IMG/VR virus record: IMGVR_UViG_3300028833_002727
DNA from: a virus
Lineage: Duplodnaviria; Heunggongvirae; Uroviricota; Caudoviricetes
Reading direction: 5' to 3' (one strand)
DNA length: 64,000 nucleotides
Below, in pieces: positions 1-64,000 of this stretch. The notes below the pieces were generated by a model. That model searched no databases. It was given only the letters and a program-made list of their open reading frames with translations, and had not been told where the DNA came from. The translations under genes and the position numbers were made by a program. Every line of letters starts with the position of its first letter. Positions within the stretch are counted from its first letter, which is position 1.

Positions 1-67
1 GCCTTTTGCATACAGGAACATGTGTCCCAGCACTAATTTTTTCTTTTCAGCCATAGTTTTTTATTTT

Positions 68-349
68 TTAATACCAAGCGTAGAACTCATCAAGGATTTT
101 GTATTCCTCTTCTTCGGTTGGGAATAATTCGTAAGGCATGTAGTCCTTGCTGAATGGTACGTGATAGGAACTTTGATTGTAGTATCGGAATTTTTCATTT
201 TCTTTATCGAAAACGATTTTATCAACCCGATAACGTACATTAAATTGATTGCTGCTTGCTAATACTTGGCGTTCACCAAAATCATCTACGCATCCGTTGT
301 AATCTTTGCAGATGCGTTCTGCCGCCATTTCCCTTAATTCTGCATCCAT
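68..349 (-). CDS. hypothetical phage protein
   Basis: Co-oriented ORF in tightly packed minus-strand block. Confidence 0.7.
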   Translation of the reverse strand: MDAELREMAAERICKDYNGCVDDFGERQVLASSNQFNVRYRVDKIVFDKENEKFRYYNQSSYHVPFSKDYMPYELFPTEEEEYKILDEFYAWY

Positions 350-367
350 AGTGGTTGTTATTTTTGG

Positions 368-631
368 TTAGAACATCATTTGCCCCTCTACAATGTTCCA
401 CGAATCGTTTTTGTCGAAGAAGTGGGTTTCCAAGTGAATGCGGGCACAATCCACTTTGTGATAGTCAATCTCCCACCCGCACGATTTGAGTTTTTTCAAG
501 TGGGATTTCACTTCCTTGTCCATTACGGCACGTGCTTTGTCGAACGAATCGTACACGCGTCTTTTTGTGCCGTTACACCAATCACTTGAAATTAGGATAT
601 AAATCTTTTTGCCAGCCATTGTTTTATTCAA
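368..631 (-). CDS. small early protein, FxTxEEA-like paralog family
   Basis: IYILISSDW...VYDSFDKARAVM pattern shared with 624, 3803, 10557. Confidence 0.7.
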   Translation of the reverse strand: MNKTMAGKKIYILISSDWCNGTKRRVYDSFDKARAVMDKEVKSHLKKLKSCGWEIDYHKVDCARIHLETHFFDKNDSWNIVEGQMMF

Positions 632-893
632 TTAAAAGTTTACGAATTGTGTAATCGGAGTGGTCGTTTACATATTCACCTTTGAGGTAAACGCTTAAAT
701 CGTTTTTACCCTCTTCGATTACCACGCTGTCTTCATCGAACGTTGAGAGGAAATCTTCTTTGTCAGAAGAAAACTGCATCTGCGCGTATTTTTTTGCTTT
801 CTGGCGCGTGCTAAACGCTTTTTGAACTAAACCCTCTTCTGTTCCGTTAGTTGCCCAATCATTTGTGACAACATATACATATACCTTTTCCAT
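624..893 (-). CDS. small early protein, FxTxEEA-like paralog family
   Basis: VYVYVVTNDW...KAFSTRQKAKKY. Confidence 0.75.
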   Translation of the reverse strand: MEKVYVYVVTNDWATNGTEEGLVQKAFSTRQKAKKYAQMQFSSDKEDFLSTFDEDSVVIEEGKNDLSVYLKGEYVNDHSDYTIRKLLIE

Positions 894-905
894 ATACCAA
901 TGAAT

Positions 906-1082
906 TTAAGCAGGTGTTACATCAGGATTGTTGTCTTCGTCGAGATTACCGAGAATCTGCTCGTTGTATTTCTCGTCATCTACTTCCATTTCGGCGAGTT
1001 CCAAAGCCTCTTCTTCGTTTTCCGCCTCTACCTCAACCGTTACGCTGGTGTGGTAGTAAAATGTTACATCAAATTTAGCCAT
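906..1082 (-). CDS. small acidic protein, DpnD/PcfM-like
   Basis: VTVEVEAENEEEALELAE motif; start moved to MAKFDV. Confidence 0.6.
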   Translation of the reverse strand: MAKFDVTFYYHTSVTVEVEAENEEEALELAEMEVDDEKYNEQILGNLDEDNNPDVTPA

Positions 1083-1115
1083 AATCTTTTTAATTTTAAG
1101 TGTTAAACAATTTTT

Positions 1116-1133
1116 TATCCTCAATCGAGTACC
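1116..1133. repeat. 18-bp motif B, copy 1
   Basis: TATCCTCAATCGAGTACC overlapping stop of the 1121 ORF. Confidence 0.8.
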
Positions 1134-1741
1134 ATGAATACTGCACCCGCGTTGATTGCTTTACCAAGATTGGTATGAGCGACATCGAACAACTCCTTCA
1201 ATGAAAGTACTTGTGTTGTACTATCGTTGTGGTTGAAGACTTCAAATTTACTGAATCCGCTTTCGTCTTGTTCATCTGCGAATGTGATACTCTTGCGGCT
1301 ATACATTCCGTAGTTCAACAGGACAATGAGTTCGACAGGCTGTCCGTCTTTTTCCTCAATGTTTTTATTGATTTGTTCGGTGATTTGGGCGAGAGAATAC
1401 ACCTTTTGGGTTTTTTCCATAGTGCCGCCGTAATCGTGCTCGTCATCATCAAAGATGTCGAGGTATTCAGTTTCTGTGTCGATAGTGGTAATCTCACCGA
1501 TGAATTTGTATTCAGCGTTCACGCTTTCACTTGTGCGGAGCAAGAACGAATCCTCTTCTTGATAGGAGTACGCGTTTAACTCTTCAATGCAGAGTTTGTC
1601 GCATATCTTGTGGAAGATAACTTGGAGTGCGCTGCGTGCATCCCAAATACTTTCGTACGCGCCAATTACGTTTGCGCTTTCGATGTCGATACCGTCATAT
1701 TTTTTTGTGACGGTTACTATGTGCATTGTCTTCTTGTCCAT
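1121..1741 (-). CDS. hypothetical two-domain phage protein
   Basis: 206-aa ORF; N-terminus resembles FxTxEEA family (GAYESIWDAR). Confidence 0.75.
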   Translation of the reverse strand: MDKKTMHIVTVTKKYDGIDIESANVIGAYESIWDARSALQVIFHKICDKLCIEELNAYSYQEEDSFLLRTSESVNAEYKFIGEITTIDTETEYLDIFDDDEHDYGGTMEKTQKVYSLAQITEQINKNIEEKDGQPVELIVLLNYGMYSRKSITFADEQDESGFSKFEVFNHNDSTTQVLSLKELFDVAHTNLGKAINAGAVFMVLD

Positions 1742-1744
1742 AGC

Positions 1745-2035
1745 CTACTGATTTTTATTCGATTTACGATACATCACCTCAATGTTGGTATAACCAATGC
1801 GGTGCAGTTCATCCGCTAATGGCGCATATTCTTCGGGTGTTGCCCTGCGAGTTTCAGCAATAATACCATTGTAGTTAGCTTCGCAATGCTGCCCAACGTG
1901 CATATAGGACATAACATTCGCTTTTGTGCAACAATCATTCGATGTGTCAATGAAAAGCGCGATGACTTCACCTTTTGCATCACCGCTTTTGAATGTGCGG
2001 AATACGATACGTGTCCATTTAGAATTTTTAGCCAT
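1745..2035 (-). CDS. hypothetical phage protein
   Basis: First gene after promoter at ~2061; SYMHVGQH motif. Confidence 0.75.
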   Translation of the reverse strand: MAKNSKWTRIVFRTFKSGDAKGEVIALFIDTSNDCCTKANVMSYMHVGQHCEANYNGIIAETRRATPEEYAPLADELHRIGYTNIEVMYRKSNKNQ

Positions 2036-2120
2036 AATCTTGTTAATTTTGAAATCCACTGCAAAGGTACGAAAAAAATTTCAAATAACCAAATTTTTTT
2101 GAAGAAAAATGTGATTTTTG

Positions 2121-2441
2121 TTATTTTTTTATCACAAACGAGAAAGTTTTGCCGATTTTGAACTTAATTTTGTTCTTTTTCTCCACTTTCTTGAATGCAC
2201 TCCACTCTTCCACAGATCCATCTGCGTGCATGAATGCAGCGTAATAGATGAAATGATTTTTCAGCCACGTCTTGACATCCTCGATTTTACTCTCTGGAAT
2301 ATCGTAGTTAGGGAAGTCGATACTCTCATACCAATGCTCATCAATCCAACGGATATAGCGATTACTTGGTACGTAACGTTGTCTGCTTGACGATAGGCGA
2401 ATTGCCATGTATGTTTCTTGCGGTTGTTTTTTCTTTGCCAT
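2121..2441 (-). CDS. hypothetical phage protein
   Basis: Co-oriented ORF. Confidence 0.7.
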   Translation of the reverse strand: MAKKKQPQETYMAIRLSSSRQRYVPSNRYIRWIDEHWYESIDFPNYDIPESKIEDVKTWLKNHFIYYAAFMHADGSVEEWSAFKKVEKKNKIKFKIGKTFSFVIKK

Positions 2442-2449
2442 AGTTGTAA

Positions 2450-3007
2450 TTATTTTAAGAGTTCTCCGTTAATTACTTTACCCTCATAGAGTGTCAGGAT
2501 CTCTTCCGACGGATGCAGAAGATACTGCTTGTGCAACGTGACTTTGAGTTGCTTGTGCTCTCCATGCTTTTTTTGAAGGGCGATGAAATGATGATACACA
2601 TGGTATGCTGCTTTAATTGCAGCAGCGCGCGATGTAAAAAGTTTCTTCAATGCTCTGCCACCATAAGACAAATTTTCACCTTTGCGTCCAATGTAGTAGT
2701 ATTCACTCATGTTACCGCGCATGTTCGGCTCACTATACAACTCAAAGGTGATATAGTAGGATGTGCCCGGAATGTTCTCCGTTACCCACTTGATGAGTGC
2801 TTTCTGCCAATCCTCACGGACGAGTTCGTTTTTGATGCTTGCCTCTGCTATTGCATCAGCGTATATACGCATGTCAGAGTTTCCGTCAGTTGAGCGGGTA
2901 TAGATACTACCGTCCTCTGCGTAGAACTTAACCAAATACTCGTTAGGAGTTACTTTTGTATTGACACCGAATTGTAAGCGGATGTCTTTTTTTACCATTT
3001 TAGCCAT
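2450..3007 (-). CDS. hypothetical phage protein
   Basis: Co-oriented 185-aa ORF. Confidence 0.75.
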   Translation of the reverse strand: MAKMVKKDIRLQFGVNTKVTPNEYLVKFYAEDGSIYTRSTDGNSDMRIYADAIAEASIKNELVREDWQKALIKWVTENIPGTSYYITFELYSEPNMRGNMSEYYYIGRKGENLSYGGRALKKLFTSRAAAIKAAYHVYHHFIALQKKHGEHKQLKVTLHKQYLLHPSEEILTLYEGKVINGELLK

Positions 3008-3014
3008 AATCGTG

Positions 3015-3260
3015 TTATTTTAAGTCGTTAATAATTTTGTCAGTTTTTACCTCTTGTAGAGATATGTTTACGAACGGGTCGTCCGAGTTTGGGTTTGGGT
3101 TGCCCAGCGTGATTGAGCCGTACTTGATGAATAACTCACATTCAGTTTCACTCATCTTGTAGTGCTTTTTTGCTGCAAGGGTTGCCTTTAATTGTGAGGT
3201 TGATACGTACTTGACTTCACAGCCGAAACCCACACGTTCAAATAGGATGTAAACTTTCAT
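3015..3260 (-). CDS. small early protein
   Basis: First gene after promoter ~3286; start MKVYIL. Confidence 0.7.
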   Translation of the reverse strand: MKVYILFERVGFGCEVKYVSTSQLKATLAAKKHYKMSETECELFIKYGSITLGNPNPNSDDPFVNISLQEVKTDKIINDLK

Positions 3261-3528
3261 AAGCCTAATGTTTTTCAAATCTGGTGCAAAGGTACAACTT
3301 TTTTTTCATATAGCCAAATAAAAAATGAAAAAAATGCAAAAAAGTGAGAAAATGACGTTTTTTTTCATTTTTTTGCCAAAAAATTTGGTTATTTGAAAAA
3401 CTTGTATATTTTATAATACACGCGTAAACCCCTAATATATCAATGGGTGACATAGCGAGATTTTGGGCACAACAAAAAGAACGAACTACCTTTCGATAAT
3501 CCGTTCTAATTTTCAACGCGGTGTGACT

Positions 3529-3696
3529 TTATTTGAAAACCGCTTTAATGGTGTCGCCAAATTCTTGGGATGCCTTGACAACCTTTTCAGCGTTCTCCTT
3601 TGTAGCCACTTTCTTGGCTTTCTCTTTTACAACTGCGTATGCCCCAGTCCCAGCGAGAACGATACCAATTGCTAAACCAATCAAAAACTTTTTCAT
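3529..3696 (-). CDS. small membrane-anchored protein (55 aa, not in ORF track)
   Basis: MKKFLIGLAIGIVLAGTGAYAVVKEKAKK...; AGGAGG upstream. Confidence 0.65.
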   Translation of the reverse strand: MKKFLIGLAIGIVLAGTGAYAVVKEKAKKVATKENAEKVVKASQEFGDTIKAVFK

Positions 3697-3722
3697 TTTA
3701 TACCTCCTTTTTTAGTTGTTAC

Positions 3723-3788
3723 TTACTTGTTTTTGTACGCAATTACTGCCAAAGTAATTACGCAGCCAATGATAATTCCTGCTAACAT
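3723..3788 (-). CDS. 21-aa hydrophobic micropeptide
   Basis: MLAGIIIGCVITLAVIAYKNK fills the gap between neighbouring genes. Confidence 0.4.
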   Translation of the reverse strand: MLAGIIIGCVITLAVIAYKNK

Positions 3789-3802
3789 AGTTTTAATTAT
3801 TT

Positions 3803-4084
3803 TTAATCGTTAAACGTAACTTCTTCCACTTGGATTTTGCCCTCCCAATAATCATCAAATTGGTTGGCATCAATCATAATGCGCAATCCGTCCTCTTCAA
3901 TTTCGGTATTGATTTCTTCCTCATCGTAACCTACTTTATCGAAACTTTCTCGCGCTTGCTCATAATCAGATTGTAATTGTGCTTGCGCTTCTTCTTTTGA
4001 GCCGAATGCTTTAACAGCCACATCGCCCTCAAATTTACTTCCGTTACCCCACTCGGAAATGTAATTATAGATTGTTTTTTTCAT
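3803..4084 (-). CDS. acidic early protein, FxTxEEA-like paralog family
   Basis: KAFGSKEEAQAQLQ. Confidence 0.75.
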   Translation of the reverse strand: MKKTIYNYISEWGNGSKFEGDVAVKAFGSKEEAQAQLQSDYEQARESFDKVGYDEEEINTEIEEDGLRIMIDANQFDDYWEGKIQVEEVTFND

Positions 4085-4111
4085 ATTTGTAATCCTTTCT
4101 TTTTTTAATTG

Positions 4112-4723
4112 TTAAATCCAATTTTTCATTTCACCTGCTTTTATTTTTGCAACCACATCTGCAAGTTTTAACCAACCGCTATGGACGTGTTTTTTGTTTG
4201 CATTATCCCAATAGTCATGCGTTACGTACCAAGTATTTCCGTCAAAGTAGTAAGCATAACTATCGCATAATGCGTTTTCGGATGGTAATTCACCATTATG
4301 CAGGAATGGTTCTTTGTAGTACTCCAAATTACCATTTTCTTTGCGCCTACATTTGCAAATAGGTGTGTCATTGAAAATGAAACGTGGGGTAGAAATGAAA
4401 CCATAGCAGCCATATTTGGACTTTGTGCCGCCGTATGTATTTACGGAATCCAAGTCACCCATAGCGAGAAGATTGAGAACCTTATCGTAGGTGTCATAGT
4501 GTTTCAGCAAATCTTCACCAATACCACCATTCACGTAGGAATCAAAGTGGTTAAATACTCGTAAGTATTCTGCGTGTGTCGGAATCTCCAAATCCGGAAT
4601 TGGATTGTTGAGAAACTTTTTGTTCTTGCGATACGAACCTGCTAATTTCGTAACCTTGAACTTAACTACTTGTCCCTTACTCTCGTCTTTGAGTTTAAGG
4701 TAGATGTGTCCGCGTGTGCTCAT
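4112..4723 (-). CDS. conserved phage protein (MSTR...HxDxY family)
   Basis: MSTRGHI...NHFDSY...GEDLLKHY...GDL. Confidence 0.7.
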   Translation of the reverse strand: MSTRGHIYLKLKDESKGQVVKFKVTKLAGSYRKNKKFLNNPIPDLEIPTHAEYLRVFNHFDSYVNGGIGEDLLKHYDTYDKVLNLLAMGDLDSVNTYGGTKSKYGCYGFISTPRFIFNDTPICKCRRKENGNLEYYKEPFLHNGELPSENALCDSYAYYFDGNTWYVTHDYWDNANKKHVHSGWLKLADVVAKIKAGEMKNWI

Positions 4724-4740
4724 AATCTTTAAGTGTTTTT

Positions 4741-4758
4741 TATCCTCATTCGAGGACA
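4741..4758. repeat. 18-bp motif B, copy 2
   Basis: TATCCTCATTCGAGGACA. Confidence 0.75.
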
Positions 4759-4764
4759 TTGTTA

Positions 4765-5010
4765 TTACTCAACGATGTCACTAATCAGTTTATCGTATAT
4801 GTCGTCTTTGATTTCGTCAAATCCGAATGGCTCAAATTCTACTCCGTACGAGTCTTCTTTTTCGCCCCAAGCGTGAATACCGTCTTTGTCAGCGTGATGC
4901 GCATACGTTGGCTCAAAGCCATCCCCAGTCCAATTTCCGTCAATAGCGACATTTCCACCGAACTCTACGCGTCCATTTTTTGCTTTTTCAATCAATTCTT
5001 CTTTACTCAT
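4765..5010 (-). CDS. small acidic protein
   Basis: Start MSKEELI after promoter ~5073. Confidence 0.7.
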   Translation of the reverse strand: MSKEELIEKAKNGRVEFGGNVAIDGNWTGDGFEPTYAHHADKDGIHAWGEKEDSYGVEFEPFGFDEIKDDIYDKLISDIVE

Positions 5011-5128
5011 AATAAGATAAGTTTTAATTGTTATACATTGTTGCCGACAATGGTTCACTTTTCAAATCTGCTGCAAAATTACAACTTTTTTTTCAAATAA
5101 CCAAATTTTTTGACAAAAAAATGCAATT

Positions 5129-5449
5129 TTATGCAACTTTTTTTTCTAATGCGCTATAATACGCATAGGTTTGTATTTCTTCAATCATTGGTTGGAGTTT
5201 GTCACTATCGGTACGTATCTGCGTATCTAACGTGTACTTCTCCCAATCTAATTGAAGTAGTATGCGATGCAATACATCTTTGAGTTCGCGTAAACGCGGT
5301 GCTTTGTAAATCTTCACATCTTCCAGCACTTCGGTTTGGAAGTTAAAGATAAGTTTGAATTTGATTTCATTCTTACCTTTGTTGTGAGCCACTACAACCT
5401 GCACGCGTTCACATTCTTCACCCATATAGTCCAGCGCGACTAATCTCAT
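5129..5449 (-). CDS. hypothetical phage protein
   Basis: Start overlaps stop of upstream gene. Confidence 0.7.
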   Translation of the reverse strand: MRLVALDYMGEECERVQVVVAHNKGKNEIKFKLIFNFQTEVLEDVKIYKAPRLRELKDVLHRILLQLDWEKYTLDTQIRTDSDKLQPMIEEIQTYAYYSALEKKVA

Positions 5450-5766
5450 TGTGCTATTACCCTTAATTTACCCAATGACATACATATATCGCCTACGTGA
5501 CACATGGATGCTTGCACATTGTATAAGCCACGATATTCAAGGCATTTTTCCTTTTGCTCTTGCGTGAGTTCATCCTTTTTCGGATATATCAGTTCCAACA
5601 AGCGCGGAGATTTTGGATGCTCCAACAATTCGCCAATGGCCGGAATTGCGATTGCACGTCCGTCTTGACAATATACATCATATTCGTGCTCTTCGTTGTC
5701 ACCGAAAATCTTTTTGTTAGTGAAGAGCATACCCTCTTCTACAAGATAATCAAATTTCTTTGCCAT
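5446..5766 (-). CDS. hypothetical phage protein
   Basis: Co-oriented ORF. Confidence 0.7.
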   Translation of the reverse strand: MAKKFDYLVEEGMLFTNKKIFGDNEEHEYDVYCQDGRAIAIPAIGELLEHPKSPRLLELIYPKKDELTQEQKEKCLEYRGLYNVQASMCHVGDICMSLGKLRVIAQ

Positions 5767-5784
5767 AGTATTATTGTTTTGAAG

Positions 5785-6012
5785 TTATCCCCAAATTCTA
5801 CCGCTTGGAGTATAGCGTACGATTTGACTTGTTTCATCGTCACCTACGGAAACGTGTCCAAATGTTCTGCGTTCTCTTTTAGCAGCCCAAGCCGCCCATT
5901 TTAACACACTTGCTTTGCTTTTGAAAAAGCGTAAGCCGCACGCATGATAGATGTAATTCGCATCCTTATCATACACAGTCAAACTGTAACTTTTGCCTAA
6001 TGTAAATCTCAT
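5785..6012 (-). CDS. hypothetical phage protein
   Basis: First gene after promoter ~6040. Confidence 0.65.
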   Translation of the reverse strand: MRFTLGKSYSLTVYDKDANYIYHACGLRFFKSKASVLKWAAWAAKRERRTFGHVSVGDDETSQIVRYTPSGRIWG

Positions 6013-6197
6013 AACCACTTTGTTTTAACGTTTCATGGTGCAAAGGTACAAAAAATAATTCAAACTACCAAATAATTCTTCAAAAAAATGCAAAAAAACG
6101 CTATTTTGTAAAGTCCAGTTAGCAAAATGAAAAAAAGTGTGATTTTTATTTGGTTATTTGAAAAAAAAGTGTATTTTACAATATATCACGCTAAGCA

Positions 6198-6236
6198 CAA
6201 AAAAAATAGCGCCTATTCTCACGAACTGACGCTACC
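6198..6236 (-). terminator. intrinsic terminator
   Basis: TAGCGTC...GGCGCTA hairpin plus T-run on minus strand; near-copy at ~17085. Confidence 0.7.
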
Positions 6237-6371
6237 ACTTTATTATTTAACACTTTGTGATTATGGTTTTAATTGATTTTCTCTACAGGAACTTCCTCGT
6301 TGTTTACACCTTACAAAATAGATGTTACAACAATACGATGAAATTATTCGTCCACGCTGATATGTATCTGT

Positions 6372-6626
6372 TTACACCTCTAAGTTGTCGAGGTTATCCT
6401 GCTTAGGAACTTCCGTTTTCGGCTCATCTTTATCCCACACTTGGATGAAGTTGTAGGCGATACACACGATTGCGGTTACTAAACCCTGCACAATCATGTA
6501 TAATGCGCACAATTCAACGTTTTTGTCGGAGGTTTTGAGCAGGTGGAGGTATAAACCACCCAACATACCCATTACACTCAGTAAGCCGATACATGTGGCT
6601 ATAAAAATTTTAGTTATTGTTTTCAT
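6372..6626 (-). CDS. small two-TM membrane protein
   Basis: Two hydrophobic stretches; start MKTITK. Confidence 0.65.
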   Translation of the reverse strand: MKTITKIFIATCIGLLSVMGMLGGLYLHLLKTSDKNVELCALYMIVQGLVTAIVCIAYNFIQVWDKDEPKTEVPKQDNLDNLEV

Positions 6627-6642
6627 TGCTTTTTCCTTTCTT

Positions 6643-6831
6643 TTAGATTTCCCAACCGATTTCACTGACTCGGTTTCCGTCTTCATCTTCGATTGTGTAA
6701 CCTCGCATTTGGTCTATATCCACAATCTTAACTCTACTTCCGCGTGTCATTTTACCGAGAAGATTTTCGTGAATTCTTTTTGTTGTTACCCAATCTCCAA
6801 TTTTGGGTGTGTTGTTCTTAATAAAAGCCAT
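6643..6831 (-). CDS. small SH3/KOW-like protein
   Basis: PKIGDWV...RVKIVDI. Confidence 0.6.
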   Translation of the reverse strand: MAFIKNNTPKIGDWVTTKRIHENLLGKMTRGSRVKIVDIDQMRGYTIEDEDGNRVSEIGWEI

Positions 6832-6849
6832 ATTCGCTGCTCCTTTCTT

Positions 6850-7389
6850 TTAGAGTTTTACATCAACCTCATGGATTTCGTACTTAACGAACGAATTGTA
6901 GCCGCTATCATGTACTACACCTTTGTCGAAATCAATCGTGATTTCGTCTTCGGTAAAGCGATCCAGCAAATCAGCCTTTTCACGTTTTAACGATTCGTGA
7001 AGATATATCTCTGCTTGCTCCCTCGTGGGGAATACATTCGGACAAATACCTGCACACGTTTCGTTTCCGCTTGTTTCGGAAATCCAATTGATTGCGAACA
7101 TCGTTTTCGGTACGCTAACCGATGAGTTACCTTTTTCAATGACACGCATGTTACCTACTACGCGCTCAATCGTGTAGAAATTGTACACCTCATGTCCCTC
7201 GCTTGCAAGGAAATCCTCTACGTAGATTGTGGTAGGCAGATTTTGCCCTACACGTACACGGACGAGTTTTCCTGCGTTATTTTCTTCTTTTGCTACTACA
7301 TCGCCTACTACTTTTTCAGCGTGTTGATTGTCAAGGAGAATAAGAATATCTCCGACTTGCAAATCATTGTACGATACTTTGTGTTTCAT
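6850..7389 (-). CDS. two-domain early protein (SH3-like plus FxTxEEA-like)
   Basis: N-half similar to 16460 ORF; C-half VFPTREQAE. Confidence 0.7.
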   Translation of the reverse strand: MKHKVSYNDLQVGDILILLDNQHAEKVVGDVVAKEENNAGKLVRVRVGQNLPTTIYVEDFLASEGHEVYNFYTIERVVGNMRVIEKGNSSVSVPKTMFAINWISETSGNETCAGICPNVFPTREQAEIYLHESLKREKADLLDRFTEDEITIDFDKGVVHDSGYNSFVKYEIHEVDVKL

Positions 7390-7484
7390 AATCACTAATG
7401 TTTTTTGTTAAATCTGCTGCAAAGGTACAACAAATTTTTCAATTAACCAAATTTTTTCGCAAAAAAATGCAAAAAAAGTTAATT

Positions 7485-8195
7485 TTATTCCATTTTAGCC
7501 TTTAAGTCAGCCAAGACTTCCAAATCACCCAGTTTTTGCTTGTCCCCCTTGTACAAAGGATAGGACATGCAAATTCGGTATAAATCGGCTGGCAGGAAGT
7601 ACTGACTACGCGTATCGTTCTCATCTTCGGGTTTGATGTGCTCGATGAAGTCCGGCATTTCTTGGCTATACTTCGCAGCCATACTTGTGCGGCGCGCATT
7701 TGCATACATTGCATTTGCGTATCTGTCGCAAAGTTTGATACACGGAGCGTACGGAGTTTCACGGATGCCGCGATAGTACTTCTCATTCGCACGCTCTGCA
7801 CGCGTTTTGCCTTTCTCATTAGTGAGTGCGTACACGATGTCGGCTGCAAGTTCGGCTTGTGCCTGGCCCATGTATTCTTTCGCAATTTTCACTACATCGT
7901 TGTAGGTTAAGCGGCAATCTTCAATCGTATCGTGGAAGATAGAACCAAAGATAGCAGCCAAGCCGTCAGATTCGATTGCGTTCTCATACTCGGCTATGTT
8001 GATGAAACACTCAGCAGCGAACTGCATAAATGTGTTCGATACCATATTGGTGTGGAAACTATACGGAAGTTCATCGTACTTTTGGTTTACACTTGCATGT
8101 ACCAAAGCCGCTTGTTTCTGCATGTTACCGATTGTTTCTTTATTCTCGCAAAGGAACTTATCCCAAGCCTTTTGCACTAATTCCTGCTTTTCCAT
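7485..8195 (-). CDS. HD-domain hydrolase, RelA/SpoT/Mesh1-like
   Basis: HASVNQKY..PYSFH, FHDTIED, IKLCDRYAN motifs. Confidence 0.85.
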   Translation of the reverse strand: MEKQELVQKAWDKFLCENKETIGNMQKQAALVHASVNQKYDELPYSFHTNMVSNTFMQFAAECFINIAEYENAIESDGLAAIFGSIFHDTIEDCRLTYNDVVKIAKEYMGQAQAELAADIVYALTNEKGKTRAERANEKYYRGIRETPYAPCIKLCDRYANAMYANARRTSMAAKYSQEMPDFIEHIKPEDENDTRSQYFLPADLYRICMSYPLYKGDKQKLGDLEVLADLKAKME

Positions 8196-8207
8196 AATGT
8201 TCAATTT

Positions 8208-8594
8208 TTACAAATTGTCTTTAAAGTTAGTTTTTCGCCATGCCAGCGTGAGTTCAAACCGATAGTAGTTTTCATCGTTGCGCGGCAGATAGAACGGATA
8301 GTTGTGCCCTCTCTCAAACACATTGTGCTCGTAGCACACTTCTTCACCGACTTGTTTGCTGATACGCGGCGCAATCTTGTATATGCTGTCGCCATGCTCT
8401 TCGGTTTCACCATTTCCGTTTTCGCTCATATCAAGCGTAACAATGGTGTCTTCGTCAATGATTCCGTCTTCATCTTTTCCGTTGATGAGAAGTATTTTGC
8501 CGAAACCGAATAAGTCCGGTTCACGATAATTGCAGTTGAATACGCGTTCGCCAATCTTAAAATGGCGATGTTTCATTTTCATCTTTTTAGCCAT
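8208..8594 (-). CDS. hypothetical phage protein
   Basis: Co-oriented ORF. Confidence 0.7.
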   Translation of the reverse strand: MAKKMKMKHRHFKIGERVFNCNYREPDLFGFGKILLINGKDEDGIIDEDTIVTLDMSENGNGETEEHGDSIYKIAPRISKQVGEEVCYEHNVFERGHNYPFYLPRNDENYYRFELTLAWRKTNFKDNL

Positions 8595-8605
8595 AATCGT
8601 GTTAT

Positions 8606-9004
8606 TTAGAAATTTAACTTGGAAACTACCATATCGTTTACAATGTGCTCAACGATAAATTGTCCATAGGTTTTGTTTGTAATACTTTTCTTTAGCTTAA
8701 TAAAGTCAAGCATTTCTTTTTCGGTTTCCACCCATTCCTCATATCCGTCATACCAATGCCCAATCGTTTTGTAACGAACAACTTCACCAAATGCCCACTT
8801 ATCGGGTATATCTTTTGTACCCAACAAGGAATAACGAATGTGAAAACCGTCATTGATTCGCGCTCTCGTTATTTGTCCTATACATCCTTTCGGGTACGTA
8901 CGTAAGAACGCTATTCGTGTTCTACAATCATTGAGATTTGGGAAAGCCTCTTTGATTTCTTTGTTTCTACCCAAGTCGGTATAAGTTATTTTGTACATTG
9001 CCAT
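8606..9004 (-). CDS. hypothetical phage protein
   Basis: First gene after promoter ~9030. Confidence 0.7.
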   Translation of the reverse strand: MAMYKITYTDLGRNKEIKEAFPNLNDCRTRIAFLRTYPKGCIGQITRARINDGFHIRYSLLGTKDIPDKWAFGEVVRYKTIGHWYDGYEEWVETEKEMLDFIKLKKSITNKTYGQFIVEHIVNDMVVSKLNF

Positions 9005-9123
9005 AGTCGTAGTGTTTTTAATTTGACACTGCAAAAGTACTGCTTTTTTTTCAATCTACCAAATAATTTGATAGAAAAATGCAAATAAAGTGTATTTTGT
9101 AAAGTCGAGTTAGCAAAACGCTA

Positions 9124-9561
9124 TCAGTCCAACGAAATTTCGATTGAGTTAGACGCTTGTGGTGTGATACGTATTCTACCATTGCAACTGCGTAGAACTA
9201 ACGTTGTTCCATCGTCATCAAGCGAGAACGAATAACCCCACTTGTAGAAATGTGCTGAATCTCTTCTATCGAAAGCTGTTAAGTTCAACAGCGCATCACA
9301 TTCGCGCATAACTTGTTCACCATCGCGTTCGATTTTGAAATCATCTGGTGTAGGTGAGGTGCGGTAGTTTCGATAATCGCTATCAAATTCATTAACGCCC
9401 AAAAGGTTTTGGTTCAGTAAGACAAGACAATAGCGTTCATCGCTATAAGCCAAATAATCGTGAACCGACATTTTTGCCCTACTCGCTTTCGCAACAAGGC
9501 TATTTTGTACTTTCTTGCTTAACATGGAAAGCAAACCTTTATATTCAATGTCATTTAGCAT
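9124..9561 (-). CDS. hypothetical phage protein
   Basis: Co-oriented ORF. Confidence 0.7.
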   Translation of the reverse strand: MLNDIEYKGLLSMLSKKVQNSLVAKASRAKMSVHDYLAYSDERYCLVLLNQNLLGVNEFDSDYRNYRTSPTPDDFKIERDGEQVMRECDALLNLTAFDRRDSAHFYKWGYSFSLDDDGTTLVLRSCNGRIRITPQASNSIEISLD

Positions 9562-9595
9562 AATTGTATTGGTTTTATTGGTTATACATTTTTTT

Positions 9596-9613
9596 GGTAC
9601 TCAATCGAGGATA
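9596..9613. repeat. 18-bp motif B, copy 3
   Basis: GGTACTCAATCGAGGATA. Confidence 0.85.
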
Positions 9614-9617
9614 TAGG

Positions 9618-10319
9618 TTAGATTGTCATAACCTTTTCGTTCCTACCCGTAGGTGTGGAGATTGTAACGCGTGGGTACACATGCTTTCTTCCGTAACGCT
9701 CGTACTCGTAATCACCATTGTCCACCCACTCATGTGTGTCAAGTATGGCAACCACTTTGTTACCACTCTTGTAGGTGTCTTTGATTTGTTTCATCAAACG
9801 TGCGCATGATATTTCGTCACCTGCCAAGTAAGTGAAATTGCTATATGATTTGTCGCTGCGCTTTTGGCACACATCGCACACATACATGTCGGTGATACCC
9901 AACGTGAATTTTGCTTTCTTCTGCAACCACTTTTGCAGTTCGATGAAAGACTTGCAGGGAGTAATCTTCACGATACCCATGACACACTCCAACTCTGCGT
10001 ATTTGTCGCAATGCCAAACGTAGTCAGTACCGCAAACAATATCTCGTTTCTCACGGATATATACGATATTATCCTTACGCAGTTTCTCTTCAAGCGCAGC
10101 GAATTGTTTCTGCAATGCTTGTGCGAACGAAAACAATGTTTTGAACTCGCCATTGTCTTGGATGCGCTTACCGCCAATCTCTACCCAATAATACTTGTGG
10201 ATGTGTTGGCGATGTCCGTTTACAATGTTGCCCATTGTTGTACACTCACCATAGTTAATGTTTGCTTGGTGATAGTTTGCTACTGCATCAAGAATGTCTT
10301 TTACTTTAATTTCTTCCAT
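9618..10319 (-). CDS. hypothetical phage protein
   Basis: 233-aa ORF after promoter ~10349. Confidence 0.75.
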   Translation of the reverse strand: MEEIKVKDILDAVANYHQANINYGECTTMGNIVNGHRQHIHKYYWVEIGGKRIQDNGEFKTLFSFAQALQKQFAALEEKLRKDNIVYIREKRDIVCGTDYVWHCDKYAELECVMGIVKITPCKSFIELQKWLQKKAKFTLGITDMYVCDVCQKRSDKSYSNFTYLAGDEISCARLMKQIKDTYKSGNKVVAILDTHEWVDNGDYEYERYGRKHVYPRVTISTPTGRNEKVMTI

Positions 10320-10556
10320 AATCGTTGGTGTTATTTGTTAAATCTGCTGCAAAGGTACAAAAATTATTTCAAATAACCAAATAATTTGCCTACAAAATTA
10401 CAAGAAATATCAAATTGCGAAATCCACTTTACAAAATGGGGTAATTGCTGACTATTATAAAATATACTTTTTTTTCAAACTACCAAATTTTTTGATGAAA
10501 AAATAACAAAAAAAACACCTACCATTTGGTAAGTGCTTTTTTAATGAGTAAGCAGG

Positions 10557-10844
10557 TTACACTTCGATGTCGCGGATTCTCCACCACTCATCAAGCGTTT
10601 CCATTTCGCCATACGTGCAATTAGCGTAACGTTCGGAGCAGGTGAAATAAAACTTGTTTTCCAAATCATCTTGCGTAATGTCGTTACCCTCATTTTCCTT
10701 TTCTTGTTCAATGTAGGTTTGACATGCAGCGTTGTACTGCTTACGCATCTCACATTGTGCGCTTTCTAACGTGTCGAACACTTGCGCGTCCTCTACGTTG
10801 CGTGGGTAATCATCGTTACCTTTGAAAAGTAAGTACTTTTTCAT
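10557..10844 (-). CDS. acidic early protein, FxTxEEA-like paralog family
   Basis: QVFDTLESAQCEM. Confidence 0.75.
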   Translation of the reverse strand: MKKYLLFKGNDDYPRNVEDAQVFDTLESAQCEMRKQYNAACQTYIEQEKENEGNDITQDDLENKFYFTCSERYANCTYGEMETLDEWWRIRDIEV

Positions 10845-11035
10845 TCCTCCCCCCTTTCTTCACGCACGATTGCGTTGTATTCGTCCAACTTCTTGCAGAC
10901 TTCTTCGTAAGATGTGGCGCGGACTTGTTCCATATCTCCGTCAGGACCATCTACACCCCAATAGAACCCTACATAATCGTTTTCTCCGTACTTGATGATT
11001 TTATCACCATTGTACTCCAATTCTTCCGGTTTCAT
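10841..11035 (-). CDS. small acidic protein
   Basis: Stop overlaps next start. Confidence 0.65.
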   Translation of the reverse strand: MKPEELEYNGDKIIKYGENDYVGFYWGVDGPDGDMEQVRATSYEEVCKKLDEYNAIVREERGEE

Positions 11036-11036
11036 G

Positions 11037-12005
11037 TTACTTGTTTTTTTGATATTTGACTACAAGTTTGTCCCACTTCGTAGGAACGAAGTTTTTGTTT
11101 GCGTAGCAGTTCTCGCCAAGAACGTCAAATAGACTTTCGCGGAACTCATTATCGTCTTCCGACTTACCGAGTTTTTTTGCCATGAACTCCACAAATTCCT
11201 CTTCCAAGAATATACGAAGTTCCTCGCACATGTCTAACTGCTCCAAATAGGTGGAATAGCAGTAACCCTCTAACTCATCAAAAATTGCGTCCGTGATGTG
11301 ATAGATGAACTTCTCTACAAGTTGGAACGGAGCATATTTGCGGAAAGCAGGGAAGAACCCGAACACGCGCTCCATAACTTGTAAACGTGCGCTATCGTAG
11401 GTAACTACACCGCCCATTTCAATGAGGTGGAAAGTATTGTCCGGCGTGAGCAAAATAAAGTCTTCTCCCTCGTTGGTGTCATCTTCAAACGAAGATTCGG
11501 CTATGTAGCAAATACCCTCACGTTTTGCTATGTTCTGCTCATTGAGATACATGTCGCCATAACCATTATTTTCACCATAGTAGCGAACACCACCTGCGAC
11601 AACCTCACTATGTCCGATGATACACATATCGTCGGTGGCAGGTAACTTTACAAAGGAGATAATGTCAAGCACGCTGAAACCGAAACGATGATTGCGGAAA
11701 TAATAATCTCTATCAGCTTTTGGCTCCGCGTATTTTGCTACCTCGTCTTCGTACTCGAAACGAAAATTATAATCTTCGGGCAAGAAATCAATGTTAGATA
11801 GACAAGGAATGATTTCATTCACATGTGCAACCGCTTGTGTGCCATATATGCACGGCTTTCCGTCTTTGGTGATGAAAATACAATCTTTACCAATCGTGCC
11901 GTTTGCGTTACGAACTAACACATTCACAGCAATAGGTGTGTGCGTGCCATTCTTATCAACAAACTGCTGATATTTGTTAAGTAATTTTTCTTCAATCGCA
12001 TTCAT
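11037..12005 (-). CDS. hypothetical phage protein
   Basis: 322-aa ORF. Confidence 0.8.
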   Translation of the reverse strand: MNAIEEKLLNKYQQFVDKNGTHTPIAVNVLVRNANGTIGKDCIFITKDGKPCIYGTQAVAHVNEIIPCLSNIDFLPEDYNFRFEYEDEVAKYAEPKADRDYYFRNHRFGFSVLDIISFVKLPATDDMCIIGHSEVVAGGVRYYGENNGYGDMYLNEQNIAKREGICYIAESSFEDDTNEGEDFILLTPDNTFHLIEMGGVVTYDSARLQVMERVFGFFPAFRKYAPFQLVEKFIYHITDAIFDELEGYCYSTYLEQLDMCEELRIFLEEEFVEFMAKKLGKSEDDNEFRESLFDVLGENCYANKNFVPTKWDKLVVKYQKNK

Positions 12006-12020
12006 ATTACTTTCCTTTCT

Positions 12021-12227
12021 TTATTTAATTTCACGAAAAAGGCAATACAAAATACCCTCAACAATCTCTTGCGCCGCCTCATCGAGTGATACGGCTTTAT
12101 TACTCATACAACGTATTACATCGTTGGCATCTTCTTCCGTAAGTTCAACGCCAATCATGTTTTCATACTTGTCAGCGACTTCTTTGAGTTTCGCCAATGC
12201 TTGTTGTTTTGTAATGTTTACATTCAT
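12021..12227 (-). CDS. hypothetical phage protein
   Basis: After promoter ~12254. Confidence 0.65.
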   Translation of the reverse strand: MNVNITKQQALAKLKEVADKYENMIGVELTEEDANDVIRCMSNKAVSLDEAAQEIVEGILYCLFREIK

Positions 12228-12304
12228 AATGATATTGTTTTACGATTTCTGCTGCAAAAGTACTGCTATTATTTCAAATAACCAAATTTTTTAGCAGAAA
12301 AGTG

Positions 12305-12670
12305 TTATTTTTCATCATTTTGTAAAGTCCACTTTGCAATTTGCTCTGCAATCTCCAACTTGTGTTCTACACAATCGTATTTTACCGAATTGGTTGGTTG
12401 TGAATACTGAAGATTGTTGGTTGCGAGAATATCAAAGAATGGCCGCCCGTCAATGAATGTGATATGTTTCAATATACCATGATGGGTTAAACCTGCCGTG
12501 TCGAACTTAACGCATATCGGATTGTTCTCATCAAAAGGAATTGAGAACATGAACTCATCTTTTGCGATTGACGCGTCTGCTATTGCTAAACGCAGTAAAG
12601 CGTCAGCCTTGTATTGAGATTGTGCTGCTGTAATTTTCAAAGCAGCAATTTCATCGAGTTTCGTTTCCAT
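12305..12670 (-). CDS. hypothetical phage protein
   Basis: Co-oriented ORF. Confidence 0.7.
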   Translation of the reverse strand: METKLDEIAALKITAAQSQYKADALLRLAIADASIAKDEFMFSIPFDENNPICVKFDTAGLTHHGILKHITFIDGRPFFDILATNNLQYSQPTNSVKYDCVEHKLEIAEQIAKWTLQNDEK

Positions 12671-12692
12671 AATCTATGTGTGGTTAAAAATT

Positions 12693-12710
12693 GGTACTCA
12701 ATCGAGGATA
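12693..12710. repeat. 18-bp motif B, copy 4
   Basis: GGTACTCAATCGAGGATA overlapping stop of the 12698 ORF. Confidence 0.85.
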
Positions 12711-13345
12711 TAGGGTTCAACACCTTTCTTAAACTCATCATCCCATTTCCATAGTTCGATGTTTTTTACGCCACGGCACTGGTAACTCATATCTTGTGCT
12801 TTGCTTATGTCAGCAAAAATGGAGTTGATATTTTCCATTGTGCGTACATATGTATTAACCGCTTTCTCATACTTTTTTATGTATTTATTGAGATTTTTTA
12901 CGGCATCTTCATATGTGGCAAGAACAACGCGGTTATGGTTAATTTTTGCGATAATAGCATTTACACTTTCTTCCGTGAAACGATTGTCTTTTGTACACAT
13001 TGGTATTCCATTTCTTTCGTTGTGGCAGAATGTAATACATGTGAACAAGGTATGACTACAATCGTATTTGTACGTGATTCCCTTTGCGGAAAGTACAATG
13101 TGAATACTTTTCTCATTCGAGTAATCAGATGTTTCAACCTCAAAACTAACAATTTCACTACCGATGATGTTTGTTAGTTTGTTAGTGAATACCTTGTTAA
13201 TTGGCTTACCAATAAAATTGCTTTTAATGGTTTTAGTCATGACAATAAGTACTTGCTCCAAAATATCGTTATACTTGCGCAAGTCTTTCACATAAGCCTT
13301 GAACTTGGCTTTATCTTCACCGAATTTTTCTATAAAAGTACTCAT
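12698..13345 (-). CDS. hypothetical phage protein
   Basis: 215-aa ORF. Confidence 0.75.
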   Translation of the reverse strand: MSTFIEKFGEDKAKFKAYVKDLRKYNDILEQVLIVMTKTIKSNFIGKPINKVFTNKLTNIIGSEIVSFEVETSDYSNEKSIHIVLSAKGITYKYDCSHTLFTCITFCHNERNGIPMCTKDNRFTEESVNAIIAKINHNRVVLATYEDAVKNLNKYIKKYEKAVNTYVRTMENINSIFADISKAQDMSYQCRGVKNIELWKWDDEFKKGVEPYILD

Positions 13346-13350
13346 AGTTT

Positions 13351-13536
13351 TTATTGTTTGTTTAATTTAACTACTGCATATTTAACTCCGTCAGCAAAGG
13401 CTTTACGCACCATGTCTATTGCTTGGTTTCGCAATTCTCTTGCAAATTTATCTTTACAAGTTTTTTCGGTTTCATAGGGATAGTATTCAGCGGCTTTTGC
13501 TGCTATCTCATCCGGCGTAATCATTAACTTTACCAT
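13351..13536 (-). CDS. hypothetical phage protein
   Basis: AFADGVKYA motif; tight packing. Confidence 0.65.
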   Translation of the reverse strand: MVKLMITPDEIAAKAAEYYPYETEKTCKDKFARELRNQAIDMVRKAFADGVKYAVVKLNKQ

Positions 13537-13537
13537 A

Positions 13538-13801
13538 TTATTTACCCTTTTTTAATCGTCCAAATACAAATGTTTCGTATTTGTTTTCTTCGATTGCTTT
13601 TTGAACTTGTTTTTCAAACTCCATTGTCTGCTTGAAAAATCCGGTTCTTTGACAATCCCATACGCCGCTATTTTTCGCGATTAGGTTTATTTGTTGAAGA
13701 TGTTTTTGCAACTCCAATAAATCCTTTTTCCAAAGGTTATTTAATACCCATTGTGAGGTGCGCCTTGAAAATTCGTAGTTTTGTTTTGTCTGCTTTGACA
13801 T
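13538..13801 (-). CDS. hypothetical phage protein
   Basis: After promoter ~13828. Confidence 0.65.
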   Translation of the reverse strand: MSKQTKQNYEFSRRTSQWVLNNLWKKDLLELQKHLQQINLIAKNSGVWDCQRTGFFKQTMEFEKQVQKAIEENKYETFVFGRLKKGK

Positions 13802-14024
13802 AATCTTATCCTTTTTTATTTGACAATGCAAAGGTACAAAAATTATTTCAAACTACCAAATAATTCTTCAAAAAAATGCAATTTAACTGAAAATTGCAAA
13901 GTAGAGATTACAATTTATACTTTTTTGCTTTTTTTATTTGGTTATTTGAAATAAAAGTGTATTTTACAATATATCCAACCATACACAAAAAAAAATAGCA
14001 CCTACTTTCGTAAGTGCCATTCCG

Positions 14025-14258
14025 TTACTTGTACATTTGCTTTACGCGCTCATCGGCTAATTTGATTGCCCGATTTCTGCGTTCTGCGTCCGTCATTGTC
14101 GGAGGGAAAGAACGTTTGTCGATTGTGAATGAATCGCACTCAAATTGTCCGTTTTCATCCTCGTACACTTTGCAGTAGTAACCACCCTTGTTGATACCAT
14201 TGTCAGGTTGTACATCAACGAACTTGGTGCGTCTTGGAGATAATTGAACTCTTAACAT
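14025..14258 (-). CDS. hypothetical phage protein
   Basis: Start MLRVQL just after upstream stop. Confidence 0.55.
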   Translation of the reverse strand: MLRVQLSPRRTKFVDVQPDNGINKGGYYCKVYEDENGQFECDSFTIDKRSFPPTMTDAERRNRAIKLADERVKQMYK

Positions 14259-14269
14259 AGCGGTAATGA

Positions 14270-15028
14270 TTAGAAGATGAATAACCAAAAGTTGATGATT
14301 TGCGGAACTGCATTGCAGCCAATGATACATACTTGTCCCACAATGATTGCCGGAGTTTCCTCGTCCTCTTCCTGCTCTTTTTCTGCGGCTTTTGCCTTGC
14401 GCTCAAAAAGAGCGTCAAAGTATTCACCGCTGAAAGTTTCACTTGCAGGGACACCCATATTTTCTAACTTGTTAGCGTATGAGTAGTAAAGTTCGTCCCC
14501 GACTACTGCTACATTGCTTGCGAACTCAAACGCATTGCCAAATGCAGGTTTATCGAATGTAATTTTTTTCTCAATACATTTTCGATACACCGCCATTGCG
14601 CGGTTGAAATTCTCACTATCCTTGTCGTAGGACGCGTGCGTGTTGAACATCGGGAACGTTGCTTTCAAGTCGCTACCCCAACCCAACTCTACGATGTCCA
14701 CGTACGCTTGCGGTTCAAGGAACGCGATACCTTTTTGGTAGTGAATGAACTCGCGTATTACGTTCTCCATTTCCGTGTTGTTGGTGTTTGCGTAGTGTGC
14801 AAACAATGTGCCAAGAGTTTCTGCGCTTAACTCTTTCGGTGTGTTAAGGCGGTAGTACGTTGCGCCTTGCGTTGCGTAGTTGAACACTACCACGATACCC
14901 AATGCAGGGTTTACCATGTACACCTTGCGCTTTTCGTTCAGTTGGATGCGCGAAAAATGGATAGTCGGAAAGTTGTTGTGTACTTGTTTCTCGAACTCAT
15001 GCGAGCCGCTAAAAGTTTCTTTTGCCAT
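14270..15028 (-). CDS. hypothetical phage protein
   Basis: 252-aa ORF after promoter ~15071. Confidence 0.75.
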   Translation of the reverse strand: MAKETFSGSHEFEKQVHNNFPTIHFSRIQLNEKRKVYMVNPALGIVVVFNYATQGATYYRLNTPKELSAETLGTLFAHYANTNNTEMENVIREFIHYQKGIAFLEPQAYVDIVELGWGSDLKATFPMFNTHASYDKDSENFNRAMAVYRKCIEKKITFDKPAFGNAFEFASNVAVVGDELYYSYANKLENMGVPASETFSGEYFDALFERKAKAAEKEQEEDEETPAIIVGQVCIIGCNAVPQIINFWLFIF

Positions 15029-15130
15029 AATGCTTTTGTTTATTAGTTTGTGTTAATTTGTAAATCTGCTGCAAAGGTAATACTTTTTTTTCAAATAACC
15101 AAATTTTTTGGAAAAAAAATGTTAAAAAAG

Positions 15131-15901
15131 TTAATTTTTTATCTCACTACGCACATGTGCTTTGAATGTGTCCCAATTAAATTCCATTGTACACTCGCCA
15201 CACAAAGGGCGCATATATTTCATATGATTGATACCATATTTGTCTTTACTGAATACAAACCCAGCAATGTAATACCAATCACCTCGCTCATAACTCTCAA
15301 TGCAAAGTGCCGTATAAGGTTTGCTCAAATTGTCGCATGTGCGTTTACCTATACATAGTTTCGCGCGGAGTTTGTCACCATACTTGTTTGTTTTACCATT
15401 CAGTATTTCGTTTGCCACTTTCTCGCACTCTTTTTCCAAGTCTTCAACACTCGGTTCTTGTGCGCCTTTCGCGTATTTCTCTGCAATTTCTTGCTCTCGC
15501 TCTGCTACCCATTGTTTTACAAAAGCGACAACTTTGTCCCTTTGCTCGGCAGTCAGTTCGTGCTTTTCCTCACGTTGGAAACTTGCACTACCATCGCTCC
15601 AATTGATTCCGTCTTGCTCTACAAGTGTATAGTCGTTTCGACTGCGATTTTGCAATTGAATTTCAAAATGCCATGCACCTTTGCACCACTCATTTTGACT
15701 ATAATACCAACGCAATGATTGAACTCCAAAGTTCTCACTCCAACCCCAACGGCTAACCTCATTTACGTTGTAGCCAAACGCGGGATTCAGTCTATTAACT
15801 TGATGCGCGTTGTTGCTATGCCAACGTGTTATTTCGTGTGTTCTTGAATACTTATCCAAGTCAATTACACTTAACTCTGCTTTGAATTGTTCGTATGTCA
15901 T
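15131..15901 (-). CDS. hypothetical phage protein
   Basis: 256-aa ORF after promoter ~15927. Confidence 0.8.
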   Translation of the reverse strand: MTYEQFKAELSVIDLDKYSRTHEITRWHSNNAHQVNRLNPAFGYNVNEVSRWGWSENFGVQSLRWYYSQNEWCKGAWHFEIQLQNRSRNDYTLVEQDGINWSDGSASFQREEKHELTAEQRDKVVAFVKQWVAEREQEIAEKYAKGAQEPSVEDLEKECEKVANEILNGKTNKYGDKLRAKLCIGKRTCDNLSKPYTALCIESYERGDWYYIAGFVFSKDKYGINHMKYMRPLCGECTMEFNWDTFKAHVRSEIKN

Positions 15902-16074
15902 AATCGTGTTAAATTTGAATTTCAGTGCAAAGGTACAAAAATTATTTCAATCTACCAAATAATTCGGTAAAAAAATGAAAAAAAAGTGGAATTTGCTAAC
16001 TCCACTTTACAAAATAGGTGCTTAAAAGCGCGGTGAACATACTTTTTTACCCTTTCAGCGCGGATTTGACACAC

Positions 16075-16434
16075 TTATACTGCTACCCAAATGAGCATTT
16101 CAAACCAATCGAACTCTTCATCTTCTTCGATGTATAATTGTTCGATTTCTCCGTCATGGTAGTAGTAACCCAGTTCCACGTTGATGCCGTCTTGTTCGTC
16201 TAACCAAATGGCGCGAACGTCAGCAGAAACCACGTCTTCACATACCGAACTACCTGCTACGTTGGTACACGGCATAGTTGTGTCGTCAGGATCCTCTCCC
16301 TCATTGATGAAATTTTTGCGCTTACCCTCATACGTTTTGAGTAAGTCACGGCAAAGTTCTTTTGCCAAGTTTTGCTGCTTGCGTTCGTTTTCGCGTGCAG
16401 CGTGAGCGAATTGTACACATGCGTTCTTATCCAT
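16075..16434 (-). CDS. acidic hypothetical protein
   Basis: Start MDKNAC after AGGAGA. Confidence 0.7.
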   Translation of the reverse strand: MDKNACVQFAHAARENERKQQNLAKELCRDLLKTYEGKRKNFINEGEDPDDTTMPCTNVAGSSVCEDVVSADVRAIWLDEQDGINVELGYYYHDGEIEQLYIEEDEEFDWFEMLIWVAV

Positions 16435-16459
16435 AATCTCTCCTTTCTCTTGTTTATAT

Positions 16460-16699
16460 CTATCGAATAATTGATTCGATGAAAATTGTTTGTTGTCCAC
16501 CACGCTCAAAACCCTCTTTTTCTTCAAGCACATATTCCTCTTCGGTATCGAAACCGAAACGGACGGTTATGCGTTTTTCTCTGACTGTTTCTCGTTTCTC
16601 GATTACGATGCCAACGGTTGTTATTTCTTGGTAATTGTCGAAAACCTCTACAACATTACCGATGTGCACATCATCGAATTTCACTTTGTTCTCAATCAT
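16460..16699 (-). CDS. small SH3-like protein, paralog of 6850 N-domain
   Basis: KVKFDDVHIGNVVEVFDN...VGIVIEK vs KVSYNDLQVGDILILLDN...VGDVVAK. Confidence 0.7.
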   Translation of the reverse strand: MIENKVKFDDVHIGNVVEVFDNYQEITTVGIVIEKRETVREKRITVRFGFDTEEEYVLEEKEGFERGGQQTIFIESIIR

Positions 16700-16700
16700 A

Positions 16701-16898
16701 TTATTCTCCTTTCTCTTGTTGATTTTGACAATCTTTTGCCGCTTGCTCCATGAGATCCACAAGTTGCTCCATGACAACTTTTGTTTTCTCATACTCGCGG
16801 TCGTATTCTATTTTCAAATAGATGTTTATGCCTATCAGCCCGCCAATGCCGATGATGATTAGGCAAATACTAATGATGCGTAATGTTTTCTCTTTCAT
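16701..16898 (-). CDS. small membrane protein
   Basis: N-terminal TM IISICLIIIGIGGLIGI. Confidence 0.65.
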   Translation of the reverse strand: MKEKTLRIISICLIIIGIGGLIGINIYLKIEYDREYEKTKVVMEQLVDLMEQAAKDCQNQQEKGE

Positions 16899-17159
16899 AT
16901 TGTATGCTTTATCAAATCTGCTGCAAAGATAATACATTTATTTCAATCTACCAAATTATTCATCAAAAAAATAACAAAAATGTGCATTTTGCTAACTCCA
17001 TTTTACAATTTACACTTTTTTATCATTTTTATTTGGTTATTTGAAATTTTTTTATATTTTACAATATATGCACAAATGGACCATAAAAAATGACGTCTAT
17101 TCTCACGAACTGACGCCACCACAAAACCATTTTAACCTTTATTATGACAACATTTATTT

Positions 17160-17360
17160 TCAATTTTCATAGACGAAGAGTCCGTCCTTGAACTTTTGCT
17201 CTGCGTCCTCTATCGTATCGGCATAGACTATCTTGTCTGCGTCTTCCTCAACGGAATAACCCATGACGTAGCGATTTGCTCCGGTTGTCGCTTTCTTATA
17301 GTCTTGTTCACTCATCCCAATGTGAACCAAGTCACTTGGATTCAATACTTGTGCGCTCAT
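17160..17360 (-). CDS. hypothetical phage protein
   Basis: Co-oriented ORF. Confidence 0.6.
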   Translation of the reverse strand: MSAQVLNPSDLVHIGMSEQDYKKATTGANRYVMGYSVEEDADKIVYADTIEDAEQKFKDGLFVYEN

Positions 17361-17362
17361 AA

Positions 17363-17584
17363 TTATAACTCCATTTGAATTGCACTTATGTCCTTTATTT
17401 CAAGGAAATATGTACCACTTTTATCAATAATTTGGAGTGTTTTATCTTTTGTGTTTACGTTATACTCACAAGTACCCTCGTTTGTTTTAGTCACAAACGT
17501 AAGACGTGTGCCACCGACAACAACCGATTTTATTGCTCCGCCCTCTGCGAAACCAAGAATGTTTTTAATTGTTTCAATACTCAT
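17363..17584 (-). CDS. hypothetical phage protein
   Basis: After promoter ~17613. Confidence 0.65.
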   Translation of the reverse strand: MSIETIKNILGFAEGGAIKSVVVGGTRLTFVTKTNEGTCEYNVNTKDKTLQIIDKSGTYFLEIKDISAIQMEL

Positions 17585-17692
17585 AGTTTTTACCTTGTTT
17601 ATCAAATCTGATGCAAAGGTAATACTTTTTTTTCAAATAACCAAAGTTTTTAGCAATTATTTTTCAAAAAAGTGTATTTTGCAAAGTATAGT

Positions 17693-17866
17693 TTACAAAT
17701 TGGTACTCAATCGAGTACCTTTGTGTTTAACTTTGCGGGTGTATTGTTTTTTACTTTTTGACACCGATGAATAGTTGATTGGCTTTCCGTGAGCCGCAAT
17801 TTCATCTTCCCTGCTTTTCTTCCGTGCAGCTTTGAGTGCCAATAATATATCATCAGTCTTTTTCAT
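17693..17866 (-). CDS. 57-aa basic protein (not in ORF track), weakly ArfA-like C-terminus
   Basis: MKKTDDILLALKAARKKSREDEI...SKSKKQYTRKVKHK; start overlaps upstream stop. Confidence 0.6.
   Translation of the reverse strand: MKKTDDILLALKAARKKSREDEIAAHGKPINYSSVSKSKKQYTRKVKHKGTRLSTNL
17702..17719. repeat. 18-bp motif B, copy 5 (perfect 7-bp arms)
   Basis: GGTACTC-AATC-GAGTACC. Confidence 0.85.
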
Positions 17867-18063
17867 TTTTCAATCTCTCTCCAATGTGTAACTTCTGGAG
17901 TACCTTGCAAACCAAACTCGGTATTGAACAACGTAAACCCATTTTGTCCGTAAAATTCTCCTCTTATTTCCATACCTTTGAATAAAAGCATAACTTCTTC
18001 ACCCTCGTATAAATCTCTTCCCTCAACACCTTTATCAAAGACTTTGAACCATTTTGTTTCCAT
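17863..18063 (-). CDS. small phage protein (DUF551-like VTHW tail)
   Basis: EVTHWREI. Confidence 0.6.
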   Translation of the reverse strand: METKWFKVFDKGVEGRDLYEGEEVMLLFKGMEIRGEFYGQNGFTLFNTEFGLQGTPEVTHWREIEK

Positions 18064-18363
18064 TTATTTCTGCGTTCTATGTTTAACAATCGCGTTCTCA
18101 ATCGGTTCGAGCCGTACGTGCTCTATGCCTTTGTCATCGCGGTATATCACAACCTCATAATGCTTGCGCTTGAATGTGATATATTGGCAGTAAAAGCGTT
18201 TGTAACTATCTAATGTATCTCCTTTCGTTGATACTACTTTCTCATCCACTCCGTCAGTAACTAACAACTTACCATAAGGCATTGTGTGTCGGTTGCCGAA
18301 ATATGGAATAGTCCACTCTATTACTCGCTTTACGCGTACTTGTGTGTTGGTGTTGTCATTCAT
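18064..18363 (-). CDS. hypothetical phage protein
   Basis: After promoter ~18388. Confidence 0.7.
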   Translation of the reverse strand: MNDNTNTQVRVKRVIEWTIPYFGNRHTMPYGKLLVTDGVDEKVVSTKGDTLDSYKRFYCQYITFKRKHYEVVIYRDDKGIEHVRLEPIENAIVKHRTQK

Positions 18364-18432
18364 AAATTTGCTCCTTTCTAAATCTGCTACAAAGGTACGA
18401 AAAATTTTTCAAATAACCAAATTTTTTGACAA

Positions 18433-18840
18433 TTATTTTTGTTTTTTTGCGATTTTTTCTATCATTTTGATACAATCGCACATTTTCGCTACATCATGCA
18501 AAGGCAACAAACGTGTGTATTTCAAACCATTTTTTCTATATGTATCGCGCAATGCAGCCAAATAGTCACTATATAGCGGATTCAGTCCACAATGAACAAG
18601 CGAATCAATTTGATAGTCGGGCAAATCGGTTGTGAAATGGAAATTGTTGCTGTGTGCCTTGTACACAATACAATTCCATGTGCAGTATTCTTCACCTGCT
18701 GCGCGGTGTGTCCCTTTGCCACTAAACAAATTGAACTCTAATACTACGCGGTTGTGCTTTTGTCCGTTACCGAACAAATCTACTTTACCTAACTCTATTT
18801 TGATAGGGTTTTGGAACTGCTCCAAATCTTGAATTTTCAT
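18433..18840 (-). CDS. hypothetical phage protein
   Basis: Co-oriented ORF. Confidence 0.7.
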   Translation of the reverse strand: MKIQDLEQFQNPIKIELGKVDLFGNGQKHNRVVLEFNLFSGKGTHRAAGEEYCTWNCIVYKAHSNNFHFTTDLPDYQIDSLVHCGLNPLYSDYLAALRDTYRKNGLKYTRLLPLHDVAKMCDCIKMIEKIAKKQK

Positions 18841-18870
18841 ATTGTTGATGATTTAATGGTAACTATTTAG

Positions 18871-19047
18871 TTATGCAGCATTACGCGCCAAAATTTCTTT
18901 TGTTGCTTTCTCTACCTGCTCTTGCATAGATTCGCGCTTTACTTGTTCGTGCATTTGCTTACCCTTTTCACTTGGTACGGACAATGCACCTACTGCAAGA
19001 ATTGAAACGATGATTGTTACTAACAATGTAATCTCAAATGTAGTCAT
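18871..19047 (-). CDS. small membrane protein
   Basis: N-terminal TM segment. Confidence 0.6.
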   Translation of the reverse strand: MTTFEITLLVTIIVSILAVGALSVPSEKGKQMHEQVKRESMQEQVEKATKEILARNAA

Positions 19048-19244
19048 ATTTACTCCTTTCGTTAAAACTTTGTGCAAAGGTACAAAAAATAATTCAAACT
19101 ACCAAATTTTTTTGAATAAAAATGCAAAAAACCTGCAAATTGTAAACTCCACTTTACAAAATTCACTTTTTTCGTAAAAAGTTGCTTAATAATTTGCTCA
19201 TGTCAAAAAAAAGTGTATTTTACAATATATGCAGCCGTGCCTAC

Positions 19245-19320
19245 AAAAAAACATGCCGACTTTCACAAGCCGACATGCACGTTAAACCATTAAACCCTTA
19301 TAGAATAGAAAGAAATCAGT
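19245..19320 (-). terminator. terminator plus conserved 3' UTR, duplicated at 20651-20719
   Basis: CATGTCGGCTTG(T/G)GAAAGTCGGCATG plus T-run, preceded by TATAAGGGTTTAATGGTTT in both copies. Confidence 0.8.
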
Positions 19321-19333
19321 TACTCGAAATGTT

Positions 19334-19627
19334 TTATGATTGATATTCTTTTTTCACCGAAAAACAAAGATAAGGTATGCAATCCTGCGGGCACACAAAA
19401 TATGCAAATCGTAACACATCTTCGTGCTGCTTGACAAACTTATCTAACGCTTTTTTGAATACGTTCCTGCGTATATCTACCATTACCTCAATTTCCTTAC
19501 TCCAAATGCTAATTGGACTAATATAAAAGCCGTCGCTCAAATGATACCCACACTTGCGTATGTGACGCTCAAAAACAGGGACGTTGTGAATATCATCAAT
19601 CAGTTTTCTTGCAATGTCTTTTTTCAT
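19334..19627 (-). CDS. hypothetical phage protein
   Basis: Monocistronic unit (promoter ~19654, terminator 19245). Confidence 0.7.
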   Translation of the reverse strand: MKKDIARKLIDDIHNVPVFERHIRKCGYHLSDGFYISPISIWSKEIEVMVDIRRNVFKKALDKFVKQHEDVLRFAYFVCPQDCIPYLCFSVKKEYQS

Positions 19628-19742
19628 ATTGACTTGTTTTTACGTTTGACGCTGCAAAATTACAAAAAATTTTTCAAACTACCAAATTTTTTGATGATAA
19701 AATGTCAATTTTCTTTATTTTGCTAACTCTACTTTACAATTT

Positions 19743-19760
19743 GGTACTCAATCGAGGACA
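19743..19760. repeat. 18-bp motif B, copy 6
   Basis: GGTACTCAATCGAGGACA. Confidence 0.85.
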
Positions 19761-19765
19761 ACCTA

Positions 19766-20437
19766 TTAGTCGTCCTCGCCGAATATCGCATGTGTTGCAT
19801 CTATTGCATAGTAGTAATGCCCATTACCACATCCTTTGTATTCCTCCGAATACCAAGCGCGCATTATATTATTTTTTGCATCAAATCTACACTCTACGCT
19901 ATTGTCATAGCCTTTGTGCCACCGCATACTAAACTCGCCTTTTGTTTCGATAGCGTTTGCAAACATTGGCATAAGGTTAGTTCTGCGCCAAGCGTCATAG
20001 TTGATACTCTTGATGCCTTTTTGTACCGTCCATTTTAGACAATCTACGCCACATTGACGATGATACAAACCGAGTTCCTGAGCTATTGCCTGACTCTCAT
20101 CCCACTCTGCGTGCAAGAATTTGCCCAGACGCTCATCGTCTAATTGAGCAACAATTTTGAAGTCATGCAAAAAGTTACTCCACAAACCGCTTTTCTCCAA
20201 TGTAGCAATCACCTTTTTGATGAAACTACGTGTTTTTTTGAGCAAATCTTGCTCCTTGTTGAGCGGTTCGATATTGACTACACCGGTCGAATCGAAATAG
20301 TGCCCATATTTGCGGCTGCGTTTGTTAAACTCGCAAAGGTTGCCCTCGCGCGAAAAGAATAAACGTGCTACGCGTTTGTGTCCGTCAGCGTACGTAATTA
20401 CATGTTCGTACTGCGTTGTTGAAATGTTTTGTGCCAT
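19766..20437 (-). CDS. conserved hypothetical phage protein
   Basis: 223-aa ORF; AWYSEEYKGCGNGHYY. Confidence 0.8.
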   Translation of the reverse strand: MAQNISTTQYEHVITYADGHKRVARLFFSREGNLCEFNKRSRKYGHYFDSTGVVNIEPLNKEQDLLKKTRSFIKKVIATLEKSGLWSNFLHDFKIVAQLDDERLGKFLHAEWDESQAIAQELGLYHRQCGVDCLKWTVQKGIKSINYDAWRRTNLMPMFANAIETKGEFSMRWHKGYDNSVECRFDAKNNIMRAWYSEEYKGCGNGHYYYAIDATHAIFGEDD

Positions 20438-20723
20438 AGTGATTTTCCTTTCTTTTATAGGGTTCTCTTAAAAAACTATGCAAAGGTACAAAAAAAATCT
20501 GACATACGCAAGTTTTTTGACAAAAAAACACAAAAAAAGTGTATTTTGCTAACTACACTTTACAAAATGAAGTTTTTTTGAAAATAATCACTCGGATCCT
20601 TGCATATTCCAAAAAAAAGTGTATTTTACAATATATGCGTCCGTGTACATAAAAAAAACATGCCGACTTTCCCAAGCCGACATGCCGTCAAACCATTAAA
20701 CCCTTATAGAAAGAAATCTTTGT

Positions 20724-21245
20724 TTACCCACGTAAAATATCTTTGTCCGTAAATTTGTGCGAAAAGATATTGCTATTCCATATATGCTCTAACATATCGT
20801 ATTCGCTTACGTTGTAATCACATTTGCGTTCCCACGCGTCTGCGTGACGTACACCTGCCGCGTTTACCGCTTTCAGTTCCATGTGATGAGTTCCGTCATG
20901 GTGACTTGCAGTTACTTTGATAGTACCCTCATCACTACTTTCGATAGTGATATATTCACAATCTTTTACTATTGCTGCAATGGCGTCCCTTACATCGTTA
21001 AACATCTTTGCACCATTGCGGTTGCCCATCCAAGTGCCAATCGTTCCGTATGCGATACATTTGCGCCCTGCAAACAAGTTTTTCAGTTCTTGCAGACAAT
21101 CGTCCCAATTAGCACGTTCTATCTCCGAAAGTTCGTTCCATACCTGCTCGTCAGTTACTGCGCCACCGCAAGCATCTTCCAAGTAAGCCTTTGTTTCATT
21201 AAAGTTTTCACTTACGTTAGTGTTGTCAAAATAGGTTTTTTTCAT
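20724..21245 (-). CDS. hypothetical phage protein
   Basis: Monocistronic unit. Confidence 0.8.
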   Translation of the reverse strand: MKKTYFDNTNVSENFNETKAYLEDACGGAVTDEQVWNELSEIERANWDDCLQELKNLFAGRKCIAYGTIGTWMGNRNGAKMFNDVRDAIAAIVKDCEYITIESSDEGTIKVTASHHDGTHHMELKAVNAAGVRHADAWERKCDYNVSEYDMLEHIWNSNIFSHKFTDKDILRG

Positions 21246-21430
21246 AATCGTTTATTTTCTAAATCTGATGCAAAGGTACAACTTTTTTTTCATTCTACCA
21301 AATAATTTGATAAGAAAATGTAAATTATTGCAATTTTGCAAACTCTACTTTACAAAATAAAGTTTTTCGTACGATTTATTTGCACATTCCAAATAAAAGT
21401 GTATTTTACAATATATGACGGCCGCGACAC

Positions 21431-21856
21431 AAAAAAGGACGCACTCCTTAGACGTTTGGGGGACTGCACTACTCTATACCTATCCAAACTTTGTCTAATT
21501 TGTGCGTCTAAAACGCGGGACTGCGATACGTCATTGACTGCGCTAAATATTCCGCGTTTTAATTCGGTAATGATATGTTTTAATGTAATGTATTCTAATA
21601 TGCCTACGTTTACGTGTCGGCTCTTATGCGTCTATGTCTCATACACTTGCGCTGTTTTGTGCCCACTCATTTGGGCGGTTCTACATACGATATATAAGAT
21701 TTTTCAAGTTCCGTTCTACATTGCCTTATTAGGGCGGAGGTTTATTTTTCCTCATAGTCTTGTTAAATTTGAAATTAAACAATCACTCTTTCCTTGTGCG
21801 GATCCGTGCCGCTTGTTTTTACCACATAATCTTCATATTTTCTCCTTTCTTTTATT
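21431..21856 (-). ncRNA. candidate structured non-coding RNA (~420 nt)
   Basis: Own host promoter (~21864) and terminal hairpin plus T-run; no credible ORF; AAAACGCGG/CCGCGTTTT and GACGCAC/GTGCGTC stems. Confidence 0.5.
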
Positions 21857-21923
21857 TGACACTGCAAAGGTACAACTTTTTTTTCAAATAACCAAATTTT
21901 TTGAGAAAAAAATGCAAAAAATT

Positions 21924-22118
21924 TTAATTTGCCGCTTTTAGTTGTTCCTCTGCTACTTTGTAGCACTCATCAAAATAATCTTCATCATCATACTTTTCGG
22001 TATCTTCAAAGATTTTTTGCAAATGCTCTTTATTTTCCTTTGTATATGGAAAGTTATTGAGCAAATCTTCGGGTGTCATGTCGTAAAGATTCGACAATGT
22101 GATTTTTTTCTTTGCCAT
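21924..22118 (-). CDS. small acidic protein
   Basis: Co-oriented ORF. Confidence 0.6.
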   Translation of the reverse strand: MAKKKITLSNLYDMTPEDLLNNFPYTKENKEHLQKIFEDTEKYDDEDYFDECYKVAEEQLKAAN

Positions 22119-22130
22119 AGTCAAATCTCC

Positions 22131-22382
22131 TTATAAGCACACCGCAAGATTCTCTACCGCTTTTCTACCCTCATCGGTGTGCATCTTGTATTGGAAAGAT
22201 TCTTCACGCAATAATGCACCGATAATAATCTTCGGCAACTCATAATCGTCACCATAAGCGGTAATGTCAATCGCACCGCTATTAAACGCGCGTGCAATGT
22301 TTTTACGCATGTGTTGTGCGCTTTCTCTAATCAGTTGGCGCGTCTTACGCTCAATCTCTTTTTTAAGTTGTTTCTCTGTCAT
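22131..22382 (-). CDS. hypothetical phage protein
   Basis: After promoter ~22410. Confidence 0.7.
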   Translation of the reverse strand: MTEKQLKKEIERKTRQLIRESAQHMRKNIARAFNSGAIDITAYGDDYELPKIIIGALLREESFQYKMHTDEGRKAVENLAVCL

Positions 22383-22601
22383 AATAACAATGTTTTAACG
22401 TTTCATGGTGCAAAGGTACAAAAAAAATTTGATATAGCCAAATTATATTGAATAAAAATGCAAAAAAAGTGTATTTTGCAAAGTAGAGTTTACAATTTTC
22501 ATTTTTTTGTACGAATTATTTGCACAATTCAAAAAAAAGTGTATTTTACAATATATGAAAATCAACCACAAAAAAAAAGCGACTTGTTCAGTCGCTCTCT
22601 C

Positions 22602-22814
22602 TTACGATAGCACAATCGAATTGCGCAGTTTCCACTCACCGCTTTTTTCGTCACGGAATTGGACATCTTCCCCTTGTCGGAACTCTTTTACCCAAAGTTC
22701 GTGATAGCCGTTGCACTCTTCGTCGTCACTAACAAGGACAATGTAATCCCCTTTGTTTTCTGCGACTGCTCTATTAAGCAGTTCCGCTAATTCTTTTACT
22801 GATACTGGTCGCAT
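22602..22814 (-). CDS. hypothetical phage protein
   Basis: SDDEECNGYH motif. Confidence 0.65.
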   Translation of the reverse strand: MRPVSVKELAELLNRAVAENKGDYIVLVSDDEECNGYHELWVKEFRQGEDVQFRDEKSGEWKLRNSIVLS

Positions 22815-22815
22815 A

Positions 22816-23007
22816 TTATTTCAATTTGATATTAAGTTCAACACCCGACTTGTCATAGTCATTATAATGCACATCTTTTACGCCCTCTAAACTCGGCAGT
22901 TTCATTGCCCAAAGCAATGCCTTGCGAATTATTTTGAATAGGGCGATTCTTCCCTCTTTCGTTTCGATGTGTTTCCAATCCTGGATTGTAATTGTCATTT
23001 TTTCCAT
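22816..23007 (-). CDS. hypothetical phage protein
   Basis: Tight packing. Confidence 0.6.
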   Translation of the reverse strand: MEKMTITIQDWKHIETKEGRIALFKIIRKALLWAMKLPSLEGVKDVHYNDYDKSGVELNIKLK

Positions 23008-23034
23008 ACTTTTTTTTTCCTTTCGTTTATGGGT

Positions 23035-23268
23035 TTATTTTCTTATAAAATGTTCAATCATTGAAGATACCAAAATGTAATGTGTTTTTGTTTGTTTGCA
23101 CATATCTGCGTAAGGGTTCGGATAGTCCAAAGCAAGTTCTTTGTACAAGTCTGGAAGATTCTCCTTAATCAGTTTCACAAGTCGCTTGTAATTGCATTTC
23201 CTTGCGCCTTTCATAAGTTCGTCCCACTTGCGTTTCGATATGTCACAACATCTACACTCTAAATACAT
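23035..23268 (-). CDS. hypothetical phage protein
   Basis: Co-oriented ORF. Confidence 0.65.
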   Translation of the reverse strand: MYLECRCCDISKRKWDELMKGARKCNYKRLVKLIKENLPDLYKELALDYPNPYADMCKQTKTHYILVSSMIEHFIRK

Positions 23269-23290
23269 AATTATACTCCTATTAAAAATT

Positions 23291-23308
23291 GGTACTCAAT
23301 CGAGGACA
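23291..23308. repeat. 18-bp motif B, copy 7
   Basis: GGTACTCAATCGAGGACA. Confidence 0.85.
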
Positions 23309-23317
23309 TAGGCACTA

Positions 23318-23806
23318 TTAAAAGTGCCCATTTGTCCGATACTCGTTCACACTCCACGTTCTTACAATCGCAGGCTCGTCTTCTACACATTTGTTGTAGT
23401 TCGCGCCTACTTTGCGTGAGGTGTATTTCATTCCGCTTTCGTCACGTTCGGTGCTCTCCAAACTGCGCTCATAAATCTCTTCCCACGTTCTACCGCCCTG
23501 CAAAGGTAGTGTTTCGGGTAGTACGTTCGCAAGGACAATTCCTTGCATAGTCTTTACGTGTCCTTTGCTAATCAGTTCACCAAGCAAAGCCTTGTGACAT
23601 CTGCGTTGATATTCCAACTCGTCCACACACCAATCGTCTTGAAAGTATGCAAACACATCGTTGCCTTTAATTACCACATGCAGCGGCCACTCTAACGCTT
23701 TTTTCAGCGTTTCTAACTTGTCACTCTTTGCTGCGCCAATGAATACAAGTGCGCTACCTTTTGCGGTGAGGTGACTTTTTTGTTCGCAATTTCTTTTACG
23801 TGCCAT
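23318..23806 (-). CDS. hypothetical phage protein
   Basis: Start MARKRN after promoter ~23859. Confidence 0.7.
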   Translation of the reverse strand: MARKRNCEQKSHLTAKGSALVFIGAAKSDKLETLKKALEWPLHVVIKGNDVFAYFQDDWCVDELEYQRRCHKALLGELISKGHVKTMQGIVLANVLPETLPLQGGRTWEEIYERSLESTERDESGMKYTSRKVGANYNKCVEDEPAIVRTWSVNEYRTNGHF

Positions 23807-24225
23807 AGTTTTTTTCCTTTCTATTTGAGGGTTAATAATGTTGTTTTCTAAATTCGGTGCAAAGGTACAAAAAATTTTTGACATACGCAAGCTTTTTGGA
23901 AAAAAAATTTCAAAAATCGTCATTTTTTTTAATTTTGCAAAGTCTATGTTACAAAATTCACTTTTTTTGCAAAAAAATCACTAAAAACTTGCACAATCAA
24001 AAAAGTTTTATATTTTAGAATACACGCGCGGACAAGACATAAAAAAAACGGACTATTCCTCAGTCCGTTTAATCACCAAATGCCACACATCGCGTAACAT
24101 TCTTGCATAACGCGCTCCGCGTTATCTTTACTCCTCATTTCTTGTAGTTCTTTTTCGTTCATAGGTGTTGTTCTTTCTTTTGGTTGTTAATAAATAGTTT
24201 GTTTGTCGAATAATAGGAAATGCCC

Positions 24226-24570
24226 TTAAAAGAACATTTCCTTGTATTCGCTGCGTAAATCATCCACAATCTTACGCGCTGCGCGGCAAGTTTTGCCAAT
24301 CATACCAATCGCGTAAATGTAGCGATATTCCACAATGTCTTCCGTGTCCGCACCATATTCGTTGATGCAGCCGTTTATGTGAGCGTTCAACTCATCTTCG
24401 GTAACACTCTCACCCAGACGCTCCAAACCGACTTTAATGTCGTTCTTCACGTTCTCACGCACCCATGCTTGCGCCTCTTCAAGCGTAGCAAAATCTTCGT
24501 GCTCACACTCAAACAAGTTTTCTTCCGTTCCGTAGTAAACGCGCCACGCGTTTTTAATCTTCTTTGCCAT
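24226..24570 (-). CDS. early protein, FxTxEEA-like paralog family
   Basis: EDFATLEEAQAWV. Confidence 0.75.
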   Translation of the reverse strand: MAKKIKNAWRVYYGTEENLFECEHEDFATLEEAQAWVRENVKNDIKVGLERLGESVTEDELNAHINGCINEYGADTEDIVEYRYIYAIGMIGKTCRAARKIVDDLRSEYKEMFF

Positions 24571-24724
24571 AATCGAAATTCCTTTCTTTAAGCGGTTAAT
24601 AATAAGTTCAATTCCACCTCAATGTGAAATCTGATGCAAAGTTACGAATTTTTTTTGATATATGCAAGTTTTTCGGCAACTTTTTTTCAAAATCTTAATA
24701 ATCGGCAATTCTATCTTAAAATTC

Positions 24725-24742
24725 GGTACTCATTCGAGGACA
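24725..24742. repeat. 18-bp motif B, copy 8
   Basis: GGTACTCATTCGAGGACA. Confidence 0.8.
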
Positions 24743-24778
24743 TATACCCAAAGAAAAAGAGCCTTGCGGCTCTCTCCC

Positions 24779-25168
24779 CTAATCGGTAGTTTGTAGGTAG
24801 TAACTGAGATTTTCACCCGTCCACTTTTCCATAACAAGCGCATCCGCTTTCTTCCAAAGTTCATCGTACACGCGTGCAAGTTCCTCATTACCGCGCGCGT
24901 TCTGCTCCCAAATCTTCCAATTGAGGGACATTACAAACTCGGTAAAATATACCTTGTCATTAAACCAACTTTTGACTACGTTGTTGTACGTGTCACGCAC
25001 ACTTGCGGCACCTAACCACTCTGCAAGCGATAAATCGCTAAAAAATGTAGTCTTGCGCGTATAGCCACATTCGGATGCCTGGCGCTCAAATACGCGCTCT
25101 TCGCACGCACCATACATAAACACGTTTGTCACTCCGTTCTTTGCTGCAAATTCTTGTACTTTGTTCAT
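24779..25168 (-). CDS. conserved hypothetical phage protein
   Basis: Monocistronic unit ending YYLQTTD. Confidence 0.8.
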   Translation of the reverse strand: MNKVQEFAAKNGVTNVFMYGACEERVFERQASECGYTRKTTFFSDLSLAEWLGAASVRDTYNNVVKSWFNDKVYFTEFVMSLNWKIWEQNARGNEELARVYDELWKKADALVMEKWTGENLSYYLQTTD

Positions 25169-25425
25169 AGCAATATAATTTTTAAGGGTTCAACATTACT
25201 TTTTCAATTCCGACTGCAAAGGTACAACTTTTTTTTGACATGTGCAAGAAAAATCGTATTTTTTTTCATTCTGCTAACTCTACTTTACAAAATGAAGATT
25301 TTTTGCACTTTTTTTACATAGACTCTTGCACATTTCAAAAAGTTTTATATATTGCAATATACACACATACACACGCGTACATTTGCACATATATACACTC
25401 ATAAATGAGCAGGATAAAAAGTATG

Positions 25426-25529
25426 CCCATTTTTAGCCGTTTTGAGACACTTTTAAGACAAAGGTATATAATTGTCCCATTTTTAGCCGTTTTGAGACAC
25501 TTTTAAGACAAAGGTATATAATTGTCCCA
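25426..25529. repeat. perfect 50-bp tandem duplication
   Basis: CCCATTTTTAGCCGTTTTGAGACACTTTTAAGACAAAGGTATATAATTGT x2. Confidence 0.9.
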
Positions 25530-25676
25530 AATTGTCCTAAATAATCGCTCTAAACAAAAAAACAAAAAAAATTCAAAAAAAATCACCAAACTCTTGCATA
25601 TATCAAAAATTTTTATATTTTGCAATAATTGTACGCATACACACAAAAAAAAAGCGGTATTGCTACCGCCTTTTCG

Positions 25677-26261
25677 CTATGCCGCTTTCGCTACAAGATT
25701 GTTTTTCAATGTTGTGCCGTTTAGAGTAATCTCTAAAATGTTCTCGATTTTCACAACTCGGCAAACAACTTGGTTTTCAGTCAGTCCTGCTGCTGCTTGT
25801 GTTGCGCTCGGCTTTTTCTCGGTGAATTGCTTAATCAAAGCAATTTGCTCGTCAGTCGCAGGCTTGCCGCCTACAAAATACTTGTTCTCAACTTTGCCGT
25901 TCTGCACTCCGTAGTAACGAAGATAAATCGTACCTTTGTGCTCAATGAGTTTGTTTTCTTGCCCTGCTACCCATGCGCCCCAACGCAATGCGGCTGCAAT
26001 AAAATCTATCGGTGCTCCTTGCTCTTTTGCACCGCGATTGTTTACCGCGTTCTCGTACGAATAATTTACTTGGAACTGCCCGCTTGTGAGTTTCTCAATC
26101 GGCAGAATCTCGCCGTTCTTGTTCGTCAATGCGCAAATGGCTGCTTTTTGCGACTTGTTCATGTCAGGCTCGCTGATGTAGGACATGTGAATAAATTGGC
26201 AACCTACCAACGCCTTAATTGCGTTAATCACCGTTTCAACAAAGATAGTGTTCTTTTTCAT
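25677..26261 (-). CDS. conserved hypothetical phage protein, first gene of early block
   Basis: 194-aa ORF with promoter ~26336 and GCGGTA/TACCGC terminator. Confidence 0.8.
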   Translation of the reverse strand: MKKNTIFVETVINAIKALVGCQFIHMSYISEPDMNKSQKAAICALTNKNGEILPIEKLTSGQFQVNYSYENAVNNRGAKEQGAPIDFIAAALRWGAWVAGQENKLIEHKGTIYLRYYGVQNGKVENKYFVGGKPATDEQIALIKQFTEKKPSATQAAAGLTENQVVCRVVKIENILEITLNGTTLKNNLVAKAA

Positions 26262-26738
26262 AACTAAAATGATTTAGTGCGTGTGTCACACGCGGTTAGA
26301 CTTTATGTTTTTGGACTCCCTTAATGAAATCCGGTGCAAAGGTACTGCTTTTTTTTGATATATGCAAATTTTTTTGAAAAAATCGTTCAAAAAAGTGCAT
26401 TTTGCTAACTCTACTTTGCAAAATGAAGATTTTTTGCATTTTTCTTCGTTTTTATTTGCGTATTCCAAAAAGTTTGCTATTTTACAATTTGTGCGCGTAT
26501 ATGCGTTTTTATGTGCCGCCCATTATGGTGAATATATTGTTAATAAACGAAGTTTATCAACGATATTTATATTCACTATAATGTTTGAGCGATAAAAAAC
26601 TCGCAGCAGTACAATTTACCACCTGCACTATTTAATGCGCTCAAATCGCAAATAAATGCCCTTTGTGACGATTTTATATTTAATGTATAAATCAAAAATA
26701 TAGGATATATTTTTATTATTTATACGTTAGATATAACT

Positions 26739-26882
26739 GCCCGCCCCATTGTAGGACTACCTATGCCCACCCCCATACACCCCTACCTTGCACCTCCCTT
26801 CGTAGCCCCTCCCCCTTATCCCCCCTATGTTTCCCTCCCGGCGTATATCCCAGATTTCCAACCCCTCAAATCCATAGGGCTA
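26739..26882. other. C-rich (minus-strand G-rich) non-coding tract
   Basis: Many CCC-CCCCCC runs in an AT-rich genome. Confidence 0.8.
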
Positions 26883-26937
26883 CCGAACGATCTATTTTTA
26901 GTACCGGTCTTAAAATTTTTAAAATTTGGATTTTGAA

Positions 26938-26959
26938 AAAATTTTTCCGGAAAAATTTT
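26938..26959. repeat. 22-bp perfect palindrome; core repeated at 29123-29134
   Basis: AAAATTTTTCCGGAAAAATTTT. Confidence 0.85.
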
Positions 26960-26982
26960 CATTTTTTTGAAAACTGAGTTGG

Positions 26983-28869
26983 TTATTTGTTATTTCGTCG
27001 AATAACATTTTCAACGGTATATCGAGAAACGTTGCCTAATATTGCAGCAATTTCCCTTGGTGTTTTTCCGTCTTCTTTTAATTGTAGAATTTGCTTATCT
27101 CTTTCCGTTGTATTATGGCGTAGTTTCGAATTGGTATATGGAAAATAGTCAAACAACAAACCATGTCTAAAAAGATATGTAAATAATGCTTTATTATTTT
27201 TTCTTAATTCGGTTTTATTCTCATATTGTGCAACCAATTTATCTACTAATTCTGGAGTATAATTAATTCTTTCGATTGGTTTTATTTCTGAACCTGGAAA
27301 ACATTTATCTTGTAGTTTATTGTGATAAATGTACTTATACAACGTATAATTTATTTTCTCAACATCTTTTGGTGAGGTAAAATGTTTACAAAAATCAATT
27401 AAAAATTGTTCGCTCCATTTTTTTGTTGTACCGCCAAGTGATCCTCCGTCATTTTTATTTAATAGAAGCCACCCATCTGTTTTAAATTTTTGGATATATT
27501 TTTTTTCTTCTAATGCAGATTGTTTTTTAGTTATATTGTTGATCAGTATTTCAGGTTCGGGTATTGTTATATTTAGTTTTTTGGAATATTGTAAAATTGG
27601 GTCTTTCGGGCGAGTTAAATGTTCATGATGTCGTCTTTGTATATCATTTGTTAACCCAACATATGCAACCTTATTTGGTAATTTATATACGTATACGCAA
27701 CTTTTTTTGTAAACATTTACAAGTTTGTTTGTTGTACCAATATCATCGTTAAACCAAGTGAATAATTCCAAATAGTTTTTTTCTTTAGAATGTTGGTATG
27801 TAATTCTGTCATTTTTTCTAAATTCATGTAATGTTTTATATTGTCTAGCAATTTTTTCGCAAAATTCTGACGTATATATTTTTTGTTGATTAGCGAATGG
27901 GTATCCTGTATTAGAGTTAATATGATTTTGTAACTTTTGCTGAAATTCGCCATATGTTTTAGATATAATAGTCACAGGTGTGTTTTGGTTTACATAATGC
28001 ACTTTAGAGTAGTCATATTCATCACCAAATTTATCAATAGCCATTTGGATTAGTTTATTTTGTTTTTCTTGTCTTTGTTTTTCTTTTTGTTCAGCGACAG
28101 TATATATTTGTTCTGAATGAAATAGACGATATGGTGTTATTGAAATGTCTTCATTATTTTTAGTTATAATAACAGGGGTTAACATGGTTACATATTCTGT
28201 TTTTTCATAAGTAAACATATTTGGAAATTTTTCTTTGCAAGCAGCGATAAATGTTTCAGTTGTGTATTTACGATATTCTTTCATTGTCTGAATAGAAAAT
28301 TCTTTACCGCATTCTGCACATCCATATTTAGAACAATAAAGATGTTCGTGTGGAGTTTGCCAGAACTCACCATGTTCTGGACAAATAATACATACTTTGG
28401 TATCTTGATTTACATATTTAACCTTCGAGTAATTAAACTTGTTATTATATTTCAAGTTCGAATTTTTTATGAAAGTTGTTTTTTTTAATAGTTCTCTTGT
28501 GCAACCATGTTTTGCACCATGCAAGTGACATTCTGGTGTTTGCCAGAATTCACCATAACCAGGATAAACAATACATACTGGTGTGGAGTGATTTATATAT
28601 TCAACTTTAGAGTAATCGTATTTATCACCGTGAATTTTTCTAGCACATTCTATAAACCATTCTGTTGTTTTACGACGTCTACCACATGTTGGACAACCTT
28701 GTCCCTGTAAATGGTTTGATGGCACCTGCCAGAATTCACCATGTTCTTGGCAAATTATACACACTGGCGTATTACAATCTACATATTCAACCTTTGAATA
28801 ATCATATTTATCACCGTGTATCTTACGCGCTTTTTCTATGAATCTTTCTTGTTTTTTACTTTGTTCCAT
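26983..28869 (-). CDS. GIY-YIG homing endonuclease-like protein with N-terminal DUF723-like repeats and C-terminal HTH
   Basis: Repeated KYDYSKVEY...VCIICPEHGEFWQ units; CVYVY...AYVGLTNDIQRRHHEH...EEKKYI; TPREIAAILGNVSRYTV. Confidence 0.8.
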   Translation of the reverse strand: MEQSKKQERFIEKARKIHGDKYDYSKVEYVDCNTPVCIICQEHGEFWQVPSNHLQGQGCPTCGRRRKTTEWFIECARKIHGDKYDYSKVEYINHSTPVCIVYPGYGEFWQTPECHLHGAKHGCTRELLKKTTFIKNSNLKYNNKFNYSKVKYVNQDTKVCIICPEHGEFWQTPHEHLYCSKYGCAECGKEFSIQTMKEYRKYTTETFIAACKEKFPNMFTYEKTEYVTMLTPVIITKNNEDISITPYRLFHSEQIYTVAEQKEKQRQEKQNKLIQMAIDKFGDEYDYSKVHYVNQNTPVTIISKTYGEFQQKLQNHINSNTGYPFANQQKIYTSEFCEKIARQYKTLHEFRKNDRITYQHSKEKNYLELFTWFNDDIGTTNKLVNVYKKSCVYVYKLPNKVAYVGLTNDIQRRHHEHLTRPKDPILQYSKKLNITIPEPEILINNITKKQSALEEKKYIQKFKTDGWLLLNKNDGGSLGGTTKKWSEQFLIDFCKHFTSPKDVEKINYTLYKYIYHNKLQDKCFPGSEIKPIERINYTPELVDKLVAQYENKTELRKNNKALFTYLFRHGLLFDYFPYTNSKLRHNTTERDKQILQLKEDGKTPREIAAILGNVSRYTVENVIRRNNK

Positions 28870-29183
28870 AATAATATTTTTTTATTTACTATAAATATAC
28901 ATATATTTTTTAAAAAGGGAAACATTTTACAATAAAAATTTATAGGGGGTGGGATATATAAAATATAATGGTATACCCATTTATTGGAACACGAAATTTT
29001 TTCCCTCGAAATACCCCTTTCATATATGGGGGGGCTACTGGACGCGAAATTTTTATCAGAAAAAATGGATTTTTCCATAGGGGGTACCCCTTTTTTTTGA
29101 AAATCGAAATCGCGAAAAATTTTTTTCCGGAAAATTTTGAAAATTTCAAAAATGAACTTAGTGCTTTTTAAGGATGTATATAG

Positions 29184-29190
29184 TATTTAT
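29184..29190 (+). promoter_or_regulatory. putative phage late promoter TATTTAT
   Basis: Same box ~18-42 nt before starts at 30574, 40560, 54384, 60603 (+) and 28869, 46884, 54327, 60079 (-). Confidence 0.6.
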
Positions 29191-29211
29191 TAGTAAAAAT
29201 GATGTAAGAAT

Positions 29212-30429
29212 ATGAAACAGAAATTAATCAAACAATTCGAAAATGGTACAGATTTTAGTGTTTGTGTTATTGCTATGGAAAATGGTACATATGTTGTCAC
29301 TGAATATGATTTTGTTAATAAAAAACATGAATTAAAAGGCAAATATAATGACAAAAATCAAGCGTTAATAGCGGCAAAAGAAATAAACAAAAGTTTTATG
29401 GAACCAAGTAAGCAAACAATAAAGTTAAAAGAGTCTCAATTACGTCGTATGATTATGAAGGCGTTAAATGAAAAACTATATTTAACAGAAGATATATGTA
29501 TTGGTAAAGGTGGTGGCTATTATGGTGGTTCACCGATTTTTAGGGTATGTGTGGACAATGGTAATGGAACAGATTATTTATTTAGTCCTCCTGGATGGGA
29601 TTTTGACACACAGTCACAACTTGAGGCTGCTGCTATATGCTGTCATTCTAATAAAAGTTTTTTAAGTGAATTACTCAATTCACCAGAATTAAACCAATTG
29701 CCAGTTGTTACGCCAAGTGATAACGATAAAATTGAAGCGTTATACTGGTTGACAGGTGGTAATGTTGAATGGAATCACGGATACTGGTCTGAGCATGGAT
29801 GCAAGTGGAATGACGAAACAATAAAATTATTGATGGGTGACGCTGATATTATTGGAATGTTAGATAATGCCGTTAGTGCTTCAAAGAGTTTCGCTGAGTT
29901 AGTGAGTCATTTAAGAGAAGGTGAATACATGGTGTATGCTAATGATATTCTTCCATTGCAGTACGATGATGAAGAAGGTGCACAAGAACAATTGCAGGAA
30001 TCTAAACTTCGTGCTATCATTAAAGAAGGTATCAAAGAGGTACTAACTAGAAATCCACATTCTGAAGTTACAAGTTTTGGAACTGGAAAATTTTCTAATT
30101 TCGATTTAGCAAAGAAGTTTACTGAATGGGCGTTAAATGGTGATGCTGATAGACAAAGAAGAGTTGGCGGCCCTGTTAATGCTGTTGAGGCGATGCATGA
30201 TTACTATTATAACGATGATGATGAACAGTTATATAGAGCAGCAGAAGCATTCTCAGAAATAAGCGGTGATAATGTTGATGAAGTATTTGAGGCGGCGAAA
30301 TATGCTGCACAAACATACTTCTATTACAATCCGATGAATGAATCACAAATTCAACTTCGTGCTATCATTAAAGAAGGCATACAGAAAGTATTGAATGAAA
30401 GTGATTTTGCGCCTCGACGAAGAAGGTAA
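29212..30429 (+). CDS. putative virion-internal protein with three copies of the LxESxLRxII leader
   Basis: LKESQLRRMIMKALNE, LQESKLRAIIKEGIKEVL, MNESQIQLRAIIKEGIQKVLNE. Confidence 0.7.
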   Translation: MKQKLIKQFENGTDFSVCVIAMENGTYVVTEYDFVNKKHELKGKYNDKNQALIAAKEINKSFMEPSKQTIKLKESQLRRMIMKALNEKLYLTEDICIGKGGGYYGGSPIFRVCVDNGNGTDYLFSPPGWDFDTQSQLEAAAICCHSNKSFLSELLNSPELNQLPVVTPSDNDKIEALYWLTGGNVEWNHGYWSEHGCKWNDETIKLLMGDADIIGMLDNAVSASKSFAELVSHLREGEYMVYANDILPLQYDDEEGAQEQLQESKLRAIIKEGIKEVLTRNPHSEVTSFGTGKFSNFDLAKKFTEWALNGDADRQRRVGGPVNAVEAMHDYYYNDDDEQLYRAAEAFSEISGDNVDEVFEAAKYAAQTYFYYNPMNESQIQLRAIIKEGIQKVLNESDFAPRRRR

Positions 30430-30573
30430 TCCAATAGTAAACACACCGTGGGGAACTGAAGATTTAAACAATTACATGAGATTTAATTAATTAATACCGA
30501 AGGTAATAAAAGCCTTCGGTTTTTTTATGCCTTTTTATGTGTATAAAGATATTTATTGTTAAATAAATGCACG

Positions 30574-31458
30574 ATGAAAATAAGTAGAGATAAGTTACAG
30601 AACATGATATACGAGAGTATATATCGTCACATAGTCATGTCTGAAGGTATAGATGAATTAAATGCGTATCATGGTAGTTATGCTAATTTTGATAGATTTA
30701 AATTAGATAATAATATACGTTCTAGTGGTGAGGGTAGTACTGCTTCGCCTTGGGGTGTGTATGTAACTTCGAAAAAGGAGGTAGCGAATTATTATGCTAG
30801 TGCTGTATCTAGGAAGAATAACTATGATAAAAAATTAGGTGTTGTAAAAGATAAGGGCTGGGTGTATACGATAGAAATACCAGATGAAAGAAATTACAAT
30901 TATTTATCATTTGGTTCTAGATTTGGTGATGATGGTACTAGTTTTGGACAGGAGAGGCAAATACTGTATATACTTAACCAATTAGTAACTCGTGGTGTAA
31001 TAGATAGAACTACCTTTGGTTATTTATACAAATGTGTTGCGCCATATAAAATCCCCCAAAATGATAATGCTTTAAAAGGGTTTAACAATAATTTGTCATT
31101 GAGTGGTAATATAAAAAACAGTGGCTTTGTAAATGGTATTAAAAATTATTGGAACACTAAAAAAGGTAGTTCAGATGCATATCAGGGAAATATTAAAGAT
31201 ATTGAACAATTTTATAATTTGTTAGGGGCAACATTATTAAGAAGACAAGGGAATAACACTAATGGTAATACACAGATGGCTAATAAATTAGCTAGTGAGG
31301 CATTATACAAAGCCGGGTTTATTGGTATAAAGATACCGACTGGTTATTACGGACACAGTTCATATTATGGTGAATACAATTATGTAATATTTAATCCGAA
31401 TGATATAAAAATAATATCGAAAGAACCTACTCCAAACGGAGATTGGCGAAATAGATAA
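30574..31458 (+). CDS. ADP-ribosyltransferase (ART-PolyVal-like) with leader
   Basis: AYHGSYANFDRF...SGEG...WGVYVTS...YVIFNPNDIKII. Confidence 0.75.
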   Translation: MKISRDKLQNMIYESIYRHIVMSEGIDELNAYHGSYANFDRFKLDNNIRSSGEGSTASPWGVYVTSKKEVANYYASAVSRKNNYDKKLGVVKDKGWVYTIEIPDERNYNYLSFGSRFGDDGTSFGQERQILYILNQLVTRGVIDRTTFGYLYKCVAPYKIPQNDNALKGFNNNLSLSGNIKNSGFVNGIKNYWNTKKGSSDAYQGNIKDIEQFYNLLGATLLRRQGNNTNGNTQMANKLASEALYKAGFIGIKIPTGYYGHSSYYGEYNYVIFNPNDIKIISKEPTPNGDWRNR

Positions 31459-31478
31459 CAAATGTTTTTGTGTGACAC

Positions 31479-32339
31479 ATGAAAATAAATAGAGATAAGT
31501 TAGTATATATGATTAGAGAAAGCATCTCCAGGGTATTATTGAAAGAATACGGTGGGGAGCAGTTAGTATTGCCGTTTGACGGTAATACGCGTGCGTATAA
31601 TTATATGCAGTATATAGATTTCATTAAAAGTCTAACAAAGCCAGGTGAGATTACGTCTAATGTGCATAGTATAGATGAATATTACAAGAAAGTTAATATT
31701 GATAGTGAAACGCTGTTTGATATAGGAGTAAACACAAAATTTTATGACGGATATGCGCGTGAAGAATTCAATGATGATGAATATGAAGTTTTTATTGGTG
31801 AGTTAGAGGATAAATATGGCGATATGATATACGGAGAGAATAGCAATCCTTTGAGCGTTCGTTATAGTATTGGTGAAGAGTTATCAAGTGAAGGATTTAA
31901 ATATTTTGCAGATAAATTAATAGAAAGTGCTAAATATGAACTTAGTTGGATGTTAGGTGAATTATTTAAATATTGTGTTGACGGTATGCTTTACATGAAT
32001 AGGGAATTAGTAATACCTGCGGCATTAAATAGATGGGAAAGTGACAATTATAATAGTTTATATGAATTATTGCAGCATATGTACAGTAATTTAGGTTACT
32101 ATTGGGCTTATGGAATAGATACTGGGTGTGCTTATTGTGCAGAGCGTTTTAAAGGCGGTACGTCAACAATTAGTTTAATTGCCATGACTCCGATTGAGAA
32201 TGTTGATATGTCTGAAACCTGTGCATTGTGTGGTGTTGGTGAACACGAAGTATGTTTACATGATGACACGAAAATAATGTTAATTGGTTTAAAGATAGAT
32301 GGTAAAGAGATAAATATTGGGCACAGGGTATACAAATAA
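31479..32339 (+). CDS. leader-bearing protein with probable ART-fold C-terminal domain
   Basis: MKINRDKLVYMIRESI..LLKE; LYMNR...LGYYWAY...GEHEVCL. Confidence 0.55.
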   Translation: MKINRDKLVYMIRESISRVLLKEYGGEQLVLPFDGNTRAYNYMQYIDFIKSLTKPGEITSNVHSIDEYYKKVNIDSETLFDIGVNTKFYDGYAREEFNDDEYEVFIGELEDKYGDMIYGENSNPLSVRYSIGEELSSEGFKYFADKLIESAKYELSWMLGELFKYCVDGMLYMNRELVIPAALNRWESDNYNSLYELLQHMYSNLGYYWAYGIDTGCAYCAERFKGGTSTISLIAMTPIENVDMSETCALCGVGEHEVCLHDDTKIMLIGLKIDGKEINIGHRVYK

Positions 32340-32371
32340 AAAAGTCACCTGATTGTAGGTGGCTTTTATTT

Positions 32372-32881
32372 TTACTGGTTATCCTGTAATCGTTTTAATG
32401 CTTTTTTAAGTTGTCCAATATCATCAATGCATCCAACCATTTTATCATTGTTTCGTCTACGGTATGGTGTGCCAAACATTCCTTGCATTGCAGTACTCTT
32501 GATGTAACTTTTGATGTATTCAATATCACCTTCAGAAAAATACGGAACAGTTGATGTATACTTATACATTGTGATTGTAGTTTCACCAGCAGTAAACTCA
32601 ATATAATCTTTAGTTTTTGCTGATTTAAACCATTCATACAATGAATTCAAACTGTTATACGCTTCTTCAGGATTATTACCTAGTTTAATTCTTATGTACT
32701 CAGTGCTTTCTATATCTTTTACATTTAAAACATACACACTATCATAACATTTGATATTGTAGTACATTCCTTTGATAACGTAGTCTTCTACCCTGCTACT
32801 TCCTCCACTTGAAATTGTAATTTGTCCAAAAGACATAATGCTAACAATGCACAGCATAAACGCAGTTAAAAATCTCTTCAT
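32372..32881 (-). CDS. secreted/periplasmic protein
   Basis: Signal peptide MKRFLTAFMLCIVSIMSFG-Q. Confidence 0.7.
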   Translation of the reverse strand: MKRFLTAFMLCIVSIMSFGQITISSGGSSRVEDYVIKGMYYNIKCYDSVYVLNVKDIESTEYIRIKLGNNPEEAYNSLNSLYEWFKSAKTKDYIEFTAGETTITMYKYTSTVPYFSEGDIEYIKSYIKSTAMQGMFGTPYRRRNNDKMVGCIDDIGQLKKALKRLQDNQ

Positions 32882-32906
32882 ATTTTTTACTATTTTATTT
32901 TTATTG

Positions 32907-33791
32907 TTATATGATGCCAAGCATTTCGATCAGTGTTGAAATAAGTTGTTCGTCACTATCTTCGAGTTTGGCTGTGTATTTTAGTGGTTCTAACACGTGT
33001 GGTGCAACTGTGCTGTATCTGTATACGACTTTACCGAGGCATTCCATGTTATCCACGAATTTTTGTGCATCCTTGTAGTGTTTCATTTTCCTGGATGGTG
33101 TGAATGCGAATATAACGGTTGCGTTATTATCTTTTGCGTAGTTTTGTAGTTTATCTACGTAGCGATTGAACTCAGCATCCAATGGGATTTCGTCAATAGC
33201 AACAACGTCATATTTGTTGCGTCCTATTTTTGTACTGAACTCGTATTCATCTATACCGTAGGCGTTAAATGAGCCTCCGTCTACTGGTGCGAAGTTTGTA
33301 CAGGTTATTTTTCTTTCGAATGCATTTTTTACTTCTTTGGCGAAATTAGCATTGTAGGTACAGTAAACAACTTTTTTACCAGCCATGTATTCGCGGAACA
33401 GTATTTCGCTGATGATGTCTGTCATACCTGCTTGTCTCATTTTAACGACTGGTATGAATAAATCACCTGCTGTTGTTCTGTTGAAGTAGTATTTAACAAA
33501 TCGTTTCTGAAGTGGTGTTAATTCTACGTCAGATATGTGGCAAGTTAAACGAGATAGCAGTCTCATTTTTGTACCATCCCAGAGTAAATCGTTAAATAAG
33601 TCTTTTCTGGCTTCCCTTTTTAGCACCTCATCTTTTTTCATTGAAGGTGGAAAATCACCGTAGCAATTGTAAAGGGTGTTGTCGTTGTTAGGTGTGGTTT
33701 CGTGGTGGTTACTTTCTGTCTTATATTCTTTTCCGTGTTTAAAACCTAATACATATCCTCTGGCGAATTCGCCTGTTGTATCTTTTGACAT
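32907..33791 (-). CDS. P-loop protein resembling a degenerate terminase ATPase domain
   Basis: LTPLQ, KMRQAGMT, VVAIDE, AFTP. Confidence 0.5.
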   Translation of the reverse strand: MSKDTTGEFARGYVLGFKHGKEYKTESNHHETTPNNDNTLYNCYGDFPPSMKKDEVLKREARKDLFNDLLWDGTKMRLLSRLTCHISDVELTPLQKRFVKYYFNRTTAGDLFIPVVKMRQAGMTDIISEILFREYMAGKKVVYCTYNANFAKEVKNAFERKITCTNFAPVDGGSFNAYGIDEYEFSTKIGRNKYDVVAIDEIPLDAEFNRYVDKLQNYAKDNNATVIFAFTPSRKMKHYKDAQKFVDNMECLGKVVYRYSTVAPHVLEPLKYTAKLEDSDEQLISTLIEMLGII

Positions 33792-33976
33792 GTTTATATT
33801 ATAATTTTTCGTTAACCAGCAAGAATGCTGTTATTATTATTAGTGCTGTAAAAAGTGACATAATTTTACCTGATTATTGGGTAAATACTCTTGTTTATCT
33901 AAAATTCTTAAATACCTGAATTATAAGTGATTAAGATGTTAATCTGGTAAAAATCATGTATATAAAAACGTTATTT

Positions 33977-34237
33977 TCATATTTTTCTGCGTTTGGTTTT
34001 TGTGTATATACGTACATATCCATACTCTAAATCATGTACAATTTTGGTTACTTGTACTTCCATGTAACCAGCCTCATCGAATTCGTCCTCGAATTGATCG
34101 GCATTCTCAAAATCCATATCTTCCGAGCCTATTAGTATGTACTCGCCTACACGTGGGCACACAACTTCATCATCGTGTCCTCTGTAATATGTTTTTATAA
34201 GTTCGTCATTCAAATAAATTTCAATGTCAGTAGTCAT
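33977..34237 (-). CDS. small acidic protein
   Basis: PRVGEYI motif; start overlaps upstream stop. Confidence 0.65.
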   Translation of the reverse strand: MTTDIEIYLNDELIKTYYRGHDDEVVCPRVGEYILIGSEDMDFENADQFEDEFDEAGYMEVQVTKIVHDLEYGYVRIYTKTKRRKI

Positions 34238-34695
34238 AGATTTTCTGCTTTTGTTAAAAAGTTAAACCATTCTTCTGAAAAATATACGTTGCTTGGTATT
34301 TCTTTGGTAGTTCCAGCAGCGTTAACAAACATGCGCATCATCTGTATGCCTGTGTATCCGTTTAAGGATTTTTTGTATGTGTTTCTGTATGCCACCATGA
34401 ATTTTAAATCAGGATGTAGTACAGCACAAGCATACATCTTTTGGATGTTTCTTGTTATATCTTTTTGAGATATGGAGCAATAGGCAGTTCCTTGAACGCG
34501 TAAGTCTTTTGTTGGTAGTGCGTAGGCATTACCTTGAAGTCCTTCACCTTGTCCGTAGATAGCACCGAATTGTTCCCTGGCTACTTTTGCAGCACCAGCG
34601 CCATGCCTACCTTCGGGATTGCTCCCGAAGACAAAAACTATGTTTTCTCCTGGTGTTATTTCGCCTTGATAGAACTTGAGTGTGCTAGTATCCAT
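34234..34695 (-). CDS. Macro-domain-like (A1pp-related) phage protein
   Basis: VFVFGSNPEGRHGAGAA...FGAIYGQGEGLQGNAYALPTK. Confidence 0.7.
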   Translation of the reverse strand: MDTSTLKFYQGEITPGENIVFVFGSNPEGRHGAGAAKVAREQFGAIYGQGEGLQGNAYALPTKDLRVQGTAYCSISQKDITRNIQKMYACAVLHPDLKFMVAYRNTYKKSLNGYTGIQMMRMFVNAAGTTKEIPSNVYFSEEWFNFLTKAENL

Positions 34696-35183
34696 TCTGC
34701 GTATTCTTTTTTGTATTGTGTTATTTCATTAGTGCTTAATTCGCCATGTTGTTCACGATAACGCATTTCGTTGAAGTAGCGAATCTTTTTCTGATATTCA
34801 TATCTATTGTGTTCGTCTTGTTTCAGTTGTCCTTTGAGTTCTTCCAGGTGTTCCCTAACGATTACCACGCGTTCGTGGTGACTGAGACTAAGCGCGTAGT
34901 TATACTCCATATTTAAATCTTCGATAAGGATTTCCCAGATTTCTTCGTTGAACTCATCTTCACCTAAACCGTCTTCGCCATCAAAACCATTGAAGCGTAG
35001 TCTATCCACAATGTAGTCGAATACTGCATCACAATCCATATCCATAACCCAGTCGTACGGGGTATCGTCGTAAACTAGAGTTTGTCGATGATATTTCTCT
35101 CCAGGCCGTATGATATGTCCACAACAGGTACATTCGTGTGGTTTGCGGGCAACTGGATATTTGTCTTTTAATACTGTAATCAT
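34656..35183 (-). CDS. Zn-ribbon phage protein
   Basis: ARKPHECTCCGHIIRPGEKY. Confidence 0.65.
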   Translation of the reverse strand: MITVLKDKYPVARKPHECTCCGHIIRPGEKYHRQTLVYDDTPYDWVMDMDCDAVFDYIVDRLRFNGFDGEDGLGEDEFNEEIWEILIEDLNMEYNYALSLSHHERVVIVREHLEELKGQLKQDEHNRYEYQKKIRYFNEMRYREQHGELSTNEITQYKKEYAEWILAHSSSIKAK

Positions 35184-35195
35184 TTTTTGTAATGT

Positions 35196-35795
35196 TTAAG
35201 TAGTTTTTTCTATTTTACCGTCTTCATCGAATACGGTACAGTTTTCATAGACAATCTGTTTTGGTGCTTCACGTCCGTAGAGTTTTTTGTAGAACTCTGA
35301 TCCATCCCATTTTGTCCATTCTACGTCTATGATTTTCTTTCCTAGTTCGCTCTGTGCAAATTCCTCGTTGGTGCATAAACCTAATTTTTCGAGTACTGGT
35401 AGCATATAGTTTACAAGGATGTGAATAATCACAGGATTCTTGTCATTGTATGCTTCGTTAATCTCGTAGCAGAAAGTCTCATAAGCCGTTAGCGGTGCTG
35501 CAATTTTGGTGAATCGTGAGCATTCCCAATCTACTACCATTGCCGTGTAGTCACATGACAGCCAAGGTGCAATTTGTCCGTTATCATAATGGTAGTGGTG
35601 TCTTGAATGTTTTCTATGCCAAGCACGTACGCGTGGATAATCTTTCCATAACCACATTAGGAATGGTTTTTCTATGTCATGGAAAATGTAGTATGGTTTC
35701 CATACACCTAATTTAATTGCTGTTACGTTAAACATCCACCAGTGTGCTAACCAGTAGGGAAATGTGCTTTTTTCGGATTCTGGATATAATTTCAT
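35196..35795 (-). CDS. HD-like metal-binding protein (DUF5662-like)
   Basis: H...HDIEK...HRKHSRHH...MVVDW. Confidence 0.6.
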   Translation of the reverse strand: MKLYPESEKSTFPYWLAHWWMFNVTAIKLGVWKPYYIFHDIEKPFLMWLWKDYPRVRAWHRKHSRHHYHYDNGQIAPWLSCDYTAMVVDWECSRFTKIAAPLTAYETFCYEINEAYNDKNPVIIHILVNYMLPVLEKLGLCTNEEFAQSELGKKIIDVEWTKWDGSEFYKKLYGREAPKQIVYENCTVFDEDGKIEKTT

Positions 35796-35981
35796 ATTAT
35801 GTGTTTTTTTATTACGTATTTCAAATAATAATACCGTTGTTCATTTTCAAAGACTCTTCTTCGCTTTCATCATATTTTTCGAATGTCATATAATAACTCC
35901 AGTCAGGATATACCCAATAGTTAATCTTTGTTTTAGTATTTGAACAATAATCTCTCCTATATAATCTTGCTTCCATATATT

Positions 35982-36638
35982 TTACTTTTTGTAGTCTTCA
36001 GGTTTTGGACAAAGTTTAACAAATTCACTGCGTAATGCGTTGAGTTGTGGTTGATACATTGCTTTGTAATCTTTCCATTTGTGTGATGGCACAATGTCTT
36101 TCTCCCACAAATCTTCCCAATAGTTATTAGCCTCTGTGTAATCTACTATTTTGCCGTAGGTTGCTATCTGGATACCAAACTTAAGCAGGCGCAAGCAGTG
36201 GAACAGTGATTTAATTGCGCGGTAGTAATCGTAGTCAGCCTCTACCGTTAGTTTCTTGTGGCATTTAGCCCAAGCATTGTTTACGATACTTGAAATGGTT
36301 TGTCTGAGTTTCCACTTATCAAGTTCGAAGTATTTAAGGTAGTCGTATTTACCTTCGTACTTATCACTTGGTAACCAAAGGCTTTCTAAGGCGATGATGT
36401 GGTGGTTCTTAACCATTTCAATAAAATCACTTTCTCTGATGTACTGTGTATCTTTTTCTACGCCATCTACAAGTGTTTTAGACTCATATATGTGGTTAGT
36501 GTACTCTGAGAAATCAAAGGTATCATCTACGATTGTGACAATATCTATGTCAGAATATACAGTAGGTTTAACCCCATAGACTCGTGAGCCATGGGGAAAA
36601 CTACAAATTGTATGTTCATTTAAATCGTTGATGTTCAT
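35982..36638 (-). CDS. Pol-beta-family nucleotidyltransferase
   Basis: HGSRVYG....SDID; KSLFHCLR. Confidence 0.8.
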   Translation of the reverse strand: MNINDLNEHTICSFPHGSRVYGVKPTVYSDIDIVTIVDDTFDFSEYTNHIYESKTLVDGVEKDTQYIRESDFIEMVKNHHIIALESLWLPSDKYEGKYDYLKYFELDKWKLRQTISSIVNNAWAKCHKKLTVEADYDYYRAIKSLFHCLRLLKFGIQIATYGKIVDYTEANNYWEDLWEKDIVPSHKWKDYKAMYQPQLNALRSEFVKLCPKPEDYKK

Positions 36639-37072
36639 ATCTTATTGTTTATGAATAGGTATGTTTTTCTACCTTGTGCTTTGTTATGCTCAATTAGGTT
36701 GATAATGTTTTCCAAGTCATCTGGTAGAACCAAAATACATCCTCTTGATGCTTCTGCGTAGCGTCCTGCGTGTATTCTGATACCTGCTCTTCCTGGTACG
36801 TTGCACACAAGCGGCAGTTTCTCCCTAAACTTAGGCGACATCGTGTTCTGTAGTTCGTATACACCATCTGGAATTAAAAACCAGCGATTTTCAACAGCGT
36901 CGATTGAACGTATAGAATGTTTGCCGAAGCGTATTGAACCTTCTACAGTGATACCGTCTACATTGTGTCTTGTTAAATATATTTCGTTTGGACGTTCTCT
37001 ACTGTCAATTTTAACACCAATGACGAATGCTAAGACGAATGCAAACATTACCCAAAAATCAAATTTATCCAT
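36635..37072 (-). CDS. DUF5675-family protein with N-terminal TM
   Basis: IPDGVY...SPKF...VPGRAGIRIHAG...SRGCILV. Confidence 0.75.
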   Translation of the reverse strand: MDKFDFWVMFAFVLAFVIGVKIDSRERPNEIYLTRHNVDGITVEGSIRFGKHSIRSIDAVENRWFLIPDGVYELQNTMSPKFREKLPLVCNVPGRAGIRIHAGRYAEASRGCILVLPDDLENIINLIEHNKAQGRKTYLFINNKI

Positions 37073-37212
37073 TTTTCGAAAGAAATTTAGAGTATGTCAG
37101 TACGCTTATAATGTGGTTGCGTTCTAAACAATCCTCTGTATGTGTTAATAACCAATTTATATCTTCGTCAATCAGTTTTTTGAAAGCCGAGTGATTTAGT
37201 TTTGTTCCCATA

Positions 37213-37869
37213 TTAGAATTCGTTTTTAACCCATGTTTCTCTCCAATGTTTGTCTGTTTGTACGTGATTAGCGCGTACGTACTTTGCAACGTGTTTCGAA
37301 AATTCCTCGATAGGGAATGAATCAACGTCTCTAACGACAAATCCTTCAATGTCCTGCCCCTGTTCAGCCAATTCTTTTTTGATTTCTTCAAAGGCTTTCA
37401 TAATTTTATCTCTATCATAAACGCCTCTATATATTTCTCTAACAGTTTTCAAATGATAAAGACTGCATCTTGTTTTTATAGAATCCCATGAATATATCCA
37501 ATTGTCTTTATCATTTTTTGCTGCGATACAAAATACTTGAAACGAATCTTCGATATTATCAAACTTATACCCAATAGAATGTTTTGCATATAAATTCTCT
37601 CCAATAACACGTTCATCTTCTTCGAGTTTATAGCAAAAATCCCACACTTTTGCTTTCAACCAATTCTGCCACTCATAACCAGTTCCATCAAGAGAACGTG
37701 CATGAATATAACCGTCAGGATAGACAGTCGTGTTTTCACCATCCATCTTGATTGTTACCACAACTTCCATTCCTTTGAATTGGTCGTCATTTGGTAGTGT
37801 CTTATCATCATCTGTTTTAGATTGAGAATAAGGCAAATGATATGTTCTTGGGTATTTAATTCGTTCCAT
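37213..37869 (-). CDS. ATP-dependent RNA ligase
   Basis: KYPRTYHLP, KMDGEN, GENLYAKHSI, EGFVVR, KYVR. Confidence 0.9.
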   Translation of the reverse strand: MERIKYPRTYHLPYSQSKTDDDKTLPNDDQFKGMEVVVTIKMDGENTTVYPDGYIHARSLDGTGYEWQNWLKAKVWDFCYKLEEDERVIGENLYAKHSIGYKFDNIEDSFQVFCIAAKNDKDNWIYSWDSIKTRCSLYHLKTVREIYRGVYDRDKIMKAFEEIKKELAEQGQDIEGFVVRDVDSFPIEEFSKHVAKYVRANHVQTDKHWRETWVKNEF

Positions 37870-38083
37870 TATCTTCGATTTTTGTGTTTATAACCTATCA
37901 TTCTTCCAAGTTGGCACATTATACGTCCTGCAATAGCAACGGTGTCAATATTTGGATATTCATCGTTCCAATACTCATCGAGCATTTCTTTGATTTCTTC
38001 TTTCTCAGTTTTATTCATTTGTTACTGTGTTTTATTTTATGCTGCAAAGATAATACAATTATTTCAAATAGCCAAAAAATTAG

Positions 38084-38593
38084 TTATTTTTCTTTCATAT
38101 ATCTGTTCCACAAATCTTTGTTGCTACTTATTTCCGTTATACCTTGTACGGGTGGATTAACTTTTAACAGGTAATCCCTATTGCGTAGTTCCATACATGC
38201 TTCCACGAAGCCAGCCTTGAAATATGCAGCCTGTTCTTCTGTATCGCAATGTACGTTTCCATTGAAATACTCTTCAGCCACTTTCCAGTAGAAATCTTTG
38301 AGTTTTGCTTTCTTTTCTTCTGCGCGCTTAATGCTGCAATCAATTACTTCCTGAGCCTCTTCCTCTGTATCGTAACATTCAGAACAAGCGGAACATGTAC
38401 GATCAGTTAAAAAGTTAGGGTTTCCACACATACCAGCACGTTCTTGTACTGTGATGTATCTAAATGGCATCATGTACATCAAATCAGAAACTATGCTTCC
38501 GACAGTGACAAGTAAAGGACGTGAAGCGTGCAAGTCTGGTAAATACATCCAAACCTGCGCGCCTTCCTTTATTTCAGCAATTGTGTGTTTCAT
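38084..38593 (-). CDS. hypothetical phage protein
   Basis: Co-oriented ORF. Confidence 0.7.
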   Translation of the reverse strand: MKHTIAEIKEGAQVWMYLPDLHASRPLLVTVGSIVSDLMYMMPFRYITVQERAGMCGNPNFLTDRTCSACSECYDTEEEAQEVIDCSIKRAEEKKAKLKDFYWKVAEEYFNGNVHCDTEEQAAYFKAGFVEACMELRNRDYLLKVNPPVQGITEISSNKDLWNRYMKEK

Positions 38594-38601
38594 GTTACTG
38601 A

Positions 38602-38922
38602 TTAGAATTTCTTTTGTAACTCATTTACAAGTTCAGCAGACTCTTGTGCTTTGTCACGCCAGTATTCGTACTCAGTCTTTGCCTCTGCCTCAAGAGCCTT
38701 AGCCTCTTCGATGTCAGCAAGCAAATCAGACAATGCATTCGCCTTGAACAAGCGCATTTTGTACACTGCCTTTGCACGTGCGATTTTCTCACCGATTTCA
38801 GCATCAAATGTATCCTTCTCGTTACATACTGCGACGCCTTTGAAGAACAGTTCTACGTCCTTGTCCCACAGGTAAAACACCGTAGTCTTACCATACACTT
38901 TTACTTGATTTTTCTTCTCCAT
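38602..38922 (-). CDS. small phage protein with GxAxC..D.FD..IG..IA motif
   Basis: FKGVAVCNEKDTFDAEIGEKIARAKA. Confidence 0.65.
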   Translation of the reverse strand: MEKKNQVKVYGKTTVFYLWDKDVELFFKGVAVCNEKDTFDAEIGEKIARAKAVYKMRLFKANALSDLLADIEEAKALEAEAKTEYEYWRDKAQESAELVNELQKKF

Positions 38923-38927
38923 ATTGT

Positions 38928-39224
38928 TTACAGTTTTAAATTGTTAATATCGAACGCATCTAAAAATTTGTTAGCGTGTTCAACGTCATTGATTGGAACA
39001 TCTAGCATCAATTTAGACACATGTTCATTTTTATTTCTTTTATCAATCTTGTAGATTCTGAATTGAATGTCGTTTGTGTCTTCCTTACGAATCCAAAATT
39101 GCAAATCCGTCTCAATGGTTTTGTCTTCATTTTCAAATACGTAAAGGCAACAGATTAACTCACCCATTGGATATACCATGAAACCTTTTTTCTCTAACAG
39201 TTGTGTTGTTAATTGTTTATTCAT
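38928..39224 (-). CDS. hypothetical phage protein
   Basis: Co-oriented ORF. Confidence 0.65.
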   Translation of the reverse strand: MNKQLTTQLLEKKGFMVYPMGELICCLYVFENEDKTIETDLQFWIRKEDTNDIQFRIYKIDKRNKNEHVSKLMLDVPINDVEHANKFLDAFDINNLKL

Positions 39225-39559
39225 GTTGTTATCTCCATAAATCGGATAGGTGGTTATTTATTAGATAACCCTCTACCTCTTTTTTAAGTATGTCTTTTGT
39301 TTGTTCTAATGTAAGTCCAGAGTCATTCAACGGAAGACTTCTGATCAGTAAAAATCTACTCCAGTTCTCTTTGAAGATTTTGACGAGTTCATCATTCATT
39401 TCTTCTTTTGACATATCAAACAAATTAGCAATACATCCGTAGTTTCCTACAGTTGCTAAGTTTGACATTAGACTGGAGTGATTGTCTAACTTGCCACGCA
39501 AATCGTAGTATGCAGTTAAACGGTTTTCCTCTTTGTCAAAAACGATAACGTAAGATGTA

Positions 39560-39793
39560 TCAATTAGCCTTATCATATTTCTCGCGGTATTCACCGTAGT
39601 TAAATAAAATTTCTTTATACTCGTCTTCGGTGAGCGGGATAATATTTTCCCACTCATCCGTCATGTTCTGAATGCGATTAGCGTTTTTCAGCCAAAACAA
39701 TGCGTTCTTGACGTCAATCATGTTGACGATACCGCTCTTTTGTAAAGCACGGTAACTGTCGAACATTTCTTTTGTGATTTTCACTTCTTTCAT
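39560..39793 (-). CDS. DUF5049-like small protein
   Basis: LQKSGIVNMID...YKEILFNY. Confidence 0.55.
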   Translation of the reverse strand: MKEVKITKEMFDSYRALQKSGIVNMIDVKNALFWLKNANRIQNMTDEWENIIPLTEDEYKEILFNYGEYREKYDKAN

Positions 39794-39821
39794 AGAACAA
39801 TATAAATATACAATTATTTTT

Positions 39822-40439
39822 TTATAGAGTACCGCGTAAATCGGCTAATTCGTCGTTAATACCGTCGCGAAGTCTACCGTCCATTCTGAACACAAACAAA
39901 TCCTCAAGGGTTTTTTCAATGGCGTTCGTATAGAGAGTTGCTTTATCGGATAAAACATCCAACGTAGCCTCATACATAGCACAACGTTCCTCCAGTTTTT
40001 TGCATATTCGATTGTGGTATTCCTCTTCTGTCTCAGGCGCATACTCAATAATGCAGAGAATTCTGCCACACGACGTATCGTAAATACATCTGTAATATTG
40101 GCCTTTCGACAAGTACAATATTCTGTCAATTTGTTTACCGTCAGGCAATTTGATGTGACGGCAAGTATATGTGCGAGTCTCTGGTGCAAGACACCATACG
40201 TTGCTTTTTAGTTTCTTGTGCAACTTAGTCAACAGGGTTTTATCCTTGTTGATTTCGTTGATGTCACCTGGTAATTCTTGATAGTTTTCACTTTTGTAGA
40301 TGACTCTACACGGCGTACTTGATGGGTGTTCACAAGTGATGTCTTTGTTGAGTTCGACTTCATATACACCTATATCATCCGCACAATCATTGCGGAACCC
40401 TTCTCTGTAGATGTAACGTGGTTTTTCAATTTTACTCAT
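39822..40439 (-). CDS. hypothetical phage protein
   Basis: After host promoter ~40482. Confidence 0.75.
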   Translation of the reverse strand: MSKIEKPRYIYREGFRNDCADDIGVYEVELNKDITCEHPSSTPCRVIYKSENYQELPGDINEINKDKTLLTKLHKKLKSNVWCLAPETRTYTCRHIKLPDGKQIDRILYLSKGQYYRCIYDTSCGRILCIIEYAPETEEEYHNRICKKLEERCAMYEATLDVLSDKATLYTNAIEKTLEDLFVFRMDGRLRDGINDELADLRGTL

Positions 40440-40559
40440 ATGCTATTTTATTTATTTTGGATCAGAATATGTATTTCTGCTGCAAAAGTAGTAATAATTT
40501 TTCAAATAACCAAATATTTGTATAGGAAAAATGTATTTATCTATAAAGTAACTGAGTAA

Positions 40560-41606
40560 ATGTCTAAAGTAATTAACGAAAATATATTAAGAAGTATCAT
40601 TCGTAATGCGTTGAATGAAGCAGTTGATGAGTTGAACTTATATCACGGCACAAATGCTGATTTTGATAAGTTCGATTTTGCTTACCTATCTTCTGGCTGG
40701 GGCCAACAAGCATATGGTTATGGCTTTTATTTAACAACCAGTTATGATGCTGCAAAGGATTATGCATATGATGCTAATCATGGACAAGTGATGGAAGTAG
40801 AAGTGCCTGATGGGAAATATCTAACTGATGTTAGTATAAGCAAGGCTGAAGCAAACCGCATAGCGCGTATTTTCTTTAAATACATGACTGAAGAGAATGA
40901 AGATACTCGTGATAGTTATTCTACTGAAGAAGAGAAACGTTGTTTTTGGGATTACGAAGTGGATTATGTACGCCGTTGTAGCACTGGCACCTATGTATAT
41001 GGTACAATTGCTTCACTAATGGGCAGCGACAAAGATACTTCAGAATTTTTACATGACAAATGTGGCTATGTTGGATTAAAGATAAGGGACAGATATAACG
41101 CCGGAAAAAAGACGCCAATTACATATGTTATATTCAACCAAAATGATATTAAGATATTGAGGAAAACCCACGTTAATGAAAAAGTTGACAAATCAAAAGT
41201 TGATGAATTCCATAAAATATTTACATTTGGAAAATACAATGGACAAGAAAAGACTAAAGTTATACGAGAAGACCCTGAATATTGTGTGTGGTTATATAAA
41301 AAAATGAAATATTCACCATTTACTGATAAACAGCTTGGATTACTGGATGTATCATATTATAGAAAATATAAAATATTCCCAATTAAATCTAGAACAACAC
41401 CTAATTATGCACAAATAAAAGGTGTTTTAGTAAAGAATATGACAGCAGAACAATTATCATATGTATATGAGAATGGAACAGATGAATTTAAATGGCTAGT
41501 AAAACAAGAGCACACGAATCGTGGTTGGCATTATCACCCATACAAAAGGTATCCTGTTTTTCAGACGGATGATTTATACGAGAATATAGATAGCAGACTA
41601 CATTGA
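40560..41606 (+). CDS. ADP-ribosyltransferase (ART-PolyVal-like) with leader and FGKY C-terminal domain
   Basis: LRSIIRNALNE; LYHGTNADFDKF...GQQAYGYGFYLT...YVIFNQNDIKIL; FTFGKYNG...DPEYCVWL. Confidence 0.8.
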   Translation: MSKVINENILRSIIRNALNEAVDELNLYHGTNADFDKFDFAYLSSGWGQQAYGYGFYLTTSYDAAKDYAYDANHGQVMEVEVPDGKYLTDVSISKAEANRIARIFFKYMTEENEDTRDSYSTEEEKRCFWDYEVDYVRRCSTGTYVYGTIASLMGSDKDTSEFLHDKCGYVGLKIRDRYNAGKKTPITYVIFNQNDIKILRKTHVNEKVDKSKVDEFHKIFTFGKYNGQEKTKVIREDPEYCVWLYKKMKYSPFTDKQLGLLDVSYYRKYKIFPIKSRTTPNYAQIKGVLVKNMTAEQLSYVYENGTDEFKWLVKQEHTNRGWHYHPYKRYPVFQTDDLYENIDSRLH

Positions 41607-41655
41607 TGTTAGGCAGTGGAAAATAAAAAAGAGAACTTGGATGTTCTCTTTTTTT

Positions 41656-41916
41656 TTATGTGTTTGAATCTATCACAACTTGTGATGGGATAGGTACATA
41701 GATACGTTTATAGAAATCGAGCATGGTTTCATCCGGGGATGCTTTCTCCATATACAAATCTGAATAACCATCAGTTGCAATACAGAAATATCTATCCCAA
41801 TTCCAAATACGTTTAATTTTACTCATAGGAATTAACCTATCACGTACCTGGTTCTTTTCACCATTGTCATAGCGATAGAATGAATTTTCAAAGTATAAAA
41901 AACAATCACTTGTCAT
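41656..41916 (-). CDS. hypothetical protein
   Basis: Co-oriented ORF. Confidence 0.55.
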   Translation of the reverse strand: MTSDCFLYFENSFYRYDNGEKNQVRDRLIPMSKIKRIWNWDRYFCIATDGYSDLYMEKASPDETMLDFYKRIYVPIPSQVVIDSNT

Positions 41917-42304
41917 TTTTCTTGAAGTATTTAAATGTTACGTTAATAAACAATATTGCAAGCGTACCAATAAACGCGGACATATATAAACCCGTACCAA
42001 CAAGACATCCAATTGCTGCGGAAGCCCATATTGTCGCTGCTGTCGTTAATCCATGAACCTTATCTTCGTGTTTAAATATGATTCCAGCACCAATAAAGCC
42101 GATTCCAGACACTATCTGTGCTATGACGCGGGAATTATCACCTCCAAATATTTCGGGCGACATGAGGCAAAAGAGAGTGGAACCAAGACAAATCAGTGAG
42201 ATTGTCCTGGAACCAACGGCTTTACCGCTATTTTCCCTTTCGATACCAATCATGTATCCGAAAAGAATTGATAATCCTATTTTAAACAGTACGACTAAAT
42301 CCAT
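41906..42304 (-). CDS. MgtC/SapB family membrane protein
   Basis: IGIERE..GK..G.RT, SRVIAQIVSGIGFIGAG, GLTTAATIW. Confidence 0.92.
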   Translation of the reverse strand: MDLVVLFKIGLSILFGYMIGIERENSGKAVGSRTISLICLGSTLFCLMSPEIFGGDNSRVIAQIVSGIGFIGAGIIFKHEDKVHGLTTAATIWASAAIGCLVGTGLYMSAFIGTLAILFINVTFKYFKKNDK

Positions 42305-42534
42305 TATTTTTTGTTTTTTCTAAATAGCCAGAAGAAGAATATTCTCCAGGTTATCGCCGGGTAATAATTTGGGAATGGTTGAAATCCACCAATCCACATG
42401 GCAACACCATCTTCGTTGTAGAAGGTTTTGTATCCTGGGAAAAGTCTGTAAAAATATATAGCATCCTTGCCATGCTTTTTTAGTTTGCGTGACAGCCAAA
42501 AAGGTATTATGTTGTCTGTTGAAAGCATAATCAA
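42304..42534 (-). CDS. hypothetical protein
   Basis: Overlapping start/stop packing. Confidence 0.5.
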   Translation of the reverse strand: MIMLSTDNIIPFWLSRKLKKHGKDAIYFYRLFPGYKTFYNEDGVAMWIGGFQPFPNYYPAITWRIFFFWLFRKNKK

Positions 42535-42857
42535 TCACAATATTCACTCATTTTACGTAAGTAGTACAAGTACCACTGTGGGATTTCAGTTAACTCGTAA
42601 TCATACGCCCATGATTCCCATTTCAATTTTTCTCTCCACCACTTGAGACTAAATAGCCAGTCACACTTTTTATCATTAGATGAACTGCTAGTATCATACC
42701 AGCCACCTAGAAATACCCACGCCATTGGTAATGCTACAAACAACAGGAATATGTTCCATAGCACCCAAAATATGATACTAAATATCCAAATTGGAAATGC
42801 TATGATAGCGTAAAGTATAACTAACAGCCTCAAGAATATAAAAGCGATGCGTTTCAT
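42531..42857 (-). CDS. membrane protein
   Basis: Long hydrophobic N-terminus. Confidence 0.65.
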   Translation of the reverse strand: MKRIAFIFLRLLVILYAIIAFPIWIFSIIFWVLWNIFLLFVALPMAWVFLGGWYDTSSSSNDKKCDWLFSLKWWREKLKWESWAYDYELTEIPQWYLYYLRKMSEYCD

Positions 42858-42858
42858 A

Positions 42859-43317
42859 TTATTGCAGTCTACTTTTTACAATCTGCGCAACAAGGCCACC
42901 ATCGGCAGTCGGTAATGCTGCTTTGATTGTTTTAATGATGACACCCATGTTATTTTTAGTTGGCTCAAAGCCATCTTGTCCAATAACGTCATTAAAACAT
43001 TTCAAAATGTCTTCCTCAGTTGCTGCCTGTGGCAAGAACTCCTGAATAACGTTCAACTGTGCTTTCTCGTGCTCAGCCAACTCGGTACGTCCTGCTTTCT
43101 CGAACTCAGCGATTGATTCTTGACGCTGTTTTACCATCTTGTTAAGGATTTGGATTTCCGCAGCCTCATCAAGCGTCTTACCAACGTTAGCCTTAGAAGT
43201 TCTCCACTCCATGAAAGCGGTTTTCATGCTTCGAAGTGTCTCTGTGCGCACTGTATCGTGTGCTTTCATCGCTGACATGATGAACATGTCAATTTTGTCG
43301 TTAACTAAATTGTTCAT
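42859..43317 (-). CDS. GatB/YqeY domain protein
   Basis: AMKAHD...LR...KMVKQRQESIAEFEKAGR.ELAE.E...FLPQ. Confidence 0.9.
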   Translation of the reverse strand: MNNLVNDKIDMFIMSAMKAHDTVRTETLRSMKTAFMEWRTSKANVGKTLDEAAEIQILNKMVKQRQESIAEFEKAGRTELAEHEKAQLNVIQEFLPQAATEEDILKCFNDVIGQDGFEPTKNNMGVIIKTIKAALPTADGGLVAQIVKSRLQ

Positions 43318-43702
43318 TTGTGTTTGTGTTGTTTTTTAACATTTCTATGTAATTTTTAAGTGTTTCGGTATCGAAGCACCTAATCTTTGTCTTTTTACTC
43401 AAAATCCACGCGCGAGGAATACGTAATTGTGTAAATACGCGTGCTTTTCCATCAATGTTTGGGTTATTCATGTCAACCAAACAACCCTCGAATTGAACAC
43501 CATCATCGTATGCTTTTACGCCACCTTTCACGTAGTAGCAAAGTGTGGTATCTTGATACTCGCGAGTATTAGTCACTACCAAGAAAGTATCGTATGGAAG
43601 TGTCCACGCGAAGCGTCTCACTAAGTCTGCCATATATGCGAATGTTAGTGCTACACCCGCAACAATAAGCACACCACCTAAAAATATCCAGAGTACTATC
43701 AT
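43301..43702 (-). CDS. membrane-anchored hypothetical protein
   Basis: N-terminal TM. Confidence 0.65.
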   Translation of the reverse strand: MIVLWIFLGGVLIVAGVALTFAYMADLVRRFAWTLPYDTFLVVTNTREYQDTTLCYYVKGGVKAYDDGVQFEGCLVDMNNPNIDGKARVFTQLRIPRAWILSKKTKIRCFDTETLKNYIEMLKNNTNTNEQFS

Positions 43703-44133
43703 TATCTACTACCTTTCTTTTTTTTACGTTCGTTTGTTATACTTGTTTCACCCATTTCCCTAACAACGCGTTCAGCGTCTTCAACGTATCTAACGTCCAC
43801 TAAATCGTTTAATACGAGTTCGTGTGGTATTTTGATGGTTTTTATTGTTGGGGCATTTTCGTTTATCACAGGATAATTTGGGTTAATGTCACTACCATAC
43901 ACCAATATATCTGTATCACCAACGAGAGGATTAGTGTCGTTGACATAATAACCGCGAATGTATGATGAACTATCCTTTTTTTCACGAATAAGTAGAATAC
44001 ATTTCTTTGGTAATAACAAGGTGAATGTTCTCAGTTTTTCCTTGTTCAGATGCATCTTGTTAATTGCGTGTGCAAGGATGTATATCATGTACAAGCCAAT
44101 CAATATGGCTATGACTCTTAAAGCGATTGCCAT
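43702..44133 (-). CDS. membrane-anchored hypothetical protein (likely paralog of 43301)
   Basis: N-terminal TM; shared YYV...DxNxP...KIP/RIP pattern. Confidence 0.65.
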   Translation of the reverse strand: MAIALRVIAILIGLYMIYILAHAINKMHLNKEKLRTFTLLLPKKCILLIREKKDSSSYIRGYYVNDTNPLVGDTDILVYGSDINPNYPVINENAPTIKTIKIPHELVLNDLVDVRYVEDAERVVREMGETSITNERKKKKGSR

Positions 44134-44540
44134 TATTTTTCTTCTTCTTTTGGTTTTTTATTATTCAGTTTTTCGAGAATGTATGCAACAAACTCGTCTT
44201 GGATTTTCACCGCTTCGTCCTCGGTTAGTTTAAACCCACCTACTCCGGTGAGTTTACCCCAACCACGAACACGAATGACTGGTTTGTCAGAACCTTCAGC
44301 GAAGATATGACAACCTTTGCTAACAAATTTGTCAGGCTTACCCCATTGTTCCGAGTCATTGTACGGACGTGTACCATTGATAATCTCAAGGAGTTCTTGA
44401 TACAATGTCGGCACGAGGTTCGGAATTAACACATCGTAAGCCATAGACATTCCTTCACCTGCACACCATGCCTTAAACGGGAGAATATCGTCGTTGATGC
44501 GTAATGGGAACGGATAATAATCTTTAAATGTTTTGTCCAT
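44133..44540 (-). CDS. conserved hypothetical phage protein
   Basis: IRVRGWGKLTGVGG. Confidence 0.7.
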   Translation of the reverse strand: MDKTFKDYYPFPLRINDDILPFKAWCAGEGMSMAYDVLIPNLVPTLYQELLEIINGTRPYNDSEQWGKPDKFVSKGCHIFAEGSDKPVIRVRGWGKLTGVGGFKLTEDEAVKIQDEFVAYILEKLNNKKPKEEEK

Positions 44541-44556
44541 GTTGTGCTAGTTTTTG

Positions 44557-45408
44557 TTAGTTATTTCCGTCAATATTGACGATAGGCATCATATCCTTGC
44601 CACTTTGTACCTTGGGAAGATGTCCATCCCACTTCTCAATCCAGTCTTCCATGACAATCATGCGACTCAAAGAAGCGGAAATCGTACGGTTGTAGTATGC
44701 CTCTGCATCTGCCTTTACGCGCATGGCCTTTGCATCACCCTCAGCCTTTGCTACAGCAATCTCAGCCTCAGCCTTTGCTTTCTCAACCTCGTTCTTAGCT
44801 TTGAGTGCGCTTTGAACTGCGGCGTTCTTTGCGTTAATAGTCTCGACAAGACTCTTAGGCGGCTCAATCTGAGAGGTAAACTGCTCTACGTAGAAACCTT
44901 CTGCGATAAGTGTAGAATCAAGCATGTCCTTTACAGCGTCCTCGAAATCTGCTCTGTGTGCGATAAGTTCATCTGCGGTGTATCGGTTAGCATTGATACG
45001 ATACGCGTCATAGATTGCTACACGCATGTAATTCTCTTCAATGTACTCCAACGGTTTACGGTACTTCGCGAATACATCTACTGCGCGTTCACGTATCAAT
45101 CGGTAGTTAAGGTTCGGGTCCATTTCGAACTTAGAACCGTCTTTGGTTTGTACGATAAACGGCTTGTAGTTAGCGGAGCGTACACGTGTCTCGTAGGTAA
45201 ATACGTCAGTTGTAATCGGGCAGTAGAAGACGTAACCAGTTACTGTGGTTGCATCAAGCGTACCCTGCTCGGTGAGCGACAACTTGTTGAACTTGATACC
45301 TACCTCTGAGGAATCAACTCGCGTGCAACGAACCATCGTACACGAAACGAAAATCAAAATTACGGCTAAAACGCCGAGTTTCACTAAAAATTTTTGCCAA
45401 TTTTCCAT
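44557..45408 (-). CDS. SPFH/Band-7/prohibitin family protein
   Basis: TM, VDSSEVGI, coiled AEAEIAVAKAEGDA, IEKWDGHLP. Confidence 0.9.
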   Translation of the reverse strand: MENWQKFLVKLGVLAVILIFVSCTMVRCTRVDSSEVGIKFNKLSLTEQGTLDATTVTGYVFYCPITTDVFTYETRVRSANYKPFIVQTKDGSKFEMDPNLNYRLIRERAVDVFAKYRKPLEYIEENYMRVAIYDAYRINANRYTADELIAHRADFEDAVKDMLDSTLIAEGFYVEQFTSQIEPPKSLVETINAKNAAVQSALKAKNEVEKAKAEAEIAVAKAEGDAKAMRVKADAEAYYNRTISASLSRMIVMEDWIEKWDGHLPKVQSGKDMMPIVNIDGNN

Positions 45409-45453
45409 TGTTTTGTTTGTTTTAAATTGTTAATATTGTTTTGTTTTTGTTAA

Positions 45454-45753
45454 TTATTCGTATCGGTTGTTACATGGGCAATCCGGATTGTGCGTTACGG
45501 CAATTCCGGTTCTATCTGTGAATATGATATATTCATGCCCATCATATTCAATTTTGTTAATAACACCACGTATTTTACTTTTATGGTATTGATATTGAAA
45601 GTCACCTTCATATGTACCAATAACGTTTTCGGTGTTGTTATCTTCAAATCGTGATTCCGTTGTTTCACAGCTGCAACTAGTGAGACACGTACTAACACAA
45701 AAGAAAATCATTGCAACCAAAAACATTTTCATTACGAGTCTAAATTTCTCCAT
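45454..45753 (-). CDS. putative lipoprotein
   Basis: LTSC lipobox; HNPDCPC. Confidence 0.6.
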   Translation of the reverse strand: MEKFRLVMKMFLVAMIFFCVSTCLTSCSCETTESRFEDNNTENVIGTYEGDFQYQYHKSKIRGVINKIEYDGHEYIIFTDRTGIAVTHNPDCPCNNRYE

Positions 45754-45900
45754 ATCATGTGTATTTTTCTAAGTTAGTTTGTTTTGTTTCTTTTTTTACT
45801 TCCTTTTTCTCTGACCGAATTATATCGTCATACGATGGTATGTCATCATCTTCGCGACCAACAAATACGAATGATGCCAACATCATTAATATGAAACTCA

Positions 45901-46173
45901 TTATTGTTCAAGTTTTACTCGTACATTAAATTTCTCGTTAACATTTACGACAATGGTGTCGTTTTTAGTGGGCTGTGTTTTATCAACACTAACCAGGAAG
46001 TTAATCATTTTTTCCTGGGTTTCAACACGTTTTTCCAATTCCTCCACCTTGTCAAGTGCAGTAGTATTGAGGGCGCGTGTGAATACAAGTAAAAGGATTA
46101 TCATGAGAATGATAACAACTTCAATCATCGGCCACATGAATTTTCTCAAATCTTCTTTTAATTGTGCATCCAT
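45901..46173 (-). CDS. membrane protein
   Basis: TM plus coiled coil after host promoter ~46224. Confidence 0.6.
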   Translation of the reverse strand: MDAQLKEDLRKFMWPMIEVVIILMIILLLVFTRALNTTALDKVEELEKRVETQEKMINFLVSVDKTQPTKNDTIVVNVNEKFNVRVKLEQ

Positions 46174-46260
46174 TTTTCTGATCTTTTTAATTGTTAATAA
46201 TGTTATTTGTTTCAAAATCTGGTGCAAAGATACAACAAAAATTTCAATTAACCAAATATA

Positions 46261-46884
46261 TTATAGAAAAAAGCACAAAAAAAAATGTTTGCAATGTCTT
46301 CGTTTCTTAATTTCGTGGTAACTTAGATATGCAAACATTAGTAATAAAAGTGGTACTATTGCGTCACCTATTTGAGTTGGTGGATATTGATAACCTTGAA
46401 TTGAACCTGATGGTATTGTATGTCCATAAAGTAAAGTCCAATGCCACCCTAATAAGTTATCCCATTCAGACACATTACCTTCATCATCCTCCCGATACCA
46501 TCTGTCTTTACTTTCATTGTAATAATATGTATATCCATCTTCCCAGAATGATTCACCCCTACCTATCCACGTTCCTTGTTCAGGGCCTGAAGTGCTTGAA
46601 CCAGTTTCATTTCCATTATCGTCATACCCTTTTACTTTTCTTACTCCTGGCCTTCCACTTCCTCCATTGTTCGCATTCCCATTAAAATATGGGTTATATG
46701 TACCAGAATATGTTGATGTATTTAAATTCTGGTATGCTGATGGTGTGAATTGCCCATTAGAATAATTAGTAGTATAACCAATCTTTGTTTGAGGTTGGTA
46801 TGTAGACATATTACTTTGATACATATGTGCATGTACTAAAGTAGTGTATAATAGTAATAATATGATATATATTGCTCGTTTCAT
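46261..46884 (-). CDS. secreted protein with C-terminal xIGD-TM-basic sorting-signal-like tail
   Basis: Signal peptide; PPTQIGDAIVPLLLLMFAYLSYHEIKKRR. Confidence 0.65.
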   Translation of the reverse strand: MKRAIYIILLLLYTTLVHAHMYQSNMSTYQPQTKIGYTTNYSNGQFTPSAYQNLNTSTYSGTYNPYFNGNANNGGSGRPGVRKVKGYDDNGNETGSSTSGPEQGTWIGRGESFWEDGYTYYYNESKDRWYREDDEGNVSEWDNLLGWHWTLLYGHTIPSGSIQGYQYPPTQIGDAIVPLLLLMFAYLSYHEIKKRRHCKHFFLCFFL

Positions 46885-47007
46885 AATCAAAAATATGTTT
46901 TATAACATAAATATACAAAAAATTTAAAAAATTTAAAAAGATGTATATTTAGTCTATAATGATAATAGAAAAAGTATTTATTGGTGAAAAAATATAGGTT
47001 AAAAAAT

Positions 47008-47304
47008 ATGAAAAAAATTCTAAGTATGATAATGCTATGCGTCATTAGCATTATGTGTTTTGGTGAAAATTATTATTGGGAAAAAGTAAAATTAACATCA
47101 TCTGAATATCATAAAGATGGTGAATACATTATTTGTTATGAAACACCAGGAAATAAAATAAAAGTTTTCCAAAATTTTATGACACAAGCGATAACAATAA
47201 ACAAAACTAACGACTCAAATGAGAAAAAAAGAAAGAGTAGAAGATTAACCTCTACTCTTTTTCTTTTGTCCGTATTCTTCTATTACTTGAAGAATATGAT
47301 TTGA
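47008..47304 (+). pseudogene. possible truncated secreted-protein gene
   Basis: Signal peptide MKKILSMIMLCVISIMCFG then sequence runs into the opposing gene. Confidence 0.3.
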
Positions 47305-47475
47305 ACCCATGAGTTGAAACGTTAACTCATCAGCAAGTTCTACTGCTGTTCTGGCTATTTGAGCGCCGCTATCATATTTGTAGTAGTCAGACACTCTCAG
47401 GTTAGCACATATTTTTGCAGCAGTTTCGTTGCGAAAAGCAAACCAGTCAAACGGCTTCTTATTCATATTTATCAA
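47245..47475 (-). CDS. small conserved phage protein
   Basis: RNETAAK...IARTAVELADEL. Confidence 0.6.
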   Translation of the reverse strand: MINMNKKPFDWFAFRNETAAKICANLRVSDYYKYDSGAQIARTAVELADELTFQLMGSNHILQVIEEYGQKKKSRG

Positions 47476-48346
47476 TTGGAGCGAAATAGAAGTTATACAC
47501 TACACGCTCGGTAACGCGTCCATCCTCGTCACGCTTCCACATACGAACAGGAATTTCATATCTGGAATTCTCAAGGTAGTTCTGCAAATCTTCATCACTC
47601 TCAATCTCGAAGCCGTTAATCTTTTCACGTTCGATTAAGTGATGGATATGTTCTTTTGTGAACTCAAGACACTTCTCTACGTTGTCACAAACAACGACAG
47701 GGAAAATACCGTTTGTGGTAATATCGTAGTCCGGGGTGCAGATACCTAACTTCTGAAGCAAGTTTTTTTTCTTCATTTTAGTTTCGCTCTTGATTACCTG
47801 CACGATGTACGGCGTTACCGTCTGTACACCATCTTTATCTACGGTGTATTCAACATGTGATGCCATTTTGAGAATGGTATGCTCATGTCCGAATGCCCAA
47901 TCGTAATTTTTAACATCGCACAAGCGAATCCAGCGAATATCGGAAGTTTCACCCTCTTCGTTCGCAGCGTTAGACAACGGATACTCGTCTATTGTACCTG
48001 CGAGTTTTACCCAGAAACGGAGGTTGATATTCTTGTCACCATCCTCACTGAAACTTACTGAGTCAAAGGTAAACTGCTCAGGTTTCAGTTTTACGCCAGT
48101 TTCCTCGTAGGTTTCGCGCGCTACACCCTCGTTACCGTTCTTGTCAGCAAAGTCGATGTAACCACACGGTACGTTCCACTTACCAACGTTTGTCGGAGCG
48201 CCAGGCCCGCGTTGATTTGCGAGTACACAAAGGTAACCCTCTTTGTCTGCACAGAATACGTAACCTACAGTTGTGCAGGAACGACTTCTCCAATAAGTTT
48301 GTCCATCTTCCACGAACGGGAAGTTATACATTTTTCTTTCACCCAT
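47459..48346 (-). CDS. Nudix hydrolase (ADP-ribose pyrophosphatase-like) with C-terminal extension
   Basis: GKWNVPCGYID...ARETYEETGV; WAFGH. Confidence 0.88.
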   Translation of the reverse strand: MGERKMYNFPFVEDGQTYWRSRSCTTVGYVFCADKEGYLCVLANQRGPGAPTNVGKWNVPCGYIDFADKNGNEGVARETYEETGVKLKPEQFTFDSVSFSEDGDKNINLRFWVKLAGTIDEYPLSNAANEEGETSDIRWIRLCDVKNYDWAFGHEHTILKMASHVEYTVDKDGVQTVTPYIVQVIKSETKMKKKNLLQKLGICTPDYDITTNGIFPVVVCDNVEKCLEFTKEHIHHLIEREKINGFEIESDEDLQNYLENSRYEIPVRMWKRDEDGRVTERVVYNFYFAPIDKYE

Positions 48347-48361
48347 ATTGTTTTATCTTTG

Positions 48362-48568
48362 TTATTTTTGGAACACGTTTTTTCGCATCATATCTAACCA
48401 GTTCTCATCCCATCCTAACACATCAGGGTAGAGGAACATTGCTTCACTTGCGTATTTGTTTTCTGCCATGTATTCAGCGATGCGTTGATTGTAGATGTCC
48501 CAAGTCTCTTGGAATGTTTTGGTTCGAATATTTCTGTTGTATTCGTTAATTATTTCAAGTGCGTCCAT
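48362..48568 (-). CDS. hypothetical protein
   Basis: Co-oriented ORF. Confidence 0.55.
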   Translation of the reverse strand: MDALEIINEYNRNIRTKTFQETWDIYNQRIAEYMAENKYASEAMFLYPDVLGWDENWLDMMRKNVFQK

Positions 48569-48716
48569 TTTTATTCAATTTAACTAAACGAAGCAAGCCA
48601 TTGGAACTCATCCTTTACTTACATATTATGCGTCTGAAAAAGTTTATTACATATAAAGGAGAAACTTATACCAACCTTGCCAATTATTTCATATCCAATG
48701 GCTTACCGTTTAGTCG

Positions 48717-49973
48717 TTAATGTTTTTTGAAAATGTTTGCCACTCTTGCGAAGAAGCCAACATGTTCAGTTTCAGCAACTGGTTCAGACTCGGTGGTGCT
48801 CTTTACATCGAGCTTCAAGCCAAGTTCGATGCTAGCAGCCTGGATTTCCTTGCTGTCCCCCATTACCTTACCCTCGTCGTCAGAAATCTTGATGCAGTGT
48901 ACCCAATCCTGCTTTGCGTTCATACGACACTTCATCAGTTTCATAACGATGTTCATAGGAGTAGCGCCTACGTCGTTGGTGAGGTTTGTACCGATACCTG
49001 CGCAGCACTTGCCAATTTTCCCCCGGCAAGCGTCATTGATTTCCTTGAATTTCGGGAAGTCAAGCGCATTGGAGAAGATGATAGTCTTCAGCATCGGGTC
49101 TACACCCAGTTCACGATAGCGTTCTACCGCCTTGTTCAGGAACTCAATCTCGTCCCCAGAGTCTTGACGGATTCCGTCAAACAGTTTTGCCTGTTTCAGT
49201 GAGAAGTTACGGAAGAATGCGTTGCTGGTGTAGGTGTCCGTGAGGGCAGTACCGAGCGCACCGTCAAATACCTTAACCCAAGACTCGTAAGCCTCGTAGT
49301 TGGCATGACGATAGCCGAAGTTTGCACCATGGAACATAATCCACTCGTGAGCAACAGTGCCGATTGGCTTCATGTCGTACTTCATTGCAAGGTGTACGTT
49401 GGACGTTCCTACGCAATACTTAGAGTTCGCTTTGAGATAGCCAACCACTTTGTCTTGAACATCGTAACTGAAACGACGGCGAGTTCCGAATTCTGAATAC
49501 AACAGATGCTCATCGTTGGAAAGTTTTACTTTCGGTTCGAGTCTACCGAAGATGTCCTCATCGGTAATAGTGTGATTACTGTTGTTAAGTTCTGAAACGG
49601 TTGCGAGAATAGGTACCTCATAGAGGGTAACCTTGTAGAGTTTGTCACATACGGTGATGTGAAGATGTGCTTGCTCGTCGAGCCATACCTTGATTTTCTC
49701 AGGCTCGTAGCGGAAGCCTTTAAGCCACTCCCAGTAACAAGCAGGAATGTACGGCATAGCCTTGATAGCCCATGCAAGTTCCTCGTCTGTGAGTGCCAGT
49801 TGCGACATTTTATTGAATTCCTCTTTAAGTTGTTCTACAAAGATGTCGTCAAACTTCATAGAATGATTTCGGTTGTTGAACTCGAATTCTCCCTCTGCAT
49901 CTGGGAACAGTTTCATATAACCGTAACCCATAGAGAATTTATACAAGTCGTTGTCGAGAATACTTTTAATCAT
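48717..49973 (-). CDS. pncB: nicotinate phosphoribosyltransferase
   Basis: LDNDLYKFSM, EFGTRRRFS, GTSNV, GTVAHEW, GIRQDSGD, GIGTNLTND, NIVMKL, KISDD.GK. Confidence 0.95.
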   Translation of the reverse strand: MIKSILDNDLYKFSMGYGYMKLFPDAEGEFEFNNRNHSMKFDDIFVEQLKEEFNKMSQLALTDEELAWAIKAMPYIPACYWEWLKGFRYEPEKIKVWLDEQAHLHITVCDKLYKVTLYEVPILATVSELNNSNHTITDEDIFGRLEPKVKLSNDEHLLYSEFGTRRRFSYDVQDKVVGYLKANSKYCVGTSNVHLAMKYDMKPIGTVAHEWIMFHGANFGYRHANYEAYESWVKVFDGALGTALTDTYTSNAFFRNFSLKQAKLFDGIRQDSGDEIEFLNKAVERYRELGVDPMLKTIIFSNALDFPKFKEINDACRGKIGKCCAGIGTNLTNDVGATPMNIVMKLMKCRMNAKQDWVHCIKISDDEGKVMGDSKEIQAASIELGLKLDVKSTTESEPVAETEHVGFFARVANIFKKH

Positions 49974-49999
49974 ATCTTTTTCTTTTTAATTGGTTAGAC

Positions 50000-50263
50000 T
50001 TAACGCGATTCAACAAAATACACTGTGGTTTCCATTATACCCCACGACGAACTTTCCTGAAACGTTTTCGTTACAGGAACATAGTCATCAGTCATAGGAC
50101 GAGTGAGATAAAACAAATCGTCCTGTTTCCATGTTGCTTCCATCAACTCTTGTCCAGCAGGAAGATTGACAGTCATTGTACCGCCATATTCGCGGGTTAA
50201 TTGTTGTTCAGTACATCCGCAGAAGCAGATGAATAATACTGCAAGTAAAAAAAGTTTTTTCAT
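50000..50263 (-). CDS. conserved phage lipoprotein
   Basis: FCGC lipobox; GGTMTVNLPAGQEL..ATWK. Confidence 0.7.
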   Translation of the reverse strand: MKKLFLLAVLFICFCGCTEQQLTREYGGTMTVNLPAGQELMEATWKQDDLFYLTRPMTDDYVPVTKTFQESSSWGIMETTVYFVESR

Positions 50264-50280
50264 TTTATTCCTTATTTATT

Positions 50281-50526
50281 TTATTGTTTATCTGTTGTAG
50301 TGTTACCCAGCGGGCAAAAATCACCTGGTATATCAATTCCAGTACGTTTCGAAGTTGTCCGTGCACATTCAGTCCAATGTAAATCTTCGTGAACGATTTT
50401 TTTGAGTTTAGTGCAGTAAACCGCATAATCATCTTCCTCGAAGTCTGGATTCCAATACGGCCCGTTTACTTGACTAAAAGGGCATAAACTGCAATATAAT
50501 GGACGTATGCTAATTTCTGCTGACAT
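50281..50526 (-). CDS. Cys-rich small protein
   Basis: CSLCPF...YC...FCPL. Confidence 0.6.
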   Translation of the reverse strand: MSAEISIRPLYCSLCPFSQVNGPYWNPDFEEDDYAVYCTKLKKIVHEDLHWTECARTTSKRTGIDIPGDFCPLGNTTTDKQ

Positions 50527-50530
50527 TTTT

Positions 50531-50806
50531 TTATATCCTATTTAGTTTGATACGAATTGTTTTGTATTTCTTTCTGATCTTTTCTCTTTCGTCAGAAGTT
50601 AATTCTTTTTTTGAGTTTCCTATGTGCCATTTCCCACACACTGGACATTGATAAGATACCATTTTGTGAACTTGTTTGTCTTGGATGTTCATTTCGTAAC
50701 ATCGTAGGACTGCATCGTCTTCAGTGTTGTATTTTATCTTTGGCTGTCCATTTAGTAAAAAATGCGACTTTGGAACTCTGACAAGTTTGTCATCTACCAC
50801 AAGCAT
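50531..50806 (-). CDS. Zn-finger protein
   Basis: YQCPVCGKWHIG. Confidence 0.65.
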   Translation of the reverse strand: MLVVDDKLVRVPKSHFLLNGQPKIKYNTEDDAVLRCYEMNIQDKQVHKMVSYQCPVCGKWHIGNSKKELTSDEREKIRKKYKTIRIKLNRI

Positions 50807-50851
50807 ATTTGTTTCGTTTTTCAAATCTGCTGCAAAGGTAATACAAATTTT

Positions 50852-51838
50852 TCAATTAACCAAATAATTTTCAACAAAATCGTAAAATTCTTGCTTTATT
50901 TTTTCTGTTTCGGCATTATAAATCTCTTGATAAACGTCATATTGCTCATCATCGAAATTTTTCCACAGCACTCCAGTTTTCTCTTCCGCAAGACGTTTAC
51001 ACTCATTAAATAAACTTCTATCATGTCCTTTGAGCCAGTGTTCAATATTTCGTCCATGGAAGTAACCATTATATGCGTCATCTTCCTCATGCCCATAACA
51101 GAAAAATTCAAGACTATCGTTTTTCTCTTGCTGTATTTTCAACCACTGATCTGGAACATTCCAAGCCGTTTCACAATCGCCATACACCACAATTTTGTCA
51201 TGCTCCAACTCCTTAACACGCCAATCTTTTGGATAAGCATTCCATTTTGTTCCTCTATATTTTATTCCCCAGTCATACCATCCAACAACACCGTACTTCT
51301 CTCTTTGTTCTTTCACAGCACGACGGTACAACTCAACATACATCTCTCTTGCTTTTAAAAGGGAGAAATAAAGTTGTTTTCGATCAGAGTCTTGTGAAAG
51401 TTCCTCAACGTACTTTGCGGAATATTTACCAATCCATGTGCCTTTATCGCGAAGAAGCTTGGTAAATTTCTTTATCGTTTGTTTGTTTGCTTTTTTATAT
51501 GGACATTCCATATTTTCTATTTTGCAAACATATTGTACATAATCCAACACCACTTCGTTTGGAATAAACATACCGTCTTCAAAATCAATACGGTGTACAA
51601 ACCAACCATGTGTATTGTCAGAAAGCGGATTTGTGGTATCAAACAAATGGAAAGTTTTGGGCATTGGATTGAATGAATCCAGTGAAATGTTTTCGTTTGC
51701 TTTTAGTTTTTTCTCAATTTCTGGTGCTTTGGCGTTGGCTGAAATCTTCAAATCTTTTTTGAATGACTTGTTGAGCCATTTAATAACTTGTTGTCTGTTG
51801 CCACCAATAGCAATTGTGTTGTAACTGTAGTTAGGCAT
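50852..51838 (-). CDS. DUF1281/Api92-like protein
   Basis: MPNYSYN...PMP...GWYDW...GTKWNA...ETAW. Confidence 0.75.
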   Translation of the reverse strand: MPNYSYNTIAIGGNRQQVIKWLNKSFKKDLKISANAKAPEIEKKLKANENISLDSFNPMPKTFHLFDTTNPLSDNTHGWFVHRIDFEDGMFIPNEVVLDYVQYVCKIENMECPYKKANKQTIKKFTKLLRDKGTWIGKYSAKYVEELSQDSDRKQLYFSLLKAREMYVELYRRAVKEQREKYGVVGWYDWGIKYRGTKWNAYPKDWRVKELEHDKIVVYGDCETAWNVPDQWLKIQQEKNDSLEFFCYGHEEDDAYNGYFHGRNIEHWLKGHDRSLFNECKRLAEEKTGVLWKNFDDEQYDVYQEIYNAETEKIKQEFYDFVENYLVN

Positions 51839-51931
51839 TGTTAAATTGTTTTTGTGATTAAACTTATGGTTTTTCGCTGCAAAGATACTACAAAAATTTC
51901 AAATAACCAAATTTTGCAATAAAAAAACCGC

Positions 51932-52216
51932 TCATTTCTGGGCGGTTATCTTTTTTGCTTTTTTCTCTGCTATCATTTTTTTAGCAAGTTCTTTGTTCTG
52001 TTCTTTTTTCTTTGCAACTTCTTCAGGGTGCTCATCATTCCATTTGTCTTGTTCTTCAATGAATGAAACATATCCTATTTTCCAATTGAAATAGTGTGGG
52101 CACATTAAAAACCAGTGATTATCTTTTCCTTCTGCGATACATTTACCTTTCATTTTACATTTTCCATTACACATTTCCTCTTGGAATTGTGGTATATCTT
52201 TTTCGTCGTATTTCAT
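51932..52216 (-). CDS. hypothetical Cys-containing protein
   Basis: Start overlaps upstream stop. Confidence 0.6.
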   Translation of the reverse strand: MKYDEKDIPQFQEEMCNGKCKMKGKCIAEGKDNHWFLMCPHYFNWKIGYVSFIEEQDKWNDEHPEEVAKKKEQNKELAKKMIAEKKAKKITAQK

Positions 52217-54327
52217 AGTAAATCTTCTTCTTTTAAACCTAAATTATTTAAAAACCACTGTTTAATCCACCACATGTAGTCATATTCCTGGAAATATTTA
52301 AGTAAAAGATATTCTTTAAGTTCCATATCATTACCAGTTAAAATCTCTTTAATTCTGTCATAGTCAAAATATTTTATTTTTTCTATTTTGAAGTTAAATT
52401 CAGATATTGGAATATTTTCTTCAGTAATAACAGAATCTGAGTTAACAAATCTAAATCTACCAGTTTCGGTAAACTCACTCACAGGCACTTCGATAGAAAT
52501 TTTACATTCGTTTCCCCAAGCGTCTGGGTGAACGGTAAAGAATAACATATTGCCATGTCCTTCAGAATGATGCTGGTGTATGTCTAATTCTCCGGTAGCA
52601 AGAATATCCCCAAGGCTCATCATTCTTGTGTTATGATAGAGTTTAATGAAACCATTTTGTTGATTTTTCTCTATCTCCTCTAACTCCCACTCTTGGTTGT
52701 AGTGTTCTGTTAGATACCCGCTATTTGATATTTGTGTTAATGTTCTTGCACCACCTTCGATGAATATACTAGACATATCTCCACGTTGGTGTGTTACATC
52801 TAAAGCCTTGTTAATCAATACTAAACATTGTTCTGGGCTTGTATAATTGTCATCGTATTCGGTTAATACTTCGTATAGTGGACGTAAGCCAAAATCACTC
52901 CAAGCGTCACTACCATCAGGCATTTGCATCCAATCATATAAACCAACCATGTCTAATAACCTGAATATGTCCATTTTAACAAGTATTTTGCCATCTTTAT
53001 CAAGTTCGGCTTTATCACCATTTAACCCAAATGATACTTTGCATTCTTGTTCACCGCTATTATGGTAATTGTATATATCAATAATACCTTGCAAATCTTT
53101 GTCGCGGGTTTTAATCATGTATTCGTTATCGTAGTAGTCCAATTCTGGTTGAGATAGGAACATCGCTGTTTGTCCTTTATTTGGACCCATTTGATGAACT
53201 GCTTCTTCAGATAGATTATTCTTCTGCATGAACTCGTCTATGTATTCTTTTTCATTTGGGCTTAATACATATCTACCGTTCAATAAATCATTGATTAGGT
53301 ATTGTGGTGTAACATGTAATGTACATTCATAATCCCAATCCATGACTTCCATGTTTAGTTTATTTTTGATATATTCATTGATGTAACTATTGTCCAACGC
53401 GTCGTAACTCATCCATTGTGAGTGTCCTGCTAATTCAGTATTACAATCAAGTTTAATAGTGTTACGCATGATAATACCAATCCACTGATATACATATTTC
53501 TCTGGGAAACCGTCTAGATTACCTTGTTTGGTAAATACTTGTAACGCGCGTTGATATATTGATGGGTTAATTAGAGGTGCCCAGGTTTGTGTTTCTCTTC
53601 CCTGGTTCATATCTTCAACGAAATCGTTTAGAATAGACTCACAACTAATCTCTTCAGAATAATCTTCAAGTGTTGCTTCATTTAGAAGTCCGTTTTCATT
53701 AAGTTTCTCTTTTTTAATCTCAGCATATTCAAAGAAAGGCTTTCTTTGTTGATAACCATCATAGAGCCATTTTTGGAATACCGTATGAGGAACTTCAGTG
53801 ATTTTCCAGAAGCCATTCCAACCTTCGTTGTAATTAGCCATGTATGCCTCTTTTGCCTCTTGCTCATTTCTGAAACCTAACATGATTTTAGTTTCATCGA
53901 ACTTACCGTCAATCTTCTGGTCGATAGCGAAGATAGAATATGTATCGAAATTATCTCCAAGGAATACATCAACAGCATCACCATCATAACCAAGTGTATG
54001 AGTGAAATAGCCGTAATCATTCTTCATTCTAACTTGCCACTTGTTACCTTTTCTGTCTTTACCACTACGGATAGTGCCACGTGGGTTTTCTATTGCAATG
54101 TCGTAACCAAGGATACGCACTCTACCCATTTTGTAGTTGCCCGCACTCTTTTGTCCTTCTGTTGGATTTTTATCGGTTTCCTCACGTGCTTGTTGTATCT
54201 TTTGTTGAAGTTCTGAAACTTGATTTTCTGTGAAGAAAATACGTTTTTGCTTATTTTCGTTTGATACAAGTTGCTCTTTTATTGCTTCTATTTGTTTTTC
54301 TGTTAAGAATATTTGTTTTTTTGCCAT
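52213..54327 (-). CDS. multidomain protein: leader x2, polyvalent-protein InPase domain, C-terminal ART-like domain
   Basis: PTEGQKSAGNYKMG...IENPRG.IRSG...YGYF..T.G.DGDAVDVFLG...FDE.KIMLGF; KLYHNT...ILATG...LFFT. Confidence 0.75.
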   Translation of the reverse strand: MAKKQIFLTEKQIEAIKEQLVSNENKQKRIFFTENQVSELQQKIQQAREETDKNPTEGQKSAGNYKMGRVRILGYDIAIENPRGTIRSGKDRKGNKWQVRMKNDYGYFTHTLGYDGDAVDVFLGDNFDTYSIFAIDQKIDGKFDETKIMLGFRNEQEAKEAYMANYNEGWNGFWKITEVPHTVFQKWLYDGYQQRKPFFEYAEIKKEKLNENGLLNEATLEDYSEEISCESILNDFVEDMNQGRETQTWAPLINPSIYQRALQVFTKQGNLDGFPEKYVYQWIGIIMRNTIKLDCNTELAGHSQWMSYDALDNSYINEYIKNKLNMEVMDWDYECTLHVTPQYLINDLLNGRYVLSPNEKEYIDEFMQKNNLSEEAVHQMGPNKGQTAMFLSQPELDYYDNEYMIKTRDKDLQGIIDIYNYHNSGEQECKVSFGLNGDKAELDKDGKILVKMDIFRLLDMVGLYDWMQMPDGSDAWSDFGLRPLYEVLTEYDDNYTSPEQCLVLINKALDVTHQRGDMSSIFIEGGARTLTQISNSGYLTEHYNQEWELEEIEKNQQNGFIKLYHNTRMMSLGDILATGELDIHQHHSEGHGNMLFFTVHPDAWGNECKISIEVPVSEFTETGRFRFVNSDSVITEENIPISEFNFKIEKIKYFDYDRIKEILTGNDMELKEYLLLKYFQEYDYMWWIKQWFLNNLGLKEEDLL

Positions 54328-54383
54328 AATTAAGGTATTTATCTATGAATAAATATAGATAATTATTTGAAAGTGTCAACAAT

Positions 54384-55520
54384 ATGAAAGTTATTTTAAC
54401 TGAAAAACAATATAAAGAATATTTGCGTTTCCTACAGGATGAGCACAACCATAATCTCATCATGGAGGAATTCAAGGCTGAACTATCTCAAAAAGATATG
54501 CCAGCAGAATTCCAACAAATGAACGATTATATGTATGGTGATATACCACAGGGTAGATTGGATGCAATTCAAGATCGTTATACTAAAAACGGTTTTACAT
54601 ATAACAATAGTGCTAAACATCCTGAATTAGGACAACACAACGCAGAAGTTAAACCTAATGTTAGCGGTAGTGTATTCCCATTTGGTAATATCAAATTATC
54701 ACATGAAGTACTAATCGTTAACATGACTAGTGCATTACATTGCCCATCTGCAAAATTCTGTCCTATCGGAAAGAATGCGTGCTACGCTTTTAATGATGAG
54801 AGACGTAGAGAGTCATACTGGCAACGTAATGCAAGAAATGAAATCATGTTTGATATGGCAAGGGAAAATCCTGCTAAATGGAAATATATATTCTGGTTTA
54901 TTAGAAATTACATTGACAAAGCGCGTAACGCTGGCGTGATTGTTAGATATGTACGTCTAAACGAGGCTGGCGACTTTAAAACGGCAGATGACGTTCGCCG
55001 TTTTGATGAATTTGCTGCTGAATTGAAGAGAGATTACGGTATTGAGACACACGCATACACAGCAAATAAAGACTTGATTGATGCGATTTCACAAGTAAAA
55101 AACATCAATATAAATGCTTCAATTCCAGATATTCAGGGTGAAAAGGTTTTACGTCACTTCTATGGCGTAGAAGAGGAAATCCTTGCTCAATTACCAGATA
55201 CTCCGCTTAGGGATATTGCAACGCCTGAGTTACAGGAAGGCGGCAAATGGGGATTATATTACAAATGCCCATGTGATATTGCTGCTGGTGCAAGATGCTT
55301 TAATTGTCAAGTATGCTGGTTAGCAAAACCAGGTATCGCACCTAACGGTGAACAAGTACCACAATTTAATGTATTATGTAAAATACACGGTGCAGGTAAA
55401 AAACACTACAATCAAGCAAACGCTGATAAAAAAAGAGGTATGTCACCAGCACAACAAAAACTAAATATTAAGAAAATGGTTAAACAAGCGCGTCGCGCAG
55501 AAAATGAAGTAAATCAATAG
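54384..55520 (+). CDS. Gp88-like Cys-rich protein with leader
   Basis: MKVILTEKQY; GNIKL..CPS..CP..CYA; VRLNEAGDF; AYT; CPC..CFNCQVCW. Confidence 0.65.
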   Translation: MKVILTEKQYKEYLRFLQDEHNHNLIMEEFKAELSQKDMPAEFQQMNDYMYGDIPQGRLDAIQDRYTKNGFTYNNSAKHPELGQHNAEVKPNVSGSVFPFGNIKLSHEVLIVNMTSALHCPSAKFCPIGKNACYAFNDERRRESYWQRNARNEIMFDMARENPAKWKYIFWFIRNYIDKARNAGVIVRYVRLNEAGDFKTADDVRRFDEFAAELKRDYGIETHAYTANKDLIDAISQVKNININASIPDIQGEKVLRHFYGVEEEILAQLPDTPLRDIATPELQEGGKWGLYYKCPCDIAAGARCFNCQVCWLAKPGIAPNGEQVPQFNVLCKIHGAGKKHYNQANADKKRGMSPAQQKLNIKKMVKQARRAENEVNQ

Positions 55521-55531
55521 GAGATGAAAAT

Positions 55532-56053
55532 ATGAAAATAAAAAAAGATGTTTTAACGAGAATGATACGAGAAAGTATCACTAAGTGTTTGAATGAAACA
55601 ACGTTCAGTGATTTGGATGATATGGATAATTATAGCTGGCAATATTCAAGGGGTGAACGATTTGATATTTATGTTGATGGACATTTAGAATATCACGATA
55701 TTCCAGAAGAATCTGTTGATAGAATATGTGATATGCTTGAACGCGCTCCATATGAACAAAATATTGAAGTAAAAAGGATTGGTGAGTTATCTGAAGAACG
55801 TGATATTGATGCTGACACGTATTATGGCGGTGGTTTGCCAGAACCAGCACAACACGCTATGACTTATACACCAGAAAAAGAGGTTGCTGAAATATGCGAA
55901 CAAATGCGTCCATACGTAGACAAACTAGCGGACGTATTCAATAGTTATAGTCCAACAGTTCAAGGTGTTGATGATAAAGTATTTACATTACTTAACGGGT
56001 TCGATGAACTACCAAAGTTAGCAAAATTCTTTTCAACTACTGAAATAGACTAA
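55532..56053 (+). CDS. acidic leader-bearing protein
   Basis: MKIKKDVLTRMIRESITKCLNE. Confidence 0.7.
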   Translation: MKIKKDVLTRMIRESITKCLNETTFSDLDDMDNYSWQYSRGERFDIYVDGHLEYHDIPEESVDRICDMLERAPYEQNIEVKRIGELSEERDIDADTYYGGGLPEPAQHAMTYTPEKEVAEICEQMRPYVDKLADVFNSYSPTVQGVDDKVFTLLNGFDELPKLAKFFSTTEID

Positions 56054-56103
56054 TAAAAAAGGCTTAGACAATCTCTAAACTTTTTTCTTCGTTTACACTT
56101 ACA

Positions 56104-57289
56104 TTGACGTACTCCCACCACTGAATGCCGTGGGATTCTTCGACTATCATAGTAACTGCGATGTAGCATATGCTACGTTCGTCTTACTGTTACTCCTGTC
56201 GTGGGAAACGCCCTTCCCACATGCTATATTCAATATATTCACTGCCGCGTTAACATCACGGTTATGAGTAGCGCCGCATTGCGGGCATACCCATTCACGT
56301 ACACCTAGGTTTTTAACCCCACTATTCTTATATCCACAACAATGACAAACCTGACTACTCGCGGCAAACCTGTCGATTTTAACTACCGTCGTATCGTACT
56401 TGCTAGCAATATAATCTAGTTTGTTAACGAACTCACTATATCCCAAATCGCTAACTTTACGCCCCCACAACTTCTGCATTGCTTTCAGATTTAAATCCTC
56501 AACCGCAATTAATGAGTAATGTTTGCATAACTCATGGGCTAGTTTCCAATGGAAATCCGCACGCTGATCTGCAATATGTTCATGGAGTTTGGCGAGTTGC
56601 TTTACTGCTTTTTTCCTACTGTTACTACCTTTAACCTTATGCGCAACATTGCGGTTTAGTTTACGTAGTTGTTTTAACGCGTGTTTATGAGTTTCTGGGC
56701 TGTCAATAGTCACACCATCACTTGTTGTAATCAGATGTTTTAATCCAAAATCCATACCGATGCTTGCATTACCAAGTCTTTCGTAGGTTTTGGGTTTAAC
56801 ATCTGTAGTAACTACGAGCCACAAATACCCAATATTATCGCGTTTAATATGTATATTCCTAACCACACCGTACTCACGCGTGAGTTTAAACCTATAGGTA
56901 TATCCGAGTTTATTCACGGTTAATTTGTTACCGTCAAGCCTATAACCAACACCACCTTTAAAAATAAACGAACCGGATTTGTTTGTTTTGTGGAAGTTAG
57001 GACGTCCACGTCCTTTCTTTTTAAAAAATTCCTTATAGGTAGCATCCACGCGTTGGCATATTTCTTGCAGGGATTGTGAACCCATCATCCTCAAGTATGG
57101 GTTATGTTTTGCGAGTTTCGCAATATGATGTTGCATTTTTGTGCATGATGGGTTTATACCGAAAAGTTTATAGTATCTACGATACAGAGCGACTACGTGG
57201 TTCCACACATAGATGGAGGTTGTCACCAGTTGTGACAACTCCTTTGTGTGTTTTGACGCGTATAATCTGTATTTGTAGTTAAGAATCAT
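56104..57289 (-). mobile_element. IS200/IS605-family element, tnpB-only (IS1341-like)
   Basis: Right-end hairpin AGAATCCCACGGCATTCAGTGGTGGGAGTACG-TCAA; no tnpA seen; left end not identified. Confidence 0.75.
56147..57289 (-). CDS. tnpB: RNA-guided endonuclease TnpB
   Basis: YKYRLY; RuvC GMDFG / AVEDL / RDVNAA; CHCCG..CPQCG. Confidence 0.93.
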   Translation of the reverse strand: MILNYKYRLYASKHTKELSQLVTTSIYVWNHVVALYRRYYKLFGINPSCTKMQHHIAKLAKHNPYLRMMGSQSLQEICQRVDATYKEFFKKKGRGRPNFHKTNKSGSFIFKGGVGYRLDGNKLTVNKLGYTYRFKLTREYGVVRNIHIKRDNIGYLWLVVTTDVKPKTYERLGNASIGMDFGLKHLITTSDGVTIDSPETHKHALKQLRKLNRNVAHKVKGSNSRKKAVKQLAKLHEHIADQRADFHWKLAHELCKHYSLIAVEDLNLKAMQKLWGRKVSDLGYSEFVNKLDYIASKYDTTVVKIDRFAASSQVCHCCGYKNSGVKNLGVREWVCPQCGATHNRDVNAAVNILNIACGKGVSHDRSNSKTNVAYATSQLL

Positions 57290-57496
57290 AGTTTAAAACA
57301 AAAAACGGAAAGTGGACGAAGGCTAAAGTGGAACACACCAATCGAACACAATCCGTATATATTTACATATTGTTTACCGTTACGAGTTCCACTTCGTTTC
57401 GGTGGTTATTTTCTAATAATAAATACCTGCAAGTTTCAAAAAACGCTGATATTTTTACTAAAAAATAAAAAAAGTTATTTATTTACCGTGTGTAAT

Positions 57497-60079
57497 TCAT
57501 CCCACGGTTAAAACACATTGGTTTTCTTGCACGTTAATCGTAAATTGTTTTCCTAATGGATAATCCTCTTCGATTAACATATCTGTAAGTTTATTTTCTA
57601 TTTTATCTCGTATCGCTCTGTGTATCGGGCGTGCGCCATATTCTTTTTCATCTGATATTGCATTGAATAATACATCTACAACATCATCAGTATATTTCAA
57701 TTCATAGTGAATACCCTCAACACGCTTTTGTAAGTATCCTAATTCAATCTTAATAATATCCTTCAAGTTATCATCCGTAAGTGGGTTGAAGAAGATAATA
57801 TCATCAAGACGGTTTAAGAATTCTGGTGGGAACTTATTCTTTAATTCCTTTTTCAATACATCTTCTTTTGTTTGTGTATCATCACTACTAAAACCAATGT
57901 TCTTTGTGTTTGCTGCCTTCTTAGCGCCGACATTTGATGTCATAATGATAATCGTATTACGGAAGTCGACTTTATAGCCTGTATTGTCAGTTAAGAAACC
58001 TTCATCAAGGATTTGCAAGAATAGGTTATAAACCTTGTCGTGCGCCTTCTCAAGTTCATCAATCAACAATACACAGTATTTTTTATTCTTGATTGCTTCT
58101 GTTAATAAACCGCCTTCAGTATAACCGACATAGCCAGCACTTGCACCAATAAGTTTATTTACTGACGTTTCATCTGCATATTCTGACATATCGAAACGTA
58201 CAAGGTATTTCTCATCACCAAATATTTCTTTTGCTAATGTCTTAGCAATCAACGTTTTACCACAACCTGTTGGACCAATAGCCATGATGCTTAGTCGGCA
58301 TCTACTACTATCACTTAAACCTATTTTATTACGTTTAATTGCGCGTGAGATAACGTTAATTGCTTCATCTTGTCCAACAACAACATGTTTTAATGTATCA
58401 GAAACATGTTTCAATTCTTCTTTCTCACTACTTGATATTTTACCAATAGGTATATGTGTATGTTCGGAAACAACGTGGTACAAGTCATCCATTGTTATCG
58501 TTTGTGCTCCACGTTTGTTGATGTTGGCTTGTAACTTGGCAAGTTTATCTCTAAATTCGTTAATCTTATTGGTAACGTCATTCGCATCATCCATTTTGTC
58601 TTTCTTGATATATCCATCTTTTACAACTTCTAAATCATGAATCTGTTTCAGTACATCTTTTGCCACAATATTGTCAAGGCAATTTAGTTTTTTATATGAA
58701 CCGAGTTCATCAATAACGTCAAATGCTGATGCGGGTAATTGTTTTTCCGTTATATAGCGGTTACACAAATTAACTGCCGTGTAGATAATTTCTTCAGTAT
58801 ATTTCACGTTATGATATTTCTCGTAACTTTTCTTTGCCTGACAAAGGATGTTGATACATTCATCAACTGACGGCCTATCAATGATAATTTCTTGGAATTT
58901 GTTGGCAATGTCGGGGTTATTATCAACTATTGCTTTGTATTTTTTTGTTGAAGCCGTTGCAATAATTTGTGTGTTACCTTCTCTGAGAAGTTCATTTAAA
59001 ACACCTCCAGCGTCATAATCTGAACTGGTACTTTTACTGCCAAACATCGTATCAATGTCGTCAATAAACAAAATAGCGTTTGGATTAGATTTTAATTGCT
59101 TAACCAAATCAACCATTCTTCCTTCGAGTTGTCCACGTAAACTTGTACCAGCCAAGATTTCTCCTGGGTTTAGTTTTAATATTTCTTTGTTACGGAATTG
59201 CAATGGCGCTGTACCATCGTGTAATGCTTTTGCTAATCCAAGTACACATTGGGTTTTACCTACACCGCTTTCACCTACAAGAATTGCATTATTACATTTC
59301 TTCCTGGCTAACACGTTGTAAATAGTGTTCAACTCTTTTTCTCTACCAATCAATTCATCAATCTTACCTTTTTCACATTCCGCATTTAGGTTGGTACAGA
59401 ACTCAATATTTTTACTATTTTTCTTGGTATTGTTATTTGCCACTTGTTTAATGTTATTTAGTTCCTCTGGTAAATTCTGTAATATCTCTACTAGTTTTTC
59501 TGGTGCGTTGCCGAAAATATGGATAGTACCGTTTTGAGTATCAATTTCCTTATATATTTCCCCATCACTATCATCAATTTTTACCACATCGTTTGATATA
59601 ACATCGTGTACTTGTTTTGATAAATCAAGCATTGTGTTATAGTTAACACCAACATTTCTGAATAGTTTTTTCAATTTACTTTGTGTATCACCAGTACGTA
59701 AAATTGCTAACAAAACGTGATCAGAAGTAATATAATTTGAATTGGTAATATCCTTTATTTCAAGTGCAATATTGAATATCATCAACATGTTTCTATCGAA
59801 ATCAACTTTCCCGCCTATTATACCATCACTCTTTGTTAGTATGTTACCTATTTCATCGTGTATATACGCTATGTCTGATGAGTTAAGGAACGAGTTAAGT
59901 GCCTTGTATAACATACACTCGTTGTTATCCAAAGCAGCATATACGAATACTTCAGGTGTGATTTCGCTAATACTAAAGACAGGTGCAATCTCATCGGTTA
60001 TGTAACTAATCAAGGTAGTCAACTCCTTAGAAAAGAAATTCCACGGATTCAATGTTTGTTTTTTTATCGGTTGTGCCAT
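57497..60079 (-). CDS. clpC: ClpC/ClpA-like AAA+ ATPase
   Basis: Clp-N, GESGVGKT, GPTGCGKT, RFDMSEY, GYVGY, DELEKAH, IGF, YGARP. Confidence 0.9.
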   Translation of the reverse strand: MAQPIKKQTLNPWNFFSKELTTLISYITDEIAPVFSISEITPEVFVYAALDNNECMLYKALNSFLNSSDIAYIHDEIGNILTKSDGIIGGKVDFDRNMLMIFNIALEIKDITNSNYITSDHVLLAILRTGDTQSKLKKLFRNVGVNYNTMLDLSKQVHDVISNDVVKIDDSDGEIYKEIDTQNGTIHIFGNAPEKLVEILQNLPEELNNIKQVANNNTKKNSKNIEFCTNLNAECEKGKIDELIGREKELNTIYNVLARKKCNNAILVGESGVGKTQCVLGLAKALHDGTAPLQFRNKEILKLNPGEILAGTSLRGQLEGRMVDLVKQLKSNPNAILFIDDIDTMFGSKSTSSDYDAGGVLNELLREGNTQIIATASTKKYKAIVDNNPDIANKFQEIIIDRPSVDECINILCQAKKSYEKYHNVKYTEEIIYTAVNLCNRYITEKQLPASAFDVIDELGSYKKLNCLDNIVAKDVLKQIHDLEVVKDGYIKKDKMDDANDVTNKINEFRDKLAKLQANINKRGAQTITMDDLYHVVSEHTHIPIGKISSSEKEELKHVSDTLKHVVVGQDEAINVISRAIKRNKIGLSDSSRCRLSIMAIGPTGCGKTLIAKTLAKEIFGDEKYLVRFDMSEYADETSVNKLIGASAGYVGYTEGGLLTEAIKNKKYCVLLIDELEKAHDKVYNLFLQILDEGFLTDNTGYKVDFRNTIIIMTSNVGAKKAANTKNIGFSSDDTQTKEDVLKKELKNKFPPEFLNRLDDIIFFNPLTDDNLKDIIKIELGYLQKRVEGIHYELKYTDDVVDVLFNAISDEKEYGARPIHRAIRDKIENKLTDMLIEEDYPLGKQFTINVQENQCVLTVG

Positions 60080-60144
60080 TATTTTTACTAATTTCTATTG
60101 ATTTCTTAATAAATATATCTATTTTTTTTAAAAAGGCAAGTATT

Positions 60145-60507
60145 ATGATTATATGTAGAGATTATGACGAAGAAAAACAATTGGATAGAGTTTGGTATGA
60201 TTCATCCAATGTATTTTACTCCGAGTGTGAAGACGGAGATAGCGCAGGAAAGGTTTTGCGCGTAGTATTTAAGAATGGTGCAACATATCAATATAGCGAC
60301 GTTGATGTGAACGACTATGTTATGTTTATTGCTGGCGGTACAGACGGTTCAAACGGTAAGGCTTTGAACGAGTTTGTTAAGAAGAAACATTGCCCATATG
60401 AACGTATCGCTGATAGTGACAAGGAAGCACTAATTAACGAAATGAATGAGATTAAACAGAGACGTAAACAAGCGGCTGATGAAACTACCGAAGAAAATAA
60501 TGAATAA
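60145..60507 (+). CDS. KTSC-domain-like protein
   Basis: YDSSNV...LRVVFKNGATYQYSDV...SNGKALN. Confidence 0.7.
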   Translation: MIICRDYDEEKQLDRVWYDSSNVFYSECEDGDSAGKVLRVVFKNGATYQYSDVDVNDYVMFIAGGTDGSNGKALNEFVKKKHCPYERIADSDKEALINEMNEIKQRRKQAADETTEENNE

Positions 60508-60602
60508 AACACAAATAAACGAGGGAAAATACCTCGTTTTTTGTTTTTAGATAGTATTTATATGTGAATAATAACTATAGTTATAAAAAAATAAATTCGA
60601 TT

Positions 60603-60737
60603 ATGGAAAACATTAACGATCAAATGCAAGAGTTCTTAGTAGAACAACCATTTGGACACAGTGAACAAGAACCTAAAGATTGCACAAAAGAAGCTATTGA
60701 TTTAGGTGCAGTACCAAATGAAGTAGTTATTGTTTAA
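60603..60737 (+). CDS. 44-aa acidic peptide (not in ORF track)
   Basis: MENINDQMQEFLVEQ...; TATTTAT at 60555. Confidence 0.45.
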   Translation: MENINDQMQEFLVEQPFGHSEQEPKDCTKEAIDLGAVPNEVVIV

Positions 60738-60761
60738 TGATAACTAAAAAAAAAGAAGCCA

Positions 60762-61781
60762 CTATTCGTTAGTGGCTTCATTGTTTTCATTATCTTCTTT
60801 ATCTCTTAATTTGTTTAACAATTCCAAATCTTCGGATACATCTAATTCTTCTTTGGCTTTTATTGCAGCCATAGCGTCGAAATCAATCATAGCACCTTCT
60901 CGTGCTTCTTTATTTTCGTATTTTCTTGCCATTTCCTCATTATATACTTCATCAATTTCGTCTTTACCGTTGGTTAATATATCACAGTAGAAACGTAGTA
61001 CATAACTACCATCAAATTTAATAATGTTATCAAACTTGGCATCACCATATTCGAACAGTATCATATCGTCCGCACCATAACAACCAGACGTTTTAAACCA
61101 AATCTTATCAAATTGAACTAAATCAGAACGAACATCACCCTGGTAAATTCTATCAAGTTCGGCTTGTAATAGTTTTGTGATGTTATTGAACTGCTGTCTG
61201 TACTGTGGTACATAGAAATCTACAATGGCGTGTTTGTCGTCAACATTTTTCACAACAACTTTTGTTGTGTAACGTTCAATACGGAAACGTGGGTAATAAT
61301 CACGTTCAACATGTACCGTATATTCGGCGTTAATACCATCTGATGTGTTGTATGATTTTTGTAATTCTTCATCAATAATCACTTCACCACCAACAATATG
61401 AATACCAGTTTGTCCCAAACCTTGAATAACTTGTTTATTTTCTTGCACCAACTTGATTGGGTAGCCGTCTGAGTCTTCAACATTTCCAGTGTAGCCGAAC
61501 ATGTTGTTTCTTTTTTTGGCGTGTCCACCGCCATTATATTCGTATTCATGTGATTTACGTTCAACAAAATACATTTGGTGACGTAATTCCTTTACTTCCT
61601 GGGTAACTTCGCCCTTCAACAAATCTTTATACACACTTTGTTGTTCTTGTTGTTGCTCAATACCACCAATTGGTACTGAGTCATCCCCAGTACCACTTTT
61701 AATCACCTTGTCACCGGAAATCATACCTTGAATTAGGTAGTGAAATCCAATTCTAATCTTATCCCAAAAACTTAATTTCAT
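60762..61781 (-). CDS. hypothetical phage protein
   Basis: 339-aa ORF. Confidence 0.8.
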   Translation of the reverse strand: MKLSFWDKIRIGFHYLIQGMISGDKVIKSGTGDDSVPIGGIEQQQEQQSVYKDLLKGEVTQEVKELRHQMYFVERKSHEYEYNGGGHAKKRNNMFGYTGNVEDSDGYPIKLVQENKQVIQGLGQTGIHIVGGEVIIDEELQKSYNTSDGINAEYTVHVERDYYPRFRIERYTTKVVVKNVDDKHAIVDFYVPQYRQQFNNITKLLQAELDRIYQGDVRSDLVQFDKIWFKTSGCYGADDMILFEYGDAKFDNIIKFDGSYVLRFYCDILTNGKDEIDEVYNEEMARKYENKEAREGAMIDFDAMAAIKAKEELDVSEDLELLNKLRDKEDNENNEATNE

Positions 61782-62011
61782 TCCTCGTTAATTAGCCTTT
61801 TCTCGAACTCATCCATTATTTTTGCTTCGACATTTGTACATTTCATTTGTTTGTGTAATGGTTCTTCAAACAAATTTTTTTCGTTTGTGTTTCTGTAACA
61901 CTCATTCATTTGTGCTGTGTTAGCATAATAGTCTTTTAATGCTTTGTTTGCGTTGTAATATGCTACTAAATCATTCATACTAAGTTTCTCAATGTCTTTT
62001 GCTTCAATCAT
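61778..62011 (-). CDS. hypothetical protein
   Basis: Stop overlaps next start. Confidence 0.6.
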   Translation of the reverse strand: MIEAKDIEKLSMNDLVAYYNANKALKDYYANTAQMNECYRNTNEKNLFEEPLHKQMKCTNVEAKIMDEFEKRLINEE

Positions 62012-62118
62012 AATTTCTTTTGCTTTTATTGTAATATAGTTATTTTTCCCTAAAAATAAATAGATGTTAACAAATTTTTTAGGTATAAGAGTACTATTAA
62101 AATAAAAAAGTGACTTGG

Positions 62119-63213
62119 TTAAGCCACTTTTATGTATTTTTCTACGGTATCTGCTTTCTGTTTTACGTATTCGTCATCTACCGTAACAGTTGTTATTTCG
62201 TCCTTTTCTCTGTTTTCCGCAGCATCAAACATAATATCCGATAGAATAAGTTCGACTATTGTTCTCAACGCTCGTGCGCCAGTTTTCAATTTAAAGGCGA
62301 TACGGGCGATTTCTTTTAATGCGCTATCTGTTATAACCAAGTTAGTTTTATCGAGTTTAAGCAACTCTTGATATTGACGTATAATTGAGTTTTTAGGCTC
62401 AGTCAATATGTTAACCAAATCATCCTCAGTTAATTTCGTTACATGTGAGATAACAGGGAAACGCCCAATAATTTCAGGAATAAAACCGTATTTCTTCAAA
62501 TCTTCTGCTGTTACATAATTCACTAAATCTTCATCCGCAATACGTTCCTTATCAGCAGAAGCGAAACCAATTTGCGCATTACCCATACGCGATTTTACAA
62601 TGTTCTCAATGCCGCTAAATGCGCCAATAGCAATGAATAGAATATTCTTGGTGTCAATATAATCCATACCCATTTCCGGGTGTTTACGTCTCTGATCCAT
62701 TTGTATTCCTACTCTGTCACCTTCAACAATTTTTAGTAATGCTTGTTGTACACTTTCTCCAGATACATCACGCGTAATTGACATACCAGCATCTTTCTTT
62801 GCTATCTTGTCGAACTCGTCAAAAACAATGATACCCATTTCTGCACGTTGAATATCACCACCTGCTTGCCCTACTAAACCATTTAAACAAGTTTCAACAT
62901 CTTCACCGACGTATCCAGCACTTGTACACGCAGTAATATCTTTTATATATAATGGTACATCAAGTAAACGCGCAATAGTACGCACCAAAAGTGTTTTACC
63001 TGAACCAGTGTTACCCAAAAGGATTACATTTGATTTATCAAACTCAACTTCTTTGTTGACAGTAAATAGGTTATTGTAAATTTTCTTATAGTGATTGTAT
63101 ACGGCAAGCGCAAGTGTACGTTTTGCGTGTTCCTGCCCTATTACATACTTGTCTAATTCTTCTACGATTTCTCGCGGCGTCATTAAATTAAACTCTTCCT
63201 CTTTTTTACTCAT
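62119..63213 (-). CDS. clpX: ClpX ATPase lacking the N-terminal Zn-binding domain
   Basis: LDKYVIGQ, AVYNHYK, GNTGSGKT, AGYVGEDVE, ITRDVSGE.VQQALLK, RKHP, IGF, TGARALR. Confidence 0.93.
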   Translation of the reverse strand: MSKKEEEFNLMTPREIVEELDKYVIGQEHAKRTLALAVYNHYKKIYNNLFTVNKEVEFDKSNVILLGNTGSGKTLLVRTIARLLDVPLYIKDITACTSAGYVGEDVETCLNGLVGQAGGDIQRAEMGIIVFDEFDKIAKKDAGMSITRDVSGESVQQALLKIVEGDRVGIQMDQRRKHPEMGMDYIDTKNILFIAIGAFSGIENIVKSRMGNAQIGFASADKERIADEDLVNYVTAEDLKKYGFIPEIIGRFPVISHVTKLTEDDLVNILTEPKNSIIRQYQELLKLDKTNLVITDSALKEIARIAFKLKTGARALRTIVELILSDIMFDAAENREKDEITTVTVDDEYVKQKADTVEKYIKVA

Positions 63214-64000
63214 AATAAACTCCTAAAATTTAACTTTTTTGTATTACTTTGTTTTGTTGTGTTGTTACCAATTACAGTGCTTGTTTTCTTAATGTTTGAA
63301 AGTTGCTTAACTGGTTCTATAATTGGCTTATTATTAAAGTTATCTTCTGTTATTTCTAATTCTCTATTGTAGTTGAGTTTGACACGTAAATCGTCTAACT
63401 CTTTTTTTAGTTTTTTAATATCAAAATATCCGCCAGTTCTATACGTGTAAGGATCCTCTTTCATAAAATTCAGCGTTTTCTTGGCACGAGTATAGGCTAC
63501 ATACATTAAATTGCGTTCAGTTTTCACTTCCCAATCCTTACTTGCATATTTGCTCGGCATTAGCGATGGTTGTAGAATATAAACATTGTCAGCCTCTAAT
63601 CCTTTTGCTTTGTGAATGGTTGATAATTCAACAGCATCTTCCGCTTCACCATTAAAAATTATGTTTATCTTATCTACCAACTCTTGGGTTGATATTAAAC
63701 CTTCAGATAATACCTTTAATGCCTCAATGTTATCGTATATACCAAGAATAGTTGAATGACATAAAGCGTCTTCTTCATCTAATCTTTGTGTAGACATTAT
63801 AGTATCTATCTGTTTAAACAAATATACGTATAAATTTGGAAATAATCCATCATAAGTGACACAGTTTCTATCAATAAGTTTACTTTTTGTGCCAGCGATT
63901 AGTTCCAAATACTCTTTTCGTATATCTTTAAAACCTCGTATGTATGCTTTTTTGTTTATGCGCAGGTATTTCAAAAATTGTTCGATTAGCGGCGCAGTGT
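63210..64000 (-). CDS. UvrD/Rep superfamily 1 helicase, C-terminal part (5' end outside window)
   Basis: STIHKAKGLE, ERNLMYVAYTRAK; frame open to window edge. Confidence 0.88.
   Translation of the reverse strand, partial: TAPLIEQFLKYLRINKKAYIRGFKDIRKEYLELIAGTKSKLIDRNCVTYDGLFPNLYVYLFKQIDTIMSTQRLDEEDALCHSTILGIYDNIEALKVLSEGLISTQELVDKINIIFNGEAEDAVELSTIHKAKGLEADNVYILQPSLMPSKYASKDWEVKTERNLMYVAYTRAKKTLNFMKEDPYTYRTGGYFDIKKLKKELDDLRVKLNYNRELEITEDNFNNKPIIEPVKQLSNIKKTSTVIGNNTTKQSNTKKLNFRSLL

Follow-up and report, generated by a model that had tools for sequence, protein, structure and literature searches.

The window analysed here, the whole 64,000-nucleotide stretch of DNA, comes from an uncultured jumbo phage of gut or rumen Bacteroidota and contains a long array of early genes. 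Between 1 and 27 kb, in a region of ORFan genes, an early promoter of host type comes immediately after a stem-loop terminator in each of about 24 cassettes. Each cassette is about 190 bp long and has four parts, and a short promoter-like box, the subject of this report, adjoins most terminators of the array. Searches of Pfam and PHROG with the early proteins, including the 233-aa product discussed below, gave no match, Rfam and tRNA scans of the window were likewise negative, and no T4 core gene lies within it. Megablast, and a distant blastn search with a cassette, found no close DNA relative among deposited phages, and no cultured relative was detected, the ClpB-like protein showing only 32 to 40% identity to unrelated phages. 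A Gp23-type capsid protein is encoded by G005, which shares the palindrome and promoter cassette, and by G001 and G002.

A weight matrix built from the 12 plus strand boxes of an earlier note on this DNA recovered exactly those 12 in a scan of the 64 kb (scores of 37 to 53), together with a thirteenth, weaker-scoring copy on the minus strand that the note had not listed (Table 1). No other site scored above 12 anywhere in the 64 kb, and the region from 27 to 64 kb contained no box. When the 17-mer core was searched with up to three mismatches, 14 matches were obtained for 0.93 expected from shuffles; palindrome halves also surfaced as matches with three mismatches.

Table 1. Positions of boxes, palindromes, promoters and terminators in the window
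Feature	Position	Strand	Remark
Class 2 box, no palindrome	3384-3420	+	65 bp from TTTG of promoter 3287-3318
Class 2 box	6149-6185	+	
Class 2 box, forward (gene) orientation	10451-10487	-	Upstream of palindrome, promoter and 233-aa gene 9618-10319
Class 2 box	13937-13973	+	
Class 2 box	17032-17068	+	
Class 2 box	19193-19229	+	
Class 2 box	20599-20635	+	
Class 2 box	21379-21415	+	
Class 2 box	22519-22555	+	
Class 2 box, variant core	23988-24024	+	
Class 2 box, variant core	25325-25361	+	Followed by ~230 bp of non-coding DNA, no terminator
Class 2 box, no palindrome	25593-25629	+	Unit kept in L155, L186 and L187; both flanks differ
Class 2 box, variant core	26455-26491	+	
26-bp palindrome	6103-6128	.	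Between two promoter-like arms
Further copies of the palindrome	10412, 13891, 16986, 19137, 20543, 21333, 22473, 23932, 25268, 26399		
Host-type early promoter	6041-6072	-	Back-to-back with box 6149
Partner promoters of other boxes	3287-3318, 10350-10381, 13829-13860, 16924-16955, 19075-19106, 20481-20512, 21271-21302, 22411-22442, 23860-23891, 25217-25248, 26337-26368		
Intrinsic terminator (hairpin and U-run) of upstream unit	6199-6234	-	Faced by box 6149
Equivalent terminators	3474-3506, 13987-14023, 17085-17118 (approx.), 19245-19277, 20651-20684, 21431-21452 (weak), 22570-22595, 24041-24067, 25645-25669		
Terminator preceding forward box	10509-10542		

The box is made of a host-type -33 TTG, a fixed A-rich spacer of 19 nt and a conserved core. 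In the 50 copies counted, which come from four related phages and from three short contigs that are also related, the spacing from TTTG to the core was 19 nt in all cases, with zero indels, and in the 46 distinct copies the -33 element carried 2.0, 1.85 and 1.70 bits at T2, T3 and G4, respectively. Primary-sigma promoters of Bacteroidota were taken to have their TTTG about 19 to 21 nt away from the TA of the -7 element; the real promoters of this phage have 20 nt, compared to 19 nt in the boxes, so that the box falls within this definition by both its spacing and its -33 TTTG. The A-tract of its spacer is also that of the real promoters. The difference lies at -7, where the core TAT(T/A)TT(A/G)C-AATA occupies the place of TAnnTTTG. 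The -7 box had been described as consistently non-canonical, and indeed it reads TAT(T/A)TT(A/G)(C/T/G), with TTTG in none of the 46 distinct copies. The single freely varying position of the core, TT in the window and TA in L187, corresponds to an 'n' of the TAnnTT register. The core is, in addition, a close variant of the palindrome half-site plus flank: with the A-tract and a short flank, it matches half-sites and their flanks across about 20 nt, and the three positions that separate core from half-site are themselves conserved.

Several simple identities were rejected. The T4-type late promoters of this phage were defined by a (G/A)TATTTAT core upstream of late genes, devoid of a -35/-33 element, and the late genes in 27 to 64 kb carry TAT(A)TTTAT; the box core differs from this at its 3' positions, and a conserved -33 element is present. 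A leaderless micro-ORF starting at an ATG after the core was discarded as this ATG is absent in many copies and the 13 to 16 nt downstream vary, and a MITE-like element since its outer ends do not form inverted repeats. Contig ends, considered as possible transcript ends, gave no such signal in JGI and Logan contigs, the latter breaking at repeats.

The position of the box relative to its neighbors is constrained. In the window, the palindrome center lies 33.5 bp (five copies), 43.5 bp (four copies) or 44.5 bp (one copy) from the first T of the box TTTG, values that correspond, with a slightly different reference point, to the 35 or 45 bp, once 46, reported earlier. Across all copies, this distance is 33.5 or 43.5 bp in most and 23.5 bp in two, and the real promoter lies 43.5 bp from the palindrome center. 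Measured from TTTG to TTTG, box and real promoter are about 66, 76, 86 or 96 bp apart, that is, in steps of about 10 bp, with one copy at 45. The proposed assembly of promoter, operator and mirror arm is supported as a layout, and is held in helical phase. As the two -33 elements stand back-to-back 66 to 96 bp apart, the putative starts would be about 150 bp from each other. The two copies said to lack a palindrome, at 3384 and around 25593, have no adjacent palindrome, and five additional palindromes occur without a box. A weak association was also seen for the two arms of a module to share the same -33 subtype (p about 0.05, with non-independent copies).

On its other side, the box points in most copies at the terminator of the upstream unit, as had been stated: 10 of the 12 plus strand boxes face a clear hairpin and U-run of the upstream minus strand unit, the exceptions being 25325 and 26455. 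The box end is 13 to 17 nt from the U-run in 37 of the 47 reversed copies, across unrelated terminator hairpins, and every strong minus strand terminator detected by a scan of 3 to 23 kb adjoins a box. Neither a plus strand terminator nor a conserved plus strand product was found downstream of the boxes. One reading of this geometry is a non-productive docking site (decoy, reservoir or roadblock), at which the holoenzyme would bind the -33 element and the A-tract but seldom escape; parked 13 to 17 bp behind the U-run, it would block read-through into the next cassette or raise the local polymerase concentration. In its favor are the promoter anatomy with a defective -7 element, the tight distance to the U-run and the box beside every strong terminator found by that scan. 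We nevertheless consider it quite unlikely, as the core is conserved beyond the need of a merely disabled promoter, and copies exist that have no terminator (25325, 26455 and several in L155). Moreover, a polymerase footprint generally reaches about +20, and a docked enzyme would probably meet the incoming polymerase before the hairpin is completed.

The earlier note had made its claim depend on conservation in related phages, and the box is conserved there. Backward-facing copies make up 47 of the 50; the other three are a single orthologous forward copy upstream of the 233-aa gene, present in the window, L186 and L187, whose distance to the palindrome varies between phages (62.5 versus 86.5 bp). 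The palindrome-free copies recur at corresponding sites in three or four phages. Conservation in place of both these and the forward copy shows that the box is an autonomous unit, independent of the palindrome and of the reverse orientation. This would fit a promoter, which can function whichever way it faces.

Synteny with L134, L155 and L186 is interrupted at the cassettes (a 628-aa DUF723 protein proved a poor synteny marker, being widespread and probably mobile), the cassettes themselves being conserved between relatives that have different genes and terminators on either side. The box is retained in a phage with merely 49% identity in the flanking protein, and is conserved where flanks are unalignable or replaced, while neighboring cassette spacers differ. 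The box is a genuine element, maintained by selection. Palindrome and promoter are present, but the box is absent, in a more distant T4-type relative, and the distant T4-type jumbo phages G001 to G005 have no box, their counts being equal to those of controls. Exact searches of IMG/VR for the core returned single chance matches only; the real-promoter pattern is widespread across many IMG/VR viral contigs and is therefore no lineage marker. By its distribution among these genomes, the box is lineage-specific.

It is conceivable that the box merely hitch-hikes as cassette homology, that is, as an inverted and decayed promoter arm fused to an operator half and spread by recombination and gene conversion, its sole role being to lengthen the homology used in gene shuffling. 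Relatives do exchange the genes and terminators that lie between conserved cassettes, a single sequence family takes in the two arms together with the operator halves, and the box is missing from a distant relative with an otherwise identical cassette. However, a 12-nt core has been kept in 50 copies, in phages down to 49% protein identity, next to cassette spacers that differ, and neither the quantized spacing nor the 47:3 orientation bias is expected under neutral decay, which makes this origin very improbable.

The resemblance of core and half-site raises another prospect, an auxiliary operator or architectural site. The palindrome-binding protein, of phage or host, would also bind the half-site-like core and might loop or wrap the control region of about 150 bp, tuning the real early promoter with no transcript being made. 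Such a role would account for the match of about 20 nt between core, A-tract and short flank and the half-sites with their flanks, and for the strict phasing of box to palindrome. It leaves unexplained, however, the invariant TTG at precisely 19 nt before the core, the conservation of palindrome-free copies in four phages, the forward copy at 62.5 or 86.5 bp from the palindrome, and the conservation of the three positions that distinguish core from half-site. We therefore regard it as unlikely.

The earlier note had put forward three functions, a decoy or roadblock, the making of antisense RNA, or service to a modified or phage sigma factor, any of which may apply. The reading that we favor, tentatively, is that the box represents a second, non-canonical class of promoters, from which transcripts antisense to the upstream unit, or convergent with it, would arise. 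It would belong to a phage early regulatory cassette, a terminator-promoter unit of the PeSL type described below. The host-type -33 element and its spacing would allow docking of the host RNA polymerase holoenzyme, and the TAnnTTTG element is replaced by a core and start region that are strictly maintained. Nearly all copies stand back-to-back with the early promoter, and a palindrome, the putative regulator site, is common to both arms and lies on one face of the helix with them. As the box is directed at the terminator of the upstream unit, its firing would drive polymerase over the 3' end of that unit and yield antisense RNA there, with insulation or shut-off of the unit as the likely effect. 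The forward-facing box, at its one conserved site, might serve as a tandem promoter for the 233-aa gene.

This promoter reading is supported by the two-block anatomy (near-invariant T2, T3 and G4, fixed 19-nt spacing, near-invariant core), by the fall of the sole freely varying core position on the 'n' of TAnnTT, by the stepping of about 10 bp in the gaps to real promoter and palindrome, and by the persistence of the box while flanks change, also at 49% flanking-protein identity. Other observations count against it. The TTTG of the -7 element defines Bacteroidota primary-sigma promoters, and published mutagenesis found it to be needed for activity, so that the host holoenzyme alone may fire the box poorly. 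No box precedes any gene in 27 to 64 kb, so that this is not a general class for gene expression, and downstream there is no plus strand terminator or conserved plus strand product. The near-identity of the core to a half-site plus flank fits a regulator site equally well, and a distant relative manages without the box.

A more specific proposal, which we find doubtful, sees in the box a dedicated device that insulates early genes by means of convergent promoters, or shuts them off. It would be a polymerase site with a -7 specificity of its own, set at a fixed 13 to 17 bp behind every early terminator and in phase with the shared operator. In response to a cue, for example a phage factor or a modified polymerase, antisense transcription or a head-on polymerase would strike all early units from the 3' end. 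This would amount to a repeated, modular system, so far undescribed, for timing or insulating phage early genes.

To our knowledge, nothing is known from experiment about transcription control in T4-type jumbo phages of gut and rumen Bacteroidota. The cassette offers a compact unit of about 190 bp in which a strong promoter of host type and a conserved operator are accompanied by a second, promoter-like arm whose start-site element is different. Firing of this arm would reveal a new promoter specificity in Bacteroidota and a natural arrangement that equips every early unit with antisense or convergent control of its own; were the arm only to bind protein, the operator would be extended. In either case, the parts are candidate genetic tools for Bacteroides and Segatella.

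Known systems share some of these features. The lambda PR and PRM promoters are back-to-back, divergent and have a shared operator, and class I activator sites are phased at about -61.5, -71.5 and -81.5; here too, a central palindrome of the dimer type has a promoter-like element pointing away from it on either side, with distances changing by one helical turn. Unlike in lambda, the second arm drives no gene, its -7 element is non-canonical, and the unit is repeated many times per genome. Symmetric bidirectional promoters have opposed starts a few tens of bp apart, with overlapping -10 elements and one common AT-rich element, whereas the putative starts here are about 150 bp apart. In Bacteroides thetaiotaomicron, a second, non-canonical promoter motif, PM2, is enriched at antisense and internal start sites (PMC7366714). 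By description, PM2 is comparable to the box as proposed here in being a second Bacteroidota promoter motif associated with antisense or internal starts, but the one example compared, upstream of gibS in two related MAGs, does not resemble it. Phikmvvirus phages such as LUZ19 carry a conserved antisense promoter against genes of the early region, proposed to stop transcription from entering early genes later in infection; it is present in a single copy per genome, is read by the phage single-subunit polymerase and was mapped experimentally (PMC10914365). Both cases oppose a conserved promoter or promoter-like element to early genes, but the present one, predicted from sequence, has at least 12 copies per genome, one per cassette, and a host-type -33 element.

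The closest precedent is provided by the PeSL (promoter-early stem-loop) cassettes of T4-type phages, in which a strong early promoter of the host type directly follows a composite stem-loop terminator; these units are repeated between ORFan genes in the hyperplastic early region, and sit at boundaries of gene insertion, deletion or replacement between close relatives (PMC2839356, PMC4122927). The present cassette has all three properties: the terminator-promoter unit, the repetition in an ORFan region and the location at indel or replacement boundaries. It differs by its palindromic operator and its second, reversed promoter-like arm, both lacking in described PeSLs, and by its promoter, which is of the -33/-7 type as the host belongs to the Bacteroidota. 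No described element with this layout was known to the earlier note; from its organization, the whole unit elaborates on the PeSL kind of promoter-terminator cassette known from T4-type phages, a layout with precedent, which would extend the idea of PeSL-mediated gene shuffling to a new phage-host group.

Up to about 27 kb, the window consists of an array of short - strand genes, for which no Pfam or PHROG family was found, and each gene or small gene group is preceded by a strong promoter of Bacteroidota type (class 1), made of TTTG, a 20-nt A-rich spacer and TAnnTTTG. This pattern has 27 matches on the - strand, about 25 of them of the extended early type, and one chance match on the + strand. 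The remainder of the window carries late-type genes with a TAT(A)TTTAT box in front. No T4 core gene lies within the 64-kb window; relatives that share the palindrome-promoter cassette or a flanking protein encode a Gp23-type capsid protein.

The class 2 box, the promoter-like element adjoining the 26-bp palindrome, was modeled as a weight matrix built from the 12 sites listed in the earlier note. Run over 64 kb, the matrix recovered exactly these 12 on the + strand and a 13th, weaker box on the - strand, and nothing else scored above 12. With up to 3 mismatches, the 17-nt core occurs 14 times, against 0.93 expected. The series is therefore correct as observed and far beyond chance. No class 2 box was found ahead of genes in the 27-64 kb region.

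Among 46 distinct copies, the box comprises two blocks, a near-invariant TTG and a 12-nt core, TAT-n-TTA-n-AATA, joined by an A-tract spacer of constant length. Class 1 promoters share its left half, including two -33 sub-types. The -7 element is TAccTTTG followed by GCA in class 1, and TAT(T/A)TT(A/G)C followed by AATA in class 2; the TTTG of this element is present in 0 of the 46 copies, in agreement with the earlier description of this element as consistently non-canonical. The core of L187, a related phage, has TA in place of the window's TT at a single position, an 'n' of the TAnnTT register. Judged over the same 46 copies, the core does not correspond to the phage's late box, TAT(A)TTTAT. 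A new detail is the likeness of the box to the palindrome half-site: the A-tract, a short flank and the first 9-10 core bases almost match the half-site with its flank, and both segments resemble the class 1 spacer plus -7 region. The 3 positions that differ between core and operator half-site are themselves conserved. The cassette (terminator, class 2 box, palindrome and class 1 promoter) looks as if a single promoter-like sequence had been copied piecewise several times to assemble it. The resemblance of core to half-site points to possible control of the class 2 box by the factor that binds the palindrome.

The exact core plus A-tract was found in five metagenome contigs, four of which (L134, L135, L136 and L138) retain the box and align with the window at 80-93% identity over their longest matching segments, while the fifth, L137, is unrelated to it. 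Protein look-ups identified three further phages: L155 (68.8-kb contig, ~70-91% DNA identity to the window), L186 (36.9-kb contig, with a 173-aa flanking protein that is 73% identical) and L187 (387.7-kb contig, with that protein 49% identical). No cultured relative was found among deposited phages. Lack of conservation in related phages was part of what the earlier note would have taken as refutation; the box is kept in all three and in the short contigs. Together, the window, these phages and three short related contigs contain 50 copies, 47 of which run against the gene direction; the 3 forward copies represent one orthologous site, upstream of a palindrome, a promoter and a 233-aa gene. 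In alignments, the box is perfectly preserved even between unrelated flanking genes, terminators or both, for example at site 22519 (compared with L155 and L138) and at site 25593 (compared with L155). All four phages retain the palindrome-free copy of the 25593 type and, beside it, a non-coding gap of ~200-300 bp between two same-direction boxes; in L155, L186 and L187 the length of this gap is kept but not its sequence.

The class 1 TTTG lies 43.5 bp from the palindrome centre in nearly all cassettes, and the class 2 TTTG 33.5 or 43.5 bp from it in most copies and 23.5 bp in two. As a consequence, back-to-back TTTGs are separated by ~66, 76, 86 or 96 bp, in steps of one helical turn, with the exception of one L155 copy at 45 bp. 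For 37 of the 47 reversed copies, 13-17 nt separate the outer end of the box from the U-run of the intrinsic terminator that closes the upstream unit. The hairpins so faced are of several unrelated sequence types, and the intervening 13-16 nt are variable and richer in G+C. No + strand T-run follows the terminator hairpin, so that a putative + strand transcript would not stop there. The class 2 box is a real, selected, precisely positioned element.

The invariant TTG, fixed spacing, shared A-tract, and conserved core and start region argue that the box is probably recognised by RNA polymerase holoenzyme, productively or not. It might serve as an auxiliary operator or purely as a polymerase docking site; the conserved forward copy and the conserved palindrome-free copies, however, favour an autonomous unit working in either direction. 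Given this autonomy, we prefer a real promoter of second specificity, at not quite even chances, to an auxiliary operator, which seems unlikely, or a docking site, which seems less likely still. As a promoter, the reversed box would direct transcription into the upstream early unit, through its terminator and 3' end, with two plausible effects: each cassette could be insulated through polymerase collision, or early messages could be shut off by antisense RNA. Proposed readers of the odd -7 element are a weakly acting host primary sigma, another sigma or a phage-modified polymerase. That a modular convergent-promoter device is attached to every early terminator is doubtful.

Several other features were observed along the way. 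One stretch between a full early promoter and a terminator has no ATG-started ORF of at least 30 aa, aligns to L155 and L134 only below ~21560, and might represent a non-coding RNA or a dead gene. A DUF723 protein gene lies behind a late-type box where the early array borders the late genes; its homologues in unrelated contigs number in the thousands, and it is probably mobile and homing-endonuclease-like. An early L155 protein with a precomputed Fis-type HTH match (PF02954) is a candidate DNA-binding protein; its window counterpart is two shorter ORFs. The ~230-bp non-coding gap between boxes 25325 and 25593 contains a perfect tandem repeat, each unit of which has a - strand match to the -7 box. 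Finally, a 17-nt motif forming a small hairpin without U-run (six copies, 0 expected) lies just after stop codons and either ahead of the next start codon by ~20-30 nt, or abutting a palindrome without class 2 box, or, at 24725, in front of a plain early promoter; it might serve as a signal for RNA processing or coupling.

Coordinates of features in the window and in compared contigs
Feature	Sequence	Position	Strand	Detail
Weaker class 2 box	window	10451-10487	-	
233-aa gene	window	9618-10319		behind forward class 2 copy
Stretch without ORF	window	21431-21865	-	~420 nt
Its full early promoter	window	21865-21896		
628-aa DUF723/Zn-ribbon/HTH protein	window	26983-28869	-	
128-aa Fis-type HTH protein	L155	10194-10580		
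Counterpart ORFs	window	17160-17360, 17363-17584		
Tandem repeat	window	25426-25529		50-bp unit, 2.1 copies
17-nt hairpin motif	window	9596-9612, 12693-12709, 17702-17718, 19743-19759, 23291-23307, 24725-24741	-	last copy ~50 nt ahead of plain early promoter
Region just upstream of gibS start	L189	4000-4050		Bacteroides MAG

The 327-kb T4-type phage G005 (IMG/VR) has many palindromes at the same distance from the class 1 promoter as in the window and no class 2 box, a terminator or upstream gene abutting the palindrome instead; four other jumbo phages also have no box. By these comparisons, the class 2 box is specific to one lineage and was added to a palindrome-plus-promoter unit of older origin. 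The 26-bp palindrome and 43.5-bp promoter distance are kept in G005 (loci L156-L181), whose ClpB-like protein is only 34% identical, which hints at a conserved factor, possibly host-derived.

Promoters that diverge from a common operator are a classical arrangement, with a gene served by each arm. In Phikmvvirus phages, the early region holds a conserved antisense promoter (PMC10914365), but it is single copy and read by the phage polymerase. Bacteroides has PM2, a second promoter motif that often occurs at antisense starts (PMC7366714); the sole example compared, the gibS upstream region, bears no likeness to the class 2 box. Sequence just upstream of the gibS small-RNA start resembles the late-promoter box TAT(A)TTTAT, and the host non-canonical and phage late promoter classes may be related. 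As a whole, the cassette matches the promoter-early stem-loop (PeSL) cassette of T4-type phages (PMC2839356, PMC4122927), in which a strong early promoter comes directly after a stem-loop; both are repeated in an ORFan region, at the junctions where close relatives have exchanged genes. The earlier note knew of no described element with this layout; the whole cassette does have a precedent. PeSLs as described have no operator and no reversed arm. The cassette is of PeSL type, with an added reversed, non-canonical promoter-like arm.

Follow-up and report, generated by a model that had tools for sequence, protein, structure and literature searches.

The window analysed here, a stretch of 64,000 nucleotides of Caudoviricetes DNA (IMG/VR record IMGVR_UViG_3300028833_002727), carries 16 copies of a 24-bp palindrome, all of them intergenic and located 5′ of minus-strand ORFan genes (Table 1). 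The consensus reads TTTTGYAAAsT-NN-AsTTTRCAAAA, with the core TTG[T/C]AAA-N6-TTT[A/G]CAA. A PHROG search with ten palindrome-driven genes gave no match, and an Rfam search of the window returned no family. When the window was scanned with the palindrome pattern of the preliminary description, allowing up to 3 mismatches, 31 strand-matches were obtained against 2.96 expected; the largest number in any of the 100 shuffles serving as background was 8, and none (0/100) reached 31. The matches at 13438, 15106 and 30091 look accidental or fall within coding sequence. All 15 copies listed in that description were recovered where it had placed them, but the total is 16, the copy at 12318-12341 (centre 12329.5) having been overlooked.

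Every copy lies within a cassette in the order terminator, palindrome, T/A-tract spacer and Bacteroidota -33/-7 promoter. The TTG-N20-TAnnTTTG spacing is invariant among the palindrome-partnered core promoters, and the spacer between palindrome and -33 resembles the E. coli UP element. A looser form of the mirror-image promoter-like element is present at five palindrome copies in addition to those in Table 1. Eight promoters in 1-27 kb (2069, 3294, 5081, 7427, 15079, 18397, 21872, and 24644) and five similar ones beyond 38 kb (38052, 40490, 46232, 50840, and 51887) have no palindrome. Since these 13 promoters share the same core, basal promoter function does not depend on the palindrome. Its absence beyond 38 kb, though not that from the eight promoters in 1-27 kb, had been noted previously and is confirmed, although the promoters there, then regarded as host promoters, are phage promoters of host type; the further assertion that one factor controls the whole module proved too strong, as the eight same-type promoters without a palindrome lie within it.

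Table 1. Palindrome copies and associated cassette elements in the window.
Feature	Position	Strand	Centre to -33 TTG (bp)	Remarks
Palindrome copy 1	6104-6127	-	44.5	gene strand TTTTGCTAA-CTGGAC-TTTACAAAA
Palindrome copy 2	9095-9118	-	44.5	
Palindrome copy 3	10413-10436	-	44.5	3 mismatches
Palindrome copy 4	12318-12341	-	44.5	not in the preliminary list
Palindrome copy 5	13892-13915	-	44.5	degenerate, AATTGTAAT...
Palindrome copy 6	15991-16014	-	44.5	
Palindrome copy 7	16987-17010	-	44.5	
Palindrome copy 8	17677-17700	-	44.5	
Palindrome copy 9	19138-19161	-	44.5	
Palindrome copy 10	19718-19741	-	44.5	
Palindrome copy 11	20544-20567	-	44.5	
Palindrome copy 12	21334-21357	-	44.5	
Palindrome copy 13	22474-22497	-	44.5	
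Palindrome copy 14	23933-23956	-	54.5	one helical turn farther; 10-bp insertion in spacer
Palindrome copy 15	25269-25292	-	33.5	one helical turn nearer; 11-bp deletion in spacer
Palindrome copy 16	26400-26423	-	44.5	
Probable decayed 17th copy	~24700-24723	-		standard position of promoter 24644; ~9 mismatches, by eye
Core promoter, example	6041-6071	-		-33 TTG to -7 TAccTTTG
-7 T of further promoters	9039, 10357, 12262, 13836, 15935, 16931, 17621, 19082, 19662, 20488, 21278, 22418, 23867, 25224, 26344	-		
T-tract/A-tract spacer, example	6072-6103	-		between palindrome and -33; consensus TnCAnTTTTTTTnCATTTTTTTnnnAAAtAA
Mirror-image promoter-like element, example	6150-6179	+		opposite side of palindrome; TTG 24 bp from core; -7-like TATTTTAC
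Mirror-image promoter-like element, further cases	13938-13967, 17033-17062, 21380-21409, 22520-22549			
GC-rich terminator hairpin with T-run, example	20657-20686	-		separate element ~90-110 bp upstream of palindrome
GC-rich terminator hairpin with T-run, others	19251-19278, 13992-14023, 10509-10542, 24046-24070			

Measured from the centre of the palindrome to the first T of the -33 TTG, the interval amounts to 44.5 bp for 14 of the copies, to 54.5 bp for the one at 23933 and to 33.5 bp for the one at 25269, in keeping with the 45, 55 and 34 bp counted earlier. Some 300 further sites were collected from rumen and gut metagenomes and from Bacteroidales genomes by scans which demanded a promoter 19-49 bp away and were uniform with respect to spacing inside that range. 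The metagenome loci yielded 75 sites at 34 bp, 18 at 35, 30 at 23-27, 15 at 43-47 and 6 elsewhere, and the bacterial genomes 33 at 23-28 bp, 62 at 33-36, 42 at 44-47 and 5 elsewhere; many of these sites are related by descent, so that the counts do not represent independent events, and the result was unchanged by dereplication. After the metagenome and genome sites had been dereplicated at 70% spacer identity into 114 clusters, 107 of them fell within 12 of the 31 allowed positions (Rayleigh R = 0.79 for a 10.5-bp period), forming three peaks at 23-27, 34-36 and 44-47 bp, approximately 10.5 bp apart. Because 107/114 dereplicated sites lie in these peaks, the helical phasing is real, and the face-of-helix spacing originally claimed for the phage copies is thus kept in their relatives. 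Spacers gain or lose only 10-11 bp at a time, both in phages and in hosts whose flanking DNA is unrelated, and the positions are restricted to one helix face upstream of the core promoter, as is the case for class I activator-dependent promoters.

Three or more phage lineages carry the palindrome, which is conserved among phages with unrelated flanks. A 327-kb relative, phage G001, has 15 or more copies in the same layout, with 15 sites all placed at 48-73 kb, a region which shares a single 263-bp blastn match with the window and is otherwise unrelated to it in DNA sequence. A third contig, probably of a phage (horse faeces), carries 13 copies at a gap of 45 and one at a gap of 34. No match was found when 12 kb of the palindrome module was compared by megablast with a phage collection.

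The same palindrome and promoter module also stands 5′ of chromosomal genes in many Bacteroidales genomes, which is reported here for the first time. Most of the host genomes concerned are metagenome-assembled genomes (MAGs), with 2-14 palindrome sites per genome (control pattern 0), as compared with 16 in 20 kb of the phage. The exact motif is rare across the order (5/151 genomes in an order-wide sample, 8/121 in a family sample) and belongs to a Bacteroidales sub-clade. Among cultured bacteria, Prevotella amnii DSM 23384 carries a site. TetR regulators are the most frequent genes 3′ of the module (17 of 92 downstream genes), followed by PepSY-like proteins (10), SusC/RagA (6), FtsK (3), and pckA, GAPDH (gap), dnaX and nuoA (2 each), while a FopS sRNA lies downstream in 8 of 18 ORF-less loci. 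In some divergent pairs, a single palindrome is common to both promoters. Of the three origins allowed for the factor in the preliminary description (host, virion-delivered or early), the host is favoured, with the module preceding chromosomal genes in so many Bacteroidales.

The reading that we favour, with moderate confidence, is that the 24-mer serves as a class-I-type upstream site for a putative dimeric host factor and is carried on the early cassettes of the phage, which most probably copied the predicted binding site of a host regulator. The earlier proposal of a dimeric factor near -78 agrees with what the sequence predicts, namely a dyad-symmetric site on one helix face upstream of the promoters, centred near -78/-80. 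We infer that the site is bound by a protein, that this protein is host-encoded, and that its effect is class-I-like activation (through polymerase contact or bending) rather than repression. The 24-mer would be recognised by one dimeric protein of the host, a rumen or gut member of the Bacteroidales, most likely Paludibacteraceae-like. On host chromosomes, the palindrome lies upstream of sigma-A type promoters (-33 TTG / -7 TAnnTTTG) with its centre about 34, 44.5 or 55 bp from -33, or roughly -69, -79.5 and -90 from the presumed start, so that the factor would always occupy the same helix face; one palindrome could serve two divergent promoters. The phage would have built this host module, together with the UP-like A/T-tract spacer, into 16 single-gene early cassettes, whereby the injected DNA could recruit host RNA polymerase through a factor already present in the host, ahead of all phage protein synthesis.

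Class I activator sites are known at -61.5, -71.5, -82.5 and -92.5 for CRP, and at E. coli rrnB P1 Fis site I (-71) is combined with a UP element. The present arrangement resembles these in several respects: a dyad precedes the -35-equivalent box and is confined to positions that differ by one helical turn, the DNA separating it from the core is an A/T-rich, UP-like tract, and divergent promoters can be served by one site. It differs from them in the palindrome consensus and in the polymerase, which is that of Bacteroidota sigma-A with -33/-7 promoters, and activation here is presumed. Host factors or bending proteins also boost phage early promoters, as with IHF at lambda pL and Mu Pe, and phi29 p4 binds near -82 of PA3. 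As in those cases, a phage promoter is accompanied by an upstream site for a putative binding or bending protein that would help the host polymerase, but here one type of site is found at 16 promoters of a module and is common to a small host regulon.

An operator role, in which a repressor of the host or an early or middle repressor of the phage would shut the early cassettes together with the corresponding genes of the host, is unlikely. T4-type phages usually shut off their early genes in a coordinated manner, several host targets are conditionally expressed genes (TetR, FopS, SusC, and PepSY-like), and the 13 otherwise identical promoters do without the palindrome. The palindrome, however, stays clear of the core promoter in every case, at some 45 bp upstream of -33. 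With only one site to each promoter, there is no operator pair for looping, and upstream activators typically show both the strict helix-face rule and the sharing of a site between divergent promoters. Furthermore, no HTH protein common to the phages is linked to the palindrome. A factor supplied by the phage, whether delivered with the virion or made very early, that shares its target sequence with a host protein or takes the place of that protein appears decidedly improbable: a protein of 628 aa with an HTH at its C-terminus (26983-28869) does adjoin the palindrome cluster, but the use of the site at core genes on the chromosomes of many host species calls for a host binder, and neither the window nor G001 has a homologue of the TetR regulator linked to the site in hosts.

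Even less probable is a structural or recombinational role, in which the palindrome would work as a terminator (hairpin or cruciform) or as the homology patch of a mobile promoter-terminator cassette of the promoter-early stem-loop (PeSL) kind, and the spacing would reflect cassette duplication only. Like the PeSL cassettes known from T4-type phages (PMC2839356, PMC4122927), those described here combine a terminator with an early promoter, bracket small variable ORFans and lie in a part of a T4-like genome that is plastic, close relatives differing by shuffled gene content, with gene gain, loss and reordering. In contrast to PeSLs, the conserved palindrome is distinct from the terminator stem-loop; it is an additional element, placed between the terminator and the promoter. 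Its identity as a hairpin or terminator was rejected, for the RNA stems are weak (minimum free energy 0 to -5.4 kcal/mol, with several copies unfolded), non-complementary positions are tolerated, and the genuine, dedicated terminators are separate elements ~100 bp farther upstream. Conservation follows the bases and not a structure: among 214 unique sites, 58% have no Watson-Crick pair at positions 6/19; at positions 10/15, GG (56), CC (48) and GC (38) are frequent and one complementary combination, CG, is avoided (5 only), and about half of the sites are non-complementary there. The 10-11 bp spacer steps across unrelated flanks likewise speak against mere duplication, and the breakpoints between relatives (18 of 58 HSP ends in cassette zones vs 22% expected) are not significantly enriched, the other junctions lying at plain gene boundaries.

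To our knowledge, little is known of transcription activation at Bacteroidota -33/-7 promoters. With a 24-bp site, a strict helical-phase rule and natural targets in both host and phage, a simple DNA bait could isolate the factor, and the palindrome may serve as a sequence-based pointer to the host of the phage, a Paludibacteraceae-like member of the rumen Bacteroidales. Borrowing a module from its host, which is uncultured, may be how this T4-like jumbo phage secures immediate-early expression, and Bacteroidales genetics gains in the cassette a naturally occurring design for a strong promoter. A bolder conjecture, possible though doubtful, is that the 24-mer marks the regulon of a general Bacteroidales upstream activator, a counterpart of Fis or CRP for the sigma-A(Bfr) polymerase, captured by jumbo phages whose copies titrate the factor. 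If so, replicating phage DNA with its 16 sites per genome, as compared with about 5-14 in a host genome, would soak up the factor and silence its host targets (FopS sRNAs, nuo, pckA, gap and the TetR regulator), one element thereby turning phage genes on and host genes off.

Several candidates for the binding protein were considered. The linked host TetR (alignment A3) was discarded because the operator fails to travel with the regulator gene across orthologues. It is present in 37 of 46 palindrome genomes, a figure confounded by phylogeny, as compared with 2 of 121 in the family sample. The dyad kept at its close and distant homologues is GGAAACT-N14-AGTTTCC rather than the 24-mer, which is missing at the distant ones; that dyad was not found in the window, and Prevotella genomes with the 24-mer have no orthologue of the regulator. 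A divergently encoded regulator was also considered, but the 63 genes neighbouring the sites upstream include no transcription factor family that occurs repeatedly. The E. coli TyrR box is TGTAAA-N6-TTTACA, and TyrR itself has an ACT-PAS-AAA+-HTH architecture, its AAA+ domain being of the sigma-54 type but devoid of GAFTGA function and its HTH being C-terminal. The comparison with this box made in the preliminary description holds for the half-site letters and the N6 spacing, and for letters only: the sites are single instead of strong/weak box pairs, the phylum is different, and no further link to TyrR was found in candidate host genomes. A TyrR-like binder was dismissed, as five palindrome-bearing genomes each gave one HTH_50/HTH_8 match, to a PspF-like protein of 401-428 aa with GAFTDA that consists of AAA+ and HTH only, without ACT or PAS domains. 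Upstream palindromes at Bacteroidota promoters were encountered in the literature only for PM2, where they are centred at -10/-30. The CRP-like Cur/BT4338 of Bacteroides was likewise set aside, its consensus wwwTATGTTnTAnAACATAwww (PMC6989115) being unlike the 24-mer. Cur-like dyads do occur in some of the spacers, as a separate element.

All 15 palindrome sites listed in the preliminary description are present, but the count was incomplete, a sixteenth copy having been overlooked (table). The pattern proposed there gives, at up to three mismatches, 31 matches over both strands of the window against 2.96 expected and a largest shuffle of 8. All copies are intergenic and each lies upstream of a gene on the minus strand, which between 1 and 29 kb carries almost every real gene. 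Aligning the regions around the 16 copies revealed that T3 T4 G5, A8, T11, A14, T16 T17 and C20 A21 of the 24-mer are invariant, as is a downstream core promoter, TTG-N20-TAccTTTGCA, which by its sequence belongs to the -33/-7 class of Bacteroidota sigma-A(Bfr) promoters (PMC7366714 quotes the consensus). In the window, matches to sigma-70-type promoters show no enrichment (63 vs 56). The palindrome centre stands 44.5 bp from the -33 TTG in 14 copies; in the two exceptions the aligned spacer has gained 10 bp (23933-23956, 54.5 bp) or lost 11 bp (25269-25292, 33.5 bp). Directly upstream of the latter cassette, a unit of ~50 bp ending GGGACAATTATATACCTTTGTCTTAA occurs in two tandem copies (25420-25520, minus strand).

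On the gene strand, the cassette runs from the previous gene's stop codon through a GC-rich hairpin with a T-run (present in about ten copies), a mirror-image promoter-like element, an A-run, the 24-mer, a spacer of two phased T-tracts and one A-tract, and the -33 and -7 boxes to a leader of 25-75 nt and the ATG. Such cassettes recall the promoter-early stem-loop (PeSL) units of T4-type phages, which likewise pair a terminator with a promoter (PMC2839356, PMC4122927). Extended-core promoters number 29 in the window, 16 of them with the palindrome; eight of the remaining 13 are located in 1-27 kb and the other five past 38 kb, and some (e.g., 7427) retain the T-tract spacer directly after a stop codon. 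Ten genes behind palindrome promoters had no match in a PHROG search, which is what one would expect of early genes if the region is plastic. Gene loss and reordering are seen in rumen contigs with 85-94% identity to the window; 18 of 58 alignment ends fall in cassette zones (22% expected), a non-significant difference.

Features of the palindrome cassettes in the window and in related loci (L numbers, metagenome or bacterial-genome loci)
Feature	Position or loci	Strand	Source
Sixteenth palindrome copy	12318-12341		pattern scan, alignment
Probable decayed seventeenth palindrome copy	~24700-24723		
Mirror-image promoter-like element	6150-6179	+	
Mirror-image promoter-like element	13938-13967	+	
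Mirror-image promoter-like element	17033-17062	+	
Mirror-image promoter-like element	21380-21409	+	
Mirror-image promoter-like element	22520-22549	+	
GC-rich terminator hairpin	10509-10542		terminator scan
GC-rich terminator hairpin	13992-14023		terminator scan
GC-rich terminator hairpin	19251-19278		terminator scan
GC-rich terminator hairpin	20657-20686		terminator scan
GC-rich terminator hairpin	24046-24070		terminator scan
Recurrent junctions between rumen relatives and window	5786, 6840, 8253, 8607, 12006, 23020-23036		
Rumen relatives with early-gene order and content different from window 1-26 kb	L143, L155, L133, L175, L137, L192, L188		
FopS sRNA genes (RF04319) behind the palindrome, rumen/gut Bacteroidales	L217, L242, L259, L260, L280, L281, L286, L303		
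200-aa TetR-family gene with own dyad, Paludibacteraceae-like genomes	L199, L210, L224, L231 and others; L320, L322, L323		
Promoters with Cur-like spacer dyad, metagenome	L091, L101, L108, L115, L122, L129, L118, L148		

The same arrangement was found in G001, an IMG/VR phage contig of 327,393 bp with 15 sites at up to two mismatches, all in 48-73 kb (control pattern, zero). Each site keeps this register to a TTG-N20-TAyCTTTG promoter, one copy being a helical turn closer, and the 34-kb stretch that holds the sites gave a single 263-bp blastn match to the window; conservation therefore extends to the motif and its spacing but not to the DNA around them. Metagenome and bacterial-genome collections were scanned for the palindrome followed, after 19-49 bp, by TTG-N20-TAHYTTTG, the gap being measured from the palindrome's 20-bp core to the TTG. 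Among the matches listed, gaps in metagenome loci were 34 (75), 35 (18), 23-27 (30), 43-47 (15) and elsewhere (6), and in bacterial genomes 23-28 (33), 33-36 (62), 44-47 (42) and elsewhere (5), although many sites are related by descent and the counts are hence not independent events. When the collections were pooled, sites of identical context removed and the spacers grouped at 70% identity, 114 clusters remained, among the matches listed, in the searched range (23-27, 20; 34-36, 60; 44-47, 27; elsewhere, 7), with a Rayleigh R of 0.79 at a 10.5-bp period, which bears out the helical phasing first described. The valleys are real since the search was uniform across the range, and a few sites outside it (gaps 3-4, 13-18, 57-58, 69 and 80) extend the series approximately. 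In a contig assigned to the bin of a horse-faeces MAG, 13 copies have gap 45 and one has gap 34; judged by its small-ORF cassettes, this contig is probably a phage.

The module also occurs in at least 120 loci of bacterial genomes, the matches listed coming mainly from rumen/gut Paludibacteraceae and from unnamed Bacteroidales MAGs and, in a few cases, from Prevotella (among them P. amnii DSM 23384). The first downstream genes at the 92 loci listed include a 200-aa TetR-family protein (17), PepSY-like (10), SusC/RagA (6), FtsK (3), and pckA, GAPDH, dnaX, nuoA and RseC (2 each); in nine near-identical human-gut contigs, two exceeding 1 Mb, nuoA-nuoB-nuoCD-nuoH is preceded by the palindrome at gap 26. 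Where the downstream region lacks an ORF, a FopS sRNA gene lies at the expected place in 8 of 18 loci. The FopS genes of B. thetaiotaomicron have canonical sigma-A(Bfr) promoters, for which an unknown regulator was noted (PMC11697453), and the palindrome may be its site. Five carrier genomes hold 2-14 sites each at up to two mismatches (control pattern, 0), compared with 16 in 20 kb of the phage. The exact motif is rare in Bacteroidales (5/151 genomes in an order sample, 8/121 in a family sample); the palindrome is a host element of one sub-clade, and this restriction is also a pointer to the phage's host.

The mirror-image element, found in ten window copies and absent from G001, lies on the palindrome side toward the upstream terminator, with its TTG 24 bp from the palindrome core (TTG-N19-TATTTTAC, the latter a -7-like box). 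Among the matches listed, nine bacterial loci place a single palindrome between two divergent promoters, at gaps of 34/35 plus 24-26 or 45 plus 24. As these real host pairs share its 24/34 geometry, the element could be a weak antisense promoter or a relic of a bidirectional host module.

If the T of TAnnTTTG is taken as about -12, an assumption by analogy with sigma-70 geometry, where the TTG-to-TA distance is likewise 23 bp, site centres fall at about -79.5 (main class), -68.5 to -72.5, and -90. A dyad that occurs singly on one helix face, with an A/T-tract spacer and use in both directions, is the signature of an activator of class-I type or of an architectural protein. It is because of this signature that we lean, with modest confidence, towards a putative host activator site borrowed by the phage, whose copies would drive immediate-early gene expression; a repressor operator, over which the signature favours an activator, is unlikely. 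The factor had been proposed to be host, virion-delivered or early: the module's presence at host genes favours the first, and a phage-borne factor is distinctly improbable. A structural or recombinational role is the most doubtful. As RNA, the 16 copies form only weak stems (0 to -5.4 kcal/mol, three without a fold), and separate terminators lie ~100 bp upstream in the window or, in G001, abut the palindrome as GC hairpins. At positions 10/15, left free in the search, 214 unique sites have GG 56, CC 48, GC 38 and CG only 5, and at 6/19 C-A 63, T-G 62, C-G 61 and T-A 28. In a hairpin, either complementary pair should do equally well and GG and CC should be disfavoured, so these counts speak against one; a protein preferring AAAGT and tolerating one AAACT half-site would explain them. 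The literature search returned no description of the palindrome, a new putative site unusual in occurring both in a small host regulon and, across several jumbo or large phages, in their early modules.

Regarding the binding protein, no regulator other than the TetR gene recurs downstream at the 92 loci listed, and its orthologues are present in 37/46 genomes carrying the module at other genes vs 2/121 in the family sample. TetR was rejected as the binder: downstream of the 24-mer and just upstream of the -33 box, these genes carry a second dyad, GGAAACT-N14-AGTTTCC, probably an autoregulatory operator since it is retained even at distant homologues without the 24-mer; in Prevotella the 24-mer occurs in genomes that lack the orthologue; and no homologue is encoded in the window or in G001. 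This makes the TetR gene a target. The second dyad is absent from the window. The likeness to TyrR boxes found no counterpart in a TyrR-like protein, the sole HTH_50/HTH_8 protein in each of five carrier genomes being a PspF-like AAA+ protein (401-428 aa) with GAFTDA, and 63 divergent neighbours of palindrome loci included no recurring regulator family. Cur/BT4338 was rejected because its consensus differs from the 24-mer. The spacer of gap-27 and some gap-45 promoters contains a dyad, TATGYT-N4-AACATA, matching the published Cur/BT4338 consensus, and some promoters thus seem to combine both sites.

Elsewhere in the window, an ART-PolyVal ADP-ribosyltransferase-domain protein (30556-31458, plus strand, E = 3.2e-7) recalls T4 Alt, which modifies the polymerase alpha subunit and favours early promoters. 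The minus strand encodes an InPase-domain protein (52213-54327), ClpB-like (57497-60079) and ClpX-like (62119-63213) AAA+ proteins and a nicotinate phosphoribosyltransferase (48717-49973), and a TnpB/IS605 OrfB gene with a Cas12f-like TNB domain (56147-57289, minus strand) lies inside the phage genome.

Follow-up and report, generated by a model that had tools for sequence, protein, structure and literature searches.

A recurrent helical leader on otherwise unrelated proteins of a huge phage, a candidate module for prohead docking and processing

Five proteins encoded in a 64,000 nucleotide stretch of viral DNA (IMG/VR record IMGVR_UViG_3300028833_002727; the whole of it is referred to as the window) carry seven copies of a short peptide, here called the leader, attached to cargo that is otherwise largely dissimilar. 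The reading favoured here, which the sequence makes somewhat probable, is that the leader docks proteins to the prohead core and provides for their processing, in a T4-type jumbo phage infecting Bacteroidota. Core binding, cleavage, packaging, ejection and late timing of the leader proteins are steps that we only infer. A preliminary description of this DNA had interpreted the leader as a capsid-loading tag, an interpretation which is partly supported. The leader genes, with two others that the same description had grouped with them, are as follows.

29212..30429, + strand: mosaic protein of 405 aa with three leaders between cargo modules of no known fold, the last cassette being incomplete
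29419-29490, 29986-30057 and 30334-30405, + strand: the three leader copies of the 29212 protein as placed by HMM (residues 70-93, 259-282 and 375-398)
30574..31458, + strand: leader (30574-30645) and ART-PolyVal domain, 294 aa
31479..32339, + strand: leader (31479-31550) and a cargo, 260 aa long, from a rare family
40560..41606, + strand: leader (40566-40637), ART-PolyVal domain and a variable C-terminal region, 348 aa
52213..54327, - strand: the 54327 protein, 704 aa, with InPase and a middle domain common to polyvalent proteins; N-terminal helices (LTEKQ) loosely leader-like
54384..55520, + strand: GP88 family protein of 378 aa with a loosely leader-like N-terminus (ILTEKQ)
55532..56053, + strand: leader (55532-55603) and a 150-aa cargo without known fold

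The start of the 30574 gene is placed at the ATG at 30574, matching its relatives, and not at the TTG at 30556. The leader HMM that the preliminary description had called for was built from seven copies and scanned against the six-frame translation of the whole window. The training copies, three of them in the 29212 protein and the others at the N-termini of the 30574, 31479, 40560 and 55532 proteins, were its sole matches (29.9-40.3 bits, the runner-up scoring 4.5 bits). Seven proteins had been proposed as bearers, and this evidence bears out these five but not 54327 and 54384. Nor is the leader only N-terminal: its copies in the 29212 protein are internal or C-terminal, and the 41 unique copies include 11 internal and four C-terminal ones. 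When each protein in turn was left out of the model, the omitted one was always the best non-training match among 1101 segments, with E-values of 9e-6 for 55532, 2e-5 for 31479 and 3e-3 for 30574, and weak values for 29212 (0.15) and 40560 (1.7). In a comparison with reversed-sequence decoys, 11 leader copies in the window and 20 kb of a relative scored at least 15.8 bits and the best decoy 6.8. In BLASTP comparisons among the leader proteins likeness was limited to the leader, with one exception, the ART-PolyVal domain common to 30574 and 40560. The leader is found in five of the approximately seven real + strand genes of more than 150 aa in the window.

The domains named earlier were all recovered by domain search, these being ART-PolyVal in the 30574 and 40560 proteins, InPase in 54327 (E-value 2.7e-47) and GP88 in 54384. 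The N-termini of 54327 and 54384 (I/F-L-T-E-K-Q start) were missed by three leader models of rising breadth, the 40-copy model included, as was that of a head-operon protein, 128 aa long, which begins in a comparable way (LTESQ). In P0053 and P0075, two relatives of the 31479 protein, a helix of LTENQ/INENQ type occupies the expected leader position, a link to 54327 and 54384 that is positional only; pairwise, the 54327 N-terminus aligns weakly with the P0075 helix (E-value 0.33). PHROG families with InPase carry the annotation virion protein or minor head protein. Among the leader candidates of the window, several modules are present only in the mosaic 29212 protein and in 54327, which combines InPase with the shared middle domain.

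The leader is an amphipathic helix of about 22-24 residues in which hydrophobic residues recur at i, i+3/4, i+8 and i+12. Its core reads x-L-R-x-M-I-x-E-x-I and its end is usually L-N-E, and a second L-x-E often stands at the start of the helix. At the fixed end, (L/I/V/M/F)-x-E is present in 36 of 41 unique copies against about 30% by chance (background 0.029 per position), a count which overstates independence since many of the copies are homologous; copy b of the 29212 protein is without the motif in the window. Throughout the 31479 family, this end motif lies directly ahead of the domain in all 24 aligned members, down to approximately 20% identity. Enrichment of [LI]-x-E is 1.5-3.3-fold in head-core proteins, 2.8-fold in T4 gp22 and 1.1-fold in early proteins.

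A different view of the helix is that it is a generic structural element of the cargo domains, whether a cap at the N-terminus, a linker between domains or a helix for oligomerisation, which came along with polyvalent modules and has no role in targeting or processing, its presence in head-operon proteins merely reflecting how common such modules are in late genes. Its conservation along with the domain through the whole 31479 family means that it could belong to that domain itself; its placement also varies between N-terminal, internal and C-terminal, and (L/I)-x-E is frequent by chance in amphipathic Glu-rich helices. The same helix, however, stands ahead of at least six unrelated types of cargo, stays when the cargo directly after it is replaced, ends in a nearly invariant Glu and is found in no presumed early gene. 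AlphaFold2 modelling of the 31479 protein likewise speaks against a part of the fold, as the leader forms a separate helix (residues 5-23) not packed on the domain. Its pLDDT falls below 50 for residues 18-23, and the block of residues 21-30 averages 50, as against a mean of 87 in the domain. We regard the generic element as unlikely, though it is the strongest of the alternatives.

The cargo of the 31479 protein has no Pfam match, the profile of its family found no match among PDB sequences, and a Foldseek search of the AlphaFold2 model against the PDB was likewise negative. Its C-terminal domain may have an ART fold: more than 30 of the 50 structural matches listed are ART-fold proteins, although Z does not exceed 4.2 (rmsd of 3.4-4.8 across 75-105 residues), and all 24 sequences of the family keep R175 and E255-x-E257. 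Elsewhere the same cargo forms the rear part of fusions with ART-PolyVal, with cREC_REC, with the InPase protein's middle domain or with a protein of the head module, every joint carrying a leader-like helix. Clear multi-domain fusions are confined to relatives (P0072, P0059, P0075 and P0058). The notion of a deconstructed polyvalent protein is indirectly borne out by these fused forms. On a contig of another huge phage (G001), the 31479 cargo is fused to a homolog of a head-operon protein of 388 aa (E-value 2e-36) and adjoins the terminase gene; Peptidase_S77 and Gp23 were not found in this 69-kb fragment, which is approximately 20% complete.

The sequence TATTTAT is not enriched in the window as a whole (31 copies, 31.8 expected), and 10 of the 31 copies lie in the proper orientation 17-44 nt ahead of a start codon, which is the top share among 7-mers of the same composition. 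Eighteen sites, 17 of them with a purine at -1, have an AAA run four bases downstream and give the sense-strand consensus R-TATTTAT-W-N3-AAA. The boxes relevant here are listed below.

29184..29190, + strand: box ending 21 nt ahead of the 29212 ATG
30550..30556, + strand: box ending 17 nt ahead of the 30574 ATG, preceded by a hairpin and T-run after 30429
40534..40540, + strand: box ending 19 nt ahead of the 40560 ATG, back to back with the early promoter of 39822-40439 (- strand)
46907..46981, both strands: divergent pair serving two small signal-peptide or membrane proteins without leader, 46261-46884 (- strand) and 47008-47304 (+ strand)
54336..54355, both strands: divergent pair, 54336-54342 (+ strand) for 54384 and 54349-54355 (- strand) for 54327
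60109..60115, - strand: box 29 nt ahead of the ClpB-like gene 57497-60079, without leader

Several points made about this layout hold. Five of the seven genes first proposed have a box ending 17-41 nt before the ATG (29184, 30550, 40534, 54336 on the + strand and 54349 on the - strand), the other two, 31479 and 55532, start 20 and 11 nt after the preceding gene, and six of the seven are on the + strand, opposite to the presumed early genes. That the box marks a set of effectors is not upheld, since boxes also precede genes without a leader, namely those of the ClpB-like ATPase and the membrane proteins; because the ATPase and a zinc-ribbon/HTH protein, whose gene likewise has a box, are not obviously virion proteins, membership of this promoter class is no proof of packaging. 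The approximately 90 genes of the - strand mostly have Bacteroidota-type promoters (-33 TTTG / -7 TAnnTTTG) and are presumed to be early. The leader is confined to genes behind a TATTTAT box, and none of the roughly 90 ORFs on the - strand has it, the promoter-bearing ones included. The late promoter of phage T4, read by gp55/gp33, is a sense-strand TATAAATA near -10. The box resembles it as a lone short A/T element without a -35 partner, which keeps a constant small spacing from the head genes that follow and is unlike the early promoters of host type, whereas its consensus differs, so that the likeness is one of position and of standing alone.

The surroundings of the genes bear on a further explanation, that the leader is a recognition tag for some other phage machine, either a ClpB- or ClpX-like AAA+ ATPase effecting unfolding or turnover, or a modifying enzyme with many tagged substrates. 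Terminal tags read by AAA+ unfoldases are known, and ClpB-like (57497-60079) and ClpX-like (62119-63213) genes lie near, the former with its own TATTTAT box. The conserved protease-type end motif and the position of leader genes within a protease-to-capsid operon point instead to the head, and we consider such a tag improbable.

The operon in question was read in a syntenic relative (L015), which shares 83-96% nucleotide identity with the window per aligned block (means 88.4% and 90.4%) and runs on past the window end into a T4-type head operon with TATTTAT boxes. Its order is Peptidase_S77 protease (E-value 8.6e-20), SprT-like protein, a 430-aa protein, a 502-aa protein and the Gp23 capsid protein (E-value 1.8e-8), protease and capsid protein thus being read in the relative and not in the genome of the window. 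The SprT-like protein, whose gene adjoins that of the protease, has an N-terminal leader; the 430-aa protein has two or three leaders and DUF3008, and the 502-aa protein, acidic and scaffold-like, has one copy. When the MCP is aligned to T4 gp23, L-Q-E at residue 60 is no more than a candidate for its cleavage site.

Comparison of relatives shows the leader loci to be variable islands in the otherwise 83-96% identical backbone, with cassette borders coinciding with leaders and the cargo replaced directly after a helix that stays, as at the 55532 locus. In the manner of the flanks conserved around mobile cassettes of T4-like phages, the stretch could be thought to matter mainly as DNA, a homology patch for cassette recombination with the peptide incidental, and copies b and c of the 29212 gene do have 23 identical bases in common. 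Against this, nucleotide identity from one leader gene to another reaches only 36-58% within the leader, and the same residues are spelled with differing codons, which argues that the leader is conserved as peptide and not as DNA; the amphipathic pattern and end Glu are moreover kept across lineages without DNA similarity, and recombination at the leader is better read as a consequence of the conserved peptide. A purely DNA-level explanation was rejected on the nucleotide identity and codon usage, and the patch is the least probable of the alternatives, very improbable in our estimation.

If the leader is a docking and processing module, leader-cargo proteins would be made from the TATTTAT late-type promoter and the helix would keep each cargo within the scaffolding core during closure of the Gp23 shell. 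Next, the prohead protease (Peptidase_S77) would cut after the Glu of (L/I/V/M)-x-E at the helix end, and often also at the L-x-E at its start, freeing the cargo (ART-PolyVal, ART-like, SprT-like zincin, DUF3008 and others) to exit the capsid with the DNA. Recombination at the leader or immediately behind it would exchange cassettes, and because each domain is proposed to have its own helix, cassettes could stand alone or be strung in one polypeptide.

A precedent exists in T4, whose internal proteins reportedly carry a capsid targeting sequence (CTS), in work attributed to Mullaney and Black from 1996. The tag loads diverse internal proteins (PMC3012670, PMC9026906), and on IPI, IPII and IPIII it is removed, as are the propeptides of Alt, by the prohead protease gp21 (PMC3012670, PMC9026906, PMC5694885). 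Proteases of this type cut after Glu in (L/I)-x-E motifs, Alt being clipped at both ends, at ITE-6 and LTE-619 (PMC5694885). The system described here is similar in having one short conserved peptide, ending in (L/I)-x-Glu, on unrelated and fast-evolving proteins, in a lineage with a T4-family Peptidase_S77 and Gp23 shell (as read in L015). Its cargo includes ADP-ribosyltransferase-type enzymes, as does that of T4 with Alt, and the C-terminal leader copies parallel the C-terminal propeptide of Alt. It differs in that the leader has 22-24 residues instead of 10 (PMC9026906) and another consensus, with no sequence likeness; on account of length and consensus it falls outside the CTS sequence family of T4, though it may work like a CTS. 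Unlike the T4 tag, it also occurs internally between modules, carries cargo of the polyvalent repertoire and belongs to a phage of Bacteroidota.

In the phiKZ-like giant phages, the proteases phiKZ gp175 and SPN3US gp245 cut head and ejection proteins (PMC5694885, PMC10052503). They share with the present case a T4-related protease, cutting after Glu in a three-residue motif and many head-internal substrates (here predicted). Their propeptides, which may hold several sites and be N- or C-terminal, are long, with (A/S/G)-x-E motifs and no single shared helix, whereas here a recurrent helix with (L/I/V/M)-x-E is found on many cargos.

Polyvalent proteins are effectors predicted to travel inside the virion and to enter the cell together with the DNA; it has been proposed that an MPTase domain of their own processes them and that fusion to MuF or the portal anchors them (Iyer, Burroughs, Anand, de Souza and Aravind, 2017; PMC5512222). 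The proteins described here have ART-PolyVal (twice), InPase (in 54327) and SprT-like zincin (in the head operon) domains in common with them, together with the same predicted role, fused forms in relatives and a genomic link to virion or packaging genes (the leader-SprT gene by the protease, the 31479 relative of G001 by the terminase). They differ in being mostly separate genes or short strings with a leader ahead of each module, and it is proposed that the prohead protease and leader helix would replace MPTase and MuF or portal anchoring.

Carried further, the leader may tentatively be seen as an 'address-and-cut' cassette of a clade of huge T4-type Bacteroidota phages, in which a helix bracketed by prohead-protease sites loads any domain, lets the protease split polyvalent polyproteins in the head and serves as the joint for cargo exchange. 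This broader scheme is possible, and we hold it to be clearly less likely than docking and processing as such. Were these readings true, the capsid-targeting principle of T4 would reach a distant lineage of Bacteroidota jumbo phages with a different, longer tag, and capsid entry and separation of polyvalent-type effectors would be explained without MuF anchors or a peptidase of their own. Candidate injected effectors, three of them ART-like, would be named for phages of a phylum dominant in gut and rumen. The leader would represent an evolvable effector-delivery platform and, being a defined peptide with which foreign proteins could be packaged, a portable tag for this purpose in gut and rumen Bacteroidota phages.

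No near match to the window was found among GenBank phages or in IMG/VR. A TATTTAT box and leader are also present on a contig from a distinct huge phage, and one cultured Flavobacterium phage has a single leader-like N-terminus.

A profile built from the seven copies of the leader, a helix of about 24 residues, matched only its own seven copies (at 30-40 bits) when the window was translated in all six frames; the next match reached 4.5 bits. Three of the copies lie within the mosaic protein 29212, and the others are N-terminal in the ART-PolyVal proteins 30574 and 40560 and in 31479 and 55532. When the proteins were left out one at a time, the left-out protein was the best non-training match among 1101 segments, significantly so for 31479, 55532 and 30574 and weakly for 29212 and 40560. 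With 20 kb of a relative included, 11 copies scored at least 15.8 bits, compared with 6.8 bits for the best reversed-sequence decoy. BLASTP likeness between the leader proteins is restricted to the leader, with the exception of 30574 and 40560, which also have ART-PolyVal in common. The leader is real for five proteins. The preliminary description, which suggested such a profile scan, had placed it on seven; the N-termini of the InPase protein (54327) and the GP88 protein (54384) were unmatched, and were missed even by a 40-copy model, so that for these two there is resemblance only. The sole bridge from these two N-termini to the leader is positional: the 31479-cargo family includes members with an LTENQ/INENQ-type helix at the position of the canonical leader in others, and the N-terminus of 54327 aligns weakly with such a helix.

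Among the papers searched, none described a leader of this kind for phages of Bacteroidota. One leader-like N-terminus was identified in a cultured Flavobacterium phage (E = 9.6e-4, search within that genome). The following protein of the T4-like Flavobacterium phage vB_FspM_immuto_3-5A (MW353176) is encoded in its late region, at a site upstream of the genes for terminase and portal:
L019 2645-3403: QQO92108, 252 aa, leader-like helix at the start, then DUF5661

A mosaic architecture, leader-A-leader-X-leader-Y, is found in the relatives of 29212, and modules are exchanged at the leaders. Compared with the relative L011, 29212 of the window has an extra 195-nt module (29215-29409) right after the start and before the first leader, which is internal because of this insertion, and its third cassette is cut short (at 30406-30429), ending nine residues past the leader where relatives run on into a further domain. 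Replacement or deletion in relatives of 55532 affects the stretch right after L-N-E, with the leader and the C-terminal half staying in place, and ART-PolyVal relatives carry the leader either in the window's form or as I-T-E-S-Q-L. Elsewhere the cargo domain of 31479 has four different partners in front of it, with a leader-like helix at every joint:
Partner 1: ART-PolyVal (E = 2.6e-12)
Partner 2: cREC_REC
Partner 3: middle domain of the InPase protein (E = 2e-28)
Partner 4: homologue of the 388-aa protein of the head operon described below (E = 2e-36), adjoining the terminase gene of a different huge phage

On the huge-phage contig with this last fusion there are, in addition, several N-terminal leaders whose genes follow TATTTAT boxes, as well as two C-terminal copies. 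These fusions, together with the leaders on that contig, support the earlier idea of a deconstructed polyvalent protein; relative to polyvalent proteins (PMC5512222), the form seen here is taken apart, with the cargo domain fused in relatives. Module exchange at leaders also raises the reading of the leader as a recombination patch at the DNA level, which is considered very improbable; the leader is conserved as a peptide and not as DNA.

Exact-protein look-ups led to ENA scaffolds, 97-379 kb in length, which show synteny with the window (83-96% identity in aligned blocks; means 88.4% and 90.4%). On one scaffold the UvrD-like helicase, the last gene of the window, is followed by a tail-fibre-like gene and then by a head operon:
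1: 128-aa protein and 388-aa protein
2: glycosyltransferase-like genes
3: Peptidase_S77 prohead protease (E = 8.6e-20), L015 14657-15376
4: SprT-like zincin with an N-terminal leader
5: 430-aa protein with two or three leaders and DUF3008
6: acidic 502-aa scaffold-like protein with one leader copy
7: Gp23-family capsid protein

The capsid protein shows only a distant relationship to its counterparts in Flavobacterium phage immuto, Rhodothermus phage RM378 and Rak2-like jumbo phages. From this operon, the lineage is therefore taken to have T4-style head assembly. A TATTTAT box lies upstream of the genes for the protease, the SprT-like protein and the scaffold-like protein, and of several adjacent genes, and leader-bearing proteins are placed between the protease and the capsid gene. 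That the leader is instead a tag for another machine is thought quite unlikely. Two further features were seen in relatives, the second having an assembly gap within its repeat:
L015 11562-14635: glycosyltransferase-like genes (DUF1919-like; 824-aa TOD1_MUCI70 protein) directly before the prohead protease, inside the head operon
L010 19055-21100: tail-fibre-like gene just past the window's end, late strand, with a long run of an N-T-F-G-N-x-C heptad-like repeat

The proteins gathered in the analysis yielded 41 unique leader copies (26 N-terminal, 11 internal and 4 C-terminal), many of them homologous and so not amounting to 41 independent trials. In 36 of these partly homologous copies (L/I/V/M/F)-x-E stands at the fixed helix end, against about 30% by chance, and L-x-E is also present at the start of many leaders. 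The 31479-cargo family has only 33 representatives in 1.84 billion proteins; such a site lies directly before the domain in all 24 aligned members, even where identity is as low as about 20%. The T4 protease gp21 and related proteases of giant phages cleave after the Glu of three-residue motifs, T4 Alt being clipped at ITE-6 and LTE-619 (PMC5694885), and processing of the 10-residue T4 tag is governed by residues 8 and 10 (PMC9026906). In the relative's head-core proteins [LI]-x-E is over-represented 1.5-3.3-fold, with values of 2.8-fold for T4 gp22 and 1.1-fold for presumed early proteins. In T4, replacement of the Glu by Asp prevents cleavage.

The leader is probably a helix for docking in the prohead core and for processing; it would act like the T4 capsid targeting sequence but lies outside that sequence family. 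The helix would dock its protein in the prohead core, its region would be processed as in the T4 tag system, and it would double as the joint of multi-cargo chains. A plain structural helix is a less likely explanation. In the AlphaFold2 model of 31479 (mean pLDDT 87), the leader is predicted to be a detached helix at residues 5-23; pLDDT drops below 50 at 18-23, and the block 21-30 averages 50.

Foldseek found no match with the 31479 model. Among the matches listed in a wide structural search with its C-terminal domain alone, most were ADP-ribosyltransferase folds (IcmQ, TreX, TreTu, pertussis S1, LT, diphtheria toxin, PARPs and DarT), but with Z no higher than 4.2. In the family an Arg and an E-x-E are invariant. 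An ART fold is likely for this cargo, going by the model, and if so the window would hold three ART-like cargos, an echo of T4 Alt.

The TATTTAT box is real as a positional element. It is not enriched across the whole window; 10 of its 31 copies are oriented and 17-44 nt upstream of a start codon, and no other 7-mer of this composition reaches so large a share. Five of these ten serve the seven genes at issue and the remaining two genes lie downstream in operons, which agrees with what had been described. Common to 18 sites in the window and a relative are a purine at -1 and, four bases downstream of the box, a run of AAA. Because leaderless genes (two membrane proteins, a ClpB-like gene and a zinc-ribbon/HTH gene) also follow TATTTAT, the box marks a promoter class and not a cargo set. 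A divergent pair, each gene with its own box, could encode late-class lysis or envelope proteins:
46261-47304, divergent: two small genes, products with an N-terminal signal-like and a C-terminal hydrophobic segment

The window has a G+C content of 33-44%, and small minus-strand genes make up nearly all of its gene set. Upstream of about 20 minus-strand genes is a stereotyped TTTG ... TAnnTTTG pair within a nearly invariant promoter-like unit (TTTGG, A/T spacer and TACCTTTG, about 25-35 nt 5' of the ATG), in these stretches:
1700-26500, minus-strand genes: promoter-like units
39822-40560, minus-strand genes: promoter-like units
45901-46260, minus-strand genes: promoter-like units
50531-51930, minus-strand genes: promoter-like units

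The pair is the -33/-7 promoter form of Bacteroidota, and on this ground the unit points to a Bacteroidota host, with early transcription of the minus-strand genes by the host polymerase. The 55532 protein was found on a 317,841-bp contig and a GP88 homologue on a 388,829-bp contig, and the phage is therefore taken to be a jumbo phage. No close relative was found among GenBank phages or IMG/VR. Other products of the window are ClpB-like and ClpX-like ATPases, a NAPRTase-family enzyme, a NUDIX protein and TnpB. The NAPRTase-family and NUDIX genes adjoin, near several NAD-consuming ART-type genes, and may serve phage NAD salvage or regeneration. The TnpB/IS605-family element differs in site between the window and the close relative L010, having displaced the divergent TATTTAT region in the latter, and has therefore moved within the phage lineage. 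For the KTSC-domain gene, the listed ORF start of 60052 looks too early, the relative's product having 122 aa.
47459-49973, minus strand: NAPRTase-family enzyme (418 aa) and NUDIX protein (295 aa)
56147-57289, minus strand: TnpB/IS605-family gene, flanked by the 55532 and ClpB-like genes
L010 8681-9808: TnpB/IS605-family gene, between the InPase and GP88 genes
60145-60507, plus strand: small KTSC-domain protein
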